64,000 bases of DNA. Source: Patescibacteria group bacterium. Lineage in GTDB: Bacteria; Patescibacteriota; Patescibacteriia; XYB2-FULL-38-15. The position numbers were made by a program, and so were the translations under genes. Positions within the stretch are counted from its first letter, which is position 1. Every line of letters begins with the position of its first letter. Below the pieces are notes generated by a model. That model was given only the letters and a program-made list of their open reading frames with translations. It was not told the origin of the DNA and did not search any database. The stretch lies in the NCBI GenBank assembly GCA_041737355.1, contig JBGSRW010000008.1, forward strand, positions 91,700 through 155,699, given 5' to 3'. Positions 1 through 64,000 of this stretch are shown here, piece by piece.

Positions 1-738
1 GGTTAGGGGGATATGCGCGTAGCGTGGTACGCCAAAACCCAGCGCTTCAATAACGGCTATTTGTTTCGGAGTATTCGAGATATGGTCTTCACCGCGGATA
101 ACATGACTGATTTTCATCGTATAATCGTCAATAACAACGGCAAAATTATAAAGGGGAGCGTCAAGATTTTTAGCTATGGTAATATCTCCAATTAATTCGG
201 TATTAAATTCAACTTTTCCTTTTATTAAATCCTCAAAAATAATTTTTTTCGCGGGCATTCTGAATCGGATAACCGGTTTTCTCCCTTCGTCATGCATTTT
301 TTTTATTTCATCCGCTTTCAGATTGGCGCAACAACCGGAATAGACGGGCGGCTCCCCTCTTTTCATCATCGACTCCCTTTCTTTTTCCAGTTCTTCTTCA
401 GTGCAGAAACAATAGTAGGCCTTATCTTCATCCAATAATTGCTGCAGATATTTTTTGTAAGTCTCTAGGCGTTCGCTTTGCCGATAAGGTCCATATTTTC
501 CGCCAACGTCCGGCCCCTCATCATAATCTATTCCGAGCCAATGAAGGCTCTCAATAATCTCTTTGGTAAATTTTTCATCGGATCTTTCAAGGTCAGTATC
601 CTCAATGCGTAAAATAAAATTGCCACCTTGGTTTTTGGCGAATAAGTAGTTGAATAGGGCGGTTCTTGCCGTACCGATATGCAAATATCCGGTTGGCGAA
701 GGCGCAATACGCACCCTGATTTCTTCCTTTTTAGACAT
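1..738 (-). CDS. gltX: Glutamyl-tRNA synthetase, N-terminal part (gene runs off left window edge)
   Basis: Reverse-strand ATG at 736-738; translation MSKKEEIRVRIAPSPTGYLHIGTARTALFNY... carries the class I HIGH motif (HIGT) typical of GluRS. No stop within the window, so it is not in the ORF track. Confidence 0.85.
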   Translation of the reverse strand, partial: MSKKEEIRVRIAPSPTGYLHIGTARTALFNYLFAKNQGGNFILRIEDTDLERSDEKFTKEIIESLHWLGIDYDEGPDVGGKYGPYRQSERLETYKKYLQQLLDEDKAYYCFCTEEELEKERESMMKRGEPPVYSGCCANLKADEIKKMHDEGRKPVIRFRMPAKKIIFEDLIKGKVEFNTELIGDITIAKNLDAPLYNFAVVIDDYTMKISHVIRGEDHISNTPKQIAVIEALGFGVPRYAHIPLT

Positions 739-1465
739 ATTTTTTACCTTTTACAATTATTAGCCAGCTAAATTTTATTGTGGCAGTCAGGATTCTTTTC
801 CATCGCCATGGTTGCATAAATAATCTCCAGAGCCACTCTAATCCTACTTTTTGTATCCAGCGCGGGGCGCGCCTTATTTTTCCGGCGATAAAGTCAAATG
901 CTCCCCCGACGCCCATCGCAATTATAACTGATGGCATTTTATCAAGATTTCCGGCAATAAATTTTTCCTGCCGTCTCGCACCGAGAGCGGCAAATAGAAT
1001 TTCCGGTTTTAGAATATTTATTTTTTCAATTAATCTTTCCGGGTCTTCCTCTTGCCCCAAAATATCTCCGTCGATTTTTAGCTGCGGAAATTTTTTAGCT
1101 AACGCTTCGGCTGTTTCTTCCGGCTTGGCTAAACCATTTTTTCCCGCCAGTAAAAACACTGAGTAATTTTTTTGTTCAGCCATTCGGCAGATGTCCAACA
1201 TCAAATCAACGCCCGGAATTCTTTCCGGGATAGGGCGCCGCAAGTAACGGGAAGCAAGTATCAAGCCAAAGCCGTCGGGTACGGAAAGGTCGGCCTTGTT
1301 CAAAATTTCTAAAAATTTCTTGTCTTTCCGTGTGGCCACAACCATTTCCGGATTTGGCGTTGCTATGTAATGCTGTTTAATGTCAGAAAGAAATTGATTT
1401 ATTTGTTCCAGGACTTTCTCCTTAATCAGATTATCTATTTTGACTCCGAGAATGTTAACTTTCAT
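731..1465 (-). CDS. WecB/TagA/CpsF-family glycosyltransferase
   Basis: 244 aa; C-terminal GLEWLWRL...PWRWKR is characteristic of the TagA/WecG family. Overlaps the gltX start by 8 nt. Confidence 0.8.
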   Translation of the reverse strand: MKVNILGVKIDNLIKEKVLEQINQFLSDIKQHYIATPNPEMVVATRKDKKFLEILNKADLSVPDGFGLILASRYLRRPIPERIPGVDLMLDICRMAEQKNYSVFLLAGKNGLAKPEETAEALAKKFPQLKIDGDILGQEEDPERLIEKINILKPEILFAALGARRQEKFIAGNLDKMPSVIIAMGVGGAFDFIAGKIRRAPRWIQKVGLEWLWRLFMQPWRWKRILTATIKFSWLIIVKGKKYV

Positions 1466-2010
1466 TTCAGTGGAAAGGATTTAATTGTTGAATAGACCGG
1501 ACCATCTGAAGCCAGTTTGCTTTCCATAAGTTCAATACTTTTTACTTCAAAAATTTGAGGGAGAAACTCCACGCCATCGGTTTTACACCTTGATCCGTCT
1601 TTTATCCTGCCCAAGGTCAAATGCGCCTTCCATGGCTTGGCATCAACCGGGAAATTAAGGTTTTGAAGCATGACCTCCAATTCACCAATTATGATTCTGA
1701 TTGCTTCAGAATCAATAATCTCAATAAATACGATTTTTGGTTCGCGTTCATTGGGGAAACAGCCGAACCTGCCGGTTTTCATTTCAAAAGCCGCTATTCT
1801 TTCGGTAATTTTATTAATCCCCTCTTCCGCTTGGGCAATTTGCTCTGTAGTCAGGTCTCCAAAAAAATGAAGAGTCAGATGTAGATTTTCTAGTGAGGTC
1901 CATTTGATTCCGTAATCCGAATTAAGTTTTTTCAATTCAGCAACAACTGCGGCAAGCTTTTCTTTCAAATCCGAAGGCAAATTAATAGCGATAAAGGTTC
2001 GTTTGGTCAC
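1462..2010 (-). CDS. thpR: RNA 2',3'-cyclic phosphodiesterase (2'-5' RNA ligase family, LigT/ThpR)
   Basis: 182 aa with two H-x-T-x motifs (HLTLHF, HLTLGR). A TTGCTT-17-TACAAT promoter lies upstream on the minus strand. Confidence 0.75.
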   Translation of the reverse strand: MTKRTFIAINLPSDLKEKLAAVVAELKKLNSDYGIKWTSLENLHLTLHFFGDLTTEQIAQAEEGINKITERIAAFEMKTGRFGCFPNEREPKIVFIEIIDSEAIRIIIGELEVMLQNLNFPVDAKPWKAHLTLGRIKDGSRCKTDGVEFLPQIFEVKSIELMESKLASDGPVYSTIKSFPLK

Positions 2011-2075
2011 ATTAAATCTTTTATGTTTAGTTTAAAATTGTATCATTTTTTGGAATTTTAAGCAACTTTTACTCA

Positions 2076-2104
2076 TTGACAAAAAAAGAGAGGTTTGGTA
2101 GTTT
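2076..2104 (+). promoter_or_regulatory. Sigma70-like promoter of GC-rich cassette A (TTGACA, 16-17 nt spacer, TAGTTT)
   Basis: TTGACA at 2076-2081 and a -10-like hexamer about 17 nt downstream, ahead of a strong SD and ATG 2127. Confidence 0.35.
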
Positions 2105-2126
2105 TAAGGCAGAAAAGGAGGGTGAA

Positions 2127-2357
2127 ATGTCTGACTCCGATCGTCCAACGAGTGAGATGCCAGTTGTCCCGTCATTCCACGTCTGCAAGCCTGATGACGC
2201 GGGCTACTGCGGCGATGCCGGATTAATTTGCGGTAAATGCGGGCACAAAGGGATGGAAACTGACGACGCGGCTCACGAGGGCGACAAGAAAAGGTGCCCA
2301 AGATGCGGTTATGCCACCATCGTCGAATCCGAGACACAGCCGGGTTCGAAAGTATAG
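2127..2357 (+). CDS. Small Cys-rich protein, putative zinc ribbon (GC-rich cassette A)
   Basis: AAGGAGGG SD 6 nt before ATG 2127. The ORF track instead uses an upstream TTG at 2076. CGKCGH and CPRCGY Cys pairs. Coding region visibly G+C-rich compared with neighbours. Confidence 0.5.
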   Translation: MSDSDRPTSEMPVVPSFHVCKPDDAGYCGDAGLICGKCGHKGMETDDAAHEGDKKRCPRCGYATIVESETQPGSKV

Positions 2358-2380
2358 TCTTCTAGGGAAAGGCTAATCTG

Positions 2381-2413
2381 CCGACGCAAAAGGAGAAAGC
2401 GTCGGTTTTTTTA
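2381..2413 (+). terminator. Rho-independent terminator of cassette A
   Basis: Hairpin ccgacgc / gcgtcgg followed by a run of T. Confidence 0.6.
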
Positions 2414-2426
2414 TTATTTTATTTTT

Positions 2427-2435
2427 TGCTATAAT
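2427..2435 (+). promoter_or_regulatory. Extended -10 (TGcTATAAT) for the radical SAM gene, near-leaderless
   Basis: TGCTATAAT ends 6 nt before ATG 2442. No SD. Confidence 0.4.
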
Positions 2436-2441
2436 ATAATT

Positions 2442-3467
2442 ATGAAAGAAGCTTTATTTTACAAGAAAATAAAGGGAAAACGAGTACAATGCCAGGCCTG
2501 CAATCATTATTGCCAAATTGCTCCCGCCAGCCGGGGAATTTGCGGCGTCAGGGAAAATCAAGACGGCAAGCTCTATTCTTTAGTCTACGGAAAAATTATT
2601 GCCAAAAACATTGATCCTATCGAAAAAAAACCGCTGTTCCATTTTTTACCAGGAACAAAAAGCTTATCTATTTCCACAGTTGGTTGTAACTTCCGCTGTT
2701 CTTATTGCCAAAACGCCGACATTGCTCAAATGCCCAAAGAAAATGCTCTCTTTGGCGCGGAAAAAGTTCCCGGAGTTGATTTGTCCCCCGAAGATATCGT
2801 GGAAACCGCGGCTAATGTTAAGTTGCCCAGTATTTCTTACACCTATACCGAGCCGACGGTTTTTGTGGAATTCGCCCTAGACACGATGAAGCTTGCTGAA
2901 AAGAAAAAAATAAAAAATGTTTGGGTCACAAACGGGTATACCAGTAAAGAGGCGTTAAAGGAGATTATCCCCCATCTCGACGCTGCGAATATTGATATCA
3001 AGGGTTTTACCGAAGATTTTTACAATAAAGTTTGTGGCGCGAAATTAAAACCGGTTTTAGAAACTGCGAAGGCAATGAAGCGTGATGGCGTTTGGGTGGA
3101 AGTTACAACGCTTATCGTGCCGGGGCAAAACGATACAGAAGAACACTTCAAGGGAATTGCCGATTTTGTTGCTAAGGAATTGGGAAAAGAAACGCCCTGG
3201 CATCTTTCCAAATTTTTTCCGACTTATAAATTCCGCGATCTGCCGCCCACTCCCCCGTCGTCATTGCTCAGGGCCTATGAATTTGGCGAAAAAGCTGGTT
3301 TAAAATACGTTTATCTCGGTAATCTGCCGTTGCCAGAATATGAAACGACCTTTTGCCGGAAATGCGGAAATAAAATGATTGAACGGGCCGGGTACGAGAT
3401 TGTTCGCCACGATAAAGAAGGCAGATGCACCAAGTGCAAAGAAAATTTAGATTTAATATTAAAATAA
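2442..3467 (+). CDS. AmmeMemoRadiSam-system radical SAM enzyme (AmrS-like)
   Basis: CNFRCSYCQN CxxxCxxC cluster, N-terminal Cys pair and C-terminal CRKCG...CTKC zinc ribbon. Family architecture matches AmrS / PFL-activase-like enzymes. Confidence 0.75.
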   Translation: MKEALFYKKIKGKRVQCQACNHYCQIAPASRGICGVRENQDGKLYSLVYGKIIAKNIDPIEKKPLFHFLPGTKSLSISTVGCNFRCSYCQNADIAQMPKENALFGAEKVPGVDLSPEDIVETAANVKLPSISYTYTEPTVFVEFALDTMKLAEKKKIKNVWVTNGYTSKEALKEIIPHLDAANIDIKGFTEDFYNKVCGAKLKPVLETAKAMKRDGVWVEVTTLIVPGQNDTEEHFKGIADFVAKELGKETPWHLSKFFPTYKFRDLPPTPPSSLLRAYEFGEKAGLKYVYLGNLPLPEYETTFCRKCGNKMIERAGYEIVRHDKEGRCTKCKENLDLILK

Positions 3468-3472
3468 AAATT

Positions 3473-3751
3473 ATGGGTGAAGTTTCAAAAGAATTAATGA
3501 GAAAAAAGGAGGAAGAAGTTGAAGGGTTGAAAAATCTTTTCAAAAAGCTTTTTGGAGAATATTTCGAAAAGCATAATGAGTATCCCCCGCTTTACAGCGG
3601 AAATATAGTTGAGGATGCAAGAAGAGTAAATCAATTTGTTGGGTCGAGACCTGAAATTCTTCGCAGTATTCAAAGCCTTCCGGCGGTTCAAAATATGGTA
3701 GTCGAGGTTGCTCTTGACGTGTTGAAAGATTTGATGGATAAGGTAAAATAA
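3473..3751 (+). CDS. Hypothetical protein (92 aa)
   Basis: ATG directly after the upstream stop. Charged and helical, no recognisable motif. Confidence 0.35.
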   Translation: MGEVSKELMRKKEEEVEGLKNLFKKLFGEYFEKHNEYPPLYSGNIVEDARRVNQFVGSRPEILRSIQSLPAVQNMVVEVALDVLKDLMDKVK

Positions 3752-3873
3752 TATTCAAGAAGAAAATGCCGGCCCGTGCTAAATAGCGCGGGCTTTTGCT
3801 ATTGACACATTTTTCCGTTGCGCTAAAATATAATTAGCACTCTAAACTTAAGACTGCTAATTTATAAAATACT

Positions 3874-6501
3874 ATGCTTCCGCAAAATTTTACCACCAAA
3901 TCGCAAGAAGCTTTACAAGCTGCTCAGGGATTGGTTTTTGAATACAATCATCAATATTTGGATCCTCTGCACTTGCTTACGGCGCTCTTGGACCAACAGG
4001 GAGGAATAGTCGCTTCCCTTCTCCAAAAATTGGGCGCTAATGCTCTAGATATAAAACAACGGGCTATGCTGGAATTGCAGAAATTGCCAAAACAGACCGG
4101 CCGGCGTCCGGGCGGAGCGGCCCAGATGAACGTTGGCCAAGAAATGGTCCAGGTTTTTTATACCGTGGAAAAAGAAGCCAAGAAAATGAAAGATGATTAT
4201 ATCAGCACCGAGCATTTATTTTTGGGTCTTCTTTCTGTAAAAAGCCGGGCAGGAGACATTTTGGCGGAGGCGGGTTTGAATTATGATCAGGTTTTAAAAG
4301 TTTTGGCCGAAGTCCGCGGTACGCAAAAAGTTGATTCTCCCGAACCGGAAGCCAAATATCAGGTTTTGGAAAAATATACGGTCAATCTGACAGAGCTTGC
4401 CCGAGGGAAAAAACTGGATCCGGTCATTGGCCGCGACGAGGAAATTCGCAGGGTCATGCAAGTTCTTTCCCGCCGGACAAAAAATAATCCGGTGTTGATT
4501 GGCGAGGCCGGCACCGGAAAAACAGCGATCGTTGAAGGTTTGGCGCAAAGAATTGTGGCTGGCGATATACCTGAGAGCTTGAAGGACAAGGAATTAATTT
4601 CTCTTGATCTAGGATCACTGCTTGCCGGAACAAAATTCCGCGGCGAGTTTGAAGATCGCCTGAAAGCTGTTATTAAAGAAGTCAAACAAGCCAGCGGAAA
4701 AATAATTTTATTTATTGACGAACTGCACACTATTGTCGGTGCCGGCGCAATCGAGGGGGCTATGGATGCTTCCAATATGCTGAAACCTGCTTTAGCCCGC
4801 GGTGAACTCCACACCATCGGCGCGACAACCACCAAGGAATATCATAAATATGTGGAAAAAGACGCAGCCTTGGAACGGCGCTTCCAGCCGGTTTTTGTCG
4901 GCGAGCCATCGGTTGAAGATACTATTGCTATCCTGCGCGGCATCAAGGAAAAATACGAAGTGCATCACGGCGTAAAAATTACTGATGCGGCAATTATCGC
5001 AGCAGCGACTCTTTCCCATCGCTATATCTCTGATCGGTTTTTGCCGGATAAAGCGGTTGACTTGATCGACGAAGCCACTTCCGCTCTCAGAATGGAGATT
5101 GACAGTATGCCTACCGAACTCGACCAACTGAAAAGAAAAATGATGAAATTCGAGATTGAACGGCAAGCTCTGCTTAAAGAAAAAGACACGGGGGCCAAGG
5201 ACGAACTAAAAAAAGTAAACAAGGAATTAGCCGAGCTTCAGGAAAAATCCAAAGAGCTGGAAATCGGCTGGCGCTATGAAAAAGATTTAATCAGCCAGAT
5301 CCGCAAGGCGCAAAAACAAATTGATTATTCAAAGCAGCAGGCCGATATTGCCGAACGCAAAGGCGAACTGGAAAAAGTCGCGGAAATCCGTTACGGAAAA
5401 GTTCCTGAATTGGAAAAAGAAATTAGGACACTTGAGAAAAAATTAAAGAAAACCCCCGACGAAAAAAGAATTCTTCGGGAAGAAGTTACCGACGAAGATA
5501 TTGCCCGGGTTGTCTCGCGCTGGACTGGAATTCCGGTGACAAAAATGCTCCAGGGCGAAATTGAAAAATTGGCTCATGCTGAGGAAGAACTCGAGAAAAG
5601 AGTCATCGGACAAAAAGACGCAATCAAAACCATTGCCAACGCCCTCCGCCGTTCACGGGCCGGGATATCTGAAGAAAAGAAACCGATCGGTTCCTTCATT
5701 TTTGTCGGTCCGACCGGGGTCGGTAAAACCGAATTGTCTAAAGCCTTGGCCGAATTTATGTTTAACGACGAAAACGCGCTTGTCCGGGTTGATATGTCGG
5801 AATATATGGAAAAGCACTCCGTAGCGCGGCTTGTCGGTTCCCCTCCCGGCTATGTCGGCCATGAAGAAGGCGGACAATTGACCGAGGCAATCCGTCGACG
5901 GCCGTATTCGGTTGTTCTTTTTGATGAAATCGAGAAAGCCCATCCGGAAGTCTTTAATATCTTACTTCAAATTTTAGATGACGGACGCTTAACCGATGGC
6001 CGCGGTCGGACCGTGAATTTTAAAAACTCTATTATTATTATGACCTCGAATCTCGGCAACCAGGTTATCCGTGATTTTTCCATTGGTTTCCGGGACGGCG
6101 AAAATAAAGAAGCAAGCCGCGACAATGAAATGCGTGACAAGATTATGGAAATTCTTCGTGAAACCTTCAAGCTTGAATTTTTGAACCGTATTGACGAAAC
6201 TGTAATCTTCAAAAGTTTGGGCAAAGCGGAAATCGGAAAAATTATAGAATTGCAATTGGCCGAAGTTCAGAAACGGCTTGATACCAAAAAGATAAAATTG
6301 GAAATTGCCGAGCCGGTTAAAAAAATGCTCGCGGAAAAAGGTTTTGATCCGATTTTCGGCGCCCGACCGCTAAAGCGCGTAATTCAGAATATGATTTTGG
6401 ATGAATTAGCCCTGCGAATCATTGAAGGAAAAGTTAAAGACGGTGATAAAGTCGTGATCGGACTGGATAAAGATAAAAAAATCACTTTCGAGATTAAGTA
6501 G
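3874..6501 (+). CDS. clpB: ATP-dependent chaperone ClpB
   Basis: 875 aa. Two AAA+ modules (GEAGTGKT and GPTGVGKT Walker A) and a long coiled-coil middle domain. ClpB N-domain present. Confidence 0.95.
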
Positions 6502-6505
6502 AATA

Positions 6506-6537
6506 AAAACCACGGCCGAGCAATCCGTGGTTTTGTG
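6506..6537 (+). terminator. Rho-independent terminator of clpB
   Basis: ccacgg...ccgtgg hairpin followed by ttttgtg. Confidence 0.6.
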
Positions 6538-6541
6538 ATAT

Positions 6542-6577
6542 AAAAAAAGGCCGACCCAGGCGAGGTTTTGAGGCCTC
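6542..6577 (-). terminator. Terminator of cassette B (minus strand)
   Basis: aggcc...ggcct hairpin preceded on the plus strand by an A7 run. Confidence 0.5.
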
Positions 6578-6598
6578 ATCATGAGTCGGATCGCGGAA

Positions 6599-6997
6599 TT
6601 ATTTGCGCCGCCTCGGTCGTATGCGGGGCGCATTACGAGCCGTCAATTTTTTGAGAGCAGCTCTTTCTGCTTGACGGCACCTCTTCTCAAACAATCGTTT
6701 GAAGTCATCATCATTGTAGTTTTCATGCCAACTGCCGTCGTCATCGCGATAGCGATAGAAGCTCCTAGCGAAAGCAGGCGAGATTGAATTTCTTTGGCAG
6801 GGTGAATCGAGCCCGAATTGGTAAATGAGGACGCAGGTACCATCTTCACCAAAACGAAAATTGTACTCCTCCGCCTCGCGAGCCGCCTTAACAGCAAATA
6901 CGATGTCCTTAGTCACGAGAAAGGGTGTTGTAAAATTTCTGTCGGGGGCTTCTTCGAAGCCCTTCACTTTGTGGCACGCGATTACTACGTAATACAT
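6599..6997 (-). CDS. Hypothetical protein with basic C-terminal tail (GC-rich cassette B)
   Basis: GAGGAGG SD before the ATG at 6997. A TTGACA -35 (plus 7041-7046) lies upstream. 132 aa, MYYVVIACHKVKG..., no family recognised. Confidence 0.45.
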   Translation of the reverse strand: MYYVVIACHKVKGFEEAPDRNFTTPFLVTKDIVFAVKAAREAEEYNFRFGEDGTCVLIYQFGLDSPCQRNSISPAFARSFYRYRDDDGSWHENYNDDDFKRLFEKRCRQAERAALKKLTARNAPRIRPRRRK

Positions 6998-7056
6998 CTT
7001 TTTCCTCCTCTGGGCATACCTTAGATTTTTAGACGTTTGCTGTCAAGGGTAAAATT

Positions 7057-7065
7057 TGCTATAAT
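7057..7065 (+). promoter_or_regulatory. Extended -10 TGcTATAAT for the secreted repeat protein gene
   Basis: 13 nt upstream of ATG 7079. Same architecture as other native genes. Confidence 0.4.
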
Positions 7066-7078
7066 ATTTATAGAAATT

Positions 7079-8482
7079 ATGAAGCTAAAACTACCAAAAC
7101 TTATGCGTATTTTGGCTATATTTGTATTAAGCCAGCTAATGCTAGTTAATCTTGCTTTTGCCGAATTTAATCCTGATTATATTATTTCCGACCAAGAATT
7201 GACAGACCATAACTCAATGTCCTTATCTCAAGTCCAAAGCTTTCTTGAAAGTAAGGGCAGCCCTCTCGCCTCGTACGCGACGATCGATACCGACGGCCTT
7301 GGCCGGACAGCTTCTGAAATTATCTGGCGAGTGGCTCAGGCTTACGAAATCAGCCCGAAAGTTTTACTTGTTACCTTGCAAAAAGAACAAAGTTTAATTA
7401 CTGATACCACTCCGGCGCAAAAACAGCTTGATTGGGCAACCGGCTACGGCGTTTGTGATGATTGTTCACTTTCCGACCCGAGTATTCAAAAATATAAAGG
7501 TTTTGCCACGCAAGTTGACAATACGGCCGGGTGGAAGCGATGGTATTTGGATAATGTTTATACCCTGAACTGGGTTAAGCAGCCGGGTAGAACCTATCTA
7601 ATAGATTCTCAAAGCATTACCCCAAACAATCTGGCCACGGCAAGTTTTTATACTTATACGCCGCACTACAACGGCAATTATAATTTCTGGAAAATATGGC
7701 AGGACTGGTTCGGCAAATTTTTTCCCGACGGCACGGTCTTAAAAGAGCAGGACGGCGAAAATATTTGGCTTATCCAGCGGGGTCTGAAGCGGCAATTTTC
7801 GACCTACTCGTCTTTTGTTTCCCGTTATTCCCCGGAAAAACTTATTAGTGTTTCAAAAAGTGAGCTTGAAAACTATGAGACTGGTACGCCAATTAAATTT
7901 CCGGAGTACTCCCTTCTCCGCTCTCCGGCCGGCACGGTTTACATGATCGTCGGCGACACACGGCGCGGTTTTACCTCAAAGGATGTCTTTAAGACTATTG
8001 GCATTAACCCGGAAGAAATTATTGACATAACCCAGGAAGAAATTGACGCATACATTGAGAGTGACCCGATTACCATGCAAAGTACTTATCCCATGGGAGC
8101 CCTCCTGCAGGATAAAAGAAGCGGCGGAGTTTATTTTGTGGAAAACGGAGTAAAAAAACCGATTTGGGCGAAAGATTTTTTGACTCTTTACTTCAAGAAT
8201 AAAAAAATTACCACGGTCTCCCTCGAGGAACTCAATAAATATGTGACTGGCGAACCGGTTAAATTTAAAGATGGAGAGTTGGTTGTTTCTTCAAGCTCCC
8301 CCACGGTTTACATTATCTCGAATGGAGAGAAGAGGCCGATACCCAGCGAAGAAGTTTTTAACGGTTTGGGCTATCGTTGGACAAATATAGTCAAAACAAC
8401 GGATAAAATTCTATCGCTACATCCGCTTGGCACCCCGGTTTATTTGGGCGGCGCGGTAGAGGCAGCCACTATTAACAAATAA
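7079..8482 (+). CDS. Secreted protein with C-terminal tandem repeats of about 55 aa
   Basis: Signal-peptide/TM segment MKLKLPKLMRILAIFVLSQLMLVNLAFA. Three repeats of the type G(T/G)VY(M/F/I)...G(V/E)(K/R)(K/R)(P/G)I...(V/F). Confidence 0.55.
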   Translation: MKLKLPKLMRILAIFVLSQLMLVNLAFAEFNPDYIISDQELTDHNSMSLSQVQSFLESKGSPLASYATIDTDGLGRTASEIIWRVAQAYEISPKVLLVTLQKEQSLITDTTPAQKQLDWATGYGVCDDCSLSDPSIQKYKGFATQVDNTAGWKRWYLDNVYTLNWVKQPGRTYLIDSQSITPNNLATASFYTYTPHYNGNYNFWKIWQDWFGKFFPDGTVLKEQDGENIWLIQRGLKRQFSTYSSFVSRYSPEKLISVSKSELENYETGTPIKFPEYSLLRSPAGTVYMIVGDTRRGFTSKDVFKTIGINPEEIIDITQEEIDAYIESDPITMQSTYPMGALLQDKRSGGVYFVENGVKKPIWAKDFLTLYFKNKKITTVSLEELNKYVTGEPVKFKDGELVVSSSSPTVYIISNGEKRPIPSEEVFNGLGYRWTNIVKTTDKILSLHPLGTPVYLGGAVEAATINK

Positions 8483-8497
8483 TCTTTAGCTAATAAT

Positions 8498-9286
8498 ATG
8501 CTCTCTTTCGCGGCATTTACGCCACATCCTCCAATTTTAATTCCGGTTATCGGAAAAGAAAATACGAAAAGAATACAAAAAACATCAGAAGCAATGGAGG
8601 AACTGGAGAAAAAAATATACAACACAAAACCCGATACGGTTATTGTAATTTCTCCGCACGGACCCCTTCTACCCGATGCTTTTTCCATCAATTTGAACCC
8701 AACCTATAAAAGCAATCTTGAAGAGTTCGGAGATTTTGCCACGAAAATGGAATTTAAAACCGATACGGCCCTTGCCTTTAGGATTAAAGAATTAATGGAG
8801 GATAAAAATATTCCTTTAATCATGACGAGCGAAGAATCTCTTGACCACGGCGCAACGGTTCCCCTCTTTTTTTTAGCAAAAAGGCTCGCGGGAATTCCTG
8901 TTCTGCCAATGGGCTATTCCATGCTTGATTTTAAAACGCATTTTAGTTTTGGCGATTTCCTGAAGGAAATAATTCTGAACGAGGAAAAAAAAATCGCCGT
9001 TATTGCCTCGGGCGATCTTTCGCACCGGCTCACAAAGGACGCTCCCGCGGGATTCTCCCCCAGAGGAAAAGAATTTGACGAAAAAATAACCGAACTTTTA
9101 TCCAACAAAAATACGGCCGGCATTTTGGGACTGGACGAAGCTTTTATCGAAGAAGCCGGCGAGTGCGGTCTACGGTCTTTAATTATCCTCCTAGGGCTGC
9201 TTGAGCGGATTAATTACACTCCGGAAATTCTCTCCTACGAGGGGCCGTTTGGTGTCGGATACCTTGTAGCCAATTTTAAATTGTAG
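8498..9286 (+). CDS. AmmeMemoRadiSam system protein B (Memo/LigB-fold)
   Basis: SPHGP, DHG and SGDLSH motifs of the Memo / class III extradiol dioxygenase fold. Immediately upstream of the AMMECR1 gene. Confidence 0.65.
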   Translation: MLSFAAFTPHPPILIPVIGKENTKRIQKTSEAMEELEKKIYNTKPDTVIVISPHGPLLPDAFSINLNPTYKSNLEEFGDFATKMEFKTDTALAFRIKELMEDKNIPLIMTSEESLDHGATVPLFFLAKRLAGIPVLPMGYSMLDFKTHFSFGDFLKEIILNEEKKIAVIASGDLSHRLTKDAPAGFSPRGKEFDEKITELLSNKNTAGILGLDEAFIEEAGECGLRSLIILLGLLERINYTPEILSYEGPFGVGYLVANFKL

Positions 9287-9292
9287 TAAGAA

Positions 9293-9805
9293 ATGAACTC
9301 TTACGTAAAATTAGCCAAGGAGGCCGTTGAATTATATATAAAAACTGGGAAAATACTGCCGGTTCCGATTGATTTGCCGGGAGAAATCCTGCAACGCCGG
9401 GCCGGCGTTTTTGTAAGTATTTATAATGGAGATAACCTGCGCGGCTGTATTGGCACTTATCTTCCTTCCGAAATTAATATTGCTAAAGAAATTATTACTA
9501 ATGCGGTTTCCGCGGCGACTAGGGATTATCGCTTCGATCCGATTACAAAAAAAGAATTAACCGGTCTCTCCTACTCGGTTTACATTCTCGAAGAACCGCG
9601 CCAGATAAAAGACATCAAGGAATTAAATCCAAAAAAATACGGCATTTTGATAAAATCTAAAAAGGGAAAGTCCGGTCTTCTTCTTCCCGATCTTCCCGGA
9701 ATTAATACGATTGAAGGTCAACTCGGCGCTGTTTGTCAAAAATGCGGCGTCAACCCGGAGAGAGAATATATTTCCATTTGGAAATTTGAAGCTAAAAAAT
9801 ATTAG
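9293..9805 (+). CDS. AmmeMemoRadiSam system protein A (AMMECR1 domain)
   Basis: RAGVFVSIY...LRGCIGTY matches the AMMECR1 CxG signature. Confidence 0.75.
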   Translation: MNSYVKLAKEAVELYIKTGKILPVPIDLPGEILQRRAGVFVSIYNGDNLRGCIGTYLPSEINIAKEIITNAVSAATRDYRFDPITKKELTGLSYSVYILEEPRQIKDIKELNPKKYGILIKSKKGKSGLLLPDLPGINTIEGQLGAVCQKCGVNPEREYISIWKFEAKKY

Positions 9806-9808
9806 GTT

Positions 9809-11752
9809 ATGTTCGCCGAAGTTATACCGCTGGTCCGGTTGCCAAAAAAATTATCTTTTTTTGATTATGAAGTTCCTCAAGAGATTGAGGGACAAATTAA
9901 AATAGGACAAATTGTTGTTATTCCTTTCCGCGGAAAAAAAATAAAAGGAGTGGTGGGAAATATAAAAAAAGAAGCTCAGAAAGTTAACGCGCCGATAAAA
10001 AAAATATTAAAAATTCTTTCGGATGAGCCTATAATCGACGAAAAAGGCCTGGACCTTCTTTCATGGATAGCCGACTATTACGTCTCTTCCTTACCTTTGG
10101 TCGCAAAAACATTTCTTCCGGAGCCGCCTCTCGTGAAAAGATCGAGGACTTTTCCTGAAAATTATCTCTCAAAACAACTAACCGTCTCAAAATCAGATGC
10201 AGAGGAAATAAAAAAGCTTTTAGCTCTCCTTTCAGATGATAAAAAAATTTCTCTCTTGCATTTTGATAATTTTAAAAACAAAACAGTCATTCTCTTGAAA
10301 TGTGCGGAAAAAGCTATCGCCGAAGGAAGGGGTGTTCTGATTCTTGAACCCCAGGTTCCCGACGTTCTTGGTATACTTCCCTACTTTGTAAATTTGTTTC
10401 CCGATAAAACGGCCGTATTGCACGGCGAGATGTCAAAAACAGAATATTGGCAACAGTGGCAAAAAATCAAAAGCGGCAAGGCGGGAATTGTCATAGGAAC
10501 CCGTTCGGCGCTTTGCGCTCCTCTCGCCAAAATAGGTCTGGTAATTGTCGACAACGAGGAGTCGTCGGACTTTAAACAATCGGATCAGAATCCCCGTTAT
10601 GACACCAGAGAAACTTCCTTGAAAAGAGCGGAAATAACCGGAGCTAAAATAATTTTTACAAGCCAAGCTCCGCGTCCCGAAACTTATTTTTTATCAAAAA
10701 ATCGTCCCGACGCGCAATACTTGGCTTCAACGATGACCCCGCGGTTTCCCACGGTTCTCGTAGACATGAATGGCGAAATAAAAAATAAAAATTTTTCTCC
10801 TCTCAGTGAAAAAATAAAAGAAGAAATAAGCAGCGTTCTTACCAAAAAACAAAAAATTGTGCTTCTTCTGAACCGGCGCGGGGGCTCCACTCTTATTCTC
10901 TGCCGCGATTGTGATTACGTTTTTCGCTGCAAAAGATGCGATAATCCCCTGACCTGCCACGAAAACGAATGTAATTTACCCAATAAATTAATCTGTCATA
11001 ATTGCGGATCAGAGGAACCCATAAGTCTTAAATGCCCTAACTGCCAAGGGTCATCGATAAAATACGCGGGAATGGGAACTCAAGCGCTGGAGAGAGAAAT
11101 AAAAAAAATATTTCCCGAAAAAAAAATCTTAAGAATAGATAGTGATTCCGAAACTGCCAATATTGGAAAAAAAATAGCCGAAGCCGATATTCTCATTGGC
11201 ACCCAATTCTTTATAAGAAATTATCTGATCCAAACCCAAGATGTCGGGCTCGTCGGAATTTTTTCGGCCGACACCCTACTCTACCGTCCCGATTTTAGAT
11301 CCAGTGAAAAAACTTTCTCGTGGCTCAGGAGTATTATCAATTTCGCCCACAGTTTAAAAACTGTAATTATTATCCAGACTTTTTTCCCGAACAATTTTGT
11401 TATTCAGGGGGCGGCCGGGATTAAACCTGATGAATTTTACGGCGAAGAGCTTGACAACAGGTTAAACTTGAATTATCCCCCCTTTGGCTTTTTAGCCAAA
11501 TTGTCCTACGCCGATAAAAATGCGGAAACCTGCCTTAAGGAAGCTTCAAATCTTTACGAAAAAATAAAAAATGGACTGGCTCCATTGGCTGAAATATCGG
11601 TTGACGAGAAACCAAGGCTTCAAAAAAATAAATTTTTTTGTAAAATTATTCTTAAATTCAGCGAAAGAAATAGAAGAGCAGTTAAGGATTTTCTCGAAGA
11701 AAATATTCCCGACGAATGGACTATTGACATTGACCCCGAATCATTACTATAA
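9809..11752 (+). CDS. priA: Primosomal protein N' (PriA)-like
   Basis: N-terminal 3'-DNA-binding-like region and a PriA-type Cys-rich zinc module (CRDCDYVFRCKRCDNPLTCH...CHNCG). Helicase motifs appear degenerate. Confidence 0.7.
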   Translation: MFAEVIPLVRLPKKLSFFDYEVPQEIEGQIKIGQIVVIPFRGKKIKGVVGNIKKEAQKVNAPIKKILKILSDEPIIDEKGLDLLSWIADYYVSSLPLVAKTFLPEPPLVKRSRTFPENYLSKQLTVSKSDAEEIKKLLALLSDDKKISLLHFDNFKNKTVILLKCAEKAIAEGRGVLILEPQVPDVLGILPYFVNLFPDKTAVLHGEMSKTEYWQQWQKIKSGKAGIVIGTRSALCAPLAKIGLVIVDNEESSDFKQSDQNPRYDTRETSLKRAEITGAKIIFTSQAPRPETYFLSKNRPDAQYLASTMTPRFPTVLVDMNGEIKNKNFSPLSEKIKEEISSVLTKKQKIVLLLNRRGGSTLILCRDCDYVFRCKRCDNPLTCHENECNLPNKLICHNCGSEEPISLKCPNCQGSSIKYAGMGTQALEREIKKIFPEKKILRIDSDSETANIGKKIAEADILIGTQFFIRNYLIQTQDVGLVGIFSADTLLYRPDFRSSEKTFSWLRSIINFAHSLKTVIIIQTFFPNNFVIQGAAGIKPDEFYGEELDNRLNLNYPPFGFLAKLSYADKNAETCLKEASNLYEKIKNGLAPLAEISVDEKPRLQKNKFFCKIILKFSERNRRAVKDFLEENIPDEWTIDIDPESLL

Positions 11753-11761
11753 TAAATTATT

Positions 11762-12238
11762 ATGATTCTAAAAATAATTACCAATCCAAGCCCAATACTC
11801 CGTCAAAAGGCTGAAGAAATAAGAATCGAGGAAATAAGAAGCCCTGTACTTCAGAAGCTTATTTTTGATATAAAGGAAACGGTTATCCCTGCTGGCGGGA
11901 TCGGTCTCGCCGCTCCGCAAGTTGGCCTGTCCTTAAGACTGATTGTTATCGCTCTCGATGACAAATTAATGGCTTTTGTAAATCCTAAAATCACCAAATT
12001 TTCCTGGAGAAAAGAATTTGACGAGGAGGGGTGTTTGTCCGTTCCGGGAAAATTCGGACCGGTCAAGAGATCGAAAATTATAAAAGTTGAAGCGTTTGAT
12101 GAGCGCGGTAAATTACTTAAATTCAAGGCGAAGGATCTTTTTGCGAGGGTTATCCAACATGAGATAGACCATCTGGACGGAATTCTTTTTATTGATAAAG
12201 CCAAGAAAGTCGTAGTTGACAACGCGCCCCGCATTTAA
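11762..12238 (+). CDS. def: Peptide deformylase
   Basis: GIGLAAPQVG, EGCLSVPG and QHEIDHLDG motifs. Confidence 0.9.
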   Translation: MILKIITNPSPILRQKAEEIRIEEIRSPVLQKLIFDIKETVIPAGGIGLAAPQVGLSLRLIVIALDDKLMAFVNPKITKFSWRKEFDEEGCLSVPGKFGPVKRSKIIKVEAFDERGKLLKFKAKDLFARVIQHEIDHLDGILFIDKAKKVVVDNAPRI

Positions 12239-12259
12239 TCAGCAGTAAACCGTTAAATC

Positions 12260-13207
12260 ATGAGCAAAAAAATAATATTCATGGGCAGCGGCGATTTTGC
12301 CGCTATAATTTTGGAAAAACTTTCCTCCTCCCCGTTCAGGCCGACGGCAGTTTTTACTCAGCCGGACAAACCCGTCGGGCGGAAACAGGTTCTCTCCCCT
12401 TCCCCAGCTAAGAAAATCGCCGCAAGCCTCGGCTTGAATTTTTTTGAACCTAAAAGTTTAAAAAACGAAGAGGCTATAAGATTAATAAAATCCTTGACGC
12501 CGGACATAATTATTGTTGCCGATTACGGAAAAATTATCCCTAAAAATATTTTAGATATCCCGAAATACGGGGCTCTGAACATCCATCCATCCGTTCTGCC
12601 AAAATACAGGGGGGCCACGCCAATTCAGTACACGATTCTCTCCGGCGATCAAAAAACGGGAGTTTCCGTAATTTTAATGGATGAACTGGTTGACCACGGC
12701 CCAATTGTTGCGACCGCGGATTATGAACCGGAAATATATAAAATCGGCCGCGTGGAGCTGACGAAAAAAATGGCTGATTTAGGCGCGGAATTGTTGATAA
12801 AAATTTTACCACGGTGGTTTTCCGGAGAAATAAAACCTGTACCGCAAAACGAGTCCGCCGCTACATACACTAAAATTTTGTCCAAAGAAGACGGAAAAAT
12901 TAATTGGGAAAAATCCGTGAAAGAAATCGAAAGACAAGTAAGGGCTTTTGAGGATTGGCCTGGAACATGGACCGAGTGGCCGGAAGAAAATAAAAAGATA
13001 AAAATTTTTAGAGCAGAGATTGCGGATAACAGTACGGGCGGCGGGAAGCCTGGCAAAATTTTTATTGCCCGAAACGGCGAGATGGCAGTTGACTGCGGTA
13101 CCGGAAGCTTATTGATAAAAGAATTACAACTTGAAGGAAAAAATAAAATAACCGGCAAGGAATTCTTACGAGGTTACCCGGAAATTGTTGGCGCCTTTTT
13201 AATTTAA
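12260..13207 (+). CDS. fmt: Methionyl-tRNA formyltransferase
   Basis: Formyltransferase N-domain (IIFMGSGDFA...) and C-terminal Fmt domain. Sits downstream of def in the classical order. Confidence 0.9.
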   Translation: MSKKIIFMGSGDFAAIILEKLSSSPFRPTAVFTQPDKPVGRKQVLSPSPAKKIAASLGLNFFEPKSLKNEEAIRLIKSLTPDIIIVADYGKIIPKNILDIPKYGALNIHPSVLPKYRGATPIQYTILSGDQKTGVSVILMDELVDHGPIVATADYEPEIYKIGRVELTKKMADLGAELLIKILPRWFSGEIKPVPQNESAATYTKILSKEDGKINWEKSVKEIERQVRAFEDWPGTWTEWPEENKKIKIFRAEIADNSTGGGKPGKIFIARNGEMAVDCGTGSLLIKELQLEGKNKITGKEFLRGYPEIVGAFLI

Positions 13208-13225
13208 AAATCGTCCGTATAACAC

Positions 13226-13258
13226 AAAACCAGCTGAATAAACAGCTGGTTTTGTTAT
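13226..13258 (+). terminator. Terminator of the def-fmt transcript
   Basis: aaaaccagctg / cagctggtttt hairpin with T-run. Confidence 0.6.
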
Positions 13259-13265
13259 TTACCTC

Positions 13266-13478
13266 TTATCTTGCAAAATTAGCTCTACGCTTTTTGTTGC
13301 AGTCAAAGCAATAAACCGGTCGATCAGCGGCTGGCTTGAAAGGCAGCTCAGTGATCGCCACGCCACAATCCTGACATTTGAGGTTCATGTCGGAGACATT
13401 GAACATCTGGCGTTGTGGTCTGGGGCCGAAGCCACGGTCATCGTTATAGGCCATAAGTTTGGCTGAAGTATCGGTCAT
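13266..13478 (-). CDS. Small CxxC-x17-CxxC zinc-ribbon protein with RG-rich N-terminus (cassette C)
   Basis: CQDCGVAITELPFKPAADRPVYCFDCNKKRR resembles the zinc ribbon often seen at the C-termini of RNA helicases. AAGAGG precedes the ATG. A TTGACA-16-TATAAT promoter lies at plus 13584-13611. Confidence 0.5.
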   Translation of the reverse strand: MTDTSAKLMAYNDDRGFGPRPQRQMFNVSDMNLKCQDCGVAITELPFKPAADRPVYCFDCNKKRRANFAR

Positions 13479-13583
13479 TTTAACTTACGACCTCTTTTGA
13501 TGCTATCTCTAGGATCTATCGTTAAAATTGTCCTACTCTTCGTTCGTCTCCGTCAAAACGGAGACTTATTGAATTATGTCTAT

Positions 13584-13611
13584 ATTATACACTATTCTCC
13601 GGATTTGTCAA
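13584..13611 (-). promoter_or_regulatory. Consensus sigma70 promoter of cassette C, followed by a leader of about 100 nt with a hairpin
   Basis: TTGACA (plus 13606-13611) and TATAAT (plus 13584-13589) with a 16-nt spacer. Leader hairpin gtctccg/cggagac at 13546-13565. Confidence 0.45.
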
Positions 13612-13697
13612 TCCTCGGCGTGAAAAGATAAAAAACGGCGACAGTGAAATTCGCGTTTCAATATCGCCGCAGATGGGAAGGGTTTCTGGTCTCGGCC

Positions 13698-14060
13698 CTA
13701 ACGCACGATCGAAAACTCGCTGAATCCCTGGCCACGGATGGTCACCTTGACGTTGCGTTGCTTGTAGCCGTTCTCGAAGTAGTAACCGCCCACACTCTCA
13801 GCCAAGAGCAACCCCAGTTTCGCGACATCCGCCGCCTCAATCTCGGAAGCGGTTGCCTCGTGGACAAAAATATCAATCTCTACCGGTCCATTCCTCGCGG
13901 GTTCCACCGCGGAATCCCGGGTAGTAAGGTCGATGTCTTCGTCGCTCTTAATGCCGAGCCAACCCATGTTCTTGAGGACCCCCTTGATCCTGCGAAGAAA
14001 GTAGGGATGAACCCGAGCGCGATCTCCTTCATTCCTGACCGCCAATTGCAATTTTCCCAT
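13698..14060 (-). CDS. Hypothetical protein, 120 aa (cassette D)
   Basis: GGAGGGAGG SD 6 nt before ATG 14060. TTGACA-16-TAAAAT promoter at plus 14107-14134. Hairpin plus T-run terminator around 13625-13665. No family recognised. Confidence 0.45.
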   Translation of the reverse strand: MGKLQLAVRNEGDRARVHPYFLRRIKGVLKNMGWLGIKSDEDIDLTTRDSAVEPARNGPVEIDIFVHEATASEIEAADVAKLGLLLAESVGGYYFENGYKQRNVKVTIRGQGFSEFSIVR

Positions 14061-14436
14061 TTTATCCTCCCTCTCTCGCCTCGCCACACCTTATGGCAAG
14101 CTTTGCTTATTTTAGATTAAATACGAAAAATGTCAAGATAAAAAAAGAGCGGCAAAGACTTTCGTCAACGCCGCTCAATGAACAACCGCTCTGGACGTTT
14201 CCGTCCGTTGCGGATTGCTTTCCCGCCCCTTCTCCTTACGGAGTGTTTTCCTTGGCTGGAGAAAAACCGCCGTTGCCGGCCAGGGGCAAGCCGAGTTTGC
14301 TGGTTTTCTATTCGGCTCCGGACTCGGGGCAGAGCCTACAGGAGGTGTGGGCTTGGCGGCCGGAAGGGAAGAAGTGCGCCACCGCCGAACCCGGATGAGC
14401 CAGCTACATCCCCACGGAACAAAGGCGCACTCCTGC

Positions 14437-14508
14437 GTCCCCAACGGGATTTGAACCCGTGCTTCTGACAGCAACGACCAGAGTCCTGACCGCTAGACAA
14501 TGGGGACT
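14437..14508 (-). tRNA. tRNA-like element with a degenerate anticodon loop (possible pseudo-tRNA, tRNA-Gln-like UUG)
   Basis: Perfect 7-bp acceptor stem (gtcccca/tggggac), D arm and T arm with GGTTCAAATCC. Anticodon loop cgTTGct has G at 33 and C at 37, which is non-canonical. No encoded CCA. Confidence 0.4.
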
Positions 14509-14531
14509 TCGCGGCTATTTATTGCCGCGAT

Positions 14532-14795
14532 TTACGGGTTTCTTCCCTGCGGTTGTTGGCGACTGAAGATCCAGACGAAAAATTCCCGGATATTCCGCCA
14601 GAGGAAGACGAGAACCGAACGCACAATCCGCCAGGCCGTCCGCCAGAACCAGTGCCAGATGGCAGTGATTGCCTTCTTGGCCTGCTGACCCATCCAGCGA
14701 AACGCCCGGGCCTTGCCGGTCAGGATGATGCTCGCCCCTTCGAAAGCGATGAGAAAGAGAATAATTCCGCCGATCAGGCTGGACATTTTGTCCAT
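14532..14795 (-). CDS. Small membrane protein, 2-3 TM, Trp/Arg-rich (cassette E)
   Basis: GGGAGG SD before the ATG. TTGACA-17-TATATT promoter at plus 14831-14859. Hydrophobic segments IGGIILFLIAF and SVLVFLW. Confidence 0.45.
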   Translation of the reverse strand: MDKMSSLIGGIILFLIAFEGASIILTGKARAFRWMGQQAKKAITAIWHWFWRTAWRIVRSVLVFLWRNIREFFVWIFSRQQPQGRNP

Positions 14796-14830
14796 TTCTA
14801 ACCTCCCTTACCCATTTTAGGGTACTATAA

Positions 14831-14859
14831 AATATATCAAAGATTTACGGTTTTGTCAA
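14831..14859 (-). promoter_or_regulatory. Consensus sigma70 promoter of cassette E
   Basis: TTGACA and TATATT with an exact 17-nt spacer on the minus strand. Confidence 0.45.
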
Positions 14860-14895
14860 TATCAAAACCGCTCTTTTTGGGGCGGCTTTGTTGAT

Positions 14896-16338
14896 TTACT
14901 CTTTTAATTTAGCAAAAAATGTACTGCACAAAATTACATACCCGATACCTAAAGGATGATTCAAGTATGGACTGAAAAAATTCGTTGCCAAGAGGGCGGC
15001 AATTCCGAGCATTAGGCCAAAAGGCATAAAGTCCCCTTCCCGGCCCAAAGACCAGCCAGAACGCCAAATTTTAACGATTAAAAGCATATAAACAACGAGT
15101 CCGGCCAAGCCAATTTTAAGCAGGATATCCAAATAGCCCCATTCAAAAGCATAGGTGGTAAATTGTCCGTCCGGGCTCAATTGTACGGCCCGCGGGTCGC
15201 TGCTTTTATAAGTGACGGTTGTCCCGAAACCTGAACCGACAATCGGATGTTTAATAATTGCTCTGCCGAGCGGCGGAAGAAGATCCCAGCGGCTCCGGAC
15301 AGCTGCTTCGCTTAAATCGGTCAGGCGGTCGGAGAACATTGAGGTCAGGGAGATTTTGCCGGGCGTAGGATAAGGAAATTTTACCGTGATAAAAATCGCA
15401 GCAGCCGAAATCACGAGTATTGCTAAGCCGCAAAGCCCTATTTTAAAAATTTTACCGAAAGAAAATTTTCTGATAATTAAAAATACTAAAAGAGTCAAAA
15501 GACCAAAAACCAGACCGAACCAGAAACTTCGGGAGAAGCTGACAAGGATTGATGCAAGGCATCCGGCAATGAGTAGCCAGTAGTTGGCAAGGAGCTTTCT
15601 GCTTTTATCTTTTTGCCAAATGAGCAACGCGGAAAAAATAAACAGGCCGATTAAAACATAAATCTGCGATTGAAAAAAGATCCGGTAAAAACCGCTGTCC
15701 ATTAAAGTGATCTCCCCTATCAAAAACTGCCGGAGCCAACGGTAAAGCGGATACATGGCGACTTCCAGGCCGTGGGAAAAAATATAAAGCAGGAAAAATG
15801 TTTTTAAAACAATAAGAGTAACTGAAGCCGTGAAAATCTGCATTACGTTTTCAATTTGCTCGCGCGACTTGATGGTATCGGCAAAAAGAAAAATCGCGCC
15901 GAAATACAGCCAGGCGTTAAAATCAAAAAAGACGTTTTGGAAGGAATTGCCGCGGATAATTCCCCAAACAAATCCCCAGACAATAAAGGCAAACAAAATC
16001 CACCACCATTTATTCAAGTTAAATTTAAAATCCCGTTTTTCAATTCTCCGGTACAGGCAAACCGCCATTACAACTAAAAATAAGGCAATGCGCAAAGAAA
16101 CGGAAACGCTACCGACATCAAAATAAAATAAATACCCCTTAGAGCCGATAAACAATTCCGCCAGCAAAATATAAAGCCCATAATCAAGTTTTTCTAAAGT
16201 TAAAACCAGGGTTAGGCCGAGAATAACAAAAAATGTCACCTTATTAAAAAACGGGAAAAAGTACGCGACAAACGACAATATTAGGGCAAAAGAAAAGAAA
16301 AGCAGTGAAGTTTTAAAATATTTTCCAAAGAGGTTCAT
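14896..16338 (-). CDS. O-antigen ligase / Wzy-like polymerase family membrane protein
   Basis: Polytopic; SRSFWFGLVFGLL matches the Wzy_C signature region. ATG 16338 preferred over the TTG at 16350. Flanked by glycosyltransferases. Confidence 0.65.
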   Translation of the reverse strand: MNLFGKYFKTSLLFFSFALILSFVAYFFPFFNKVTFFVILGLTLVLTLEKLDYGLYILLAELFIGSKGYLFYFDVGSVSVSLRIALFLVVMAVCLYRRIEKRDFKFNLNKWWWILFAFIVWGFVWGIIRGNSFQNVFFDFNAWLYFGAIFLFADTIKSREQIENVMQIFTASVTLIVLKTFFLLYIFSHGLEVAMYPLYRWLRQFLIGEITLMDSGFYRIFFQSQIYVLIGLFIFSALLIWQKDKSRKLLANYWLLIAGCLASILVSFSRSFWFGLVFGLLTLLVFLIIRKFSFGKIFKIGLCGLAILVISAAAIFITVKFPYPTPGKISLTSMFSDRLTDLSEAAVRSRWDLLPPLGRAIIKHPIVGSGFGTTVTYKSSDPRAVQLSPDGQFTTYAFEWGYLDILLKIGLAGLVVYMLLIVKIWRSGWSLGREGDFMPFGLMLGIAALLATNFFSPYLNHPLGIGYVILCSTFFAKLKE

Positions 16339-16343
16339 AACTC

Positions 16344-16372
16344 TTGACAATTTACGATTTTATTGATAGATT
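16344..16372 (+). promoter_or_regulatory. Sigma70-like promoter of cassette F
   Basis: TTGACA-17-TAGATT upstream of AAAAAGGAGGGTG and ATG 16423. Confidence 0.4.
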
Positions 16373-16422
16373 ATAGCGTAGCCTGGACAATCTCGTTTGG
16401 GCTAAAAAGGAGGGTGTAAGGG

Positions 16423-16890
16423 ATGAATTCCCGACTGGAGAGACTCAAGGTTACAATCGAGAAGTGCGAGAAGATCGAGGAGATCTTCACCCGGCAGCAC
16501 GTCCGCGGAACGGAGCCAAAACACTACGACGACGTGATCGCCGGTTTCGACGCTCCAGCGCGAAGCGGTTTTCTCTTGGGGTGGGATCTCGTGGTCAAGG
16601 GTTCGGCCGGCCACAGAGAAGACCTCCTGGGGCGAGAACCGACCTGCATCGAGATTTCTCTCTCCGGCGGGGAGCGGGGCGACCGGCTGATCATCATCTC
16701 CTACCTCCCAGAGACCCGCGGCTGGACGGTCGAAGGATCGACCGATATCGGTCTGGACGGGACTCCGGCCGTCCGAAATCTCGCTGCCGACTGCCGTCTT
16801 TCGGCCGGCGAGACGCGCCAAATCGGCGAGGACGAGGCGATGAAGATCATCGCCACTATCTGCGCTTTCTACAGGGCGCAGCCGGTCTAG
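16423..16890 (+). CDS. Hypothetical protein, 155 aa (cassette F)
   Basis: Strong SD. G+C-rich. Hairpin terminator (gccgact/agtcggc plus T-run) at about 16912-16956. No family recognised. Confidence 0.45.
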   Translation: MNSRLERLKVTIEKCEKIEEIFTRQHVRGTEPKHYDDVIAGFDAPARSGFLLGWDLVVKGSAGHREDLLGREPTCIEISLSGGERGDRLIIISYLPETRGWTVEGSTDIGLDGTPAVRNLAADCRLSAGETRQIGEDEAMKIIATICAFYRAQPV

Positions 16891-16946
16891 CTAGACCGCG
16901 ACCGACGGAGGAACAAACTATCGCCGACTTTTGAAGCGCAAGCTGA

Positions 16947-17807
16947 TTAAGTCGGCTCTTTTTTTACAAAAATTTGCGCCAGCCAGGCAAGTAACAGACT
17001 AAATGGCCGGAGAATCTGAATAGCAAACCACTCCCCTTTTGTTCCGTGTTTCTTGAAATAATATGACAAGCTGCGATTAAAATCTTTTTGTTTTTTAAGA
17101 CCCATTGCCTGTTTGAAACTTTGGCCAAAGTGATGAATAATTTTCGCTTCCGGTGTGTAAAAAATTTTATAACCGGAAGATTTTGCCCGTTTGCAGAAAT
17201 CAACTTCCTCAAACCAAATCCAAAATTTTTCATCGAGCAATCCGATTTTATTTATCACCTCGCGCCGGATCATCAAAAAAGCGCCCATCACCTGGTCAAC
17301 TTCCTGAGTTTTTTCATAATCAAAATCCTGAACCAAATATTTATACATGGTTTTTGAGTGCGGAAATAAATGGTGGATTTTCAATAAAATAAAAAGCTGC
17401 GAAGCCAAATCGGGAAAAGCCCGGACCGACGGCTGGAGCGATAAATCGGGATTCAGTAGTTTACACCCGGCAATGCCATAATTTTGGTTGGCATCCATAA
17501 ACCGCACCATCTTTTCCAGCGCATTTTCCAAAATTTCCGTGTCAGGATTTAAAAGTAAAACATATCTGCCGCGGGCTTTTTTTATTGCCAAATTATTTCC
17601 TTTGGCAAAACCTAAATTTTCCGTGCTGGCCGTTAGATCAATCTGGGAAAATTTTCCCCGCACCATTTCCACACTGTCGTCGCCCGAGGCGTTATCCACG
17701 ACAAAAACTTCAAAAGAAATATTTTTTGTTTGTTCAAAAATAGCTTGGATACATTTCTCCAGCAAATCTTTTACTTTCCAGTTAACAATAATAATTGATA
17801 AGTCCAT
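16947..17807 (-). CDS. Family 2 glycosyltransferase
   Basis: N-terminal IIIVNW...VVDNASGD GT-A fold motifs. Confidence 0.8.
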   Translation of the reverse strand: MDLSIIIVNWKVKDLLEKCIQAIFEQTKNISFEVFVVDNASGDDSVEMVRGKFSQIDLTASTENLGFAKGNNLAIKKARGRYVLLLNPDTEILENALEKMVRFMDANQNYGIAGCKLLNPDLSLQPSVRAFPDLASQLFILLKIHHLFPHSKTMYKYLVQDFDYEKTQEVDQVMGAFLMIRREVINKIGLLDEKFWIWFEEVDFCKRAKSSGYKIFYTPEAKIIHHFGQSFKQAMGLKKQKDFNRSLSYYFKKHGTKGEWFAIQILRPFSLLLAWLAQIFVKKEPT

Positions 17808-17808
17808 A

Positions 17809-18507
17809 TTATAAACGGTGTTTTTCTTTAATGATCTTCAGCGCTTCTTGGTATTTTTTTACTTCCCCTGGCATCCAGCCGAGCCGTTTCCAAGGAATTT
17901 TATATACAAATGATGGCAGCCAGCGGGAAATACCGGTTTTCCGCGGTTTAACCGTAAAAAGAAATTCCGGAATCCAGACTCCGGCATGATTCTGCTCCAA
18001 CATCTGCAACCATAAATCCCAATCCTGAAATTTTTTCAATTTTTCATCCCAACCGGGAAAATGGGCGCGGCGAATGAGAGTGGTCGAGGTAATATAATTC
18101 ATTTTCCTAAGAGCCTTGGCGTCAAACTCGTGAAGACCAAATTTTTTTTTACCCCACATAAAAGACGAGTAGGCGTAAGAGACTTCGGGATTTTTTTTAA
18201 GCGCTTCAAACATTTTAGCTAGCATTTCCGGTTTTGCATCAACATCGGCATCGCAAAAAATTACAAACTCGCCAGTTGATTCCCCAAATCCCCTATTCCG
18301 GGCCGCCGGTGCGCCGAGATTTTCCTGGTTGATAATCTTTATCCGGTCTTTATATTTTTCCAAAACTTCGGCCGTGTTATCGGTTGAGCCATCGTTTACA
18401 ACAATAATCTCGAAGTCTTTAAATGTCTGACTAAACAACGATAAAAGACACGTTTCAATCGTGTCTCCGTGCTGGTAACTAGGTATAATTACGCTTATTT
18501 TAGCCAT
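17809..18507 (-). CDS. Family 2 glycosyltransferase
   Basis: VIIPSY...VVNDGSTD... DAD motif. Confidence 0.8.
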   Translation of the reverse strand: MAKISVIIPSYQHGDTIETCLLSLFSQTFKDFEIIVVNDGSTDNTAEVLEKYKDRIKIINQENLGAPAARNRGFGESTGEFVIFCDADVDAKPEMLAKMFEALKKNPEVSYAYSSFMWGKKKFGLHEFDAKALRKMNYITSTTLIRRAHFPGWDEKLKKFQDWDLWLQMLEQNHAGVWIPEFLFTVKPRKTGISRWLPSFVYKIPWKRLGWMPGEVKKYQEALKIIKEKHRL

Positions 18508-18601
18508 ACTATTTTGTTTATTATAGCCGATTTCGCTCTTGAAAACAAGGTTTTGGCTGATGGCGGTTTAGTGCTATAATAAATCAGCGAGGAGGAAGCA
18601 A

Positions 18602-18802
18602 ATGCCAAAAATTGAGGAGGGTTGGCAAAACGGTTTTCCTATTCAGCGCGGTGATTACGATCATCCGCCCTGCGCTCTTGACGATAAAGGCCATTGCGGT
18701 AAGGAAATTCCGGGAGAAAACGACCCACTCTACGACGAACGGGATGGATTACCAAAATCGCGGAAACACGTAATGCACGACAAGGAAAAGGAGGAAGGGT
18801 GA
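18602..18802 (+). CDS. Small His/Cys-containing protein, 66 aa (cassette G, gene 1)
   Basis: TGcTATAAT extended -10 at 18572-18580 and GAGGAGGA SD before ATG 18602. G+C-rich. Confidence 0.4.
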   Translation: MPKIEEGWQNGFPIQRGDYDHPPCALDDKGHCGKEIPGENDPLYDERDGLPKSRKHVMHDKEKEEG

Positions 18803-19017
18803 TCTACCGAGAACAAGTCAAAGTTGTCTTGCGCGCTACTGGCGGCTGCGGTTATCATGAAGAAACCGTAATCAGCTTTCGTGTTGAAGCCGCTAGTATC
18901 GAAGAGGCTAAACACAAAGTAGAAAAAGATTGGGCCGGAATGGCCGCAGCTTGGCACGAACAGGAGGGATGCAATTGTAGTGGCATCCTTGAAACCGTTT
19001 TCCGTTGGGACGAGTAG
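18799..19017 (+). CDS. Small protein, 72 aa, GTG start overlapping the upstream stop (cassette G, gene 2)
   Basis: GTGA overlap implies translational coupling. AAGGAGGAAGGG lies upstream. CGYH and CNCSG Cys motifs. Confidence 0.35.
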   Translation: MIYREQVKVVLRATGGCGYHEETVISFRVEAASIEEAKHKVEKDWAGMAAAWHEQEGCNCSGILETVFRWDE

Positions 19018-19052
19018 ACCACACTGATGGCGTTAGGTGTGGTCTTTTTTTA
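19016..19052 (+). terminator. Terminator of cassette G
   Basis: gaccacac / gtgtggtc hairpin with T7 run. Confidence 0.6.
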
Positions 19053-19054
19053 TT

Positions 19055-19094
19055 TTATAAAAAAGATCCACCAAGGCATGGACCAAAAGTGGAT
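19055..19094 (-). terminator. Terminator of cassette H (convergent with G)
   Basis: gatccac / gtggatc hairpin. A-run on the plus strand gives a T-run on the minus strand. Confidence 0.5.
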
Positions 19095-19129
19095 CAACGG
19101 AATAAGTATGCGGTTGTACCATTCGCGGT

Positions 19130-19564
19130 TTACTTTACAGGGTAGAACTCCACGTTGTCGCCGCTGATTTCCGCGTAGAACATGCTGACCGTGACTCCGG
19201 GAAACCGTTCGAGCAAGACGCCGCGCGCGATTTTCAGGTCTTCGACTTGCACCGCCTTCTCTTCAGCCGGACTCTTAAAAACCGCCGATCCGCCGTAGGC
19301 TCCGCAATCACGGTGGGCGATAAGAACGAGCTCCTTGGCGTGGTGCAGGACAATTGACACCTTCTCGATAGCTCCGAGAAAAATTTCCTTAGTTGCTTCG
19401 TTGGCCAGAACTTTCGGTCCCCCCGGATGGACATACTGGTCGAATTCGTCGAAGCCGAGTTCCCGGCTGATGAATTGTTCATGCTGAGTTCGAAACCGCG
19501 GATCGAGACAGTAGATGACGGCCGCGGGAACGTGGTGAAAATTTTTGAACGGATACTGCTGCAT
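19130..19564 (-). CDS. Beta-class carbonic anhydrase-like protein, minimal 144 aa (cassette H)
   Basis: CLDPR (CxDxR) and HRDCG (HxxCG) zinc-ligand motifs about 65 aa apart. GGAGGAGG SD. G+C-rich. Sits immediately 3' of atpC. Confidence 0.45.
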   Translation of the reverse strand: MQQYPFKNFHHVPAAVIYCLDPRFRTQHEQFISRELGFDEFDQYVHPGGPKVLANEATKEIFLGAIEKVSIVLHHAKELVLIAHRDCGAYGGSAVFKSPAEEKAVQVEDLKIARGVLLERFPGVTVSMFYAEISGDNVEFYPVK

Positions 19565-19666
19565 ATTTTTATCCTCCTCCTAACCCCTCCCTCGCCATTC
19601 CCTCGAAAAAATTCAAGAGAATGGATCGTGAGGCGTTGGAAGAGTCGTATTAATGTTTTTTTAATT

Positions 19667-20113
19667 TTACTCCTCAATTCTGATACTCGGCGCAGTTCTT
19701 GCCCGGCTTCGCTTCCGCGCTACCTTCAGCCTTGCCAATTCCCGCTCGAGGCCAGCCATGGCGTCGGCGTATTTTTCCGCATCGATATGTTTTTCTTCAA
19801 GAATTTTTTGGGCTCGTTCGCGGGCTTTTAAAATTTCTTCTTCAACCAATTCTTCAGCCTTTTCCGCGGTATCAGCCAAAACCAAAACTTTATCCGGGGT
19901 AATTTCGATAAATCCACCCGAGCAGGACATGGCAATTTCCTCTCCGCTTTTTTTTACCAAAAGCTCTCCCGGGCGCAAGACGGCGATCAGGGGAATATGG
20001 TTTGGTAAAACCGTAATTTCTCCTTCGGCGGTAGGAATTGTCACCTGGTCAATTTCCTCTTTTAAAACCACCCGTTCGGGAGTAATGATTTCAAATTTTA
20101 ATTTTGAAGCCAT
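19667..20113 (-). CDS. atpC: F1 ATP synthase epsilon subunit
   Basis: N-terminal beta-sandwich (KLKFEIITPE...) followed by C-terminal helices. Last gene of the operon. Confidence 0.85.
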   Translation of the reverse strand: MASKLKFEIITPERVVLKEEIDQVTIPTAEGEITVLPNHIPLIAVLRPGELLVKKSGEEIAMSCSGGFIEITPDKVLVLADTAEKAEELVEEEILKARERAQKILEEKHIDAEKYADAMAGLERELARLKVARKRSRARTAPSIRIEE

Positions 20114-20133
20114 AATATGGCAAAAGCTAATTT

Positions 20134-21528
<1,395 letters not shown>

Positions 21529-21534
21529 TTAATG

Positions 21535-22443
21535 TTATTCCAAGGCTGCCTTACCGCTCACAATTTCCATTATTTCTTTTGTGATAGCAGACTGGCGAAC
21601 TTGGTTATAAGTTAAAGTTAAGTCAAAAATCATGTCTTCCGCCGAATCCGAGGCATTTTTCATCGCAACCATTCTCGCAGAGTGTTCTGACGCATTTGAT
21701 TCTAAAACTGCCTGAAAAATTTGTATTTCCGCCATTTTGGGCAACATATATTCCAAAACTTGATCGGGCGAAGGTTCAAAAATAAATTCGTGTTCCTTTT
21801 CTTCATTTTTTTCTGGTATTTTTTCTTTACTCACTTTTCCCAAATCCGGATCTCGTTCTCGGGAAAAAGGCAAAAGTTTTAAAATTCTCGGCCGCTGGGA
21901 AATAGTAGAAATAAAATCGGTGTAAGCAAGATAAACTTCGTCGTATGTTCCCGCGGAAAAATCGTCAATCACTATTTTTGCGACAGCTCTGATTTCCGCA
22001 AGCCGCGTCACACCGCTCAAATTAGTAAAATCAGCCACGAGTTTCATCTTATGGCGAGCTGCAAAATCCCTGCTCTTTTTTCCTACGGTTATAAACTCTA
22101 TTTCAATCCCCTTTTCCGTCAAACTTCTGGAAAATTCCGCGATTTTTTTTATAATTTGCGCGTTGAATCCTCCGCAAAGACCGCGATCAGAAGCGACAAG
22201 AACCACACAAACTTTTTTAACTTTATCTTTTTTAGTAAGAAAAGAATGAAGTTTGGAATCTGTTTTCCCCGCTAAATCGGAAATCAAAGACCAGGCCCGG
22301 TTGGCGTAAGCGCGTGTCGCGAGTGTCGCCTGCTGGGCTTTTCTCATTTTTGAAGCCGCCACCATTTCCATCGCCTTGGTAATTTTTTTGGTATTGGTAA
22401 TGGATTTGATGCGTCTTCTTATAATTTTTGTGGAAACGGCCAT
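21535..22443 (-). CDS. atpG: F1 ATP synthase gamma subunit
   Basis: Conserved N- and C-terminal gamma helices (ITKAMEMVAASKMRKAQ...). Confidence 0.9.
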   Translation of the reverse strand: MAVSTKIIRRRIKSITNTKKITKAMEMVAASKMRKAQQATLATRAYANRAWSLISDLAGKTDSKLHSFLTKKDKVKKVCVVLVASDRGLCGGFNAQIIKKIAEFSRSLTEKGIEIEFITVGKKSRDFAARHKMKLVADFTNLSGVTRLAEIRAVAKIVIDDFSAGTYDEVYLAYTDFISTISQRPRILKLLPFSRERDPDLGKVSKEKIPEKNEEKEHEFIFEPSPDQVLEYMLPKMAEIQIFQAVLESNASEHSARMVAMKNASDSAEDMIFDLTLTYNQVRQSAITKEIMEIVSGKAALE

Positions 22444-22482
22444 TTATTTCTAACTAAGTTAAACGTTAAATAAATTTCAACA

Positions 22483-24000
22483 TTAAATACTGCTCTTGAA
22501 ATCCGTGATAGTTGTTTTTAATTTTTCCTCAATCTCCGGCTTTAATTCTTTTTCTTTTGCGATCGCCGCCAAAACTCCTGTCGATTCCGATTTCAAATAC
22601 GCGTGAAATTTATCTTCCCACTCTTTCAATTTTTCAACTGGCACATCATCCAGATAACCGTTGATGCCGGCGTAAAGAATTGCGACCTGATTTTCCATTG
22701 GCATCGGAACATACTGACCTTGTTTTAAAACTTCAGTTAATCTCCTGCCTCGCTCAATTTGTTTTCTTGTAGCTTCGTCGAGATCAGAGGCAAATTGGGC
22801 AAAAGCTTCGAGCTCACGGAATTGCGCCAATTCCAGACGTAAACGGCCGGCAACTTTTTTCATGGCTTTTGTCTGAGCGGCAGAACCGACACGGGAAACA
22901 GAAAGGCCGACGTTTAAGGCCGGACGAATACCTTTGTAAAATAAATCCGATTCCAAATAAATCTGGCCGTCGGTAATGGAAATGACATTTGTTGGAATGT
23001 AAGCGGAAACATCGCCGGCTTGAGTTTCAATAATAGGCAGCGCGGTCAGTGATCCGCCGCCCAAATCAGGATTCATTTTTGCGGCGCGTTCAAGCAAACG
23101 AGAATGCAGATAAAAAATGTCGCCGGGATAAGCTTCGCGTCCCGGAGGCCGGCGTAAGAGCAACGAAATTTGCCGGTATGCCACGGCGTGCTTGGAAAGA
23201 TCATCATAAATCACAAGCGCATCTTTCCCCTGATCCATAAAATATTCTCCCATGGCGCAGCCGGCATAAGGAGCTATAAAAGAAAGCGAAGCCGGGTCGG
23301 AAGCGCCAGCGGCTACGACAATTGTGTGTTCCATTGCTCCAAACTCTTCTAATTTTGCCACCATCTTTGCAATTTTTGATTCTTTCTGGCCAACTGCTAC
23401 ATAAATACAAACGCAATTTTTTCCTTTTTGATTAATAATAGTATCAATCACGAGCGCGGTTTTGCCTGTCTGGCGGTCTCCTATAATAAGCTCCCTTTGC
23501 CCGCGGCCGATTGGAATCATGGAATCAATGGCTTTGATACCAGTTTGAAGAGGGGTTGCAACTTTTTGTCTTGCAATAACGCCTGGCGCGATTTTTTCAA
23601 TTGGATAAAGTTTATTTTCTTTGATAGCGCCCTTACCATCCTTGGGCTGACCAAGGGGGTCGACGACTCTGCCGACAAGATTTTCTCCGACGGGAACGGA
23701 CAAGATCCTACCCGAGCTTTTAACGGTATCGCCCTCTTTAATATGAGTGTATTCGCCCAAAATCATAGCGCCGATAATATCCTCTTCGAGGTTCAGGGCA
23801 ACTCCAAGAACCGATTCACCATCTTTGTCTTTATTTAAAAATTCAAGCATTTCTCCAGCCATACAATCCGATAAACCCGAAACCCTCGCGATGCCGTCTC
23901 CTATTTCCGCGACCCTTCCGACTTTTTCGGTATTAGTCGCTATTTTAGCTTCGGCAATCTGTTTCTTAAGATTTTCAATAATAAAGTTTACTTCCGACAT
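22483..24000 (-). CDS. atpA: F1 ATP synthase alpha subunit
   Basis: GDRQTGKT P-loop, 505 aa. Confidence 0.95.
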
Positions 24001-24004
24001 AAAA

Positions 24005-24421
24005 TTAAAACTGTTTAGTAAGTAAATTATTTTTCAAAATTTTAAATTTATTTTTTAAACTTGCATCAAAAACCGTGTCTTCGCATTCAAGAATAAAGCC
24101 GCCTATCAAATCCGATTCTGTTTTTTTCTCAACGCTTGCCGTCTTGAACTTTTTCCTTAAAAGATCAGGCGCTTCTTTTTTTAACACTTCTATCAAATCT
24201 TCTTTCATCGGCTGAGCCGACCTTATTGTCAAATTAGCGATCCCCTCTTTTTGATTGGCATATTTAATAAAATTTTCTATAATTTGGGGAGCGAATCTTA
24301 GTGCATTATTTCTCGACAGAAGACTCACAAAATTACGCAAAACAGCCTTGGCTTTTTCGCCGGAAAGATCTTTGGTCGCCTCATACAACGATATTGCGTA
24401 CTGTTTTGGTTTTATCTTCAT
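24005..24421 (-). CDS. atpH: ATP synthase delta subunit
   Basis: Position and size within the operon. OSCP-like. Confidence 0.75.
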
Positions 24422-24425
24422 AAAA

Positions 24426-24926
24426 CTATTTTTTATCCGCCTCTCTGAGGCTTTCCTCTATTAATTTTTGCTGCATTTTCCCGTCAAAAGATTTCCCTAC
24501 GACTTTTTCGGCTACCGCTAAAACCAAAATTGCTGCCTCCTTTTTAACTTCAACCATCATCTTGTCCTTCTCTTGGATTATTTGGTTTTTTGCGGCGGTA
24601 ATCAGTTTTTCAACCTCGGCTTTCGTTTTAGTTTTTATTTCCTGTCCCGAAGCCTCGGCTACTCTTTGCGCTTCCTCAACTATAGCCATCGCTTCTTGTT
24701 TTGCTTTTTTTATTTCCCTATCGTGCAATTCCTTAGTTTTTTCCAATTCTTCACCTATTTTTTCCGCGTCGCGAAGACCTTTCTCTATTTTTTCCCTGCG
24801 ATTTTCAAGAAAATTTATAACTGGTTTGTATAGAAATTTGTATAAAACAAAAAATAAAATAAGAAAATTTATAAGTTGGGCGACGAGTAAACGCCAGTCA
24901 ATACCTAGTTTTTGTAATAATTCCAT
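24426..24926 (-). CDS. atpF: ATP synthase Fo subunit b
   Basis: Single N-terminal TM then a long charged helix. Confidence 0.8.
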   Translation of the reverse strand: MELLQKLGIDWRLLVAQLINFLILFFVLYKFLYKPVINFLENRREKIEKGLRDAEKIGEELEKTKELHDREIKKAKQEAMAIVEEAQRVAEASGQEIKTKTKAEVEKLITAAKNQIIQEKDKMMVEVKKEAAILVLAVAEKVVGKSFDGKMQQKLIEESLREADKK

Positions 24927-24994
24927 AATTTTTTTATTAGTTCAAAGTTTTCAACCCACGACATTTATTAGGGCCGCGGGCTGTGAACCGTAAA

Positions 24995-25273
<279 letters not shown>

Positions 25274-25344
25274 CTATCCGCTTTCGACGGAAATATTTTA
25301 TTTAACGTCGGCGATTGACTGTCGTTATTTTAATTTTTTATAAT

Positions 25345-26136
25345 TTAATGCGCTTCGTGCTCGGTAACCGCCATTTTCAAAAATACCAAAGTCAGCATCG
25401 AAAAAACCAGAGCCTGCACAAATCCGACAAAAATTTCCAGAAATAAGAAAGGCAGCGGGACTACATACGGGATCAGGAAACTCACTACCGCCAAAAGAAC
25501 TTCTCCGGCGAAAATATTTCCAAAAAGACGGAAAGAGAAGGATATGAATTTTGCCAGTTCGGCCACAAGTTCTAAAACTCCGGCGAAAAAATAAATAAAA
25601 CCATAGAAGGAGGGCACAGGCAAAAAACCGTACTCTATCCTGAACAATCCTCCGAAAGGTAAAAATTTCTTCCAATATTTAAAAAAACCTATTGTTGCTA
25701 TACCGAAAATCTGGACGGAAAAAACTGAAAATATTGCAATAGCCAGCGTAACATTCAGATCGGCCGACGCCGAACGAATAAAAGGAACTAAAACTTTTTC
25801 GCCATGCAGCTCCTCCCAAATTCCAATTGTTCCGAGGCCGGGCACAATCTCCACCCAGTTGGAGAGAATAACGAAAATAAAAATAGTAAAGACGACCGGA
25901 AAAAATCTTTTTGCTTGTTTACGGTCATGGGTAATGGTTTCTATGAAACCGAGAGCGCCTTCTATGACCGTTTCGGCTACGTTCTGAAGACCTCGAGGTA
26001 TTTCCTTCAAGTTTCTTCTGACCAAAAAAGCAACAACGACCAATAAAAAGACAATAATCCAAGCAACAAGCAGTGTGTTTGTTATAGGAAAAGTCCCGAT
26101 ATGGAAAATTGGCTCTGCAGCCAAGGAAATGTTCAT
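25345..26136 (-). CDS. atpB: ATP synthase Fo subunit a
   Basis: Polytopic. Conserved Arg-containing helix region. Confidence 0.9.
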   Translation of the reverse strand: MNISLAAEPIFHIGTFPITNTLLVAWIIVFLLVVVAFLVRRNLKEIPRGLQNVAETVIEGALGFIETITHDRKQAKRFFPVVFTIFIFVILSNWVEIVPGLGTIGIWEELHGEKVLVPFIRSASADLNVTLAIAIFSVFSVQIFGIATIGFFKYWKKFLPFGGLFRIEYGFLPVPSFYGFIYFFAGVLELVAELAKFISFSFRLFGNIFAGEVLLAVVSFLIPYVVPLPFLFLEIFVGFVQALVFSMLTLVFLKMAVTEHEAH

Positions 26137-26139
26137 ATA

Positions 26140-26406
26140 TTAATCCTGTTTTTCTTTATTCTCCGAATCATCCATAATCGTTATAGTTTTTTTGTATACT
26201 AAAATGGTGGAAACAACCAGAGACAGAATGACGCCAGTTAAAAGAAACCATGGCGAAGTCCCAATTTTTTTATCAATTAATCTGCCCAGAAGCGCCAGGA
26301 GAACCAATGGTATAGCTATGGAATATCCGAGCTGCCAAGCCAGCGAAAGGGCGGACCAAGTTCCCTCTTTCTTAGGTGTAATTTTTTGAGCGTCATTTTT
26401 ATCCAT
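26140..26406 (-). CDS. AtpZ/AtpI-like small membrane protein
   Basis: Two TM, located immediately upstream of atpB. Confidence 0.5.
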   Translation of the reverse strand: MDKNDAQKITPKKEGTWSALSLAWQLGYSIAIPLVLLALLGRLIDKKIGTSPWFLLTGVILSLVVSTILVYKKTITIMDDSENKEKQD

Positions 26407-26485
26407 AAACCGCCAAAAGAACCTTGAACCGCGTCACCAATAAGGGCGGCTGAAGGTTTTATCCACATACTTAATTAATTAAGAT

Positions 26486-26514
26486 ATTTTAGATGATTTT
26501 CTAAAAACAGTCAA
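26486..26514 (-). promoter_or_regulatory. Putative promoter of the ATP synthase operon (TTGACT-17-TAAAAT)
   Basis: Hexamers on the minus strand upstream of atpZ with a 17-nt spacer. Confidence 0.4.
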
Positions 26515-26535
26515 CCCTGCCAAATTTTCTATAAA

Positions 26536-26572
26536 AAAGGCCTACCTTTCCCTCTTAGGTAAGCCGACTATT
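26536..26572 (-). terminator. Terminator of cassette I
   Basis: ggcttacct...aggtaggcc hairpin followed by T6 on the minus strand. Confidence 0.5.
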
Positions 26573-26579
26573 TTTGATC

Positions 26580-27869
26580 TTAAACCGTATCTCCAATCAT
26601 CTGGCCGCAGCCGCTTCCGATCGGGGTTCCCTTGGAGAGGAAATACTTCACGGCGTAGCCCCGCCCCTCGAGTACCTTGCGGAATCTGCTCCGCGCTTTC
26701 CTCGAAGACGGTTTCATGTCCGATCCCTTAAGCGGGTTGAGCTGCGAAAGCTTGACATAGAAGTGCTTCGGGTCAAGCAGCGCCGCTAGTTCTTCGGCCT
26801 GCTTGCGGGCGTCGTTTTTGCCCTGGACCAAGACGTAATTCACGCATACTTTGTTTGGTGTTGACTGATCACGTCCGGTCACCTCCGCATATTTCCGAGC
26901 CAGCTCAATCGTCTCTTTGAGCGGTCCGCGAACCGGAACGAACCGCGAGCGTAGCTCGTCCGTCGGAGCATGCAGTGAAAGTTGGAGAGTAGCCCACGGT
27001 CCGAAACCCTCCTCCGCCAACTTCCTAAGGCCGGGAAGAAGCCCGACAGTGGAAATGGTAAAGGAAATCCTCTCCTTGAAAGTTTCGCGGAGAGTTTTCG
27101 TGGCTTTCACCACGGCGCCGTAGTTAGACATCGTCTCGCCTTCTCCCATATATGTGATATGGAAAGGCTTCCGGTCATTCAGAACTTCCTGGCCGAAAGG
27201 GCTCCGTCCAAGAGTCTTCCTGACCTGTCCGACGATTTCTTCGGCCGTGAGATTGCGGCCGAATTTCACGCGGCCGGTCGCGCAGAAACGGCAGCCGATA
27301 GTGCAGCCTACCTGCACGGAAACGCAGATAACGTGCTGCACATCACGATAGGTCAGTTTCAACGCGACAGTTTCGATCAGCTGATTGTCCTGAAGAGCGA
27401 AAACGAATTTTTCCGCTCCCAAGCTGACAGCCCTTGCCACGAGTCGGAGCGAATCGTGAGGCAGTCTGCGGAAAGCGCGATCGATCCCTAGCCTTTCCTT
27501 CCTCTGGATGATTGTCCAAAAGTAGCTGAAAGGAGGAAAGGGGCCCGTGATGAATTCAATCATTCCGCCCATGGCCGCTTCGCGGAGCCAAGGAATTTTT
27601 CCGTCCTCTGCGAGGACGAAAATGTCGGCTCGCCGATTTTTTTCCCGCAATTCCCCGATGATGGCCATACTTTCGGGAGAGAGTGAATCTTTATCAGCGA
27701 GAATCACGTTTGCGTCAAGCTTGCCGCCTTCAGCGATTCTCCGAAGCTCCTCTTCGTTCCCGATCGTCTGTACTTCATAGCCCTTGCGCTCAAACAATCC
27801 GACGAGACCGGTCGCGCGCCGGCTATGTGTGATGATTACGCATTTCTGCGTAGTCCTAGCCCTACTCAT
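26580..27869 (-). CDS. RlmN/Cfr-family radical SAM RNA methyltransferase fused to an N-terminal receiver-like (CheY/flavodoxin-fold) domain (cassette I)
   Basis: ICVSVQVGCTIGCRFCATG aligns with RlmN LCVSSQVGCALECKFC. LQLSLHAPTDELR and the C-terminal GSGCGQMIG carry the catalytic Cys motif. N-terminal 130 aa are REC-like but lack the Asp-Asp pair. GGAGAG SD 5 nt before ATG 27869. In-frame alternative starts at 27893 and 27911. G+C-rich. Confidence 0.7.
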   Translation of the reverse strand: MSRARTTQKCVIITHSRRATGLVGLFERKGYEVQTIGNEEELRRIAEGGKLDANVILADKDSLSPESMAIIGELREKNRRADIFVLAEDGKIPWLREAAMGGMIEFITGPFPPFSYFWTIIQRKERLGIDRAFRRLPHDSLRLVARAVSLGAEKFVFALQDNQLIETVALKLTYRDVQHVICVSVQVGCTIGCRFCATGRVKFGRNLTAEEIVGQVRKTLGRSPFGQEVLNDRKPFHITYMGEGETMSNYGAVVKATKTLRETFKERISFTISTVGLLPGLRKLAEEGFGPWATLQLSLHAPTDELRSRFVPVRGPLKETIELARKYAEVTGRDQSTPNKVCVNYVLVQGKNDARKQAEELAALLDPKHFYVKLSQLNPLKGSDMKPSSRKARSRFRKVLEGRGYAVKYFLSKGTPIGSGCGQMIGDTV

Positions 27870-28034
27870 GATTGCTCTCCGACTGAGAAACATGGGGTCA
27901 GGACAACCCACAACCGACCCCCACCTAAGTAGCCTGTCTCGCGACCCGTCAAAGGTGGCGGGACAGACTACTTAGCTTCCGTTTAATTTTATAAAGAACT
28001 TGACCTTTTATCTTGATACTTAAAATCTTAACTG

Positions 28035-30050
28035 TCAACCTTCAACAAAATCAACCTTGTTATCCGGCAGATGAACCGTGAATTGGCTTCCAACATTCAA
28101 TTTACTCCGCACATCGATATACCCGCCGTGAGCCTCGGCGATTGATTTACAAATAGCAAGCCCCAAACCGCTGCCGCCAATAGATTCCCTGGTGCGAACC
28201 TTGTCAACGCGATAAAATCTCTCGAAAACGAAAGGAGCTTCCTCTTCGGGAATTCCTATCCCGTTATCTTCCACTGTAACCCTAGTTTCTCGGGCGTCTG
28301 TCTCCGCCTTAATCTTTACCCACCCGTTTTCCTTGCCGTATTTTATGGCATTAGAAACGAGGTTTAGGAGCATCTTTAAAAATTTATTTTCATCAATCAA
28401 AACATTTATCCTGTCTCCGGCCGCGGCCGATTCTATTTTTATATTTTTTTCTTTAGCTAGAATTTCCATTGACTGAACCGCGGTCTTGATCAAATTTTCC
28501 AAATTAACGGTTGTTTTTTTTAAATTAAGCTTTCCCGCTCCCGCGTGAGTAAGAATCATCAAGTCGGCTAAAATTCCCGACATATGCCCGACCTCTTCAT
28601 CGATTACTTTCAGTGTTTCTCTCAATTCCTTCCCTGTTGCCTTTTCGTCCCATAAAGCTATATCCAGATTACCCTTGATTATTGTGAGAGGAGTCCGAAG
28701 CTCGTGCGAAGCATCGGCTATAAACTGGGATTTCAACTCAACGGCCTTCGCTAATTTATGATTGGCTACCTCCAATTCCCCGGTTCTTAAACGGACTTTT
28801 TCTTCCAGGGTTTTATTCAGATCCTTGACTTCTTCGTAAAGTTGGCTGTTTACGATGGCGATAGCTGCGTTGTTAGCCAGGGTAGTCATCAATTCCATAT
28901 CCGTATCCTTGAATCTTTCAACTTCGTCGCTGTCTATTTTTATTACCCCTATAACTTTTTTATCTAATAAAATCGGCACGGCTAATTCCGATCTCACGCT
29001 CTCCATTTCCGGCTGACCTATGTAATATGGATCGTTTTTTACGTCGTTGCTGCAATACGGCTGCTTGATAAACGCGGCATGCCCCGAAAGACCCTGCCCT
29101 ATTTTTATTTTTATTTTTTGCCAGCCGGGCGGCATATTGTACGCTTCCTTGAGGGTAAGCTCGTTTTCATTTTCAAGCAGCAAAATCGCACCACTGACAG
29201 CGTTGGTCAGTTTTACGGCATTTCTTAAAATCAGCCAGAGAACTTCTCCGAGATTCAAGACGGAGTTGATCGCTCTCGAAACCTGATTAATCAGATAAAG
29301 TTGCCTCGCTTGATTCTTGACTGCCTCCATGGCGTAAAACGCCTCGGTATTGTCCTGAGCGATTGAAATTGCACCCTCAATATTTCCATTTTTATCTTTA
29401 AGGGGAACTGCGTAGATATCTATATATTTAGCCAGCTTATCGGAAGAAGCCTGATAATGACAATTATAATGCCTGAAGGCGATGCCATGCTCCAGGAGAT
29501 TTTTGTATTTTTCGTGCAGTTCGTTTGATTTTTTGACAAAAGAAAAATCAAAAATTTTTTTGCCGGTTCTTCCGGTCGGAGGTTTCTCGGCCAGAATATA
29601 AAAATACGGATTTACCGAAACGACTCCCCCGCCTTTGTCGAGGGTAACAATACTTACCGGAACATTTTCTATTATTTTTTCGTAAAATTCACTTATTCTG
29701 TCCCCCTCTTCTTTTATTTTTTGCAATTCTTTTTCCGTTTGCAGCCGCCTCCTCATAGCTAGTCTTCCCTTGCAATAAAGAAGCGAACTCAGGATGAGCG
29801 TCAAGACAGACAAGCCAACCCAGAAATGATTGATGAAAGTTAGAAAAGGAACCTGCCGGCCAAAAACTTCCAAATTCTCCCAGGCGATAAATTCATTTTC
29901 CGCATAAAGTTCCAGAAAATAAAATATTCCCAAAACCCAGCCAACGCTGCTTAAAAGATAAAAGAGCCAGTAGTCGCTAAAATGCGTCCTGGTTCTATCA
30001 AAAATATTCTTGCAGGAATTCTGCAAATCAATTTTAGGCCAAGGTTTCAT
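28035..30050 (-). CDS. Sensor histidine kinase (TM, GAF, HisKA, HATPase_c)
   Basis: H-box ASHELRTPL, G-box GGSGLGLAI, N-terminal TM helices and a GAF-like region. Confidence 0.85.
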   Translation of the reverse strand: MKPWPKIDLQNSCKNIFDRTRTHFSDYWLFYLLSSVGWVLGIFYFLELYAENEFIAWENLEVFGRQVPFLTFINHFWVGLSVLTLILSSLLYCKGRLAMRRRLQTEKELQKIKEEGDRISEFYEKIIENVPVSIVTLDKGGGVVSVNPYFYILAEKPPTGRTGKKIFDFSFVKKSNELHEKYKNLLEHGIAFRHYNCHYQASSDKLAKYIDIYAVPLKDKNGNIEGAISIAQDNTEAFYAMEAVKNQARQLYLINQVSRAINSVLNLGEVLWLILRNAVKLTNAVSGAILLLENENELTLKEAYNMPPGWQKIKIKIGQGLSGHAAFIKQPYCSNDVKNDPYYIGQPEMESVRSELAVPILLDKKVIGVIKIDSDEVERFKDTDMELMTTLANNAAIAIVNSQLYEEVKDLNKTLEEKVRLRTGELEVANHKLAKAVELKSQFIADASHELRTPLTIIKGNLDIALWDEKATGKELRETLKVIDEEVGHMSGILADLMILTHAGAGKLNLKKTTVNLENLIKTAVQSMEILAKEKNIKIESAAAGDRINVLIDENKFLKMLLNLVSNAIKYGKENGWVKIKAETDARETRVTVEDNGIGIPEEEAPFVFERFYRVDKVRTRESIGGSGLGLAICKSIAEAHGGYIDVRSKLNVGSQFTVHLPDNKVDFVEG

Positions 30051-30083
30051 CTGACCTTGTCGTTATCTTCGGATGCCAAAACA

Positions 30084-30761
30084 TTATTTAACATCCTGAA
30101 TTATTTTATAGCCTACGTTTCTGACCGTTTTGAGCAATTGGAGGGAGCGACCGCCATCGACTTTTTTGCGAAGGTTGCTCACCGATACGTCAATAACATT
30201 GCTGCTATCAACAAAATTATATCCCCAGATGTGTTCGCCGATCATTGTTCTTGTACAAACCTGCCCCGGACGACGCATAAAGTAATCAAGCAAACGATAT
30301 TCTTTACTCGTTAAGGGCACAGCTTCGCCGGCCCTTGTCACTTCGTGAGTAGCCGGATCCAAAATCAAATCTGAAATTTGTAAAACCGATCTTTTGACGG
30401 TTTTTTCCCGACGCAGAAGAGCCCTGATTCTGGCCAGAAGTTCTCCAAAAGCGAACGGTTTAACAACATAATCATCAGCGCCTTGGTCAAGCCCGCGGAT
30501 ACGATCTTCAATCGTGTCTCTGGCAGTAAGCATTATGATGGGTGCGTCTATTTTTCTTTCTCTAATCTCTTTGCAGACTTCAATCCCGTCTTTTTTTGGT
30601 AACATCAGATCCAAAATAATCAGGTCGTAATCATTAACCCCGACTTTTTTCAAGGCTTCTTCTCCGTCATAAGCCACGTCAACGGTATAATGCTCCATCT
30701 CAAGGCCCCTTTGAATGAAGCGGGTGATTTTGTATTCGTCTTCGACTACTAGGATGGTCAT
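30084..30761 (-). CDS. OmpR-family response regulator
   Basis: Receiver with DE...D and K, plus a winged-helix C-terminus. Confidence 0.9.
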   Translation of the reverse strand: MTILVVEDEYKITRFIQRGLEMEHYTVDVAYDGEEALKKVGVNDYDLIILDLMLPKKDGIEVCKEIRERKIDAPIIMLTARDTIEDRIRGLDQGADDYVVKPFAFGELLARIRALLRREKTVKRSVLQISDLILDPATHEVTRAGEAVPLTSKEYRLLDYFMRRPGQVCTRTMIGEHIWGYNFVDSSNVIDVSVSNLRKKVDGGRSLQLLKTVRNVGYKIIQDVK

Positions 30762-30952
30762 ATTTTTCTCCTTTTTGTGAATTTTTGCTTCACAATAGTT
30801 TTTTAAAATTTATTTAATTCAAGAGGAAAAACCTATCTTCTATTAATATTATATTATGAAAAGATTACGATAAAATTAAGTTATAACTTTCCTCTTATCT
30901 TAAGCCCGCCTAATGAATAAGTCAATCCCCTCCCTAATTTAAAACCCCGGCT

Positions 30953-31810
30953 TTACCGGGGCTTGTCCATTCCATGCTTAATTTTTCTAAAAAGTTCAAA
31001 AGCGTTTTTTGTTGTTTCACCGACAATTTCCTCGTAAGAAATTCCCTTCACCCTCGCAACCTCACGAGCAACATATTCCACGTACAGCGGCTCGTTACGC
31101 CCTCCGCGGTATGGTTCGGGTGTAAGATACGGGCAATCTGTTTCTACCATAACCTTGTTGGGGGGTACCTTTTCTAAAACTCCGCTGTTGTAATTGGAAA
31201 AAGTTATAACTCCGGTAAAAGAGAGCAAGAAACCAAGATTGAGATAACGTCTTGCCTCATCCCAGTTTCCGGAAAAACAGTGCATTACTCCCTTGGCGTC
31301 AAAACCGACCGACTTACGATTAAAATTTTCCAGAAGATCGATCATATCGGCATGGGCTTCGCGGCAATGAACAATAAGCGGCAGCCTTGTTGTCTCTGAA
31401 AGTCCTATAAATTTACCCAGAAGCTCTTTTTGCAAATTTTTTATTTCGTCGGGAGTTCTAACCCGTTTGTCCTGCATCGCGCCGCCGGCGCCTTCCGGCC
31501 TGGCCGTTGTCGGCAGACGGTAATAATCCAGACCTACCTCGCCAAGGGCAATAACTTTCGAATGAGCCGCTAGTTTTTCATATTCACCGATATTAAAATC
31601 TTCATCCAAAACGTGAATGGGGTGTAAGCCGACCGCCGCCCAAACACCATCGGGAAATTCTTCGGCAATTTCCACGGCCTTTTTACTGGTTTCTAGATTA
31701 CTGCCGACGTTAATTATATTAATCCCGGCATCAAGCGCTCTTTTTGCCGTTTCCCGCCAGTCGCTTTCAAATGCTTCAAAATTAAGATGGGCGTGGGTAT
31801 CAAATAACAT
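30953..31810 (-). CDS. tatD: TatD-family metal-dependent hydrolase/DNase
   Basis: DTHAHL start motif and the TatD TIM-barrel signatures. The terminator hairpin overlaps the stop codon. Confidence 0.85.
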   Translation of the reverse strand: MLFDTHAHLNFEAFESDWRETAKRALDAGINIINVGSNLETSKKAVEIAEEFPDGVWAAVGLHPIHVLDEDFNIGEYEKLAAHSKVIALGEVGLDYYRLPTTARPEGAGGAMQDKRVRTPDEIKNLQKELLGKFIGLSETTRLPLIVHCREAHADMIDLLENFNRKSVGFDAKGVMHCFSGNWDEARRYLNLGFLLSFTGVITFSNYNSGVLEKVPPNKVMVETDCPYLTPEPYRGGRNEPLYVEYVAREVARVKGISYEEIVGETTKNAFELFRKIKHGMDKPR

Positions 31811-32315
31811 AAGACTTTAACTGTTTAACAACTTCCGGGAGAAACGGTTTCAAAATTTTTCCGATAGTCATAAGGATATATCCTACCTTTGAGTCGGCCA
31901 GGGAGGATGTAAACCAATCCCCCAGCGGGAAACGGGAAGCCATGTACAATGTCAGACCCAAAACCAAAACGCCCTCTAAAAATCCAAATGCGGCACCAAG
32001 CAGCCGATTTATGGTTTTAAGAAAAGGAATAATTGTAAGAACGGAAAAAATTTTATCAACAAGCCAGAAAGCCAAACCGACAAGGCGGTTGATAATGATA
32101 AAAAGAAAAAGAAAACAGACAACTTTGGCAACGTTGCTGTCCCGGCCAAAAATAAAACTGAGCCAGGAAGCGACGCTGTCGTACCACCGGGCTGCCAAAA
32201 ACGCCCCGGCAATCGTGCCAATCAAAACCCCGACCATATGAACCAGTCCGAACCACAAACCATAGAGCACAAACCCGCCAAGGATTAAGAGAAGAATAAG
32301 GTCAAAAAGAACCAT
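31800..32315 (-). CDS. cvpA: CvpA-family membrane protein
   Basis: Four-TM colicin V production protein family pattern. Confidence 0.65.
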   Translation of the reverse strand: MVLFDLILLLILGGFVLYGLWFGLVHMVGVLIGTIAGAFLAARWYDSVASWLSFIFGRDSNVAKVVCFLFLFIIINRLVGLAFWLVDKIFSVLTIIPFLKTINRLLGAAFGFLEGVLVLGLTLYMASRFPLGDWFTSSLADSKVGYILMTIGKILKPFLPEVVKQLKSYVI

Positions 32316-32327
32316 AAGTTTTTTATA

Positions 32328-33848
32328 TTATTTCGCAAGTCTTGGAAATAATGCTGCGCCTTTTTTAATTTGTGTGCCGGGTAAGATGCCGCCCCAAAAT
32401 TTTGCTTCTTCAAAACTTTTTTTCTTTTCTTCCTCCGGAGAAAGCCCAAGCTGTTCAAAAATTTTATCTGAAGCCATTGGCATAAACGGCGCAACGAGCC
32501 ACCCGATATGGCGCAAGGTTTCAAGCAAGGTGTAAATTACTTTGGCCAGTCTTTCCTTGTCAATTTTAGCGAGCTGCCAAGGCGCTTCGGTATTAATGAA
32601 TTGATCGCAAAAAGAAATTAAATCCCAGATGTCTTTCACGGCCAGATGAAGCGCGAGTTTCTCCATATTTATTTCGTAACTCTGCCAAGTCCGCTCGACA
32701 CTGCCGGAAGTTTTCTCCGGCACCTTCCCGTCAAAATATTTTTCACACATCGCCAAAACGCGGGCTACGAGATTTCCGAGGCCATTGGCCAGCTCCGCGT
32801 TATATCTTTCTTCCAGCCGCGTAAAACTAAAATCTCCGTCTTCTCCAAGGGGAACTTCCCTGGAGAGAAAATAGCGGACTTCGTCTACGCCGTATTTTCC
32901 GGCCAGTTCCACGGGATCGACAACATTCCCAAGCGACTTGCTCATCTTTTGTCCGTCAATCGTAAAATATCCGTGAACAAATATTTGCTTCGGAGTATCT
33001 ATACCTAAAGCCAGAAGCATTGCCGGCCAGATTGTGGCGTGGACGCGCAAAATATCTTTGCTCATGAGTTGCACGTCCGCCGGCCAGAATTTTTTATAAT
33101 TGTCTTTATTATTTGGCCAACCGAGCCCGGTCAAATAATTAAGGAAAGCGTCAATCCAGACATAGAGCGTGTGGTTCTTGTCAAAAGGCAACTCTATGCC
33201 CCAGGGTACGTTTTCTTTTTTCCGGGAAATTGCTATGTCTTTCAACCCTTCTTTCTCAAAAAAAGAAATCATTTCATTTTTACGCGTTTCGGGGCCGATT
33301 CTCAGTTCATCGCTCTTTATCCGCCGCAGTAATTCGTCTTGAAATTCAGACATCCGAAACAAATATGCTTCTTCGGAACGTATTTCCGGCTCACATTTAT
33401 GGTCCGGACATTTCCCGTCAACCAGCTCCGCCCTAGTTTTATATTGTTCACATCCGACGCAATAGAGAGCCTCGTATTTTCCTTTATAAATCAATTTTTT
33501 ATCAAAAAGCTCCTGGGCGACCGCGGCCGCAGCCTCTTCGTGCGCCGGATCGGTCGTCCGGATAAAATTGTCATTTGTAATATTTAGGGTATCCCAGGCG
33601 GCGGAAAAAGAGGCGGAAATTTCATCGACGAATTCCTTGGGTTTTTTCCCGGCTTTGTCGGCAATCTGCTGGATTTTTGCCCCATGCTCGTCGGTGCCGG
33701 TCAGAAAATAAACATCCTCACCGCGCATCCGGTGATAACGCGCCAAAACATCGGCGGTAATCGTCGTATAAGCGTGGCCAATATGCGGTTTGGCATTCAC
33801 GTAATAAATCGGGGTAGTGATATAAAATTTATCCGTTTTTTTACTCAT
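32328..33848 (-). CDS. metG: Methionyl-tRNA synthetase
   Basis: HIGH (PHIGHAYT) and KMSKS motifs plus Cys-containing knuckles. Confidence 0.9.
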   Translation of the reverse strand: MSKKTDKFYITTPIYYVNAKPHIGHAYTTITADVLARYHRMRGEDVYFLTGTDEHGAKIQQIADKAGKKPKEFVDEISASFSAAWDTLNITNDNFIRTTDPAHEEAAAAVAQELFDKKLIYKGKYEALYCVGCEQYKTRAELVDGKCPDHKCEPEIRSEEAYLFRMSEFQDELLRRIKSDELRIGPETRKNEMISFFEKEGLKDIAISRKKENVPWGIELPFDKNHTLYVWIDAFLNYLTGLGWPNNKDNYKKFWPADVQLMSKDILRVHATIWPAMLLALGIDTPKQIFVHGYFTIDGQKMSKSLGNVVDPVELAGKYGVDEVRYFLSREVPLGEDGDFSFTRLEERYNAELANGLGNLVARVLAMCEKYFDGKVPEKTSGSVERTWQSYEINMEKLALHLAVKDIWDLISFCDQFINTEAPWQLAKIDKERLAKVIYTLLETLRHIGWLVAPFMPMASDKIFEQLGLSPEEEKKKSFEEAKFWGGILPGTQIKKGAALFPRLAK

Positions 33849-33860
33849 ATAAATTTATTT

Positions 33861-34532
33861 TTAGCGCTTAACCACTATGGCAAACTCTCCTTTGGTGGTA
33901 TCGGCTTTTAATTTTTCAATAACTTCGCTTACCGTGCCCCGGTAAGTTGTTTCGAACATTTTAGTCAGTTCCCGGCAAACAACTATTTCTCTCTCCCCCG
34001 CCGCCGCCCGTAACTCTTCCAGAGATTTTAAAATTCTGTAGGTTGATTCGTAAAATATCGTTGTAAATTCAGACTCAACAATCTTTTGAAAAAATTTATT
34101 CCTTCCTTTCTTGTGCGGCGGAAAACCCAGGAATAAAAATTTATCGGTCGGAAATCCGGAAATACTGGCTGCGGCCGCAACCGCGGACGGTCCGGGAATT
34201 GGAATAATTTTTACCTCATCCGGCAGAGTCCGCAAAACCTCCTCCACCAATTTTCCGCCCGGATCGGAAATAGCCGGCGTACCGGCATCGGAAACCAAAG
34301 CCAAATTTTTACCGTTACGCAATAAATCAACGATTTTCTCTATCCGCTGCAATTTGCTATGTTCGTGATAACTAAGAGTTGCTTTTTTGATATCGTATTT
34401 ATCGAGTAATTTTCTGGTTTGCCTGGTATCTTCGCATAAAATAAAATCAACCTCTTTTAAAATACGGACTGCCCGAAAGGTTATGTCCTCCAAATTTCCT
34501 ATTGGCGTAGCGATTATGTATAGATTGCTCAT
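33861..34532 (-). CDS. rsmI: 16S rRNA (cytidine1402-2'-O)-methyltransferase RsmI
   Basis: Tetrapyrrole-methylase fold; the N-terminal LYIIATPIGNLEDIT is characteristic of RsmI. Confidence 0.8.
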   Translation of the reverse strand: MSNLYIIATPIGNLEDITFRAVRILKEVDFILCEDTRQTRKLLDKYDIKKATLSYHEHSKLQRIEKIVDLLRNGKNLALVSDAGTPAISDPGGKLVEEVLRTLPDEVKIIPIPGPSAVAAAASISGFPTDKFLFLGFPPHKKGRNKFFQKIVESEFTTIFYESTYRILKSLEELRAAAGEREIVVCRELTKMFETTYRGTVSEVIEKLKADTTKGEFAIVVKR

Positions 34533-34573
34533 GAGCCGATTGTACCAATTTTATCTTTAAAATTCAAGGAAAA

Positions 34574-35122
34574 TTACCATCTCGTATTTTTAATCCGTAA
34601 AAGGTAGCCGATGTTATTTGTGGCAATGTGCAGGATCGGACTAAAAATTAAGATCACCGCCACGGCAGGCCAAGCGGGAAAATAAACCGGAGCCGCGAAA
34701 ACCAAGGCCCCGATTACAAAATCAAGCTGGTCGAAAGGAATCCATGGGGCGCCGGGAGCGATATTTACCCTTCGTTTGAAAAAACTTTTTATCAAATCTC
34801 CGAATAGGGCTCCAAAACCAAGAAGAAAGCCCAGAAGCCACCAATGCGCTTCAGGATAATTTATCAAACTAATTTTTTGAAAAGCCGAAAGCGAGTATAA
34901 AAAATATTGCAGCCAAGAAACGGCGATCGCGAGAACCACGCCAACAAAAAATCCGCGCCAGGTTTTATGATCGCCAAAAATTCTCCTACCGCCGATTGCC
35001 CTTCCGCAATCCACCGGATTATCCAGAAACTTTAATATTCCCAATTTTTGAGCAAAAACCGGCGCCATATTCGCTAGGTACGCCGGCAGCATAAAATAAA
35101 GGCATCTCAGGACAAATATCAT
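34574..35122 (-). CDS. CarS-like CDP-archaeol / CDP-diglyceride synthase family (DUF46)
   Basis: PAYLANMAPV, GDHKTWRG and GDLIKSFFKRR motifs of the CarS family. Confidence 0.65.
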   Translation of the reverse strand: MIFVLRCLYFMLPAYLANMAPVFAQKLGILKFLDNPVDCGRAIGGRRIFGDHKTWRGFFVGVVLAIAVSWLQYFLYSLSAFQKISLINYPEAHWWLLGFLLGFGALFGDLIKSFFKRRVNIAPGAPWIPFDQLDFVIGALVFAAPVYFPAWPAVAVILIFSPILHIATNNIGYLLRIKNTRW

Positions 35123-35649
35123 AAAGCTTTTTGTTCTCTTGAAATTTTTATTCCCTTAACGATATAACTTGAAAGGGCCGCGACAAGCGAACATGTTACT
35201 ATGCCAAAAAATATTCGCGGGTAAAAATCAAAAATAACCGCGAAGAACATGGCTGCCTGAAGAAAAGAATTGAGTTTTCCCCAAAAAGTATGGGAAATTG
35301 CTATATTCTTGACCTGAAAAACCATCACCCAGCCAAAAATAATAAACAAATGATAGCTTATCGCGAAAATTGCTAATCCAACCGGCAAGCCGTGTTTCAA
35401 AAATAAAATCAAAAAAGCCAAAAGCATCAAGAGCCGGTCGGCGGCTGGATCAAGGATTTTACCCAAAGTGGTAACCTGCTTGAATTTTCTAGCCAAATAT
35501 CCGTCTGCTACGTCTGTTAAAACCGCCAAGAGAAAAATTCCCGCCGCCCAAAATTTATAGGAATTGAACAAAAGTACGGCGAAAACAAAGGCCAAAGCTA
35601 TCCTGCTTAGGCTTAAAATATTGGGAAGATTTAAGTCCCTGATCTGCAT
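35119..35649 (-). CDS. pgsA: CDP-alcohol phosphatidyltransferase (PgsA-like)
   Basis: D-G-x2-A-R-x8-G-x3-D-x3-D motif (DVADGYLARK...GKILDPAADR). Confidence 0.7.
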   Translation of the reverse strand: MQIRDLNLPNILSLSRIALAFVFAVLLFNSYKFWAAGIFLLAVLTDVADGYLARKFKQVTTLGKILDPAADRLLMLLAFLILFLKHGLPVGLAIFAISYHLFIIFGWVMVFQVKNIAISHTFWGKLNSFLQAAMFFAVIFDFYPRIFFGIVTCSLVAALSSYIVKGIKISREQKAL

Positions 35650-35764
35650 ATCGTTCTTTAATTATAACAAATTTGTGCTAAATGTTCCATAAATGTCGCC
35701 AACTCCCCTCGTCCCGGTAATAAAAAAACGAATACCATCTGTACCGTTTTTTATGACCCTGCAC

Positions 35765-36976
35765 CTATTTTTTAAAAATAATCGCGTTTGGCAGATTACG
35801 GCCCGGTCCAACTTTATAGAAACCCTGGTAATAAAGAGCAGCCGAACCGCCACCATCCAAATTCATGGCTTGTTCCATGCCTAAAGATTCCATAACGTTC
35901 GCTAAGTCTATGACGGTTGCACTGCTTGCCACAACCAAATAGACTTTATTGCTTTTAATACCAACTCCGCCGCGATAACTTTTAACTGTCCTTTGGTTGT
36001 CATCAAGTTCTTGGGTTCCAACAATATTTGCGCTGTTAAAAATCAAAGCGGGTTTGTTACCTATCGCGGCACGGATTTTCGCGCTATAGGTATTCTCGAA
36101 AGTAGCAACATCCTTGAACGATTGCGTACTCAGCAAAAAATAGGGGTGGTTGTTGGTATCAAAAACCAAAATCGGACCGGTAGTCGGCCATTTGAGCTGA
36201 TCATCATTAATCATTTTTCCCAAACGGGAATTATAAACCGGATAAAAAAAGTAATTTTTGGTTGCCGCGCAGGAACCGTAGTCGGCCGCGCAGAAATAAC
36301 TGCCGTGGATAGCGGCAAAACCGCCGTTTGCACTCGCGTAATCTTCCAGTGGTTTTACCGGACAATCGGTTTCGCAGTCATTGTCGCTGGCTGTATCGGT
36401 AATTATCTCCAAACCGGACGAAGCCAGATCGATGGTCACAATCTTGACCGTGAAAGTTCCGCCGCCGGCTGTTACTTGTTTTTCTTCATAGCTTGAGTAG
36501 CTGTCGCTTGTCCCGCCGCCCGGCAAACTGCCAACCGGCATTAGAGACAAATTGGCCGTCGTAATGCCCAAAGACAATTGCCGCATAATGGAGAAAGCGT
36601 CTGCCGGCCGGCCGAGATAGTATTTTTTTCTGTCTTTCGGATAAATATAATATGCCTCGCCGTGCGATTCTACGTCCAGCAAAATTTTTCCGCTGACCGA
36701 AGCTGGGAAAATTGTATAACCAGTAATAAAGGCGTGAGTTGCCCCCAACCCCAATTTTCTCATGATCTCGAAAGCGTCGTCCGGACGACCGAGATAATAT
36801 CTTTTTAAATCATTTGGATAAACATACCAAGCCTCGCCGTGCGAATCAACCTGCAAAAGAATGTAACCCTTGAAACGTTCTGACAGGGTAAGCGCCTCGG
36901 ATCCCGTCGGAATCAAATTCGTAATTAAAAAAATGATTGCTAGCAACAAAAACTTCTTTTGGATAAACATGATCAA
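35765..36976 (-). CDS. Secreted protein with N-terminal tandem repeats and a C-terminal phosphodiester glycosidase (NAGPA-like) domain
   Basis: Signal peptide. Duplicated GEAWYVYPNDLKRYYLGRPDDAFEIMRKLGLG module. C-terminal NLDGGGSAALYY. Confidence 0.55.
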   Translation of the reverse strand: MIMFIQKKFLLLAIIFLITNLIPTGSEALTLSERFKGYILLQVDSHGEAWYVYPNDLKRYYLGRPDDAFEIMRKLGLGATHAFITGYTIFPASVSGKILLDVESHGEAYYIYPKDRKKYYLGRPADAFSIMRQLSLGITTANLSLMPVGSLPGGGTSDSYSSYEEKQVTAGGGTFTVKIVTIDLASSGLEIITDTASDNDCETDCPVKPLEDYASANGGFAAIHGSYFCAADYGSCAATKNYFFYPVYNSRLGKMINDDQLKWPTTGPILVFDTNNHPYFLLSTQSFKDVATFENTYSAKIRAAIGNKPALIFNSANIVGTQELDDNQRTVKSYRGGVGIKSNKVYLVVASSATVIDLANVMESLGMEQAMNLDGGGSAALYYQGFYKVGPGRNLPNAIIFKK

Positions 36977-37086
36977 AAAAAATTATTAAATTCATTTAAA
37001 TTATAACATTTTAATTAACTTTCGACCAAACAAATTTTAGCCAAATATTCCACAAAAAGAAAAAACCCGACAAAAGTCGGATTTTT

Positions 37087-37305
37087 TTACTGCCATTTCG
37101 CGTCCTTTTCCCTCTTGTCTTTGAGCGCTTTTATCCTGCTTTTCGATAAGCAAGTCCAACTCAGAATCCCGACAGCCGTCTTGATCGCTTCCCGCTCTTC
37201 ATTATCAAGCGAGCGCTTGTCTAGCAGACTTAATAATATTGTAGCTGCTTTTTTATCGTCCATATTATTTTTTCCCGTTTCAATATATAGTACTAGTTTT
37301 TTCAT
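37087..37305 (-). CDS. Hypothetical small protein
   Basis: ORF only. Confidence 0.3.
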   Translation of the reverse strand: MKKLVLYIETGKNNMDDKKAATILLSLLDKRSLDNEEREAIKTAVGILSWTCLSKSRIKALKDKREKDAKWQ

Positions 37306-37396
37306 GGCTCCGCATCGTGAAGGACACTAGAATAATAATCCAGAGACAAAAGGGGTGTATTTACATACCTGATTTAACTTAAATCTGCTACGTAGA

Positions 37397-37702
37397 TTAT
37401 CTTGGCACACAGAGTGTTGGCTGCCAACATTCACCGATAATACCAGTTTCTTCGTAAACATCGACACATGGATTCGACACTTCTTTGCACCAAAATTTGG
37501 GGCATTCTCCCGTTGGCTTGCTTTCACAATACCACCTCTCTTTAAAAAGCACGGTAATAGAAAAAGGTTTATTCCAAAAGTATATTACCGATAAAACAAT
37601 GATAAAAATAATTGCCACAATCACCCAAAATACGATGCGCGTCTTTTTCTTTTTTGTGACTGGAGGTTGATTATTTTGAGCTTGGGGATTTGGATTTTCC
37701 AT
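37397..37702 (-). CDS. Hypothetical membrane-anchored Cys-rich protein
   Basis: TM segment plus six Cys in the extracytoplasmic tail. Confidence 0.35.
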   Translation of the reverse strand: MENPNPQAQNNQPPVTKKKKTRIVFWVIVAIIFIIVLSVIYFWNKPFSITVLFKERWYCESKPTGECPKFWCKEVSNPCVDVYEETGIIGECWQPTLCVPR

Positions 37703-37796
37703 AGGAGAAATTTAATAATTACATCCTTTAAATTATACCATAAAATTAGTTTTCCCTAAAACCAAAACACCCCCTTTAGGGGGATGCTTTAGAAAA

Positions 37797-37868
37797 CTCC
37801 GAGGGTGGGATTCGAACCCACGACCAACCGGTTAACAGCCGGTTGCTCTGCCGCTGAGCTACCTCGGA
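37797..37868 (-). tRNA. tRNA-Asn (GUU)
   Basis: Cloverleaf TCCGAGGTAGCTCAGCGG...CTGTTAA...GGTTCGAATCCCACCCTCGGAG. Downstream ccccc/ggggg hairpin terminator. No encoded CCA. Confidence 0.85.
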
Positions 37869-37899
37869 ATAAACGATTTTTTTCCGCCCTAACAATATA

Positions 37900-39144
37900 T
37901 CAATAATCCCTTAATTTTTCAATACCTTTGAACCCCTGAATTTTTTCCAGCGCCTTAGCCTCAATTTGCCTGATTCTTTCGCGGGTTACGCCGAATTCCT
38001 CTCCGACTTCTTCCAGAGTATGAGAAACGCCGTCAACCAAACCGAAACGCATCTCCAAAATCTTCTGTTCGCGCGGCAGAAGATCCTTGATCGCTTCTTT
38101 AACATATTCCCTCAAAAGCTGCAACGCCGCCGCCCGGTCAGGAGAAACATTTTTAAAATCTTCAATGAAATCTTCAAGAACGCTGTCTTCGTCTTCATCG
38201 CCAACCGAAGTATCCAGGGAAACCGTATCCTGGGAAATTTGAATAAGATTTCTTATTTTTTCCACATCCTCCCCCATTTCCGAAGCGATCTCTTCCGGCA
38301 AGGGTTCGCGGCCCAAATCCTGGATAAGCTGGCGGGCTACCTGCTGATAACGGTTGATGGTTTCTACCATATGCACCGGAATCCTGATAGTTCTTGACTG
38401 GTCGGCCAGGGCTCTAGTTACCGCCTGCCTGATCCACCAGGTGGCGTAAGTTGAAAATTTATAGCCCTTTCTCGGATCAAATTTTTCCACCGCTCTCATC
38501 AAGCCGATATTCCCTTCCTGTATCAAGTCCGCGAGGGATAAATTTTTACCGACGAATTTTTTAGCAATGGAAACAACAAGGCGCAGATTTGCTACCATTA
38601 ATCGCTGCGACGCTTCCTGGTCTCCCAAATCCTTCCGCCTCGCAAGAGACATTTCTTCTTCGGTAGAAAGTAAGGGAACTTTTCCGATCTCGCGAAGATA
38701 CATCTGAATCGAATCGGCCGAAATATCACCGAGGTCAAGTCTCTTCTTTTCCTTGCTGACTCCGATATCGGCCAGAATTTTTTTTCTTTCTTCTTCTCTG
38801 CCCAAAATATCCTGCTTGACTTCGACAACGGAAATACCGGACTCGTCAACCATGTTCAAAAATTCTTCGTATTTCCTGACATAATTTTCAAGATCGGGAA
38901 AAGTAAACAAAATTTCCGAATCAGTCAGAAAACCCCTCATTCTCCCCTTCTCCAAGAGCGCTCTCATCACCTCTTCGGACGGAGGGGAAATTTTTGGCGC
39001 CAAAATCCGCCCCGCAGTTTTTGCTTTTTGGGGCCGCCTCGAAAGACGATTTTTTATTTTTTTCCCGGCGCCACCCTTACTGGTCTTGCTCCTTTTTTCC
39101 TTCTTTGTCTTGCTCACGGCGTGGCGCGTCTTTTTGGTAGCCAT
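37900..39144 (-). CDS. rpoD: RNA polymerase sigma factor RpoD
   Basis: Regions 2-4 conserved ([13 protein letters not shown]...). Confidence 0.9.
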
Positions 39145-39243
39145 TATTTAAAAAAATAAATTTTAATGAAAATTTAATCGTCAGCAGCCAAATTACAAAA
39201 TCCCTTCCCGCTCGGTTGGTTCAACTTTATTATTTTTATAAAC

Positions 39244-41061
39244 TCAAATGTTTATAAGTTTGTTGAATTCTTCAGCCAACGTCCTGATCCCGGAAAAATC
39301 ACCCTTTTCTTCGGCTTTTTTCATTTCGCCTTCCAGACGTTTTCTCTCACGAAGAATGTAGTCTTCCCTGAGAGCCTTTGCGTTCGTCAAAACTTCTTCT
39401 TTTATTTCTTCTTCCCCAAAATCCACAAAATCATTTTCCACCAGAAGAAGGAGTTTTTCGGCGTACCTCTTTTCCGCCGGGCTCTCCCCAAACTGCTTTA
39501 TAATATCGGATAAATCGTTTTTATCCACAGCTTTATTGTAATACAAAATAATGTTTTTGTAAATTTCCCTGGCGGCCGCCTCCGGCATCATAAAAGGCTC
39601 AAGATAATCTATGGCGCTGCCCAGATAACGGGGATATTTTAAGATCAAGGCGAGAAATCTTTCCGCCAGAAGAGACGGACGACTTCTGTCCCGAAGAACC
39701 GATCCTCCTTTCACCTGAGAATCTTGAATTGTCTGGTTTTTTTCCTTTGGCATTGACTCCCTTAAAACCTGCTCAGATACGCCAAGGATGTTTGCCAATT
39801 TTTCCAAATAATATGTCTGCTCGACTTTATCCTGTATTTTGATAAGCTCGCCAAGCAGCAGGCGGGCGGCCTTCTTTTTATCGTCTATCTTCCGGAGATC
39901 GAGACCGGCCAAAGTTTTTTTAATAAAATAATCCATAAAAGCCATCGCATTGCCGATAGCTTCACGCCAAAGATTCGGATCCTTTTTGATATAATCGTCC
40001 GGGTCTTTCCCGATTTCGGGAGTTAACATTATAACTTTTATGTTGATCCCTTCATGCAAAGCAACGTCTATCCCCCGCACGGCCGCGGCTCCGCCGGCAA
40101 GATCAGCATCAAAAGAAATTGCCAGATTATCAGAATATCTTTTCAACAAATGGACCTGGTCGAGCGTCATGGCTGTTCCGGATGAGGCAACGACATTTTT
40201 GACGCCGGCCTGATGCGAAGCGATAACATCCATGTTACCTTCGACCATTACCGCCAAATTTTCCTTTTTGATTTCCTGCTTGGCAAAATCCAAACCGTAA
40301 ATTACCCGGCTCTTGTCGTAGACCAATGTTTGCGGAGTGTTGACATACTTGCCGCCGGCATTTTCCTTTTTCTCCGCTTCGGGCATCACGCGTCCGGTAA
40401 AACCGACCGTATGGCCGTGAACGTCGCGGATGGGAAACATTATTCTCCCCCTGAAACGATCGTAATATCCCGGCCCCCTTTCTTTCTTGGCGGAAAGACC
40501 GGCCAAAAAAATGTCTTTTTCCGCGAAACCCTTACCGCGCAAAAATTTCAATGCGGCATCCCACGAGTCGGGAGCGAACCCGAGAAAAAATTTCTCCACG
40601 GTTTCTTCGGCCAGAGCGCGTTTGCCGAAAAGATACTGGCGGGCGGCGGCCGCTTCCGGAGCGCCGAGTAGATTTTGATGATAAAACCTGGCAGCAGCGT
40701 CAAGAATATCGAGTAATTTTGTTTTCTGATTGGATAAACTTTTATCCTCATAGTGTAAAACTACGCCTGCCTTTTTGGCTAAAATTTTTAAGGCTTCGGG
40801 AAATTCCATGTTTTCTATTTTTTGGACAAAACTGAAAACGTCGCCTCCTTCACCGCAGCCGAAACAATGCCAGATCTGCTTATCCTTGGAAACCATAAAA
40901 GAAGGGGTCTTCTCATTATGAAACGGACAAAGACCCTTCCAATTACCGCCCGCCTGCTTCATGTTCGGGACATATTCGCCGATTACCTCAACGATGTCCA
41001 GGCGGTTTTTAATTTCTTCAACTTGCGAATCTGGCATAGTTAACGATATTCGTCTTGACAA
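39244..41061 (-). CDS. dnaG: DNA primase
   Basis: CPFHNEKTPSF...CFGCG zinc finger and a TOPRIM domain. Confidence 0.9.
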   Translation of the reverse strand: MSRRISLTMPDSQVEEIKNRLDIVEVIGEYVPNMKQAGGNWKGLCPFHNEKTPSFMVSKDKQIWHCFGCGEGGDVFSFVQKIENMEFPEALKILAKKAGVVLHYEDKSLSNQKTKLLDILDAAARFYHQNLLGAPEAAAARQYLFGKRALAEETVEKFFLGFAPDSWDAALKFLRGKGFAEKDIFLAGLSAKKERGPGYYDRFRGRIMFPIRDVHGHTVGFTGRVMPEAEKKENAGGKYVNTPQTLVYDKSRVIYGLDFAKQEIKKENLAVMVEGNMDVIASHQAGVKNVVASSGTAMTLDQVHLLKRYSDNLAISFDADLAGGAAAVRGIDVALHEGINIKVIMLTPEIGKDPDDYIKKDPNLWREAIGNAMAFMDYFIKKTLAGLDLRKIDDKKKAARLLLGELIKIQDKVEQTYYLEKLANILGVSEQVLRESMPKEKNQTIQDSQVKGGSVLRDRSRPSLLAERFLALILKYPRYLGSAIDYLEPFMMPEAAAREIYKNIILYYNKAVDKNDLSDIIKQFGESPAEKRYAEKLLLLVENDFVDFGEEEIKEEVLTNAKALREDYILRERKRLEGEMKKAEEKGDFSGIRTLAEEFNKLINI

Positions 41062-41083
41062 AAAATATTAAACATCATAGTAT
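41055..41083 (+). promoter_or_regulatory. Consensus sigma70 promoter of cassette J (TTGACA-17-TAGTAT)
   Basis: Exact TTGACA and a 17-nt spacer. Followed by AAAAGGAGG and ATG 41126. Confidence 0.45.
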
Positions 41084-41125
41084 GGTTTTATCATGCGGAC
41101 AATCTCTGCTAAAAAGGAGGACAGC

Positions 41126-41377
41126 ATGGCAGACAAGTGTGCGAAATTCCAGGCTATCTACCGGGCGATCGATAACGGCCAAATCAAGCTGGGACAGCGA
41201 GAGGGCAAGACAATCGTCATTGACTTTGGCCCTTACTGGCCGAGGCTCGTCCTGAAGGCGATCGCCCACAAGGAAAACGGCAACTGTTACAACTTCTGGT
41301 GCAAGGGGCACGCCCCCATGGACAGCGCTCTGCGACGCCTGCAATCCCTTAAATCCCTGTACCAGTCCTGCCGCTGA
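41126..41377 (+). CDS. Hypothetical small protein, 83 aa (cassette J)
   Basis: Strong SD. G+C-rich. cccggg/cccggg hairpin plus T5 terminator follows. Confidence 0.45.
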   Translation: MADKCAKFQAIYRAIDNGQIKLGQREGKTIVIDFGPYWPRLVLKAIAHKENGNCYNFWCKGHAPMDSALRRLQSLKSLYQSCR

Positions 41378-41398
41378 CGCGCACCGCGACATAGTTCA

Positions 41399-41430
41399 CC
41401 CCGGGCTCATCTTATGACCCGGGTTTTTAT
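41399..41430 (+). terminator. Terminator of cassette J
   Basis: cccggg ... cccggg hairpin followed by ttttt. Confidence 0.55.
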
Positions 41431-41529
41431 TTTAAAATAATTCCAGTCGCTTTTGAGCTAAATTTATGCTACAATGAATACAAGTTATTTGCTTTAATAT
41501 TGTAGTTTAAACTCAACTTAAAGTAAAGT

Positions 41530-43221
41530 ATGAAAAACAAAATTCAACAAGCAATAAAAGGCCTGACCTCCGAACCGAAAATTGCCTATTTTACAATGGA
41601 AATCGGCCTCGGCGAGGAAATCCCGACTTACAGCGGCGGGCTTGGGATGTTGGCCGGAGACGCCGTCCGCTCGGCCGCAGATCTTGAACTTCCTTTTGTC
41701 GCGGTAACGCTTCTGAACCGCAAGGGTTACTTCACCCAAAAAATTTCAAAAACCGGCCGGCAAACCGAACAGCCCGTCAACTGGAATCCCAAAAAATATC
41801 TGGTTCCCCTTCCGATAAAAACCGAGGTCAGGATAAAAGGACGAAGAGTCGCCATCCAGCCATGGCTTTACACGATAAAAAGCGCTACCGGCGGACTTGT
41901 CCATGTTTTGTTTTTGGATACCGATCTCAAAGAAAATATTTTAAAAGACAGGCAAATTTCCTATTTTCTTTACGGTGGAGACGCGAAATATCGCTTAAAA
42001 CAAGAAATTGTCCTGGGCATCGGCGGAGTAAAAATTCTCCGGGCCCTCGGAGTGGAAGTAAGAAAATACCACATGAACGAAGGCCATGCCGCTTTTCTGA
42101 CTTTGGAACTTTTACAGACAAATAATTACGATCTCAAAAAAACCCGCCGTTCCTGCGTTTTCACTACCCATACTCCGGTTGCCGCGGGACACGATCAGTT
42201 TGACTATGATCTTGTCCGGGAACAGATGGAACCGCTTGTTGATCCCGCGCTATTAAAAAAACTGGGCGGAAAAGAAAGATTGAACATGACCAAACTCGCT
42301 TTCAATTTGAGCGAATACGTAAACGGCGTTGCCAAAAAACACAGCGAGGTTTCGGAAAAAATGTTCCCCGGATACGAAATCCACGCCATCACAAACGGCG
42401 TTCATTCTTATACCTGGACCCATCCCGCCTTCCGCAAACTTTATGATAAATACATTCCCGGTTGGGCAAACGAACCGGAACTTTTTATCCGGGCGCCGAT
42501 TATTCCCAACGAAAAAATTTGGCAAGCCCGCGATAAGGCGAAAAAAGAATTGATTGATTACGTCAACAGAAAAACAGGAGTTGGGATGAAAAAAGATGTG
42601 TTGACAATCGGTTTTGCCCGCCGCGCCACGGCTTACAAAAGACATAATTTTATTTTTTCCGACCTTGAAAGACTGAAAAATATAAACGAAAAATTTCCCA
42701 TCCAAATAATTTTCGCGGGTAAAGCCCACCCCCAGGACGAGAATGGAAAAAAAATTATTGAAGAGGTTTTTCATAATATACAAAAACTTAAGAAAAAAAT
42801 AAAAATAGTCTACCTTGCCAACTATGATATCGAAATGGCGAAAAAATTGACCTCCGGCTGCGATATTTGGCTTAATACACCCCAACGTCCGATGGAGGCA
42901 TCCGGAACTTCCGGAATGAAGGCGGCCCATAACGGGGTAATCAATTTTTCCATTCTCGACGGCTGGTGGCTCGAAGGATTTGTCGAAGGCGTTACCGGCT
43001 GGTCGATCGGACCGGGACCGGGAGAAAAAATCAACCCGCGGACGGCCGAAAAAAGAGAACTCGGCGATTTGTATAATAAATTGGAGTACACCATTCTTCC
43101 GATGTATTACAACCAACGCGACGAATGGATGAACATGATGGAAAATTCCATCAGTAAAATAGCCTATTATTTTAATACCCATCGCATGATGAGACGTTAT
43201 GTCCTTTATGCCTATCTATAA
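41530..43221 (+). CDS. glgP: Alpha-glucan phosphorylase (GT35, short alpha-glucan phosphorylase family)
   Basis: EIGLGEEIPTYSGGLGMLAGD N-terminal motif and a PLP-region lysine. Confidence 0.85.
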   Translation: MKNKIQQAIKGLTSEPKIAYFTMEIGLGEEIPTYSGGLGMLAGDAVRSAADLELPFVAVTLLNRKGYFTQKISKTGRQTEQPVNWNPKKYLVPLPIKTEVRIKGRRVAIQPWLYTIKSATGGLVHVLFLDTDLKENILKDRQISYFLYGGDAKYRLKQEIVLGIGGVKILRALGVEVRKYHMNEGHAAFLTLELLQTNNYDLKKTRRSCVFTTHTPVAAGHDQFDYDLVREQMEPLVDPALLKKLGGKERLNMTKLAFNLSEYVNGVAKKHSEVSEKMFPGYEIHAITNGVHSYTWTHPAFRKLYDKYIPGWANEPELFIRAPIIPNEKIWQARDKAKKELIDYVNRKTGVGMKKDVLTIGFARRATAYKRHNFIFSDLERLKNINEKFPIQIIFAGKAHPQDENGKKIIEEVFHNIQKLKKKIKIVYLANYDIEMAKKLTSGCDIWLNTPQRPMEASGTSGMKAAHNGVINFSILDGWWLEGFVEGVTGWSIGPGPGEKINPRTAEKRELGDLYNKLEYTILPMYYNQRDEWMNMMENSISKIAYYFNTHRMMRRYVLYAYL

Positions 43222-43933
43222 AAATATGCAAAAACAGGAATTACAATTAATAAGAAAAAAACCGTCGCTTATCGCTAAATACATCGACCACACGGAAGTT
43301 AACCCAAATTCTACCGCCCAGGACATCAAAAAACTTTGCGCCGAAGCGAAAAAATACAATTTTTATTTAGTGATGGTTTTACCGTATTACGCGCCACTCG
43401 CAAAAAAATTACTCGGCGGAACAAAAATAAAAGTCGGGGTTGTTGTGGGATTTCCATTCGGAGCGCAATGCACCGAGGCAAAACTCGCCGAAATGAGGAA
43501 GGTTTTCCCTTTTGCCGATGAATTAGATTTTGTCATCAACCGACAGGCATTCAAAAATAAGGATTACGGATTTGTCCTCAAGGAATTAAAAACTCTGGCC
43601 AAGGCAAAGGGTGGAAAAGTAATGAAAGTCATTATTGAATCTCCTGAATTAACCGACAAGGAAATCTATAAAGCCTCTCGTCTGGTCTTGGCTTCCGGAG
43701 CAGATTTTGTTAAAACCGCGGTTGGTCTCAAGGCTGGCGCTAAAATTAGTGATGTTAAGATTATGAAAAAAGTCGTTGGCGACAAAATTAGAATCAAGGC
43801 CTCGGGAGGAATCAAGGATTTTAAAACCGCCTTGGCTTTTTTAGCCGCCGGCGCCAATCGCCTCGGAACCTCTCACGGCGTAGAAATTATCGAAGCCGGG
43901 TTCAGCAAGAAAAAAACCTATTTCCACGAATGA
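43199..43933 (+). CDS. deoC: Deoxyribose-phosphate aldolase
   Basis: IDHTEV...GVVVGFPFGAQ and the Schiff-base Lys region (DFVKTAVG). Confidence 0.8.
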   Translation: MSFMPIYKNMQKQELQLIRKKPSLIAKYIDHTEVNPNSTAQDIKKLCAEAKKYNFYLVMVLPYYAPLAKKLLGGTKIKVGVVVGFPFGAQCTEAKLAEMRKVFPFADELDFVINRQAFKNKDYGFVLKELKTLAKAKGGKVMKVIIESPELTDKEIYKASRLVLASGADFVKTAVGLKAGAKISDVKIMKKVVGDKIRIKASGGIKDFKTALAFLAAGANRLGTSHGVEIIEAGFSKKKTYFHE

Positions 43934-44568
43934 AAACTTTGGTTTTAAAAATAAATCAGAAAAAACCTGAAAAAGATAAAATAATGAAAGCCGCCCAAAT
44001 ATTAAAAATGGGCGGTTTGGTTGCTTTTCCGACGGATACGGTTTACGGCTTGGGCGCGGACGCCACAAATTCAACAGCCGTCGAAAAAATATATAAAGTA
44101 AAAAAAAGACCCTTGACTAAAGCCTTGCCGATTCTTATTGGCGGAAAAAATGACCTGACAAAATATATTTTTGGCGTATCGAAAAAAACAAAAAAAATAG
44201 TCAATAAATTCTGGCCCGGTCCGCTGACAATAATTTTAAAAAAGAAAAAAATAATTTCTAACGTAGTTACCGCCGGAAAAAATTCCGTGGGTATCCGCGT
44301 GCCAGAAAATTCCGTGGCGCTCGCCTTAATCCGCGCTCTAGGCAGACCTCTTGCCACGACTTCGGCAAACATATCGGATAAACCTAGCCCAGCCACCGCC
44401 AGCGTCGCAAAAAAATATCTGAATAACAAAATTGACCTTATCCTGGATGGCGGAAAAACAAAACTCGGCGTAGAGTCCACTGTTTTGGATTGTACCACTT
44501 CACCGCCAACTCTTCTCCGCCCCGGACCGATCCCGCCGGAAGAGATCAAAAAAATATTACAAAAGTAA
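43930..44568 (+). CDS. tsaC: L-threonylcarbamoyladenylate synthase (YrdC/Sua5)
   Basis: AFPTDTVYGLGADA motif of the YrdC domain. Confidence 0.85.
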   Translation: MKTLVLKINQKKPEKDKIMKAAQILKMGGLVAFPTDTVYGLGADATNSTAVEKIYKVKKRPLTKALPILIGGKNDLTKYIFGVSKKTKKIVNKFWPGPLTIILKKKKIISNVVTAGKNSVGIRVPENSVALALIRALGRPLATTSANISDKPSPATASVAKKYLNNKIDLILDGGKTKLGVESTVLDCTTSPPTLLRPGPIPPEEIKKILQK

Positions 44569-44618
44569 GAACGTAAAAACGAGCCGAATGGCCCGTTTTA
44601 AAAATATATTTTTTATAT

Positions 44619-45320
44619 TTAATCATCCTCGAACTCCCCGCCTCCGCTCTGAACCGGCTGACCTTGGATATTTTGAATTATTTGCCCCGAAACCGTCCCG
44701 CCGACATCTCCCAAATAAAATGAATTTAAAAGATCTGCGGCGTTTTGCGAATGTGGCCGGCCCCTGTCTTTTGTCGCGAAACCTTGCGAGCCATCCTTGC
44801 CGCAATACGGAGTCATTGTCCCCGCCCCGCTGGGATGAGCCATAAGATAATTTGTCAGATCGTATACTTTTCCGTCAATTATCATCCAACAATCGCCAGC
44901 CAAATTATGCTTAGCTATTTCTTCGACAGTTAAATTAATATTGCTCGTACCGACTGCCACAGCATCGGATTTTAGAGCTCCCATATTGACGACGGCACTC
45001 GCAGGATTTTTTGCCAGATAGAACCAGCCGAAAGAAACAAAAAAACTTGTCCAGATGATGCCAAAAATTATTTTCAAATATCTGTAATTTAAAAATTTAT
45101 GCCGCATCATCAGACTGAAAAGGCCTAAGAGCGAATGAAGATAAAAAAGCGGCGCGAAGACGAGCGGAATAATTATCGTGTGGACGTAATAAGAAAAATT
45201 ATATCCAAGCCAGGGAAATAAAAAATATTTGGTCGTGGAAAAACCAGACATTAAAGTAAGAAGTGTCGCCAAAACCAAAAGCCATGCGCTGGCTCGCAAG
45301 ACCTTAAAAACAAGGACCAT
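44619..45320 (-). CDS. Polytopic membrane protein with C-terminal cytochrome b5-like heme-binding domain
   Basis: HNLAGDCWMIIDGKVYDLTNYLMAHPSG matches the cytochrome b5 HPGG-type motif. Confidence 0.5.
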   Translation of the reverse strand: MVLVFKVLRASAWLLVLATLLTLMSGFSTTKYFLFPWLGYNFSYYVHTIIIPLVFAPLFYLHSLLGLFSLMMRHKFLNYRYLKIIFGIIWTSFFVSFGWFYLAKNPASAVVNMGALKSDAVAVGTSNINLTVEEIAKHNLAGDCWMIIDGKVYDLTNYLMAHPSGAGTMTPYCGKDGSQGFATKDRGRPHSQNAADLLNSFYLGDVGGTVSGQIIQNIQGQPVQSGGGEFEDD

Positions 45321-45323
45321 AAT

Positions 45324-45638
45324 CTATTTCAAAATAATATTTATAACAAACGCAATCACGGTTACAATGCACAGGGCAGCGGCCGTGCAAAGAAGCATTT
45401 CAACCGCTTCTTTTTTTAAATTGTTCAGCCAAAGATAAACTGGCCGGCCGAAAACCAAAAGCCCGGTTACCAAAGCGGAAAAAACAAAAAGTAGAAGAAA
45501 GGCGACCGGTCCCCAAAAATTTTGCATCTGGCCGAAAATTCTTTCGCCGTTCGTCAGAACCCAGGCTACTGCCATTACATAAATAAAAACTCCGAGCGCG
45601 TTAACTAACGGCCAAAGCAAAATTTTTTTATTTTTCAT
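45324..45638 (-). CDS. Small membrane protein
   Basis: Three hydrophobic helices. Confidence 0.35.
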   Translation of the reverse strand: MKNKKILLWPLVNALGVFIYVMAVAWVLTNGERIFGQMQNFWGPVAFLLLFVFSALVTGLLVFGRPVYLWLNNLKKEAVEMLLCTAAALCIVTVIAFVINIILK

Positions 45639-45650
45639 AAAGTTTATTTA

Positions 45651-45899
45651 TTATTTTTTCTCTACCACTAAGGTGCACTTTGTTAAAATACCGGCGATAG
45701 CACCTACGGCGGCCAGGACCGGAACGAGTACCGCGCCGACTACGGCAAAAGTAAGAGGAATTTCCACGATCGTTTCTTCTTTTTCATTTTTGACGATAAT
45801 TCTCCTGGCATTCCCCTCTTTTATTATCTCTTTAACTTTCACCAGTATCTCTTCTCCGGAAACTCTGAATTCTTCCCTGTTTGTATTTTGCTCTGCCAT
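45651..45899 (-). CDS. Small protein with C-terminal TM (DUF4342-like)
   Basis: Pattern resembles DUF4342 proteins. Low certainty. Confidence 0.35.
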   Translation of the reverse strand: MAEQNTNREEFRVSGEEILVKVKEIIKEGNARRIIVKNEKEETIVEIPLTFAVVGAVLVPVLAAVGAIAGILTKCTLVVEKK

Positions 45900-45907
45900 A
45901 ATAGGAT

Positions 45908-46174
45908 TTATTTATTTATTTTATCTCTTGAATCAAATTTTATCGTCAGAATCGTACCCAGAAAAGCGCCCATTGCCGCTGGTATTAGATACCATTGGTT
46001 GCCAACGTAAGCGACAATCACGAGACCGCCGACCAGTATGAGTATCGATGAAGAAAAAGCGGCAGACAGTGCTTTGCCTGAACTTGTCCGGCGAATATAG
46101 AAAACCCAAATTATATCCGAAACTGTAGTCGCGAGAAAAACCAATACGGCTTCAAAAAAATTAAAATTACCCAT
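45908..46174 (-). CDS. Small membrane protein
   Basis: Two or three TM helices. Confidence 0.35.
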   Translation of the reverse strand: MGNFNFFEAVLVFLATTVSDIIWVFYIRRTSSGKALSAAFSSSILILVGGLVIVAYVGNQWYLIPAAMGAFLGTILTIKFDSRDKINK

Positions 46175-46188
46175 AAAAAATAATTTTT

Positions 46189-47559
46189 CTAAAAATTATT
46201 GGGACGGGGAGAATTTCTTCCGGATCCTCCTCCTGCCCTCCGCGCCTGCCCTCTTCTCGGGGAAAAACGACCCTGCGGACGCTGACCCCTTCGGTCTTGA
46301 CCGCGGCTTTGATAGCGGGCGGGACGCCTTCTCTCGAAAAAACCAAAGGCGGAGCCTTCCGGCCGCTGTTCCGGAAATGATCTTCGGCCAGGTTGTGACA
46401 TCGGCACAAATTTAGGCTGCCGTTTGGGCGGTAATTCCGGCAGCGAAGAAATCGGCAAAGTTTTTCTTATTAAACGTTCAATATCGCGTACTTCTCTGCG
46501 CTGCTCCGGTGTCACCAAAGAAATTGCATGACCGGAAACCCCGGCTCTCGCCGTGCGGCCGATCCGATGTACGTAGTCTTCAGCATTGGTTGGCAAGTCG
46601 TAATTTATAACCAATTCAATACCCGTGACATCAATGCCGCGGGAAGCTATGTCGGTAGCAATTAAAACCCGGTATTTACCCGATTTAAAGCCGGCCAGAG
46701 CGTCTTTGCGCTGAAAAAGAGAACGATCAGAATGAATTTCGGCTGCCGCGGGCCCCATGTCTCTGATTGCTTTTGTAAGTCTCTTAGCTCCGTATCTTGT
46801 CCTAGTAAAAATAAGCGTTGGACCCAAATATTGCCCTAAAAGTTTTTCTACCAGCCTGTTTTTATCATCTTTGGAAATAATAAATATTTCCTGAGTTAAA
46901 TGTTCGGCGATTGATCCGGTCGGTGCGACTTCAATGCGAATCGGCAATTTTAAAAAACTGGTCGCCATTTTCATAATTTCCGGAGGAATAGTTGCGGAAA
47001 AAAGCATTGTTTGGCGTTCAGCGGGCAGTTCCTGAAATATCTTTTTTATTTGCGGAGCGAAACCCATATCTAGCATGCGATCAGCTTCGTCTAAAACAAC
47101 TATTTTGGTGTTTCTCAACCGCACCGTTCTTTGGTTAATATGATCATTCAGCCGGCCGGGTGTGGCAATAATAATATGCGGTCTGTGTTTCAGCGCCTGG
47201 ATTTGGGGATTTATTGGCGTACCGCCGATAAGCACCGCTGTTTTTAGACCAAGTCTTGCTCCCACCTGTTTTAATGCTTCGTCAACCTGGATTGCCAATT
47301 CGCGGGTAGGTAAAACTACCAGTCCGTTACCTTTAACCTGGTTCAAGCGCTGAATCATGGGTATGCCAAAAGCCAGGGTCTTACCCGTGCCTGTCTGAGC
47401 GACACCGATTAGATCTTTTCCCTGCAAAGCTACGGGGATTGCCTGACGCTGAATCGCGGTCGGCGTTTGAAAATTTAATCTGGCTAATACTCCCATCAGG
47501 CTGGACGCAATGCCAAGCCCTGAAAAATTCTGGCTGGATGATTGTTGATTTGAATTCAT
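46189..47559 (-). CDS. DEAD-box ATP-dependent RNA helicase with RG-rich C-terminal tail
   Basis: AQTGTGKT, DEAD-equivalent VLDEADRM, SAT and HRIGRTAR motifs. Start placed at MNSNQQ because the longer ORF-track start overlaps tRNA-Ser. Confidence 0.9.
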   Translation of the reverse strand: MNSNQQSSSQNFSGLGIASSLMGVLARLNFQTPTAIQRQAIPVALQGKDLIGVAQTGTGKTLAFGIPMIQRLNQVKGNGLVVLPTRELAIQVDEALKQVGARLGLKTAVLIGGTPINPQIQALKHRPHIIIATPGRLNDHINQRTVRLRNTKIVVLDEADRMLDMGFAPQIKKIFQELPAERQTMLFSATIPPEIMKMATSFLKLPIRIEVAPTGSIAEHLTQEIFIISKDDKNRLVEKLLGQYLGPTLIFTRTRYGAKRLTKAIRDMGPAAAEIHSDRSLFQRKDALAGFKSGKYRVLIATDIASRGIDVTGIELVINYDLPTNAEDYVHRIGRTARAGVSGHAISLVTPEQRREVRDIERLIRKTLPISSLPELPPKRQPKFVPMSQPGRRSFPEQRPEGSAFGFFERRRPARYQSRGQDRRGQRPQGRFSPRRGQARRAGGGSGRNSPRPNNF

Positions 47560-47572
47560 AAAAATTGAAAAT

Positions 47573-47660
47573 TGGCGGAGAGGGCGAGATTCGAACTCGC
47601 GATACCTTGCGGTATGCACGCTTTCCAAGCGTGTGCACTAGGCCACTATGCGACCTCTCC
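47573..47660 (-). tRNA. tRNA-Ser (GGA) with long variable arm and encoded CCA
   Basis: GGAGAGGTCGCATAGTGG...CTTGGAAA anticodon loop...GGTTCGAATCTCGCCCTCTCCGCCA. Confidence 0.85.
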
Positions 47661-47746
47661 ATTTTTTAAATTCTACCTTAAATTGCTCTAAAAATCAAAC
47701 CCCCGCCAGATTTCCGGCGGGGGGTCTTATCAATTACGCCTAATTG

Positions 47747-48502
47747 TTATAATTTTCCGTCGATAATCTGTTTGAACTGTTCAATCGGTAAGGCGCCGGA
47801 AACTAGTTCGCCGTTCACAAAAGTCGCAGGTGTTCCTTCCACTCCGGCTGTGCTGCCGCCTGCCGCCATCTGGCCGACCTTGTCGGCATATTTCCCGGAA
47901 TCAAGACAATCGTTGAACTTGCTGGTATTGAGTTTCAAATTCTTGGCTTCTTCTTTCCATTTGGCCACACTCATTGTCCCGGCCGTGTTTGCCGCAAAAA
48001 TTTTGTCATGCATTTCCCAGAATTTTCCCTGCTCCGCAGCACATTCAGAGGCTTCCGCGGCCTTTTGTGCTTCCGGATGAAAGGACAGCGGGAAATGGCG
48101 GAAGATTATTTTAACTTTGTTTCCGTAAGCCTTATAAATTTCATCCATTGTGTCATTATGCCTCGAACAGTAAGGACATTGAAAATCAGAATACTCAATT
48201 AAGGTTACTTTGGCATTGTTACCGCCCTTAACGTGATCATCACCAGTAATAGGGGGAACTTCTCCGGCGGGTGTCGGTTCCTGATTCACTGCCGCCTGGT
48301 TGGTGTTTGCGTTAGAATTTACCGAATTTACGTTGGTATTTTTCGATCCTGATAAACCCTGTCCAGCAGACATAAGAACAAACAGACCGATCAGGGCCAA
48401 AACGCTTGTTCCGGAAATACCGCTCATCAAACCAAGAACAAACGACGTCCTTCTTGTGCCACGGACCATATCCACGCCATTGTTTTGCATTTCTTCGTTC
48501 AT
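47747..48502 (-). CDS. DsbA-like thioredoxin-fold protein with N-terminal TM anchor
   Basis: FQCPYC active site. Confidence 0.8.
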   Translation of the reverse strand: MNEEMQNNGVDMVRGTRRTSFVLGLMSGISGTSVLALIGLFVLMSAGQGLSGSKNTNVNSVNSNANTNQAAVNQEPTPAGEVPPITGDDHVKGGNNAKVTLIEYSDFQCPYCSRHNDTMDEIYKAYGNKVKIIFRHFPLSFHPEAQKAAEASECAAEQGKFWEMHDKIFAANTAGTMSVAKWKEEAKNLKLNTSKFNDCLDSGKYADKVGQMAAGGSTAGVEGTPATFVNGELVSGALPIEQFKQIIDGKL

Positions 48503-48564
48503 AAATAATTTAATAAATTAAGATTTAAATGTTTAGAGAATTATATTACCAAAAAATAACACTG

Positions 48565-49338
48565 TCAAGCTATATTTTCCGAAACTGGACGATGTCTTCC
48601 GCATTTATAAAAAATAAACAAACCTAGCAATAGCAAACCCAAAGACACGTACTGAGCCAGGGTTAACCCGAAATATCTTGGATCAGCCCCCGCGGAATTC
48701 TCTATCCGCAAGAAATCAAGAAAGAATCTTATTATGCCGTAAAAAACGGAAAAAACCGCCAAATAAAATCCGGGAAACCGTGCCTTGCGGTTGAAAATTA
48801 AAAACACCAGAAAAATAATCAGTCCAGCCAACGAATCATACAAACCCAAATCGTGCCTTACTCCGTCGGAATAAGCTACGCCCAGAAAAAAATTAGTTTT
48901 GATTCCCGGGTGATCATGAATCAAAAAACATCCCAACCGGCCGATAAAAAGACCCAACGGCAATCCCAAAATGGAGGCGTCGGCGTATTGCCAAAAATTA
49001 AGTTTATTTTTTTTAAAATAAACTATCGCTGCAAGAACTGCGCCAATAAATCCGCCATAAATTGACATTCCCCCTTGCCATAATTTTAAAATATCGAGCG
49101 GCGCGGCAAGATAAATATTCAAGTGTTCAGCGACGTAAAACAGTCGTCCGCCGATCATTGAAAACAAAATTATCCAGAAGGCTAAATCATAAACCCGGCT
49201 AGCTTCCATTTTTCTTTTTTTCAATTCAAAATAAGACGCGGCCATGCCCGCCATAAATCCGAGCGAAACAAGCATGCCCCAAACATTCAATTTTACGAAT
49301 CCAACTTCTATTGATTGTATTTGAAACCATGGAATCAT
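48565..49338 (-). CDS. lgt: Prolipoprotein diacylglyceryl transferase
   Basis: Lgt signature region GRLGCFLIHDHPG and the expected topology. Confidence 0.85.
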   Translation of the reverse strand: MIPWFQIQSIEVGFVKLNVWGMLVSLGFMAGMAASYFELKKRKMEASRVYDLAFWIILFSMIGGRLFYVAEHLNIYLAAPLDILKLWQGGMSIYGGFIGAVLAAIVYFKKNKLNFWQYADASILGLPLGLFIGRLGCFLIHDHPGIKTNFFLGVAYSDGVRHDLGLYDSLAGLIIFLVFLIFNRKARFPGFYLAVFSVFYGIIRFFLDFLRIENSAGADPRYFGLTLAQYVSLGLLLLGLFIFYKCGRHRPVSENIA

Positions 49339-49375
49339 ACTCGAAAATTTCTAATTCCTCATTTCTAATATCTAA

Positions 49376-50053
49376 TTATATTTTTCCTAAAATCATCAAA
49401 ACGCCTAGCGTTAATGATCCGACACCCAGAACCAATCTCAGCCACTTCCTGTTTTTATTCCGCCACTCCTCCATCTGCTTGGCTGATATGCCAAAATAAA
49501 CCAAACCAAGAATAATAAAAAGCGGCAAAACGAAAATTAAATTGTACAAAAGCAAGTATGGAACCGCGGAAAGCTGGTTTTCTTTGTTAGCTAGCATCCC
49601 CAAAACCGCAAGATATACTCCTCCGGTGCAGGGTAACTCAAAGGCCGAAACTAAAAAACCAAGAATAATTGCCGAGGGAATCGAGGCCTGCCTGACGTAC
49701 TTTTGGATCAGAGGTTTTTTTGATTCGGGAATAGACAAAGTAAAACCTTTCCCGTACCAAAAAAAATCCTTAACGTTGACGAGCCCAACAAAAATTAAAA
49801 CTACTGCCGCAATTTTGTAAATAATATAAGCAACATTCAATGCCGTTAAAGCCCGTAACAAACCGAATCCCGCCATAAAGTAAACTATGAAAACCGTAAA
49901 AATGTAAACCAGGCCAACTTTTAAAATCAACTTTGGCGAACCAATGGCTAGAAGATAACCCAATAGAAAGATAAGAACCGCGAAAGCGCAAGGATTAATT
50001 GAATCTATCGCCGCTCCTCCGATAAGGGCCGGGATTGTTAATTGTTCAAACAC
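49376..50053 (-). CDS. ccdA: Cytochrome c biogenesis / thiol-disulfide transporter CcdA (DsbD membrane core)
   Basis: Two conserved Cys in TM1 and TM4 (NPCAF...PCT). Confidence 0.75.
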   Translation of the reverse strand: MFEQLTIPALIGGAAIDSINPCAFAVLIFLLGYLLAIGSPKLILKVGLVYIFTVFIVYFMAGFGLLRALTALNVAYIIYKIAAVVLIFVGLVNVKDFFWYGKGFTLSIPESKKPLIQKYVRQASIPSAIILGFLVSAFELPCTGGVYLAVLGMLANKENQLSAVPYLLLYNLIFVLPLFIILGLVYFGISAKQMEEWRNKNRKWLRLVLGVGSLTLGVLMILGKI

Positions 50054-50057
50054 TATT

Positions 50058-50612
50058 TTAAGTTTTATTTTTTATAATATAAATTATCCCGATTAAACCG
50101 GCAGCTGCAATAAAACCAATAACAATCCATCCGACCATTTCGTTTTTTTTCTGGCTTCCGGACGATGATTGATTGGTGTCCGCGTTTTCACTAGTATTTA
50201 TAACCGTATTTGTATTTGCACTGCCAGATTCAAGCTTATCCGCTGGAGAAATGCATCCTTCTTCGGAACACTTTATCACGGCATTTTTGAGTGCTTCGTA
50301 GGCCTGGCCCCTAATTGCTTCTTCTCCGATAAAAAGAGTTGGCACTCCCTCCGCGTCCGATCCATAAGCCGCCGCCATCCGGCCAAAAAGATCCTGGTTT
50401 TCACTATTGAAATAAACCTCGAAATCTTTGATTATCAGATTGGGGTAATCAGCTTTTAACCCATCGAGATAACTTTTCATCCTGGCGCAGTGCGGACAGC
50501 CCTGACCTTCAAAAAAATACAACTCAACCGGTTTTCCGGCGGCGGAAACGGCAACCGGCAGTGCTAGGAAAAAAATAAACGCAACTATTAAATTTCTTTT
50601 AAAATTAAACAT
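50058..50612 (-). CDS. Secreted/anchored thioredoxin-glutaredoxin-like protein
   Basis: GCPHC active site. Signal peptide and C-terminal TM. Confidence 0.65.
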   Translation of the reverse strand: MFNFKRNLIVAFIFFLALPVAVSAAGKPVELYFFEGQGCPHCARMKSYLDGLKADYPNLIIKDFEVYFNSENQDLFGRMAAAYGSDAEGVPTLFIGEEAIRGQAYEALKNAVIKCSEEGCISPADKLESGSANTNTVINTSENADTNQSSSGSQKKNEMVGWIVIGFIAAAGLIGIIYIIKNKT

Positions 50613-50671
50613 ATTTTGTAATTTTACAGGGAAATAGCCAATTAGTCAAAATACTGAAAAACGCCCAGACT

Positions 50672-52909
50672 TCACGGTTTCGCTCTTTTCAATCTCAAGG
50701 AATTAGCTACGACGCTGATGCTGGAGAGTCCCATGGCTGCAGCCGCGATCATCGGATTGAGCAAAATACCCCAAATCGGATAAAGAACGCCGGCGGCAAC
50801 TGGAATTAAAATCGTGTTGTAGGCGTATGCCCAGAAGAGATTCTGCTTGATTATTCGCATGGTCATTTTGGACAAATTTATTGCCGCGGAAACACCGCTT
50901 AAATCTCCTCTCATTAAGGTGATGCCGCCCGCCTCCATAGCTACGTCTGTTCCCGTGCCCATGGCAATTCCGACATCTGCAGCGGCGAGAGCTGGCGCAT
51001 CGTTAATCCCGTCACCGGCCATAGCGACAACCTTGCCTTCATCCTGCAATTTTTTTATTTCCTCGGATTTGTTCTCCGGCAAAACCCTTGCGATTACTCT
51101 CTCGATACCAACCTGTTTGGCAATAGCTTCCGCGGTTTTTTGATTGTCGCCGGTCATCATAATAACTTCGATGCCCATCTTTTTAATTTTTTCTATGGCC
51201 GACTTCGAGCTTGCCTTGGGTGTATCGGCTACGGCGATCAAGCCGACCTCCCTGCCGTCAACCGCCACAATCATCACCGTTTTCCCCTGCCCTTCAAGCT
51301 CGGAAGCTTTTTCGTCTCCGCCATCCGTAGAAATTCTTTGTCCAACCATGAGTTGTTTTGTCCCGACTAAAATTTTCTTGCCGTTAATTACCGCTTTAAC
51401 TCCCGCTCCGGCAATAGCCTCAAAATCAAAAACTTCTCCTGGGAAAATATTTTTTTCTTTAGCTGCCCCGACTATCGCTTCACCCAAAGGATGCTCGGAA
51501 TTTTTTTCCGCACTGGCGGCAAGATAAAGAATTTCATTTTCCGGCAACGCACCAAACGACATAATATCGGTTAAAACCGGCTTGCCAAGTGTTATCGTCC
51601 CTGTCTTATCCATAACAATGACGTTAACCTTATGGGCAATCTCCAGGCTTTCCGCATCTTTAATCAAAATTCCGTTCGCCGCTCCGACTCCGGTCCCAAC
51701 CATAATCGCCGTAGGCGTAGCAAGCCCCAGAGCGCAGGGACAAGCAATGATCAAGACTCCCACAAAATTCAAAAGTGCAAAAGTAAAGGCCGGTGCCGTA
51801 CCAAAAATAATCCAAACAGTAAACGTAACGGCGGCAATTGAAAGAACCGCGGGAACAAAAATCGCCGTAACCTTGTCGGCCAATCTCTGAATCGGCGCCT
51901 TTGATCCTTGGGCGCGGAGAACCAATTCGATAATTTGAGCAAGAACCGTGTCTCTGCCGACTTTAGTGGCTCGGAATTTGAATGAACCGAATTTATTGAT
52001 TGTCGCGCCGATCACCGAATCGCCGGTTTCTTTCGTAACCGGCATTGATTCGCCGGTCACCATCGATCCATCAATCGAAGTTTTCCCCAAAACAATAATA
52101 CCGTCAACGGGAATTTTTTCGCCCGGCCGGACAACAACAATATCTCCAACCGCCACATCTTCCACCGGAATATCAACTTCTTCGCCGTCGCGAAGGACGC
52201 GGGCTGTCTTGGCCCTCAGCCCCATCAATTTCTTGATTGCCGCCGAAGTCCCCGCCCTGGCCCTGGCCTCGAACAAACGGCCTAAAAGAATCAAGGTAAT
52301 AATTATTGCCGCCGTATCAAAATAAATATTGATTTCCAGGCCGGCGCTCCGAAAAAAATCCGGTAAAAAAATCGCTACAACGCTGTAGCCGTAAGCCGCC
52401 GAAGTGCCGACGGCAATCAGGGTGTCCATGTTGGCGACTCTGTTCTTTAACGCGATAAAAAATCTCCGATAGAACTGCCAGCCAACCCAAAATTGCACCG
52501 GCGTTGCCAAAAGAAAAATTACCATCTTATTCATTAATATTTCCGGGGTCCAGGGAAACCACTCCGGAAAACTGCCCCAAAAAACAAACAGACTTAAAAT
52601 TCCTCCAACAAAAACTTTTCCTTGAAGAGCTTTCACCTCCTGGTCCCTGAGCATCTTTTCGTGATCGTGTCCGGGAGGATGCTGTATTTCTCCGGCGGCC
52701 GCCGAGACGACTCCGTAACCAAGTTTTTTAATTGCGATTACGATTTCTTTTTCGCCGACTTTTGTTTCGTCATAATCAACCGCGGCTTTTCCGGCGGCAA
52801 AATTAACATTGACTTTTACCACGCCGCTTATTCTCTTGAGCGATATTTCTATATTCATGGCGCAACTGGCGCAATCCATCCCGGAAACTTCAAAAATTTG
52901 TTGTTTCAT
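50672..52909 (-). CDS. copA: Copper-translocating P1B-type ATPase
   Basis: N-terminal [14 protein letters not shown] in TM6, [15 protein letters not shown]. Confidence 0.9.
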
Positions 52910-52926
52910 ATTTAAAAATTATTAAT

Positions 52927-54069
52927 TTAATTATTTGTTATAATAAATTTTCCCCAGACCATTTTCATCCCGCAGGAAAAAGTAATTTCGCCTGCTTCGG
53001 TCGGAGTGAACTCAATAATATTTTCTCCGACCCTTAAGTTTTTCTTTATCCCGAATTTCTCCATCAAAATTGTGCTGGTACAACCGCTAAGCTGCTTGAC
53101 ATCAATAACCCAACGGACTGGTATACCCTTTTTGGCATATAAAACATTCGGCTCATATCCACGGTAAGTTAAATTCATTCTAACTGTCTGGTATTCTCCG
53201 ACTGGTTTTTCCTCATTAACAGAGCCAACCGTTTCTTGCCCGCGCGGCAATAAATTTTTCAAATTCCAGCCAAAATTAGCGAGTCCGCGATTGACCATAA
53301 AGAGCCCTAAAAGAATTACCACGACTCCGGAAACTCTCATCATTTTTTTTACTTTTTCGCCGGAAATCGATGAAACAAAGTAGCCAAAACTAAACATTAA
53401 AAAAACTGTGCCTAGGGCGAAAAAAAACATACTCAAAGCGCCAGTCAGAGCGCTGCCCGTGCCAAGAGCGTAAAACTGAACCGCCTGCAACGGACCGCAG
53501 GGCATTAAACCATTCAGCAAACCTATAATCAGAGGCCCCCTCGGCTTGGATTCATATTTCTGGGAAAACAAAAAATTTGCGACGGATGTCGGTACTTTTG
53601 ACTTCAGTATTTCAATAAAATTTATTTTTTTCACTAGAGACAGACCGAGCGCGATCATAAAGGCGGCCGCCACAAGAGTTAAAACCCCGGAAAAAACTGG
53701 ACTGACCCCGAAGAAAGACCCAACACCTCCTAAAATTCCGCCCACGGCGGTGTAGGAAATTATCCTCCCCAAATTATACAAAACATGCGGCGCAATTTTT
53801 TTCTCCCTTCTTTCTAAATTACAGACCGTTGTATAAGAAACTACAAATCCTCCGCACATACCAATGCAGTGAAAGCTCGCCAAAAAACCAATAAGAAAAA
53901 GCAGGCCATAGCCGATTTTGTCTTCGTTCAAGCGGGAAAAAACTTCGAGCGCTCCGTTTTTTTGCAAAATAAAATATAAACCGACTAAGGCAATAACTAC
54001 CAAACCGACCAAAATATACTTTATTGTCCTGAATTCAAAATTATTTTCTTCTACTTGTTTATCTGTCAT
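52927..54069 (-). CDS. Membrane protein (DsbD_2/TauE-like core with HCIGMCGG motif) fused to a C-terminal cupredoxin-like domain
   Basis: Polytopic region with CxxMCGG. C-terminal beta-rich domain of about 90 aa with CGMKM that resembles cupredoxin/CopC-like metal-binding domains. Confidence 0.5.
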   Translation of the reverse strand: MTDKQVEENNFEFRTIKYILVGLVVIALVGLYFILQKNGALEVFSRLNEDKIGYGLLFLIGFLASFHCIGMCGGFVVSYTTVCNLERREKKIAPHVLYNLGRIISYTAVGGILGGVGSFFGVSPVFSGVLTLVAAAFMIALGLSLVKKINFIEILKSKVPTSVANFLFSQKYESKPRGPLIIGLLNGLMPCGPLQAVQFYALGTGSALTGALSMFFFALGTVFLMFSFGYFVSSISGEKVKKMMRVSGVVVILLGLFMVNRGLANFGWNLKNLLPRGQETVGSVNEEKPVGEYQTVRMNLTYRGYEPNVLYAKKGIPVRWVIDVKQLSGCTSTILMEKFGIKKNLRVGENIIEFTPTEAGEITFSCGMKMVWGKFIITNN

Positions 54070-54344
54070 ACTTTACTGCTTGTTTTATAAATACCCAGGA
54101 GCTCTTCCGCCATGGCCCGCTGTTTGTTCTTATTTTTTCCGAGGGAAACATTCATCACGCATGTATCAAGATGGCTCGACAAAATCAATTCATTGACTTT
54201 ATGCAAAGCATTAATCACCGCCTTATTTTGCTTGATGATATCTATGCAATAAGCGTCTTTTTCAAGCATTTTTTTGATTCCGTCGAGATGCCCCTTAAGA
54301 TAGTTCATTCTTTTAAGACACTCTCTTTTCACCGCTGGTTTCAT
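54066..54344 (-). CDS. csoR: CsoR/RcnR-family metal-sensing transcriptional repressor
   Basis: DUF156 fold with the C...H...C ligand pattern (YCIDI...H...C). First gene of the copper operon. Confidence 0.7.
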   Translation of the reverse strand: MKPAVKRECLKRMNYLKGHLDGIKKMLEKDAYCIDIIKQNKAVINALHKVNELILSSHLDTCVMNVSLGKNKNKQRAMAEELLGIYKTSSKV

Positions 54345-54390
54345 AATTTTTATCAGTCATTATTAATTAAATATTATTATTTTTTCTCAA

Positions 54391-54425
54391 ACCCTCCCCC
54401 ATGGGGTATGGGTATACCATACCAT
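54391..54425. promoter_or_regulatory. Candidate CsoR operator: two adjacent G+C-rich palindromes (CCCCATGGGG and GGTATGG-GTATAC-CATACC)
   Basis: Sits in the AT-rich promoter region upstream of csoR. Resembles known CsoR boxes of the TACCC...GGGTA type. Confidence 0.4.
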
Positions 54426-54519
54426 TCAGGAAAAACTGCGTCAAGAAAAGTTATCCACAAAGACTCTCCACCTTGACAAAATATAAAAATTAATTCACTC
54501 TTAGAGTAGGAGGTAAGCG

Positions 54520-54978
54520 ATGGTTATTTACGGAAAAGATTTCCCCTTCCTTCTCTATTCCGCCGCCTACCGCATTGTCAAGTTGCAGCCCTACCATTTT
54601 CCCTGGCCGAAGAAGGAGCAATTCTGGAAGGCGCCGCATGAAGTGACGAGCCACGAGCTCTGGCACACGCTCCGAGAACTCTACGTGTGGCTCACGGCTC
54701 ATCACCAGCCGTTCCCTTTTTCGCGGCCGGAAATTTTCGCCGAACCGCAAGAAATGGACGTCGTCGGAATAGCGCAAAACCTGCTCGAAATGGCCATGCT
54801 TGCCATGGAGGGGCATCCGTCGCCTGAAGCGCATCGCAATCCGAAACACTTCGGTGAGTGCCCATTCTGCCTCGGTTGCTACACCAATCTTGTCGGCGCT
54901 TTCGTCGGCAAACTCTACAACGACACGAACTTCCGGCTCACTCTTCTCCGCACTCCATATCAATCTCAGCCGAGTTAA
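54520..54978 (+). CDS. Hypothetical protein, 152 aa, with CPFCLGC motif (cassette K)
   Basis: TAGGAGG SD before the ATG. A TTGACA -35 lies upstream. G+C-rich. Confidence 0.45.
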   Translation: MVIYGKDFPFLLYSAAYRIVKLQPYHFPWPKKEQFWKAPHEVTSHELWHTLRELYVWLTAHHQPFPFSRPEIFAEPQEMDVVGIAQNLLEMAMLAMEGHPSPEAHRNPKHFGECPFCLGCYTNLVGAFVGKLYNDTNFRLTLLRTPYQSQPS

Positions 54979-55043
54979 AAACGCTCATAAAATCCGGTGA
55001 GGACCATCGCTCCAAGGTTTGCCAGACGGCGGACCTTTTTTAT

Positions 55044-55090
55044 TTTACAAAAAGCGCTCCGGAATTTTCCGGAGCGCTTTATAATATTTT
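55044..55090. terminator. Bidirectional terminator between cassette K and secF
   Basis: 9-bp gcgctccgg/ccggagcgc hairpin flanked by A-runs and T-runs. Confidence 0.55.
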
Positions 55091-55097
55091 TTATTAA

Positions 55098-56000
55098 TTA
55101 TCTTTTGCGCATATTTATCTTTTCCCAGGTTACGAGCAGCGGACTCGCGATAAAAATCGAAGAATAGGCGCCAAGCCCGATACCGATAATCAAAGCCAAA
55201 GCAAAATACTTCACCGACTCCCCTCCCCAGAAAAATACGGCTACGAGGGCGAGCAAAGTCGTGAAAGTTGTATTGATAGAGCGGGCAAAAGTCTGGTTGA
55301 CGCTTTCGTTGACAATTTTATCAAAATGTTCGTAATCGCCGCCGGAATGCAATAGATTTTCCCTGACTCTGTCGAAGACGACGATCGTATCATTGACCGA
55401 GTAACCCAAGATGGTTAAAATCGCCGCGACAAAAGCACTATTTATTTCTACCCCCATAAATCTTCCGAGTACCGCGAAAACCCCGATAGGAACTCCGATA
55501 TCATGGATTAGAACAAGAACGGCAATCGTTCCGTATTTCCACGAAGCGATCGGTTTGGCAACTTTTCTGAATGCCCAGGCGATATAAACGATAATACAAA
55601 CCAACACTACAACTATGGAGTAAAGTGCTTTCGTCCGGAGTTCCTTACCGATTGTCGGACCGATTGATTCAAAACGGCTTTCTTCGACATTACTGAATTT
55701 TTCCTTGAGTTTGCCCAATATCTCCTGATGTTTCGGCTCATCCACCGTTTTAAATCTGGCAATCGCGCCCTGGTCCCCGACCGGCTGAAGACTGGCGTTT
55801 TCCGCGCCAAAAGTCGCCAAGTCAGAAGCCAGCTCCGAGATAGCCGGACGGTTATCTTTAAAAGTCAATTCCATGAGTGATCCGCCGGTAAAATCAATGC
55901 CGAACTTAAGTCCCCAGAGACCTACAGCCAAGGCACTTAAAATAACAAGCGCCGCGGTAATGCCAAGCCATAATTTTCTATAACCAATAATGTTGATCAT
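55098..56000 (-). CDS. secF: Protein translocase subunit SecF
   Basis: Conserved SecF TM core. Confidence 0.9.
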   Translation of the reverse strand: MINIIGYRKLWLGITAALVILSALAVGLWGLKFGIDFTGGSLMELTFKDNRPAISELASDLATFGAENASLQPVGDQGAIARFKTVDEPKHQEILGKLKEKFSNVEESRFESIGPTIGKELRTKALYSIVVVLVCIIVYIAWAFRKVAKPIASWKYGTIAVLVLIHDIGVPIGVFAVLGRFMGVEINSAFVAAILTILGYSVNDTIVVFDRVRENLLHSGGDYEHFDKIVNESVNQTFARSINTTFTTLLALVAVFFWGGESVKYFALALIIGIGLGAYSSIFIASPLLVTWEKINMRKR

Positions 56001-56014
56001 ACGTATAATGCAAA

Positions 56015-58072
56015 TTAATTACTTTTTCTTTTTACTCCAAAAAGCCAGGTGCCATGAAACCAAGGCACGATGAGCTTCAGGAACATTCTTGTCACCGTGA
56101 GCGCCGAAAGCATGCTCAGGATAACACCAACCGAAAGCGTCAGAGCAAAACCCTTTATCATGCTGGTTGAAAACCAGAACAGAACGAGACAAGAAATCAG
56201 GGTAGTAAAATTTCCGTCGCGGATTGACGGCCAAGCGCGTCTAAAAGCCTCATCAATCGCCGAGCCAAGCGGCTTACCCCATTTTAATTCTTCTTTCAAT
56301 CTTTCAAAGATAAGAACGTTTGCGTCAACAGCCATACCGACCGAAAGGACAAAACCGGCAATACCGGCCAAGGTCAGGGTTACCGGAATCAATTTGAATA
56401 TAGCGAGAATAATCGCAGCATAAAATACCAAGGCAATCGCCGAAAGTAAACCCGGCAAACGGTAATACAAAATCATAAAGACGACAACCACTAAAAATCC
56501 TATCATTGCGGCAACTAAACTTTTCGCCACCGATTCTTGGCCAAGCGCCGCGCCAACCGTCTCTTGGCTGATCAAATTAATTGGAACGGGTAACGCGCCG
56601 GCGTTAAGCCTTTGCGCCAGAAGTTTTGCCTCCGGAACGGTAAAGCTACCATTAATAACCGCCTTGCCTTCCTTAATTGGCTCCTGGACCCGCGGTATGG
56701 AAATCGGCTGGCCGTCCAGAAAGATAGCCACATTTTTCCCGACATTCCGCTCGGTTATTTCACCGAACAATTTTTTACCCTCGTCGTTAAACTCCAAACC
56801 GACTTCCGGGGCGTTTGTATTCGGATCAAACTGGACTTGGGCCCGGACAAGTTGTTTACCGGTCAAACCGGTATATTTCCATTCATCGGCCGGAGGCAGA
56901 ATTTCCTCTTTGGTTTTTTTATCAAAAAGAATTCTAGAAACTCTGTATTCCGGAACCGCCCGCTCGTCCGTTTTATAAATCAGGTGATAGCCGAAATCTG
57001 TTTCGATCACCTCGGAAATTTCCCCTACTTTCACGGCAAAAGTCGCATCTTCAAACGGCTTGACCATCATTCCCTTGCTAAACCATCCCAAATCGCCGCC
57101 CGACTCGGACGCTCCCGGCTCGGTTGAATTGGTCTTAACCAAATCAATAAAATTCTCTTTGGTCGCTTGCGCCTTAAGTTCGTCGATTTTTCTTCTGGCG
57201 TCCTCTTTCGACAATTCGCTAGTACAGCCCTGCGCTCCGCTCCAACAAATCAATAAATGGTTGGCTTGGACTTCTTTCGCATCCTGCACGCCAACCAGTT
57301 TGATTATGCTTATATCGGCATCTGTTTCAATGAGCTTACTTGTCTGGCCGACTTTCAATTTGGCCACCTCTTCATAGAGCGCGGCATAAGGCCCGTCTTT
57401 AGCAATAAAACCAAGATCTCCGCCGACCCCCTTGGTCGCCTCGTCGGAAGAATATTCCTTGGCCAGGGCGGAAAAATCTGCATCTTTGGCTTTAGCTTTT
57501 TTCAACACTTCATTGGCCGTTTTCTTGGCTTCGGCATTATAATTGTTCATTTCCTTTTTCTCTTCCGCGGTCAGTTCGCGCGTTTCAATCACCCCCTCTT
57601 CCTTGAATTCCAAAAGCGGCGTTTCACCAATCATTTTGATAGCTTGCGAAACGTCTTTGACTCCGGCGAGCTCAACTATAACCCTCTGGCTGTCTCCGGC
57701 GCTTGTTGTCTGCACGACCGGCTCGGCTACGCCAAAAGCGTTGATTCTTCTTTCAATAACATCCCGCACGCCTTCAAGGGCGCTGTCCTGGTCCTTGCTC
57801 GGAATAGCCGAAGTATCGGCCTCATAAACCAAATGGGTTCCGCCTTGCAAATCAAGGCCAAGATGGAATGGCAATTTATAAAACTGCGGCAATCCAATGC
57901 CGGTTGTTTTCTTTAACCAATCAACACCCTTGTCGTAATAATTCGGATAATCCAAAAGCCCGGACAGGGTCGTGATGGCAAGAATTAAAACAATGAGCCA
58001 CCAAATTTTGGCTCTCGGAGTTGTGAAGATCTTTTTCCCCGCGTTTGCGAAGAATCTTTTGATTTTGTTCAT
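56015..58072 (-). CDS. secD: Protein translocase subunit SecD carrying two parvulin (PpiC)-type PPIase-like domains in the periplasmic region
   Basis: SecD N-terminus (LGLDLQGGTHLVYE) and C-terminal TM bundle. Insertions with the parvulin signatures GGDLGFIAKDGP and GGDLGWFSKGMMVKPFEDATF...FGYHLIYK. Confidence 0.85.
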   Translation of the reverse strand: MNKIKRFFANAGKKIFTTPRAKIWWLIVLILAITTLSGLLDYPNYYDKGVDWLKKTTGIGLPQFYKLPFHLGLDLQGGTHLVYEADTSAIPSKDQDSALEGVRDVIERRINAFGVAEPVVQTTSAGDSQRVIVELAGVKDVSQAIKMIGETPLLEFKEEGVIETRELTAEEKKEMNNYNAEAKKTANEVLKKAKAKDADFSALAKEYSSDEATKGVGGDLGFIAKDGPYAALYEEVAKLKVGQTSKLIETDADISIIKLVGVQDAKEVQANHLLICWSGAQGCTSELSKEDARRKIDELKAQATKENFIDLVKTNSTEPGASESGGDLGWFSKGMMVKPFEDATFAVKVGEISEVIETDFGYHLIYKTDERAVPEYRVSRILFDKKTKEEILPPADEWKYTGLTGKQLVRAQVQFDPNTNAPEVGLEFNDEGKKLFGEITERNVGKNVAIFLDGQPISIPRVQEPIKEGKAVINGSFTVPEAKLLAQRLNAGALPVPINLISQETVGAALGQESVAKSLVAAMIGFLVVVVFMILYYRLPGLLSAIALVFYAAIILAIFKLIPVTLTLAGIAGFVLSVGMAVDANVLIFERLKEELKWGKPLGSAIDEAFRRAWPSIRDGNFTTLISCLVLFWFSTSMIKGFALTLSVGVILSMLSALTVTRMFLKLIVPWFHGTWLFGVKRKSN

Positions 58073-58317
58073 AAATACATGCTGTGTTGCCTGTGTCGCT
58101 CGGGAAAAGCGCTGGCGCTTTTCCTCTCGCTATCCTCGGCAATAAAAAAATTATCCTCCTACAGATATTTTTTATAGTTTAGCGCAAATTGATTAAAGTG
58201 TAAAGGTTAACTCTCACTAAGAAATTTATAGCCTTTTTACTCCCTCCTTTGGCAGGAGAGGGTTGTAGAGGACGTTAGAACCCTGTAACGAAGATACCTA
58301 TATACCAGATACCAGAT

Positions 58318-58776
58318 TTAAATTTTCAACAGACTAGCAATAATTAAAACTATTCCTGCGGCCAAAAGACATCCAGCCATTTTACCTACAGCTGAACCCA
58401 ACATAGTACGCTGGTCAGAAATATTATTTTTTCTCATTTTCTCAGCTATATATCCTTCAAATATTCCAGCGATGCCATCTGTTACAGCATTGCCAACGAC
58501 ACCCCCTATTACTGCGCCAATTACTCCTGCCATCTCACCGCCAAAAATCGCCAATATTGCCAAAATACCATTATCAACCAACCCGAAAACAATATCTGCC
58601 CAAATTGTATTGATTGGTATTTTAAAAGGAATTAAGGATAGAAGGCAAAGAATACCTAATCCTAAAATTACCAAACCTATCAATTGAGAATCATAAATAA
58701 AATAAAAACTGACTGCAAAAATAACAATGCAAAGTATAATTATATTTATAATGGCTGAAATAAAATAATTTTTCAT
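58318..58776 (-). CDS. Hypothetical polytopic membrane protein, Gly-rich helices
   Basis: ORF plus hydrophobicity. Confidence 0.4.
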   Translation of the reverse strand: MKNYFISAIINIIILCIVIFAVSFYFIYDSQLIGLVILGLGILCLLSLIPFKIPINTIWADIVFGLVDNGILAILAIFGGEMAGVIGAVIGGVVGNAVTDGIAGIFEGYIAEKMRKNNISDQRTMLGSAVGKMAGCLLAAGIVLIIASLLKI

Positions 58777-58828
58777 ATTTTAGTGCAAAGAGACTAATGT
58801 ATAAAGATACTATTATATCCGCTTTTCA

Positions 58829-61543
58829 TTATTTTCCACAACACTTTTTATACTTTTGCCCGGACCCGCAAGGACACGGATCATTTCTCCCGATTTTGTC
58901 GCCTTCCGCAGTGCGCGGCTTGGCTTTGATATCGGCAACTTGGTTCCGGCTATCGGCGTCTTTCGCCGGCGCGGAAAGCCTTACCCCGCGGCGTTCCATC
59001 ATGGACGGCGCCGGTTCGGCGGATAAACCGACTTTATAAATACTGTAAACGACTTCTTTGTTGATGTAGTGCAATAATTCCTGGAACATCCGGTATGTTT
59101 CCCGTTTATATTCAACGAGCGGATCGCGCTGGCCATAACCGCGCAAACCGATTCCTGTGCGCAAATAATCAACCGCGCTCAAATGATCAACCCAAAGCGT
59201 ATCAATCGCCCGGATCGCAAGGCCTTGCTCAATTTGTCTCATCATTTTTGACCCGTCCTGATTAAGCTTTACCGCCTGCTCATTGATTTTCCCTTCCAGC
59301 TCCCCGTAAGCCTTTCTGGCAAGTTCCATCAAATATTCGATGATGCGCGTCCGGACGGCCGCGTCGTGCGCCTTGTCTCCCGCCCAGCGGCGGAGATCGT
59401 CTATTTTTATCCGCGTTTCTTTGGCTACCGGAAAAATTGTTCCGACTACCTCGTAAATTTCTTCCAGATTCCAGTCCCCCTCCTGCTCCGAAGCGGTGTG
59501 GAATAAAACGACCTGCTCGATTTCGTCTTCAATCATTTCCAAAACTTTTTCCTTGCTGTTCTCCGCCGCCAAAATATCGCGGCGTTTTTTATAAATAACT
59601 TCGCGATGCTTGTTTAAAACATCATCATAGTCAAGCAGATGTTTTCTGATATCAAAATTTTGTCCTTCAACCCGGCGCTGGGCAGATTCAATGGATTTGG
59701 AAACCATCCGGTTCTCAATCGGCATATCTTCCGGCATATTGAGACGATTCATCAGCCCTTTCAGCCGGTCTCCGGCAAAAATTCTCATCAAATCATCCTC
59801 GAGCGAAAGATAAAACTGCGAGGAGCCAGGATCTCCTTGGCGCCCGGCCCGGCCGCGCAGCTGATTGTCTATACGGCGCGATTCGTGCCGCTCAGTGCCG
59901 ATAATATGCAGCCCGCCCAAAGCTTTAACTTTTTCCGCTTCCTCTTTTGACGGCGGATTTCCTCCCAAAATAATATCAACGCCGCGGCCCGCCATGTTTG
60001 TCGCGACGGTTACCGCCCCGAGACGCCCGGCCTGGGAGATTATTTCCGCTTCTTTTTCGTGATGCTTGGCGTTCAATAGTTGGTGCGGAATTCCTTCACG
60101 TTCAAGAATTTGCCCCAAAATTTCGTTTTTCTCAATTGAAATCGTGCCGACCAAAACGGGCTGACCTTTTTCATGCCTTTCTTTTATTTCCCGCGCCACG
60201 GCCATAAACTTTCCTTCTTCGCTCTTATAGATCCGGTCGGCGGAATCTGCCCGGACCATCGGTTTATTGGTCGGGATAGAAACAACTTCCAAATTGTAAA
60301 TTTTTGAAAATTCCTCCGCTTCGGTAAGAGCGGTGCCGGTCATGCCGGCCAATTTCTTATAAAGCCGGAAAAGATTTTGAAAAGTAACGGTCGCTAAAGT
60401 TTTCGATTCCTCGCGGACCCGGACGCCCTCTTTGGCCTCGATCGCCTGATGCAACCCCTCGCTGTAGCGCCGCCCCATCATCATCCGGCCGGTAAATTCA
60501 TCGACAATAATAACTTCGCCTTCGCGGACAACATAATCGCGATCCCGCTTGAACAAAGTTTCGGCGCGTAAGGCCTGCTCGATATGATGGACCATTTCGA
60601 TTCCGCCGGAAGTGTAAATATTTTCGACCCCGAGCCATTTCTCCATTTTGGCGATACCGGCCTCGGTCAAAGTTGCCGCCCGCATTTTCTCATCAATATT
60701 ATAATCCTCGTTTTCCTTGAGGCGCCTAACGAGATCGGCAAATTTTGCATAAAGTTCTCCGGATTCCTCGGCCGGAGCGGAAATAATCAAAGGAGTCCGC
60801 GCTTCGTCGATCAAGATGCTGTCAACTTCGTCAACAATTGCGTAATGAAGTTCCCGCTGAACCATGTTGGTGAGGTTCGTCACCATGTTGTCGCGCAGAT
60901 AATCAAAACCGAACTCATTGTTGGTTCCGTAAAGAATATCCGCGGCATATGCATCTTTTCTCGGCACTGGACGTAAAAATTCTTGGACAATCTTAAAACT
61001 TGCGATCTGTTCGGAACCATCTTCCGGAATGGCTTCATTTTTGTATTCCGGATCATAAACAAAAGCCGCTTCGTGTTGGATGCAACCAACCGAAAGGCCG
61101 AGCGCGTGATAAATTCTTCCCATCCAGACCGCGTCTCTTTTCGCCAGATAATCGTTAACTGTAACAATATGAACACCCTTCCCGGAAAGAGCGTTCAAAT
61201 ACACCGGCAATGTCGCGGTCAAAGTTTTTCCTTCGCCAGTTTTCATTTCGGCAATCTGTCCGCGGTGCAAAATTACTCCGCCAATAAGCTGGGCATCAAA
61301 ATGGCGCTGGCCGAGAATTCTTTTTGATGTTTCTCTTACCGCGGCGAAAGCTTCCGGCAAAAGATCATCCAAATTTTCTCCTTTTCCAACCCTCTCTTTA
61401 AATTTCGCAGTCTGCCCTCTCAACTCTTCATTAGAAAACGACTCGAATTTTGGTTCGAGGTCGTTAATGAGCCTTATTGTCGGCTCGATCTTTTCTATAG
61501 TTTTTTTATTTGGATCACCAAATATCTTTTCAAGAAAAGACAT
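58829..61543 (-). CDS. secA: Preprotein translocase ATPase SecA with C-terminal zinc-binding tail
   Basis: DEAD motor motifs and C-terminal [14 protein letters not shown]. Confidence 0.95.
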
Positions 61544-61552
61544 GTTGATATA

Positions 61553-62095
61553 TTAAGGGACAAATACAGCGGCGGAAATTACCGTTGTCCAGAGGCCGTT
61601 TTTGTCCGCAATGGCCGATTGTGTAATATTGGTTGTTTTAATTATCTTTCCGCTGACTTTGTAAATCTGCTCTCTCTCGTCCCAAGCCTGATTGGAATCG
61701 AATTCGACGCCGAGCGTTGAAGCAAGCATTGAAGCGGCCAGATCTTCCGCGTAGTCGCCGGCCTTCTGATCCGTTTCTCCGAAAGGATGATGCTCGGAAA
61801 GATAACCGTAGTGCGTCGGATCGGACGGCAGAGCTAAACCAATTGACGAGGCGATAAGCCGGTTCGGCTCATTAGTCGCGTTTCTCGCCATAACACAGAA
61901 AACTACTTCTCCGGCCTTCAATTCCGCCAAACCCTGTGTCTTATTTATCATTTTACATCCTGGCGGAAAAATACTCGAGACACAGACAATATTAAATTTC
62001 TCAATTCCGGCATCACGAAGCGCCGCCTCAAAGGCTTGGAGCATTTCTTTGTGCCGACCCACACCTTTGGTAAAGAATACTTTTGTTGGTACCAT
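61553..62095 (-). CDS. pdaD: Pyruvoyl-dependent arginine decarboxylase
   Basis: PdaD-like N-terminus ([13 protein letters not shown]...) and the self-cleavage VSS motif (VCVSSIFPP). Confidence 0.7.
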
Positions 62096-62156
62096 CTCTT
62101 TAAAAATTAGTAATTATCCGCCAGAGGCGGATCCGCCTTGGGCGGAAAAATTAAAA

Positions 62157-62516
62157 TTACTTTAATTCTTTTGCCTTGCGCGCCCCATCTCTCACTCTAT
62201 TAACTTTTTTCTCCCTGTATTCCTCAATCTGGCGCTGCAATTCATCTTTCACTTTAACTATCGCCTGACGCAAATCTTTATTTGTTGCTTCTGCCCGCAA
62301 AATTTTTCCCGGTAAACGGATATCCGCTTCGGCCCGATAAACAAATTCTCCGGTCTTATGGTGCTGGCTTGTGCGGCCTATTTCAACCCATGCCTCAGCC
62401 ACACCGGTCGCGTCATAGTTCCGAATAAATTTTGCCAATCCGCCGATTTTTTCCTCAACAAAAACATCAAGACTTTCGATCGGCTCCAAATTTGTCCACT
62501 TTAAAGAGAGTTTCAT
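62157..62516 (-). CDS. hpf: Ribosome hibernation promoting factor / RaiA
   Basis: Sigma-54 modulation protein fold, 119 aa. Confidence 0.8.
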   Translation of the reverse strand: MKLSLKWTNLEPIESLDVFVEEKIGGLAKFIRNYDATGVAEAWVEIGRTSQHHKTGEFVYRAEADIRLPGKILRAEATNKDLRQAIVKVKDELQRQIEEYREKKVNRVRDGARKAKELK

Positions 62517-62569
62517 AAGAATAATTATTGTATATTAGAACATTTTAAAGCAAAATGCAAAGGGTCCGG

Positions 62570-63544
62570 CTAAAACCCGACATATTCAACTTCTTCCTGG
62601 AGCTGAATGCCGGTCTTATTTCTGACTTCCATTTTAACCAAACTCGCTAAAGCTATAACATTATCGGCTGTGGCTTTGCCCGTGTTCACGATAAAATTGG
62701 CGTGCTTCTCGGAAATTTTCGCTCCGCCGATTTTTCTGTCTTTAAGCTCGCACTTCTCGATAAGCCAGGCTGAAGGGATTTTCCCCTTCTGAATAAAATC
62801 GGCCGGGATATCTTCCTTGAAATGCGACTGGAAAGATTTTATTATCTCGTCGGTTATTTCAATATTTTTGAAAAATGATCCGGCGGACGGCTCTGTCGGA
62901 ATTTTTTCTCCGCGGGCTTTAAAGATTTTTTTCATCTCTTCTTTTATTTTTTCCTTGTCGCCCTTCTCTAATTTTAAAACAACTTTCAAAATAATTCCTC
63001 CTTCACGCTTAAAAATACTATCCCTATATCCGAATCCACATTCTTTCTTCCCATAATTCTTAATTCTCAATTTATGACTTACTAATCGCAAAGCCTCAAC
63101 TTCTTCCACTGCATCGCCCGTTGCCTTGCCGTAAGCTCCGGCATTGCCGCGCACTGCTCCGCCCGCTCTTCCCGGAATTCCGGCTGCCCACTCAAGACCG
63201 GGCAAGCCATTTTCCGCCGCCGCTTCCACTATCTTAGAGAGCAGTACTCCTGAGTCCGCCACAATTCTGCAATTAGTCTTATAGACTGCTAACTTTGAAC
63301 TATCTACTTTTACTACCAAACCGTCGAAACCATTATCAGAAAATAAAATATTGCTTCCGCCGCTGAAAACAAAAAAATTTAATCCCAATTCATTTGCCGT
63401 TTCCACGGCGCGCCTGACTTCCTTCGCACTTTTGGCGACAAAAAAATATCTGGCCGGCCCGCCGATTTTAAAAGTACAATGACTGACGAGCGATTCATTC
63501 TCCAAAACTCCCTCGCCTAATTTTTCTTTCAGTTTATCTATCAT
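62570..63544 (-). CDS. murB: UDP-N-acetylenolpyruvoylglucosamine reductase
   Basis: FAD-binding N-domain (FKIGGPARYF) and MurB C-domain. Confidence 0.85.
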   Translation of the reverse strand: MIDKLKEKLGEGVLENESLVSHCTFKIGGPARYFFVAKSAKEVRRAVETANELGLNFFVFSGGSNILFSDNGFDGLVVKVDSSKLAVYKTNCRIVADSGVLLSKIVEAAAENGLPGLEWAAGIPGRAGGAVRGNAGAYGKATGDAVEEVEALRLVSHKLRIKNYGKKECGFGYRDSIFKREGGIILKVVLKLEKGDKEKIKEEMKKIFKARGEKIPTEPSAGSFFKNIEITDEIIKSFQSHFKEDIPADFIQKGKIPSAWLIEKCELKDRKIGGAKISEKHANFIVNTGKATADNVIALASLVKMEVRNKTGIQLQEEVEYVGF

Positions 63545-63586
63545 AACATCATCAAGTTTAACAGAAATTACTTATAAAAACAAGAA

Positions 63587-63614
63587 TAAAAAAACTGCCC
63601 CTGGTTTTGGGCAG
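63587..63614 (-). terminator. Terminator of cassette L
   Basis: ctgccc/gggcag hairpin with an A8 run on the plus strand, giving T8 on the minus strand. Confidence 0.5.
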
Positions 63615-63637
63615 TTAGCACTCCTTACGCGCGGCTT

Positions 63638-63880
63638 TTATTGAGAGAGAGTCTTGATTACCAGGCCGATAACGTATAGAGCGGCGATTGCGAAAAGAAC
63701 TCTCATCCCGATTTCAAAAATCATTCCGAGGAAACCGGCTATCCACGATCCGCGGCGCGGCGGTTCGGGATCGGGAGATCGCGGCAAACTTTCGCCGAAC
63801 CATTCTTCTCTCCAGGCACTCCTGTTCCGTTCCTTCAAGCTCCTTCTTTCCTCCGGAGAAAGATCGTCGGAACTGCGCAT
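63638..63880 (-). CDS. Small membrane protein with Arg/Ser/Glu-rich cytoplasmic N-terminus (cassette L)
   Basis: GAGAGGAGAG SD before the ATG. G+C-rich. C-terminal TM segment of about 40 aa. Confidence 0.4.
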   Translation of the reverse strand: MRSSDDLSPEERRSLKERNRSAWREEWFGESLPRSPDPEPPRRGSWIAGFLGMIFEIGMRVLFAIAALYVIGLVIKTLSQ

Positions 63881-64000
63881 GGTACTCTCCTCTCTTTCAA
63901 TTTTGTTATATCAATAATCCAGATAATTTACAACCTCGATTGATTACTAATTAAAAATTATGTAAACTCTCTATATATGAAAAGTTATGAATCCGACGAT

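Follow-up and report, generated by a model that had tools for sequence, protein, structure and literature searches.

Among the products of the small genes analysed here, the closest resemblances to described families are to zinc-finger proteins, to the Pfam family Pro_CA_2 and to RlmN/Cfr-like radical-SAM enzymes. The genes lie in a window of 64,000 nt of chromosomal DNA from a Falkowbacteria-like bacterium of the Patescibacteria (CPR), which lives in groundwater and has a tiny genome. An earlier note had described them as G+C-rich mini-cassettes interrupting an AT-rich backbone, and all the cassette sites that it listed are present in the window. The zinc-finger family is represented by C3a (13222..13611, minus strand), in which a consensus promoter (13584-13611) and a 5'UTR of ~100 nt precede the CDS (13266-13478) and a terminator (13222-13253). 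Its 70-aa CxxC-x17-CxxC product matches PF23477 and TIGR04272 (42 bits for the latter; cut-off 36), and its 90% cluster contains Falkowbacteria and Patescibacteria proteins. C6 (19057..19640, minus strand), directly downstream of atpC, has a purine-rich double SD, GGGAGGGGTTAGGAGGAGG, a CDS at 19130-19564 and a terminator at 19057-19084; its 144-aa product, flagged earlier as β-carbonic-anhydrase-like, indeed matches Pro_CA_2 (PF20393; 41 bits, cut-off 30). C7 (26533..28030, minus strand) directly follows an RR-HK pair (28035-30761) and comprises a long 5'UTR with a hairpin (27912-27965), the SD GGAGAG, a CDS of 429 codons (26580-27869) and a terminator (26533-26566). Residues 149-424 form an RlmN/Cfr-like radical-SAM core, at 185 bits for TIGR00048, below the cut-off of 290, and the N-terminal domain matches Response_reg weakly (17.5 bits, E 0.005). 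The core has thousands of distant relatives, and the full architecture is found in only one other 50% cluster.

The remaining cassettes code for small proteins with fewer recognizable features, and mutual comparison of the cassette proteins revealed no relatedness among them. C1 (2076..2412, plus strand; promoter TTGACA-N17-TAGTTT, 2076-2104; SD AAGGAGGG; CDS 2127-2357; terminator 2380-2412) codes for a Cys-rich protein of 76 aa with CxxC pairs, a singleton in the 90% clustering; its GC is 0.56, its GC3 0.61 and its SD dG -12.3. C2 (6542..7046, minus strand; promoter 7018-7046; SD GAGGAGG; CDS 6599-6997; terminator 6542-6577) codes for a 132-aa protein for which a family search gave no match. 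C4 (16344..16966, plus strand) has a TTGACA-N17-TAGATT promoter (16344-16372), a 5'UTR, the SD AAGGAGGG, a CDS of 155 codons (16423-16890) and a terminator (16924-16966), with GC 0.62 and GC3 0.77. The structure model of its product (pLDDT 86.8) is a helix/beta-sheet/helix sandwich, and fold comparison gave no informative match. C5 (18553..19051, plus strand) is the only unit with two genes, C5a (18602-18802, 66 aa) and C5b (18799-19017, 72 aa), which overlap at GTGA and are preceded by the extended -10 TGCTATAAT (18572-18580) and the SD GAGGAGG, with a terminator at 19017-19051; it is the least GC-rich unit (GC3 0.47-0.48). C8 (41055..41434, plus strand; promoter 41055-41083; SD AAGGAGGA; CDS 41126-41377; terminator 41400-41434), divergent from dnaG, codes for a Cys/His-rich protein of 83 aa. 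C9 (54473..55045, plus strand; -35 TTGACA at 54473-54478; SD TAGGAGGT; CDS 54520-54978; terminator 55014-55045) codes for 152 aa with a conserved Cys/His motif, and C10 (63588..63900, minus strand; SD GAGAGGAGAG; CDS 63638-63880; terminator 63588-63614) for an 80-aa protein with a C-terminal TM helix, in a 90% cluster of three members.

One site had to be redrawn. The interval 13266-14859 had been listed as a cassette site, but the segment 14140..14507 contains no ORF: it holds tRNA-Gln(UUG) (14435-14507, minus strand) followed by a ~295-nt GC-rich, structured non-coding stretch that ends in a terminator at ~14143-14180 (folding z = -3.1). A 61-nt core of this stretch is 92% identical in the related genome L003, and an Rfam search with the segment gave no match. 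On either side lies one cassette of the minus strand. C3b (13612..14136) has a promoter at 14109-14136, the SD GGGAGGA, a CDS of 120 codons at 13698-14060 and a hairpin with T-run at ~13620-13660. C3c (14532..14859; promoter 14831-14859; SD AAGGGAGG; CDS 14532-14795; GC3 0.74) codes for a W/R-rich 87-aa protein with an N-terminal TM helix; it has no T-run terminator of its own and is probably co-transcribed with tRNA-Gln by read-through.

Quantitative analyses bore out the distinction between two gene classes. A strong SD (SD/anti-SD duplex dG <= -6 kcal/mol) precedes all 13 cassette ORFs and one of 55 backbone genes, the response regulator at 30084-30761, with mean duplex dG of -10.9 and -0.5 kcal/mol, respectively; the backbone is thus nearly, though not entirely, devoid of SDs as had been claimed. 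GC is 0.54 in cassettes and 0.42 in the backbone (Mann-Whitney p ~1e-8), and GC3 0.60 and 0.43 (p ~2e-6). Composition is far from uniform: cassettes lie at a dinucleotide delta* of 0.161 from the backbone (null 0.031 +/- 0.010), but the two halves of the cassette set are only 0.055 apart and share a signature. Such a signature, far from that of the backbone, is also expected from a common foreign source.

The expression signals are somewhat less uniform than first described. A near-consensus promoter had been reported at every site; of the 11 exact matches to TTGACA-N16-18-TANNNT in the window, seven lie at cassettes (C1, C2, C3a, C3b, C3c, C4 and C8). TTGACA itself is present in 8 of 12 units, C9 combining it with a poor -10, whereas C5 has the backbone-type TGCTATAAT and no clear -35 was seen at C6, C7 or C10. 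Intrinsic terminators (hairpin and T-run) follow 11 of the 12 units, all except C3c. As for the backbone, said to start 6-13 nt behind TGcTATAAT, a leaderless-type TATAAT ends 4-15 nt ahead of the ATG in 16 of 58 genes, 7-8 of them convincing, and the others are internal operon genes. The cassettes do lie between intact backbone genes, none of which is disrupted, but that they were 'inserted' there is an interpretation, not an observation.

We found same-slot orthologues of seven cassette genes (C3a, C3c, C4, C6, C7, C8 and C9) in at least five independent assemblies of relatives from different samples, whose backbone proteins are 56-96% identical. Since related genomes hold these genes at the same places, an observation that the earlier note had named as refuting its reading, the cassettes appear to be long-standing residents rather than fresh foreign insertions. 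Along with the position, L003, L083, L084, L086, L087/L089, L097 and L100 have kept the promoter, 5'UTR, SD and terminator. C3a occupies the identical slot in all four relatives (79-84% identity), in which C6 also has orthologues, and C3c has homologues in the identical slot of L003 and L086 (37-48%). C4 is found in the same slot of L083, L084 (three tandem paralogues), L086 and L003 with all its signals kept. C7 follows the RR-HK pair in L100 as well (DnaG 61% identical), with its SD retained; L003 has a truncated copy, and L086 a radical-SAM gene at the corresponding place. The L097 orthologue of C8 (70% identity, GC3 0.77) has the same promoter and UTR, and in L087 and L089 the C9 slot, adjoining secF (93% identical), holds a 225-aa homologue (37-40% identity) that aligns with C9 in its promoter, SD, initial codons and terminator.

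The slots show gene flux through losses, duplications and replacements, and the coding sequences diverge, duplicate and disappear much faster than their flanks while the expression signals stay conserved. At the C8 slot, the closest relative, L095, has no gene but a spacer of 99 nt, and L096 has an AT-rich 228-aa gene (GC3 0.28); the C9 slot is empty in L088. The C2 slot of L083 contains a different GC-rich sequence without homology to C2. C5 is largely missing from the relatives, its slot in L083 being taken by a second Pro_CA_2 paralogue. C3b has weak homologues only (27% in L086), and L003 has a diverged ORF of similar placement behind the conserved promoter. The cassette proteins are under purifying selection (omega 0.07-0.47).

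The G+C-rich codon usage persists across lineages. GC3 of C4 orthologues is 0.77-0.84 in four lineages, against 0.33-0.45 for flanking genes of the same genomes, even though comparison of the window with L084 or L086 shows saturation at 4-fold sites (differences of 0.48-0.58; flanks 0.49-0.62). GC-richness is therefore being maintained and is not the waning trace of a donor. Likewise, GC3 is 0.76 and 0.77 for C8 in two lineages and 0.65-0.69 for C9 in three; for C7, the excess is small in the more distant L100 (0.34 vs ~0.27). In 139 genes from six loci of relatives, with gene calls made independently of us, a strong SD and GC3 excess go together: 14 genes have both, two a strong SD without excess, eight an excess without SD and 115 neither (Fisher p = 6e-12, odds ratio ~100). 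Of those eight, four result from miscalled start codons and two are copies of atpE, which codes for the ATP-synthase subunit required in the highest copy number. No backbone gene exceeds atpE in NNC fraction, and its GC3 is among the highest, which fits GC3 following expression level. In cassettes, the NNC fraction is 0.66 vs 0.33 in two- and three-fold boxes, and only 0.59 vs 0.55 in Ala/Gly/Pro/Thr boxes. In C4 and C8, conservation is greatest at two-fold Y sites (differences of 0.08-0.19 vs 0.24-0.32 in most flanks). Lys, Glu and Gln codons are shifted to G-ending, which is not a classical signature of translational selection.

A possible, if unlikely, alternative is a pool of G+C-richer, SD-using genes circulating laterally, from an unsampled donor, the bacterial host of this probable episymbiont or an unrecognized mobile element, and re-entering or being exchanged at a few permissive slots, so that their composition is that of the pool. 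Other than the common dinucleotide signature, the patchy presence of C2, C5, C8 and C9 and the tRNA gene adjoining one island are in line with it. Between the window and L083, C4 shows excess similarity at all classes of synonymous site (88% aa identity, dS 0.33 and a 4-fold difference of 0.28, against dS of 1.2-1.5 and 0.50-0.62 for the flanks), and its tree is incongruent with that of the backbone; this excess similarity and tree conflict imply that some lateral movement occurs within the clade, with at least one exchange. The dS of C8 is also low (0.55 vs 2.2 for dnaG). However, most orthologue pairs (C4 vs L084/L086, C6, C9) have diverged at least as far as their flanks, and the promoters and terminators of different lineages can be aligned, as expected of in-situ orthologues. 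Protein searches traced no cassette to the higher-GC donor suggested earlier, the matches to the C7 core coming without taxonomy; phage, plasmid, IMG/VR, PHROG and PADLOC searches gave no matches that would point to a mobile-element source, and no integrase, repeats or att-like duplications were found. The C4 family comprises only 18 proteins among 5.8e9 searched, the three looked up all being in this syntenic context, and the protein search gave no C9 homologue outside its own cluster. Lastly, composition follows expression mode, not ancestry, in L083: the C6 orthologue 13 nt after atpC, absorbed into the atp operon, has no SD and a GC3 of 0.28, and the distal paralogue has kept its SD and a GC3 of 0.69.

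It is less probable still that the slots recombine often between clade members and that GC-biased gene conversion thereby raised both their GC content and their apparent divergence, with SDs a secondary adaptation to structured GC-rich mRNAs. The slots are turnover hot spots with at least one intra-clade exchange, and cassette mRNAs have the more stable folds per nucleotide (-0.32 vs -0.26 kcal/nt; initiation-region fold -4.4 vs -2.5). Yet GC-richness tracks the transcribed unit, promoters and spacers within the slots remaining AT-rich, and 4-fold Ala/Gly/Pro/Thr sites are hardly shifted; other variable slots hold AT-rich genes, such as 58318-58776 (GC3 0.24) and the L096 gene mentioned above. 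Selfish mini-cassettes, integron-cassette-like, MITE-like or IS-derived, could account for dispersed single-gene units with presence/absence polymorphism in spacers, but are very improbable: the cassettes have no repeats in common, whether direct, inverted or terminal, and we found no attC-like sites, target duplications, nearby recombinase or other mobility genes, and no defence homologues; upstream, only the -35 box and SD are common, and each family of these unrelated proteins keeps to one fixed slot across genomes. Recent insertion, engineering or assembly chimerism, suggested by clean boundaries, textbook-like signals and the sharp GC step, is refuted by the same sequence and cassettes in a separate Logan assembly, by same-slot orthologues in NCBI, JGI and Logan assemblies of other samples, one of them a chromosome-scale record of 886 kb, and by orthologue protein divergence of 12-63%, which is incompatible with recent insertion.

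With slightly better than even confidence, we favour the view that the cassettes are native and lineage-specific, were for the most part inherited vertically, and make up a second expression class alongside housekeeping genes that are translated in SD-less fashion. Backbone operons would be expressed from extended -10 promoters, with leaderless starts or AU-rich unstructured leaders. A cassette gene would typically be a monocistronic unit with a sigma-70 promoter, usually with a consensus -35 box, a 5'UTR of 20-100 nt, a strong GGAGG-type SD and a coding sequence biased towards C- and G-ending codons, above all two-fold NNC codons and ATC, CTC and GTC, closed by an intrinsic terminator. The transcripts would depend on SD/anti-SD pairing and, judging from signal strength and codon pattern, probably be strongly expressed, and selection, rather than passive inheritance from a donor, would hold the G+C-rich codon usage together with SD-led initiation. 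The intergenic slots are gene-turnover hot spots, in which genes are duplicated in tandem, different paralogues are lost, whole genes are cleanly deleted and exchange within the clade happens now and then, their zinc-ribbon or Cys-rich, small membrane, beta-CA-like and receiver-like/RlmN-like proteins evolving much faster than the flanks. A dispersed regulon, as proposed earlier, is conceivable, but upstream the cassettes have only the -35 box and the SD in common. Overall, the class is probably clade-wide, SD-dependent and strongly expressed.

All of the G+C-rich sites that the earlier note had taken for possible foreign insertions exist in the window. We curated 13 ORFs in 12 such units, called cassettes here: C1 (2127-2357), C2 (6599-6997), C3a (13266-13478), C3b (13698-14060), C3c (14532-14795), C4 (16423-16890), the C5a/C5b pair (18602-19017), C6 (19130-19564), C7 (26580-27869), C8 (41126-41377), C9 (54520-54978) and C10 (63638-63880). 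They were compared with 55 curated backbone genes, i.e. the remaining AT-rich genes, and a Shine-Dalgarno sequence (SD) was considered strong if its duplex with the 16S tail reached -6 kcal/mol or lower. All 13 cassette ORFs have a strong SD (mean -10.9), vs one of the 55 backbone genes (mean -0.5); the claim that no native gene has an SD thus holds for the other 54. The cassettes are indeed richer in G+C than the backbone (GC 0.54 vs 0.42; GC3 0.60 vs 0.43). SD-led ORFs represent about a fifth of the ORFs of the window, and their products are unrelated. The other proposed signals are less uniform. Consensus promoters were found for about two thirds of the units: the exact motif TTGACA-N16-18-TANNNT occurs 11 times in the window, including seven times at cassettes, while C9 has a -35 box only, C5 a backbone-type promoter (TGCTATAAT), and C6, C7 and C10 no clear -35 box. 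A hairpin followed by a T-run closes 11 of the 12 units. Transcription of the cassettes is predicted to begin 7-8 nt past the -10 box. Leaderless-type starts, attributed to native genes in general, were seen at operon-first genes and nowhere else. The only upstream k-mers common to the cassettes are the -35 box and the SD. Once base composition is corrected for, the pooled cassettes have a dinucleotide signature at a delta* of 0.161 from that of the backbone, with same-size random backbone samples at 0.031 +/- 0.010 and two halves of the cassettes 0.055 apart. A G+C-rich patch at 46200-46800 was examined as a missed cassette and ruled out, as it is the C-terminal tail of a DEAD-box helicase.

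The window has a G+C content of 43.9% over its 64 kb and harbours ordinary bacterial housekeeping genes. The backbone includes clpB, the AmmeMemoRadiSam trio, priA, def, fmt, a complete F-type ATP synthase operon, a two-component system, metG, dnaG-rpoD, secA, secDF, a copper-resistance operon and hpf. An identical sequence is also found in a separate Logan assembly of SRR28170473. According to GTDB, the closest species-level relative is a 'Candidatus Falkowbacteria' groundwater MAG, and all named homologues are from Patescibacteria. For comparison we used syntenic loci of relatives from independent assemblies: L003 (Falkowbacteria JACRNW01), L086 (JGI 3300048655), L083 and L096 (GCA_041650995.1), L084 and L097 (OZ246416.1, 886 kb), L100 (GCA_037440105.1), and L087/L095, L088 and L089 (JGI metagenomes). 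Their backbone proteins are 56-96% identical to those of the window.

Some features of the backbone deserve mention in their own right. The AmmeMemoRadiSam components (radical-SAM enzyme TIGR04337, Memo and AMMECR1) are split (2442-3467, 8498-9286 and 9293-9805), being separated by clpB, C2 and a gene for a 467-aa protein of unknown function. The clpB leader (3802-3873) has consensus -35 and -10 boxes (3802-3829) and, behind them, a CIRCE-like inverted repeat, TTAGCACTC-N9-GACTGCTAA, which suggests HrcA-type heat-shock control of clpB. The NAGPA-domain gene (35765-36976) contains an internal 130-nt direct repeat (36567-36873; 72% identity, spacing 177 nt). Lastly, the region 14140-14507, which lies within the cassette site 13266-14859 of the earlier note, is not an ORF and comprises a tRNA-Gln gene (14435-14507) and, 3' of it on the minus strand, a G+C-rich non-coding stretch of ~295 nt (14140-14434) that ends in an intrinsic terminator. 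The folding of this stretch beats that of all 200 dinucleotide shuffles (z = -3.1), and L003 shares a 61-nt core (14278-14338) at 92% identity. An Rfam search of the window at E <= 0.1 returned three tRNAs only, with no match for this stretch. It is a candidate structured RNA that might be co-transcribed with tRNA-Gln, and perhaps also with C3c. The tRNA-Gln homologue of L003 (18040-18135), uncalled by ARAGORN, has an insertion of ~31 nt around the anticodon arm and may be intron-containing or disrupted.

All-against-all BLASTP of the cassette proteins gave nothing meaningful; they are mutually unrelated, which rules out a single family. C3a is a CxxC-x17-CxxC zinc-finger protein (TIGR04272, 42.1 bits for a cut-off of 36; PF23477, 41.7 for a cut-off of 27) conserved at >= 90% identity across several Patescibacteria. 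C6 matches the putative carbonic anhydrase family Pro_CA_2 (PF20393, 41.2 bits for a cut-off of 30), as do its orthologues. C7 has an RlmN/Cfr-like radical-SAM core that scores 185 bits against TIGR00048, below the cut-off of 290 and over model positions 78-342 only. It is therefore not a full-length RlmN/Cfr methyltransferase by that model, and a weak receiver-like domain takes the place of the RlmN N-terminal domain. C7 lies right behind paired genes for a histidine kinase and a response regulator; its sequence and setting make it reasonable to guess at an RNA methyltransferase under kinase control. A long, near-perfect hairpin (CTAAGTAGTCTGTC...GACAGGCTACTTAG; 27912-27965) in the C7 5'UTR has no Rfam match and may be a regulatory element. 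Cys and His abound in C1, C5a, C5b, C8 and C9, and small membrane proteins are encoded by C3c and C10. C5a and C5b overlap by GTGA, and neither has a PHROG match. The predicted structure of C4 is a confident helix/beta-sheet/helix sandwich for which a fold search gave no informative match. In L086, the C3 slot, i.e. its intergenic position, harbours an SD-led gene for a 195-aa protein (6860-7447; GC 0.64, GC3 0.85) with an AMMECR1 Pfam match. Its N-terminal half resembles C3b, and by BLASTP the protein is not significantly similar to the AMMECR1 encoded in the L086 backbone at that locus. Omega values of 0.07-0.47 indicate that the cassette products are real proteins under constraint.

Analyses of the relatives revealed that most cassette families are fixed in position across the clade. 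C3a (79-84% identity), C4 and C6 were found in four of four relatives, with three tandem C4 paralogues in L084 and only a divergent one in L003, and C3c in two of four. The position of C7 after the kinase and regulator pair is kept even in L100, whose DnaG is 61% identical. C8 has an orthologue in L097 with 70% identity and the same promoter and 5'UTR; its slot is an empty 99-nt spacer in the closest relative, L095, and holds an AT-rich gene in L096. C9 looked orphaned in a word-based search, which detected no homologue outside its own cluster. Its slot in L087 and L089 harbours a gene for a 225-aa homologue (37-40% identity) adjoining a 93% identical secF, with alignable promoter, SD, first codons and terminator. 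In C4 and C6, conservation between genomes extends to single bases in the -35 and -10 boxes, the 5'UTR, the SD and the terminator. In the window, SDs are scarce on backbone genes and strong on the cassettes, and cassette orthologues keep them, including in the distant L100. The slots of C8 in L095 and C9 in L088, both empty, are best explained by loss, since the genes persist in more distant relatives.

Gene content also varies outside the cassettes. L088 and L089 lack the copper operon (csoR, a DsbD-cupredoxin protein gene and copA; 50672-54344). In these two loci secF adjoins a glutaredoxin-like gene directly, with or without the C9 homologue; L088 retains a 20-codon copA remnant. The operon is an accessory island of normal composition. 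Another variable slot harbours an AT-rich orphan (58318-58776; 152 aa, GC 0.33, GC3 0.24) without SD, and in L087 the same slot harbours a 95-aa ORF and genes for a DUF559-like endonuclease and a NUDIX hydrolase; thus, variable slots are not all G+C-rich.

The G+C-rich codon use of the cassettes is a maintained state. The GC3 of C4 orthologues is 0.77-0.84 in four genomes, vs 0.33-0.45 for neighbouring genes. Between the window and L084 or L086, 4-fold sites of C4 differ at 0.48-0.58, and those of the flanking genes are equally saturated (0.49-0.62). By this stage the imprint of a donor would have decayed. Similarly, GC3 is 0.76 and 0.77 in the C8 orthologues, and 0.65-0.69 in those of C9 at only 37% protein identity.

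Comparisons of start regions indicate that cassette composition is coupled to the initiation mode. The C6 orthologue of L083, 13 nt after atpC, has lost its SD and has a GC3 of 0.28. It belongs to a tandem of Pro_CA_2 paralogues of opposite styles (L083, 12196-13184): the one joined to the atp operon lacks an SD and is AT-rich, and the distal one is G+C-rich (GC3 0.69) and led by a double SD. L003 retained the distal type only, and the window the proximal type only. Among 139 genes of the relatives, as called by the gene finder of the collection, a strong SD is associated with a GC3 excess with an odds ratio of ~100 (p = 6e-12); the eight exceptions include four start-codon miscalls and two atpE genes. 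The coding sequences of the cassettes turn over much faster than their flanks, and the expression signals persist: C9 is 37% identical to its homologue vs 62-97% for flanks, C3b and C2 can no longer be recognised in relatives or have been replaced there, and C4 and C6 underwent tandem duplication followed by differential paralogue loss.

The codon shift lies mostly in two- and three-fold boxes, where the fraction of C-ending codons (NNC) is 0.66 vs 0.33 in the backbone; ATC, CTC, GTC, AAG and GAG are raised, with G-ending Lys, Glu and Gln codons also enriched. In the Ala, Gly, Pro and Thr boxes the shift is just 0.59 vs 0.55. C4 and C8 have the strongest bias (GC3 about 0.77, NNC 0.81-0.85) together with apparently lowered synonymous divergence, and two-fold pyrimidine sites are their most conserved synonymous class. 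Differences at these sites amount to 0.08-0.19, vs 0.24-0.32 in most flanks, from 12-23 sites and with one pair confounded by probable exchange; atpC is an outlier among the flanks (5/12 = 0.42). In the backbone, atpE, whose product is the ATP-synthase subunit required in the largest number of copies, has the top NNC fraction (0.50) and one of the highest GC3 values, and it stands out again in L083 and L086. The codons, consensus -35, strong SD and strong terminator together would give the cassettes the look of strongly expressed genes. From this combination of codon pattern and strong signals, we favour the explanation that selection tied to high, SD-dependent expression keeps the cassettes G+C-rich.

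Sharp and Li are said to have related, in 1987, codon bias to synonymous rate in highly expressed enterobacterial genes. C4 and C8 seem to follow that pattern, with strong bias and reduced synonymous divergence especially at two-fold pyrimidine sites, and atpE goes in the same direction. Unlike in the enterobacterial pattern, G-ending Lys, Glu and Gln codons are also up, and the expression level of the cassettes is deduced. Strong translational selection is not expected in slow-growing symbionts with small genomes.

Cassette mRNAs are predicted to fold more stably than those of the backbone (-0.32 vs -0.26 kcal/nt), and their initiation regions are more structured (-4.4 vs -2.5 kcal/mol). Shuffling revealed no evolved specific fold in the coding regions of the cassettes (mean z about -0.3, the same as for backbone controls). 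As established in other phyla, SD-less initiation relies on unstructured, AU-rich starts. By extension from those phyla, a G+C-rich message would need an SD, and the stable cassette mRNAs are consistent with such a requirement once the message is G+C-rich.

Could the cassettes instead stem from a laterally circulating, G+C-richer, SD-using gene pool, by exchange within the clade and including an ancient external origin? We find this rather unlikely as a general explanation. Their common dinucleotide signature is as expected from a single source, although the preferred ATC, TTC, GTC and CTC codons alone lift TC/GA, one of the main differences. C4 is too similar between the window and L083 at all synonymous classes (4-fold differences 0.28; dS 0.33 vs 1.2-1.5 for flanks) and conflicts with the backbone tree, where L083 clusters with L084 and L003; C8 shows the same excess similarity, more weakly. 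Given these excess similarities, the tree conflict and the signature, some intra-clade lateral exchange of cassettes is probable.

The idea of mobile or selfish cassettes fares less well. No direct or shared repeats, common ends, attC sites or terminal repeats were found among the cassettes or at their borders, and no integrase or recombinase is present among the annotated genes of the window; the units are scattered over 62 kb, not arrayed. Without repeats and mobility genes, and with fixed slots, the defining features of integron-like or transposable cassettes are gone. Integron cassettes are promoterless, carry attC, are arrayed beside intI/attI and move by site-specific recombination. The cassettes resemble them as single, mostly small ORFs of unrelated function, conceived as units open to exchange; they differ by having their own promoters and by lacking attC, an intI/attI array and features of site-specific recombination. 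PHROG searches yielded marginal scores only (E 0.001-0.006), a PADLOC scan of cassettes outside the C5 pair gave no match, IMG/VR contained no relatives of C4, C2 or C9, and tblastn against PLSDB and INPHARED matched no cassette. Neither a donor lineage nor homologues outside the recipient clade were identified for C4, C9 or the full-length C7 architecture. The C4 family has 18 members among 5.8 billion clusters searched, and the three that we looked up are all in the synteny of the window; a single further 50% cluster, from the genome of L100, has the complete C7 architecture. Neither integron cassettes nor MITEs describe the cassettes, which also do not appear to form a defence or TA system of a recognisable kind. 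Recent foreign insertion, engineering and assembly chimerism, for which the earlier note had named same-slot orthologues as the decisive test, are ruled out by such orthologues of C3a, C3c, C4, C6, C7, C8 and C9 in independent assemblies and by the lack of repeats and mobility genes. The foreign, mobile or engineered reading is therefore largely rejected.

In streamlined genomes, islets and ORFans are small genes of unknown function between conserved operons, with atypical G+C, presence/absence polymorphism and fast evolution. The cassettes share these traits, being small, located between conserved operons, atypical in G+C, patchy among close relatives and fast-evolving. They differ in that their composition is maintained past 4-fold saturation and flips when the SD is lost, with no decay of a donor imprint, and in that they lack mobility genes or repeats and mostly belong to families fixed in position across the clade.

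We searched the window and 10 kb on each side for ribosomal-protein genes as a codon-usage reference; none was found, and one further cassette was detected. It lies ~5 kb past the right end of the window (4833-5342 of locus L099) and codes for a 169-aa protein with N-terminal TM helices (GC 0.60, SD AAGGAGGAG). Cassettes are less dense outside the window (1-2 per 20 kb) than inside (13 per 64 kb). In the atp-operon surroundings of distant CPR loci (Buchanan-, Kuenen-, Magasanik- and other Falkowbacteria; 10-20 kb per genome), no G+C-rich GGAGG-led genes were found. Over the 10-20 kb seen per distant genome, the pattern appears to be confined to the Falkowbacteria-like clade. The literature searched contained nothing relevant on SD or leaderless usage in CPR. 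Altogether, the cassettes appear to form a class of small genes found across the clade, evolving fast and with a G+C-richness that is maintained and coupled to the SD, in a CPR genome where SDs are otherwise lacking.

The nearest system in operation, likened here from the SD pattern of the genes, may be the SD-led rpsU of Bacteroidia. In these bacteria nearly all genes lack an SD, and essentially one gene, rpsU, has a strong, conserved, extended SD (< -13 kcal/mol); on most ribosomes the anti-SD is sequestered by bS21, through its C-terminal residues, together with bS18 and bS6, and the single SD-bearing mRNA is translated by ribosomes that lack bS21. In Flavobacterium johnsoniae, translation of such an mRNA falls preferentially to a sub-population of ribosomes with a free anti-SD, which constitutes a translational switch (PMC9976891; PMC7797042; PMC13000453). 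The window is similarly SD-poor, with a minority of genes that have strong conserved SDs. Unlike rpsU, the cassettes represent a whole class of unrelated genes, in another phylum, with SDs coupled to G+C-rich codons and -35 promoters.

A bolder and, in our view, improbable extension is that initiation is bimodal in the Falkowbacteria-like clade, with the SD-led, G+C-rich genes as a regulon gated at translation. SD-ignoring ribosomes would read most mRNAs through leaderless or AU-rich initiation, and perhaps 10-20% of genes, all of them lineage-specific and fast-evolving, would be translated efficiently only with the anti-SD available. Gating might involve a ribosome sub-population, the growth or attachment state, or rRNA modification, the RlmN/Cfr-like C7 adjoining a two-component system, and codon usage would have co-evolved with the initiation mode. 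If true, this would extend the single-gene case of specialised ribosomes in Flavobacteria to a whole CPR gene class.

That a dozen textbook-looking 'insertions' proved to be conserved residents is a caution. Compositional 'foreignness' can be a state that is maintained and linked to expression, and not evidence of recent transfer, which matters for every composition-based method of HGT detection. CPR/Patescibacteria account for much of bacterial diversity, and the majority of their small lineage-specific genes lack an explanation. The importance of the finding would rise sharply if expression or ribosome data revealed that two translation regimes truly coexist. Should the division into two gene classes extend to the whole genome, SD strength and GC3 would provide a simple rule to find the genes most likely to underlie this lineage's special biology, and the clade would offer a natural system in which SD-dependent and SD-independent initiation coexist in one cell.

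Follow-up and report, generated by a model that had tools for sequence, protein, structure and literature searches.

A tRNA-like element precedes a candidate structured RNA in a strain-specific non-coding insert of a Patescibacteria genome

Results

Organization of the locus

The window analyzed here, a stretch of 64,000 nucleotides from a Patescibacteria group bacterium, carries priA-def-fmt, glycosyltransferase and ATP synthase genes, and a gene for a treble-clef zinc-finger protein whose close relatives bear the source labels Patescibacteria or Candidatus Falkowbacteria. The features described below occupy a variable small-gene locus between an O-antigen-ligase-like gene and fmt. The first, in the direction of transcription, is an open reading frame for an 87-aa membrane-type protein (14532..14795, minus strand), which has a strong Shine-Dalgarno sequence and a promoter-like site at 14859-14831. 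The protein is 67-70% identical across related loci, and its gene always adjoins the Wzy_C gene. Between its stop codon and the next feature, a hairpin, CGCGGC-AAUAAAUA-GCCGCG (14510..14529, minus strand), can be read from the sequence. This hairpin was considered as an intrinsic terminator and ruled out, since no U-tract lies downstream.

A tRNA-like element with a full cloverleaf follows on the same strand (14436..14507, minus strand), and immediately 3' of its discriminator base begins a candidate structured RNA of ~255 nt (14181..14435, minus strand); we refer to these two parts together as the module. Downstream of the RNA lies an intrinsic terminator, GAGCGGCG...UGCCGCUC followed by U7 (14140..14176, minus strand), which was read from the sequence and is also seen in folds. 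It ends 80 nt upstream of the start codon of the next gene, which encodes 120 aa (13698-14060, minus strand). A near-consensus promoter-like site (TTGACA, 16 nt, TAAAAT; 14109..14136, minus strand) separates this gene from the RNA. No promoter-like site was found between the 87-aa gene and the tRNA-like element, and the window contains no second copy of the terminator-promoter unit or of the module. A single transcript that spans the 87-aa gene and the module would be the simplest reading of this layout, because there is no intervening promoter, the hairpin after the gene is U-less, and the gene's own terminator stands after the RNA.

The module is non-coding

The first-pass annotation had picked out a G+C-rich stretch without a credible open reading frame, and both points hold. 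The G+C content is 58.8% at 14140-14530 and 61.6% at 14181-14435, compared to a window average of 43.9%. Both strands have open reading frames of 54-101 aa that overlap the segment; none is conserved, and their exact products are absent from a collection of 15 billion proteins. When the two longest frames were translated and searched against 5.8 billion and 1.84 billion proteins, no relatives were found. No gene was called in this segment of an independent assembly (contig L097), and in a diverged allele of the module (contig L002) two 1-nt deletions, 26 nt apart, disrupt every long frame. The module is therefore non-coding.

The functional strand of the RNA candidate is the minus strand, the strand of both the tRNA-like element and the terminator. 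Three GNRA-capped hairpins occur on the minus strand and none on the plus strand; dinucleotide-shuffled sequences had a mean of 0.2 such hairpins, and three were reached in 1 of 2000 shuffles. Folding energy alone is not decisive for the strand, as z = -3.2 was obtained on either strand when the terminator was included. For the RNA alone, z was -1.8 in the window and -2.5 in L002, so thermodynamic stability is only modestly unusual.

The consensus fold of the RNA contains a four-way junction domain (14225..14287, minus strand) with the closing stem GCCCCU/AGGGGC, which is present in every fold. Its hairpins are GCCG-GCAA-CGGC, GUUUUUCU-CCAGCCA-AGGAAAAC and CUCC-GUAA-GGAG; the first and the last of these are GNRA hairpins, and the third GNRA hairpin, GGACG-GAAA-CGUCC, lies at 14193..14206 (minus strand). 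Closer to the 5' end, hairpin 2 (RNA positions 44-87; 14349..14392, minus strand) has the stem GGGUUCGGCGG/CCGCCAAGCCC. A segment of its loop, GGCGCACUUCUU, can pair with RNA positions 2-12 in single-sequence folds of both alleles, and a pseudoknot is possible, in which positions 2-12 would pair with 56-67 and 44-54 with 77-87.

The tRNA-like element resembles tRNA-Glu outside the anticodon arm

ARAGORN called a tRNA with anticodon UUG at 14435-14507 (minus strand), and the Rfam tRNA model scored 47.7 bits in the window and 58.8 bits in L002, against a gathering score of 29. The near-perfect cloverleaf that the first-pass annotation had placed at 14437-14508 is thus real, with coordinates that were off by one base. 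The same annotation spoke of a tRNA fragment; what we found is a complete 72-nt tRNA-Glu body. Its acceptor stem has 7 bp and its anticodon stem 5 bp, the variable loop is 4 nt long, and a D arm is present. Direct reading shows that A14, G18-G19, G53-C61 and the UUCAAAU T-loop are all kept.

The anticodon loop, CGUUGCU (14476-14470), does have the G33 and C37 reported earlier. A decoding tRNA is not expected to have G33 or C33, or C37. By contrast, the window's tRNA-Asn and tRNA-Ser, its only other tRNAs, carry U33 and A37, as is normal. The L002 copy was called tRNA-Glu(UUC) by ARAGORN, and its loop, CCUUCAA, is likewise without U33. Of the two marks of a 7-nt decoding loop, U33 and a purine at position 37, the window allele (G33, C37) has neither, and the L002 allele (C33) is without the first.

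We compared the element with canonical tRNA-Glu(UUC) genes. Its 3' 22-mer is shared by 31 viral contigs, nearly all of which carry it in ordinary tRNA-Glu(UUC) genes with the loop CUUUCAC. In the alignments, the acceptor, D and T arms are near-identical to those of the canonical genes, as is the 4-nt variable loop, and the divergence falls in the anticodon arm (14465..14481, minus strand). L002 keeps both the UUC anticodon and A37, whereas the window allele has G36 and C37, which gives the anticodon UUG; U33 is missing from both. Judged by this comparison, the element is a tRNA-Glu derivative. The acceptor stem, the T arm and the nucleotides of the tertiary contacts, on which an L-shape and recognition by RNase P and RNase Z depend, are retained, whereas U33 and the purine at 37, which an anticodon loop requires for decoding, are gone from the window allele. 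The element also differs from canonical tRNA-Glu genes in being dispensable, strain-specific and located inside the 3' region of the predicted transcription unit of a protein gene. The tRNA-Asn gene of the same genome has no encoded CCA, hence CCA-independent 3' maturation must operate in this organism.

We also asked about T-box-like pairing between the anticodon arm or loop and the RNA, using shuffled arms and loops for comparison. The GCAA hairpin offers the window loop a 7-bp complement, which is not significant against shuffles. Overall, shuffles matched the observed pairing in 4-14% of trials and the arms of canonical tRNA-Glu scored equally well, and T-box-like pairing was rejected.

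The module is present in one lineage and missing from other relatives

Related contigs were reached via the flanking 87-aa protein and the zinc-finger protein. One of them, L097, comes from another sequencing run and is 100% identical across 14100-14560, which rules out an assembly artefact. A third run yielded L002, whose copy of the module is ~93% identical. By contrast, L001, an otherwise close relative, has neither the tRNA nor the RNA: the identical terminator and promoter stand 21 nt downstream of its 86-aa gene, and the hairpin at 14510..14529, which is identical in L002, is missing as well. Thirteen further contigs with the same locus (L003-L012, L095 and L096 among them) have no tRNA here and no similarity to the RNA, although most or all of the gene order (Wzy_C, 87/90-aa gene, small genes, zinc finger, fmt, def, priA) is kept in L003-L012, L095 and L096. 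The carriers are thus the window, one identical independent assembly and one 93%-identical allele, and the module is lacking in 14 other fetched contigs. Because it is missing from most relatives, it is dispensable, and the suggestion that the segment might be a native RNA gene cluster does not survive this distribution.

The terminator-promoter unit, on the other hand, recurs without the module. It lies between small-gene cassettes in module-less contigs, with the terminator found at such positions in L003-L012, and the promoter-like site at 14109..14136 is kept in relatives that have no module. The 120-aa neighbor belongs to a fast-evolving family that occupies the same position in relatives at 22-30% identity. 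Since the 87-aa and 120-aa families are both present at the locus in relatives, both flanking genes are native. We considered whether the module is linked to the 120-aa gene, and rejected this because the 120-aa family also occurs in relatives without the module. The module is a rare, strain-specific non-coding insert of ~330 bases; from the comparison with relatives, it represents either a ~350-nt insertion between the 87-aa gene and its terminator, or an ancestral piece lost elsewhere.

Searches beyond this lineage brought up no relatives of the module. One exact word each was used for metagenome contigs (GAATAGAAAACCAGCAAAC) and for species-representative genomes (CCCCTGGCCGGCAACGGCGG), and viral contigs were searched with exact words; in all three collections, matches were limited to the word itself or to ordinary tRNA-Glu genes. 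With one word per large collection, exact-word negatives are weak evidence. A blastn search against phage and plasmid records gave nothing, or the tRNA part only, and an nhmmer search with a two-allele profile of the RNA against all 790 kb of fetched sequence recovered the three known copies only.

Differences between the two alleles are clustered and spare the predicted structure

Between the window and L002, 53 of 916 aligned positions differ, and 40 of the differences fall in three short patches: one inside the 87-aa gene (14630-14607, 15 differences), one in the tRNA anticodon arm (14477-14464, 8 differences, with 7 of the 17 arm positions changed, or 41%), and one in the RNA (14388-14339, 17 differences). 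Within the module, the anticodon arm is thus the first hot spot of variation, and hairpin 2 is the second. Outside the three patches, the background divergence is about 1.5%. No difference is seen in the first 43 nt of the RNA, in the hairpin before the tRNA or in the terminator-promoter unit. The gene patch of L002 resembles the more distant L003/L012 alleles, which suggests that short recombination tracts came from diverged alleles and hence that a wider, unsampled pool of module alleles may exist.

We then inspected how these differences relate to structure. In L002, the hairpin-2 stem changes to GGGUCUGGUGG/CCAUCAGAUCC, with eight changes, including two double compensatory ones; no pair is lost and one mismatch is repaired, so that the stem has 11 pairs instead of 10. 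The probability that random substitution would spare the hairpin-2 pairs varies with the transition bias that is assumed, from 0.0002 to 0.044, and 0.044 is the fairer figure because all eight stem changes are transitions; moreover, the consensus structure was derived from the same two sequences that entered this test, and two distinct alleles make for thin covariation. The anticodon stem keeps five pairs in both alleles despite three changes. RNA positions 100-255 have six differences, all structure-neutral: one, in the four-way junction domain, turns GUAA into GCAA and so keeps the GNRA loop, one in the same domain replaces U.G with C-G, one replaces C-G with U.G, and three lie in a loop or in junctions.

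The RNA matches no known family

The part of the first-pass annotation that proposed a structured-RNA candidate next to an aberrant tRNA stands, now with the minus strand assigned; the two identities offered for it, SRP RNA and an attachment-site remnant, do not. We searched the window at 13900-14900 and L002 against Rfam on both strands at E<=10, and no family was found in the ~255-nt RNA. SRP, tmRNA, RNase P, 6S, riboswitches, group I introns, GOLLD, ROOL and HEARO were all without a match at this cutoff. For SRP, both RF00169 and RF01854 were silent in the two alleles; tmRNA and RNase P, which had been named as further candidates, gave zero matches, and ARAGORN made no tmRNA call. The mascRNA model scored a weak, sub-threshold 19-21 bits, which reflects no more than general tRNA likeness.

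The proposal of SRP RNA had drawn on two short motifs. The identity of a 13-mer with E. coli 4.5S RNA is genuine but isolated, and in fact 14 nt long (GGGATGTAGCTGGC; ffs 88-101; 14412-14399, minus strand). The GGAA tetraloop context GGCCGGAAGGGAAGAAG is likewise present; however, it lies on the plus strand, opposite to the 4.5S-like 14-mer, and closes no helix. We treat the 14-mer identity with 4.5S RNA as a coincidence.

An attachment-site scar had been proposed on the grounds that a tRNA fragment adjoins an apparently foreign island. A direct repeat of the tRNA 3' end was looked for, and the 3' 23-mer is single-copy in the 64 kb, with up to 3 mismatches allowed; a repeat scan likewise returned no family corresponding to the tRNA 3' segment. 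A Pfam scan of open reading frames in the first 30 kb (0-30 kb) found no integrase, recombinase or reverse transcriptase domains. The frames checked there were housekeeping and glycosyltransferase genes only, and the gene tables of related loci agree.

Some group I introns of Patescibacteria tRNA genes, where such introns are frequent, escape the Rfam model RF00028 (PMC13011429). For this reason, we built an nhmmer profile from six Patescibacteria tRNA introns (PMC13011429, Table S3). Left-out introns were recovered with E of 1e-13 to 1e-52, and the profile found nothing in the window, L002 or L097.

Discussion

Considering the layout, the distribution and the variation between alleles, the explanation that we favor, at a probability of about 45%, is that the 87-aa gene and the module, a non-coding cassette, are transcribed together, and that the tRNA-like part acts as a processing handle for RNase P and RNase Z. 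Transcription would start at the promoter of the 87-aa gene, pass the U-less hairpin, continue through the tRNA-like element and the ~255-nt folded RNA, and end at the intrinsic terminator, which was originally that of the 87-aa gene. Cuts by RNase P and RNase Z at the tRNA-like element would then give three products, namely the mRNA, the tRNA-like RNA and the free structured RNA, with the 5' end of the last near 14435. The anatomy, the lack of coding, the strand, the presence/absence polymorphism and the variation that spares the structure are observations, whereas co-transcription, cleavage and any activity of the released RNA are parts of the proposal. A handle is the most likely role for the element because the parts recognized by RNase P and RNase Z are kept and the features for decoding are lost. 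Nevertheless, this model alone does not explain the strong divergence of the anticodon arm between alleles.

Several known systems resemble parts of this arrangement. In E. coli, 3'ETS-leuZ is an example of an sRNA made from the 3' external transcribed spacer of a tRNA. The RNA described here also lies directly 3' of a tRNA shape, apparently in the same transcription unit, and ends at an operon terminator, with release by tRNA maturation being predicted. It is, however, much longer, at 255 nt, is rich in G+C and has several branches with GNRA loops, and the adjoining tRNA is non-working. Elements of the MALAT1/mascRNA type and mRNA-tRNA co-transcripts share a tRNA shape within a longer transcript, with an intact acceptor and T-arm, a degenerate anticodon loop and the expectation of being an RNase P/Z substrate. 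Those examples are eukaryotic, and there the tRNA-like part ends the transcript, whereas here it precedes a structured RNA and its processing is predicted. GOLLD and ROOL are structured non-coding RNAs that often occur near tRNAs, in prophages and variable regions (PMC5737381). The feature in common is adjacency to a tRNA; neither model matched, the RNA has 255 nt compared to about 580 nt for ROOL (PMC5737381), and no prophage context was found.

A serious alternative, though we consider it rather unlikely, is that the module is a hitch-hiker with no function. In this view, recombination brought in part of a foreign tRNA-Glu locus, comprising the tRNA and its 3' flank, which is now decaying, with the loop damage being pseudogene decay. 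It would account for the presence of the module in one lineage and its lack in 14 other contigs with the same locus, for a G+C content atypical of the genome, for the loop without U33 and a purine at 37, and for the mosaic nature of the locus, in which the L002 patch in the 87-aa gene is like the L003/L012 allele. That no relatives were found elsewhere also fits, with one exact word having been used for each of the large collections. Decay, however, is expected everywhere, yet hardly any change has occurred in the 5' 43 nt of the RNA or at either end of the tRNA, all 14 substitutions in predicted RNA helices and loops are structure-compatible, and the GNRA loops remain GNRA.

A broader and more speculative proposal, which we rate as doubtful, is that the module is the first member to be sampled from an undescribed class of bacterial non-coding cassettes. 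Each cassette would consist of a tRNA-derived, non-decoding cloverleaf and a pseudoknotted, GNRA-rich RNA of ~255 nt and would recombine from strain to strain within a variable locus, with the anticodon arm and hairpin 2, both fast-evolving, acting as specificity determinants under diversifying selection.

The variable anticodon arm could also point to a specialized tRNA or a decoy against tRNA-targeting toxins, whose altered loop would evade or titrate an anticodon nuclease for tRNA-Glu/Gln, the 3' RNA being a trailer; we regard this as improbable. The arm comprises the most variable 17 nt of the region, and its stem is still paired; the locus is hypervariable and adjoins cell-surface genes; and phage tRNAs have been reported to escape anticodon nucleases through mutations of the anticodon loop (PMC10264068). 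Against this, G33 or C33 and C37 would be unexpected if the element still decoded, and the anticodon has changed from UUC to UUG on a tRNA-Glu body. Furthermore, no nuclease or defence gene adjoins the module among the open reading frames scanned with Pfam, and the 255-nt RNA, with its apparently conserved structure, would be left without a role.

Four further explanations fare much worse. That the RNA acts in cis, as a leader or riboswitch of the downstream 120-aa gene, is very unlikely: the RNA's terminator does lie 80 nt upstream of the start codon of that gene, but a near-consensus promoter stands between the two, the terminator-promoter unit also precedes homologous genes in relatives that lack the RNA, and there were zero matches to riboswitch families. 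Slightly harder still to sustain is the reading that the RNA is, or descends as a ribozyme from, a divergent group I intron. Like the group I introns of Patescibacteria tRNA genes, some of which RF00028 misses (PMC13011429), the RNA comes from this phylum, is associated with a tRNA, falls within their size range, has GNRA hairpins and shows a presence/absence (indel) polymorphism, and the short motifs GCGGGAAA and AAUCCGCA resemble P/Q elements. Here, however, the tRNA is unsplit, and the RNA is not inserted in it but lies 3' of the discriminator base and before a terminator, with no exon context. P7-type R/S elements are lacking, RF00028 is silent at E<=10, and the six-intron profile found nothing. 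The RNA is not a recognizable group I intron, with room left for very divergent ones (PMC13011429).

An attachment-site remnant, left by an integrative element at a tRNA gene, is more improbable again. A tRNA does adjoin DNA of atypical composition at a variable locus. Nevertheless, this tRNA is complete, not partial, and the neighboring small genes are native, fast-evolving families that are found in relatives. L001 differs by an indel of ~350 nt that contains the tRNA itself, with no island boundary, and neither a second copy of the 3' 23-mer in the 64 kb nor an integrase among the scanned frames of 0-30 kb came to light. Finally, a native RNA gene cluster of 4.5S-like SRP RNA plus a tRNA can practically be dismissed: its grounds are the 14-nt identity to ffs 88-101 and the 8-mer CCGGAAGG, but the former is on the minus strand and the latter on the plus strand, CCGGAAGG closes no helix, the 14-mer is outside the GGAA-loop region of 4.5S RNA, neither allele has an SRP covariance-model match at E<=10, and the absence of the module from close relatives would be impossible for an essential RNA.

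The element is best filed as a tRNA-linked non-coding RNA, orphan so far, with two alleles in one lineage. Its anatomy is unusual for bacteria and the pattern of variation is suggestive, while the functional case rests on two sequences. Should the module prove to be a decaying pseudogene, the lesson would be one of caution, in that neither an integration scar nor an SRP RNA can be read from an aberrant tRNA with a G+C-rich flank. Should the processing handle be correct, the module would represent in bacteria what tRNA-like punctuation is in organelles and in long non-coding RNAs of eukaryotes, attached here to a family-less structured RNA in a phylum with poorly charted RNA biology. A variable small-gene locus near cell-surface genes would then exchange non-coding as well as coding cassettes.

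A terminator-promoter unit recurs at cassette boundaries

The locus between the Wzy_C (O-antigen-ligase-like) gene and the zinc-finger/fmt genes is built of small-gene cassettes whose number and identity vary among related strains and whose recurrent boundary is a terminator-promoter unit. In the window, this conserved unit reads GAGCGGCGTTGAC...GCCGCTCTTTTTTATCTTGACA...TAAAAT (14100–14180, minus strand). Among related contigs at the same locus, L001 has a copy at 329–404, L003–L007 have two copies each (for example, L003 at 3297–3366 and 3799–3844), and L009–L012 have one.

Divergence in the neighboring genes

The gene for the 120-aa protein (13698–14060, minus strand) has same-position relatives in L001 (448–837) and L003 (3430–3771). 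No relative was detectable among the 5.8 billion proteins searched; the protein could be aligned to same-position proteins in related loci at 22–30% identity. The family is thus restricted to this lineage and evolves very fast. In L003, the gene called after the 90-aa gene (2450–2680, starting MKKPKKVPDW...) crosses a terminator-like hairpin (GGGGAAGA...TCTTCCCC with a T-run) and only then enters a homologue of the 120-aa family. The call may therefore be too long at the 5' end, by about 77 residues.

Within the 87-aa gene, upstream of the tRNA-Glu-derived module, the window differs from L002, a related contig that also carries the module, at 15 of the 24 bases in a patch at 14607–14630 (minus strand), against a background of ~1.5%. 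Here L002 is similar to alleles of the more distant contigs L003/L012 (RAVRxIL versus RIVRSVL), which suggests that a short tract was exchanged by recombination or that two allele classes of long standing exist.

Other G+C-rich and repeated segments

Another G+C-rich patch was noted at 16402–16934, with long ORFs overlapping on both strands. Its 155-aa ORF (16423–16890, plus strand) had no Pfam match and was a singleton in the protein collection; relatives carry a similar-sized gene at this position. Two 130-nt direct repeats at 36567–36873 (72% identical, spaced by 177 nt) are an internal domain duplication of a 403-aa secreted-type protein (35765–36976, minus strand).

RNA-related features

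The first-pass annotation had pointed to a minus-strand word common to E. coli 4.5S RNA, and this match is indeed exact over 14 nt (GGGATGTAGCTGGC, 14399–14412, minus strand, corresponding to ffs 88–101). The word stands alone, no SRP model matches there, and we judged it a coincidence. A gene for a LigT-type 2H phosphoesterase/2'-5' RNA ligase family protein, an enzyme of the RNA end-healing type, was also noted 12 kb from the module (1462–2010, minus strand).

Lastly, the window contains a tRNA-Asn gene that does not encode CCA (37797–37868, minus strand) and a tRNA-Ser gene that does (47576–47660, minus strand), hence both routes of 3'-end maturation must exist in this organism.

Follow-up and report, generated by a model that had tools for sequence, protein, structure and literature searches.

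A minimal β-carbonic anhydrase-like gene at the end of the F1Fo ATP synthase operon of Patescibacteria, next to a strain-variable insertion of two small genes

The window analyzed here is a 64,000-nt stretch of DNA from a genome of the Patescibacteria (CPR). It bears an F1Fo ATP synthase operon on the minus strand, in which ORFs for atpD, atpG, atpA, atpH, atpF, atpE and atpB and for an ATPase_gene1 (AtpI/Z-like) protein lie between 20,134 and 26,406, followed by atpC (F1 epsilon subunit; PF02823, E-value = 7.6e-27) at 19,667–20,113. Subunit c and ATPase_gene1 are among the Pfam matches of this operon, and the orthologous loci likewise bear atp Pfam families. Directly downstream of atpC, on the same strand and after a spacer of 102 nt, an ORF designated H (19,130–19,564) encodes a 144 aa protein of the PF20393 (Pro_CA_2) family, predicted to be without a signal peptide. 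On the plus strand, and convergent to H, two further ORFs were located, G1 (18,602–18,802, 66 aa) and G2 (18,799–19,017, 72 aa, GTG start), which share a GTGA overlap. A first-pass annotation had already given exactly these ORF positions, the overlap and the place of H behind atpC. It had also treated the two sides as a pair of cassettes; we find that the interval holds two unrelated things, H and an insertion carrying G1/G2.

Concerning H, the protein contains the motifs C19-L-D21-P-R23 and H84-R-D-C87-G88, previously proposed to be the two zinc-ligand motifs of a β-carbonic anhydrase (β-CA). It matches the Pfam profile PF20393 at 41.2 bits (E-value = 2.3e-10), with residues 14–132 aligned to positions 6–116 of the 125 in the profile, against a gathering threshold of 30 bits for the whole-protein HMM score, so that the motifs are far beyond chance. 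The same family was present in all 34 homologs of H and was matched by 32 of the 32 aligned orthologs. One ortholog is the Moranbacteria protein KKR43366.1. A profile search led to 2,085 clusters (E-value ≤ 1e-3) with a typical length of 135–155 aa; the description of H as unusually short therefore does not stand, as 144 aa is the typical length in a family of more than 2,000 sequence clusters. Across 123 family representatives (26–47% identical) D21, R23, G48 and C87 are invariant, while C19, D42, H74, H84, D86, G88 and Y90 are at least 90% conserved. The protein has the hallmarks of the family, namely C-x-D-x-R together with H-x-D-C-G-A-Y-G-G in a single domain of about 140–150 aa. Being above the gathering threshold, within the family length of about 125–150 aa and in possession of all family-wide conserved residues, H is set apart by nothing from PF20393, which Pfam describes as a putative carbonic anhydrase. 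Some database records of close homologs already carry the name "carbonic anhydrase"; neither a characterized enzyme of PF20393/Pro_CA_2 nor any mention of it appeared in the literature searched, where the hits concerned ProcA2 lanthipeptides.

The AF2 model of H (pLDDT 95.5) has the alpha/beta fold of β-CAs. The alignment of the H family profile with Escherichia coli Can by hhalign (probability 80%, E-value = 1.4e-5) places C19, D21, R23, H84 and C87 of H in the register of C42, D44, R46, H98 and C101 of Can, the zinc site of that enzyme. The PF20393 match, this profile alignment and the superposition of the folds agree that H is β-CA-like with both ligand motifs in register, as had been proposed. 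The classical β-CA family itself (PF00484, threshold 25.7 bits) gave no match to H at E-value ≤ 1; sub-threshold matches were obtained for 17 of the 32 orthologs (best E-value = 0.01). Searches with the single protein or with the family profile retrieved no solved relative from the PDB by sequence. Compared with the classical enzymes (PF00484; E. coli Can, M. thermautotrophicus Cab 1g5c and pea β-CA 1ekj), H is about 25–80 residues shorter, has neither the N-terminal arm nor the C-terminal subdomain, is only 10–18% identical and falls below the PF00484 threshold. It also has a "PGGxK" segment in place of "RNxxN" after strand 2, and a His in place of the aligned active-site Gln. In classical β-CAs this Gln precedes the first Cys by nine residues (Gln151 in pea, Q33 in Can). 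H lacks it, Q33 of Can being aligned with H10, a residue that is invariant in the orthologs and is the majority, mostly conserved residue family-wide. By rmsd, the best superpositions of the model were with the clade-D relatives COS hydrolase (3vrk) and CS2 hydrolase (3ten), at 2.2 and 2.7 Å, respectively, and 18–21% identity. H can be described as a cytoplasmic, ~145-aa protein that has a minimal β-CA fold, a predicted complete Cys-His-Cys zinc site and a predicted catalytic Asp-Arg dyad; it would be expected to bind zinc and may well act as a carbonic anhydrase.

Synteny study showed that the order atpG-atpD-atpC-H-GT2, the last being a GT2 glycosyltransferase gene, is kept in 15 of the 15 orthologous loci. 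More distant members in L020 and L021 (36–47% identical) also follow atpC, with gaps of 2 and 53 nt and with different genes downstream. A degenerate DNA motif scan of metagenomes for H-x-D-C-G-A-Y-G-G provided an unbiased motif sample of 120 loci, in which the top recurrent neighbors at positions -1, -2 and -3 were atpC, atpD and atpG. When one high-GC cluster is left out, 27 of 35 assessable loci (about three quarters) are atp-linked: 19 adjacent to atpC, five within 5 kb and three linked to the 5′ end of the operon. The atp-linked members belong to Moranbacteria, Magasanikbacteria, Paceibacterota and Falkowbacteria, and the median identity between pairs of those adjacent to atpC is 31%. The gap between atpC and the Pro_CA_2 gene is often -4 to +30 nt, and the position of the latter varies among loci: it lies at one end of the operon or the other, or next to it in divergent orientation. 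Same-strand adjacency to atp genes is accordingly conserved across divergent lineages, and H is a conserved last gene of the F1Fo ATP synthase operon, seen across many lineages of Patescibacteria, rather than the independent cassette it had been taken for. The literature searched contained nothing on a carbonic anhydrase tied in such a sense to the atp operon or to Patescibacteria, and the predominant placement of Pro_CA_2 at the end of the operon in this group is without mention there.

The family as a whole extends beyond this context. A high-GC lineage of PF20393 with 66 members shows atp linkage in none of them, and exported forms occur among some members; PF20393 is therefore not intrinsically a partner of the ATP synthase. 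The longer members are tandem duplications, exported forms or a fusion with LRR and Hint domains, and a Rosetta-stone test found no fusion with atpC among them. A coiled coil resembling subunit b was seen in one longer member, as a weak, sub-threshold match.

The spacer between atpC and H is occupied by a predicted intercistronic hairpin (19,574–19,644, minus strand; MFE -41.5 kcal/mol, z -6.6), whose 3′ arm holds the putative Shine-Dalgarno sequence of H, GGAGGAGG. The hairpin was also found in L001, L003 and L008 and is present only in the closest orthologs, the spacers of other relatives having unrelated hairpins or there being no spacer at all. Over its 28 pairs, 95.5% are paired and nine show compensatory double changes, compared with 3.6 ± 1.4 in shuffles, none of which (0/500) reached the observed nine. 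It resembles the intercistronic stem-loops that mask a ribosome-binding site or serve differential expression, being stable, lacking a U-tract, holding the downstream Shine-Dalgarno sequence in its 3′ arm and showing covariation; it differs from that class in having no Rfam family (no Rfam match was obtained) and in being restricted to the closest orthologs. Two other identities for this structure were rejected. As an intrinsic terminator it lacks the U-tract, since the hairpin is followed by AUAAAAAUAUG, the start region of H, and the terminator scan was silent there; and no second copy, such as would be expected of a dispersed palindromic repeat, exists within the window.

The promoter of H had been called unclear and read-through from the atp operon suggested, and our data point the same way. 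The promoter scan found no sigma-70-like promoter in the spacer. The terminator scan placed the only terminator of the atp-H unit after H, at 19,057–19,084 on the minus strand (stem 19,084–19,065, then TTTTTTAT), a block that is kept in the orthologous slots. Because relatives have atpC-H gaps of 9–12 nt, the spacer is free of a U-tract terminator and the sole terminator comes past H, read-through of H from the atp operon is most likely, and co-transcription with atpC would be expected on these sequence features. A string resembling a T7 promoter, the 11-mer TAATACGACTC at 19,642–19,652 on the minus strand, occurs here as a single match. It corresponds to the first 11 nt alone of the 18-nt T7 class III core TAATACGACTCACTATAG; the full core found no match within three mismatches, and the string is not conserved in the orthologous atpC-H spacers. 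A T7 promoter was thus rejected and the string is coincidental, as had been suspected.

On its other side, H is separated from the GT2 gene by a slot of 622 nt in the window and of 113–150 nt in L001, L008, L012 and L019. The window slot is homologous to these "empty" slots solely over its first ~73 and last ~40 nt, two blocks that are only 3 nt apart in L001. The remainder is a strain-variable insertion of about 506 bp (18,551–19,056) comprising a promoter, G1, G2 and a terminator. Specifically, a predicted sigma-70-like promoter lies at 18,553–18,580 on the plus strand (TTGGCT, 16-nt spacer and TG-extended TATAAT; 10 of 12 matches in the scan), with the putative ribosome-binding site of G1, AGGAGGAAG, 3′ of it at 18,589–18,597 on the same strand. 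A predicted intrinsic terminator at 19,016–19,052 (plus strand) has a 9-bp GC-rich stem, a 12-nt loop and a T-run; it is the inverted repeat I6 (19,016–19,024 / 19,037–19,045) followed by TTTTTTTATTTT. Close to each end of the insertion stands a copy of the 9-nt direct repeat CTGATGGCG; we rejected it as a target-site duplication, such a repeat being at about chance level in 700 nt. Of the two proposed cassettes, G1/G2 alone forms a true variable insertion.

Both small ORFs appear gene-like in codon periodicity (GC1>GC3>GC2). Compared with L142, a strain with 96.4% identity, G1 shows seven synonymous and three non-synonymous changes and G2 four and one, respectively; in that strain the GTGA overlap reads ATGA, so that the start of G2 is changed from GTG to ATG. 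Since change against this strain is mostly synonymous, G1 and G2 are probably real genes, and they can be described as overlapping small proteins, probably under purifying selection, with their own predicted promoter and terminator. G1 is acidic and very hydrophilic (pI 5.0, GRAVY -1.5). Cys/His clusters had been noted in both proteins, and the residues are indeed present: C24 and H31-C32 in G1 (CALDDKGHCG), and C17-x2-H20 and C58-x-C60 in G2, where a CxxH...CxC set may serve as metal ligands. The cluster of G1 is not a conserved feature, because its second Cys is Tyr in L142 and Ser in the only homolog. That homolog (58 aa, 53% identity) occupies the same slot in the same orientation in L003/L009, without G2. 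Among 5.8 billion clusters G2 has a single relative, a strain variant with 99% identity, and the AF2 model of G2 (beta-beta-alpha-beta, pLDDT 71) gave no significant structural match (best E-value = 0.19). Neither protein has a significant match in Pfam, NCBIfam, PHROGs or PADLOC, and no paralogs were found within the window. Hits to DpnD/PcfM (E-value = 0.033) and to the lectin OAA (20 bits, cut-off 150) were set aside as noise in the annotation of the two proteins. The pair as such was present solely in the window and in L142. With G1 standing without G2 in a relative, the two do not form an obligate unit, even if the proposed pair does overlap and is probably expressed, given its promoter and synonymous excess.

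Our best guess for G1/G2 is a small two-gene module, accessory or mobile in nature, whose disordered acidic G1 partners a folded, possibly zinc-binding G2. A type II toxin-antitoxin-like module, with the disordered acidic G1 as antitoxin and the folded G2 as toxin, would fit two small genes with a 4-nt overlap, their own promoter and terminator and a strain-variable location, as well as the contrast between a hydrophilic G1 and a G2 predicted to fold. We nevertheless judge it distinctly unlikely, as homology to a toxin or antitoxin family and co-occurrence as a unit in relatives are both lacking, the four family collections are silent, G2 has no structural match and is itself acidic (pI 5.1), and the G1 homolog in L003 stands alone. 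The interest of the insertion is purely local, in that it marks the H-GT2 slot as a hot spot between two conserved operons where small genes come and go.

Regarding the locus as a whole, we consider it probable that H is a minimal β-CA at the end of the atp operon, equilibrating CO2, bicarbonate and protons, and that G1/G2 is a separate, lineage-specific insertion. Under this proposal, H would be transcribed by read-through from atpC across the conserved hairpin, and the transcript would end at the terminator past H. The hairpin would sequester the ribosome-binding site of H, whose translation would probably be held below that of the atp subunits. The most likely chemistry would be CO2 + H2O <-> HCO3- + H+, and the most likely role that cytoplasmic CO2, bicarbonate and protons are equilibrated in step with the amount of the proton-translocating F-ATPase. 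H may buffer or supply protons at the cytoplasmic face, or it may provide bicarbonate, and we infer a physiological coupling of H to the F-ATPase. Activation of F1-ATPase by bicarbonate is mentioned here as a possibility only; our literature search gave nothing usable on it. A parallel is offered by the γ-CA subunits that belong to plant mitochondrial complex I. Both cases concern CA-type proteins tied genetically or physically to a proton-translocating energy-converting complex; they differ in class (β versus γ) and in complex (F1Fo versus complex I), and the tie of H is one known from genetic linkage alone.

In a bolder version, which we offer tentatively, Pro_CA_2 would be a hitherto unrecognized functional partner of F1Fo in Patescibacteria and effectively its ninth gene product, a minimal β-CA at or on the complex that funnels or buffers protons or delivers bicarbonate to F1, with its dosage set by the atpC-H hairpin masking the ribosome-binding site. 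If true, it would be the first β-class carbonic anhydrase coupled to a rotary ATPase.

H could instead be an ordinary housekeeping carbonic anhydrase that provides bicarbonate for carboxylations and hitch-hikes on a strong constitutive atp promoter with no functional coupling. It would have the same fold and ligands, a large branch of PF20393 is never atp-linked, some family members are exported, and the compact genomes of CPR bacteria have many mixed operons. Still, we find this account doubtful: the linkage recurs at only ~30% identity, with different downstream genes and at either operon end or divergently, and atp genes are the only widely recurrent neighbors. A linkage kept through such rearrangements disfavors neutral hitch-hiking. 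It is quite improbable that H acts without catalysis, as an accessory, assembly or regulatory factor of F1Fo that has retained the β-CA fold and a structural zinc site and might serve as a CO2/bicarbonate sensor: the catalytic Asp-Arg dyad is invariant family-wide, beyond the metal ligands, no fusion to atp subunits was found, and the exported and non-linked members favor an autonomous enzyme. Least probable of all is the use of the β-CA fold and zinc site for another hydrolysis (of a COS-, CS2- or cyanate-type substrate) in place of CO2 hydration: COS and CS2 hydrolases do have this fold, the former being closest to H by rmsd, and H shares their zinc ligand set, with substrate specificity not readable from sequence, but those enzymes are proteins of ~200 aa from sulfur-oxidizing hosts whose extra N- and C-terminal arms form a substrate tunnel, whereas H lacks these arms and sits in the atp operon of a fermentative-type CPR genome, where sulfur- or cyanate-metabolism genes are absent nearby and COS/CS2 detoxification is hard to square with the context.

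Patescibacteria form a very large, mostly uncultured bacterial branch with tiny genomes, and it is debated how membrane potential is upheld in those that have F1Fo and little or no respiratory chain. In lineages as little as ~30% identical, a CA-type gene is kept within the atp operon or directly next to it, which makes H a concrete and testable lead. If it does equilibrate CO2, bicarbonate and protons for the ATPase, CO2 chemistry would be linked to energy conservation in Patescibacteria, and the uncharacterized family PF20393 would gain its first physiological context.

The window has a G+C content of 44%, and the genomes closest to it are metagenome-assembled and carry the label Patescibacteria or Candidatus Falkowbacteria. 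ORF and Pfam analysis placed a complete F1Fo operon on the minus strand from 26406 down to 19667, in the order ATPase_gene1/AtpI-like, atpB, atpE, atpF, atpH, atpA, atpG, atpD and atpC. A 102-nt spacer separates atpC from H, a 144-aa ORF at 19564-19130 (minus strand), after which the terminator scan detected a terminator-like hairpin with a T-run (stem at 19084-19065, minus strand). Two small plus-strand ORFs face H, namely G1 (66 aa, 18602-18802) and G2 (72 aa, 18799-19017), and two GT2 glycosyltransferase genes are located on the minus strand at 18507-17809 and 17807-16947. The first-pass annotation had described this arrangement as a convergent cassette pair; its overall observation was confirmed, including the GTGA stop/start overlap of G1 and G2, the Cys/His motifs and a T7-like 11-mer (19642-19652, minus strand), and its interpretation was only partly supported. 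Just upstream of the operon, a minus-strand gene (26580-27911) encodes a 443-aa radical-SAM protein, the initial ~190 residues of which, ahead of the radical-SAM domain, have no Pfam match, and a PAS-GAF histidine kinase with an OmpR-type response regulator lies beyond it at 28035-30761. Immediately 3' of the second GT2 gene, the block 16450-16900 has a G+C of 0.61-0.65 against the window mean of 0.44. Long ORFs occur on its minus strand (16402-16821, encoding 139 aa without a Pfam match) as well as on its plus strand (16423-16890 and 16464-16934).

H matched Pfam PF20393 (Pro_CA_2, 'Putative carbonic anhydrase') with 41.2 bits (cut-off 30); NCBIfam gave no match, and no related solved structure was detectable by sequence search. 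A word-indexed search returned 34 homologues (58-100% identity), all harboring PF20393 except one truncated 95-aa fragment, and one of them is named 'carbonic anhydrase' at NCBI. In a profile search of 1.84 billion cluster representatives, 2,085 clusters passed E ≤ 1e-3 and 711 passed E ≤ 1e-10; almost all had lengths of 135-155 aa, so the 144 aa of H, previously considered unusually short, is a normal length for Pro_CA_2. Across 123 family representatives, only 26-47% identical to H, residues D21, R23, G48 and C87 (H numbering) are invariant, and conservation is 90% or higher at C19, D42, H74, H84, D86, G88 and Y90. The AlphaFold2 model built from the orthologue alignment (pLDDT 95.5, pTM 0.90) has a beta-alpha-beta core, in which strand 1 ends with C19 and strand 3 with H84. 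All of its top 50 Foldseek matches in the PDB were β-carbonic anhydrases (β-CAs; best E-value 1e-5, query-normalised TM 0.45-0.62). Additionally, hhalign of the profile against E. coli Can (annotated K-12 record; probability 80%, E-value 1.4e-5) paired C19/D21/R23/H84/C87 of H with C42/D44/R46/H98/C101 of Can, which in the ECCA structure are the zinc ligands and the Asp-Arg dyad. The earlier reading of H as β-CA-like was thereby substantiated by family, fold and the alignment of both motifs to the zinc site of Can, and placement within Pro_CA_2 and the β-CA fold is nearly certain. In contrast to classical β-CAs, H has neither the N-terminal arm nor the C-terminal subdomain, falls under the PF00484 threshold and carries a conserved His (H10) at the position of their active-site Gln. 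The β-CA fold also houses COS and CS2 hydrolases; H is slightly favored to be a true carbonic anhydrase, for which we infer CO2 hydration. No signal peptide was found in H, which should therefore be cytoplasmic; signal or lipoprotein leaders are present in some distant members (a lipoprotein signal in P0075, a signal anchor in P0066). Other architectures seen in the family are fused double-domain proteins of about 300 aa, a 905-aa protein (P0069) with two Pro_CA_2 domains fused to BspA-type LRRs and a Hint domain, and an N-terminal coiled coil (P0124) that resembles ATP-synthase b and V-ATPase G subunits weakly, below threshold. H is a new member of a known family, PF20393, which has no characterised member in the literature searched, inside the β-CA superfamily.

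Synteny study showed that the order atpG-atpD-atpC-H-GT2-GT2 is kept in every orthologous locus that could be fetched (L001-L012 and L017-L019), with 58-81% identity to the window for H and 87-96% for atpD. H is thus a conserved gene that closes the atp operon and not the cassette of the first-pass annotation. The atpC-H gap is just 9-12 nt in L005, L010 and L011, and the more distant homologues P0038 (47% identical to H) and P0039 (36%) directly follow atpC with gaps of 2 and 53 nt, respectively, the downstream gene being different in the latter. On a short contig (L020, 113-2044), atpG is followed by atpC and, 2 nt later, by Pro_CA_2, with atpD absent between gamma and epsilon, reflecting either an unusual gene order or a misassembly. 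For an unbiased sample, a metagenome collection was scanned for the back-translated motif H-x-D-C-G-A-Y-G-G, and 120/120 loci returned encode a family member. When all neighbouring ORFs were clustered, the top three families were atpC at -1, atpD at -2 and atpG at -3, and no other came close in size. A tight high-GC lineage (66 sequences, at least 45% identity, G+C 0.51-0.68), probably that of the Bryobacteraceae-type loci L013 and L014, presents no atp linkage (0/45 assessable loci). The 47 sequences outside it form about 30 clusters and are atp-linked in 27 of 35 assessable loci: 19 lie immediately downstream of atpC, five within 5 kb on the same strand, and three adjoin the operon 5' end (L039 upstream of atpZ-atpB, L065 and L122 divergent from atpZ). 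Pairwise identity among the atpC-adjacent members has a median of 31%, and they often start -4 to +30 nt from the atpC stop. Named sources of linked members include Candidatus Moranbacteria, Magasanikbacteria, Paceibacterota and Falkowbacteria, the linkage being demonstrated within Patescibacteria; an Uhrbacteria member (L015) is without the linkage. No description of a Pro_CA_2-atp operon linkage was found in the literature searched. Concerning labels, L008 (CAYZNO010000093.1) and L009 (OZ246416.1) are GTDB representatives titled 'uncultured Gammaproteobacteria bacterium', and their atp and Pro_CA_2 genes are 78-95% identical to the Patescibacteria window, suggesting that the label is probably wrong.

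The promoter scan revealed no sigma-70-like site on the minus strand of the atpC-H spacer, and the only terminator-like site of the unit is the one after H, in line with the earlier suggestion that H, its own promoter being unclear, may be read through from atp. Co-transcription of H with the atp genes is therefore quite probable on these sequence signals. The spacer folds into a long hairpin (19574-19644, minus strand; MFE -41.5 kcal/mol, z -6.6), the 3' arm of which contains the Shine-Dalgarno sequence of H. As no U-tract follows, it does not qualify as a canonical terminator. L001, L003 and L008 carry the same hairpin (z -5.4 to -7.1); in the alignment of the four, 95.5% of cells pair, and compensatory double changes affect 9 of 28 pairs, whereas shuffles gave 3.6 ± 1.4 (0 of 500) and slid controls 0-4. 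Unrelated long hairpins occupy the spacer in L017 and L019, L012 lacks one, and in three relatives the spacer itself is missing; Rfam gave no match, and the window holds no second copy. We infer that the hairpin may lower translation of H relative to the atp subunits, stabilise or process the 3' region of the atp mRNA, or both. The T7-like 11-mer lies at its 5' foot; the match to a T7 promoter goes no further and the string is not conserved in orthologues, as expected of the coincidence it had been taken for.

Relatives differ widely in the slot that separates H from the first GT2 gene. It measures 622 nt in the window, compared with 113-150 nt in L001, L008, L012 and L019, 498 nt in L003 and 964 nt in L017. 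Its length is 624-669 nt in L005, L010 and L011, which have a second Pro_CA_2 paralogue (5528-5989, about 6565-6948 and about 3930-4310, respectively) of about 150 aa, 36-48% identical to H and with intact ligands, in place of G1/G2. Tandem copies were also seen in L042, L113 and L131. H is an outlier in GC3 (0.65 vs 0.39-0.45 in atpC, atpD, atpA and the GT2 genes), as are its orthologues in L001 and L003; L005 is reversed (0.28 in the orthologue, 0.68 in the adjacent paralogue). A different 51-aa ORF lies in the slot of L017, and in L003 a 60-aa ORF (5664-5846, minus in the locus), predicted to contain a transmembrane helix, overlaps the 5' end of the G1-like gene by 50 nt. The slot appears to be a small-gene hot spot.

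The window slot is homologous to the short ones only over its first ~73 and last ~40 nt, which delimits an insertion at about 18551-19056. It comprises exactly four elements: a promoter (18553-18580, plus strand; TTGGCT, 16-nt spacer, TG-extended TATAAT), G1, G2 and a clean intrinsic terminator (19016-19052). Two 11-nt arms at 18517-18527/18573-18583 (TTTATTATAGC/GCTATAATAAA) form a perfect inverted repeat with one TATAAT box each way; the plus box serves G1, and from the minus one, only ~12 nt ahead of the GT2 start codon, the GT2 mRNA would have almost no leader. A single homologue of G1 was found, a 58-aa ORF that is 53% identical over 45 residues; it occupies this slot in L003/L009, in the same orientation but without G2. 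The sole relative of G2 is a 99%-identical variant on a strain contig (L142) that is 96.4% identical to the window over 1,111 nt. Between the two, G1 has seven synonymous and three non-synonymous changes and G2 four and one, above a neutral expectation of about 25% synonymous, so that in this small sample of one strain pair both look like genes under purifying selection. The G2 start changes from GTG to ATG in L142, the last codon of G1 remaining synonymous. Both proteins contain the Cys/His clusters initially reported, but the G1 cluster CALDDKGHCG is not a conserved metal site, because C32 is replaced by Tyr in L142 and by Ser in L003; C17/H20/C58/C60 of G2 could form a putative one. The G2 model (beta-beta-alpha-beta, pLDDT 71) has no significant structural match, and neither protein rose above noise in Pfam, NCBIfam, PHROGs or PADLOC. 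G1/G2 is a lineage-specific insertion, at best guess, and with low confidence, a toxin-antitoxin-like or other small accessory module.

G1 and G2 are real, but local curiosities. A true functional coupling of H to the ATPase, beyond co-expression, appears rather doubtful, and the added value lies in the context, in which divergent Patescibacteria keep a carbonic anhydrase-like gene as the terminal one of the F1Fo operon, preceded by a hairpin masking the ribosome-binding site of that gene.
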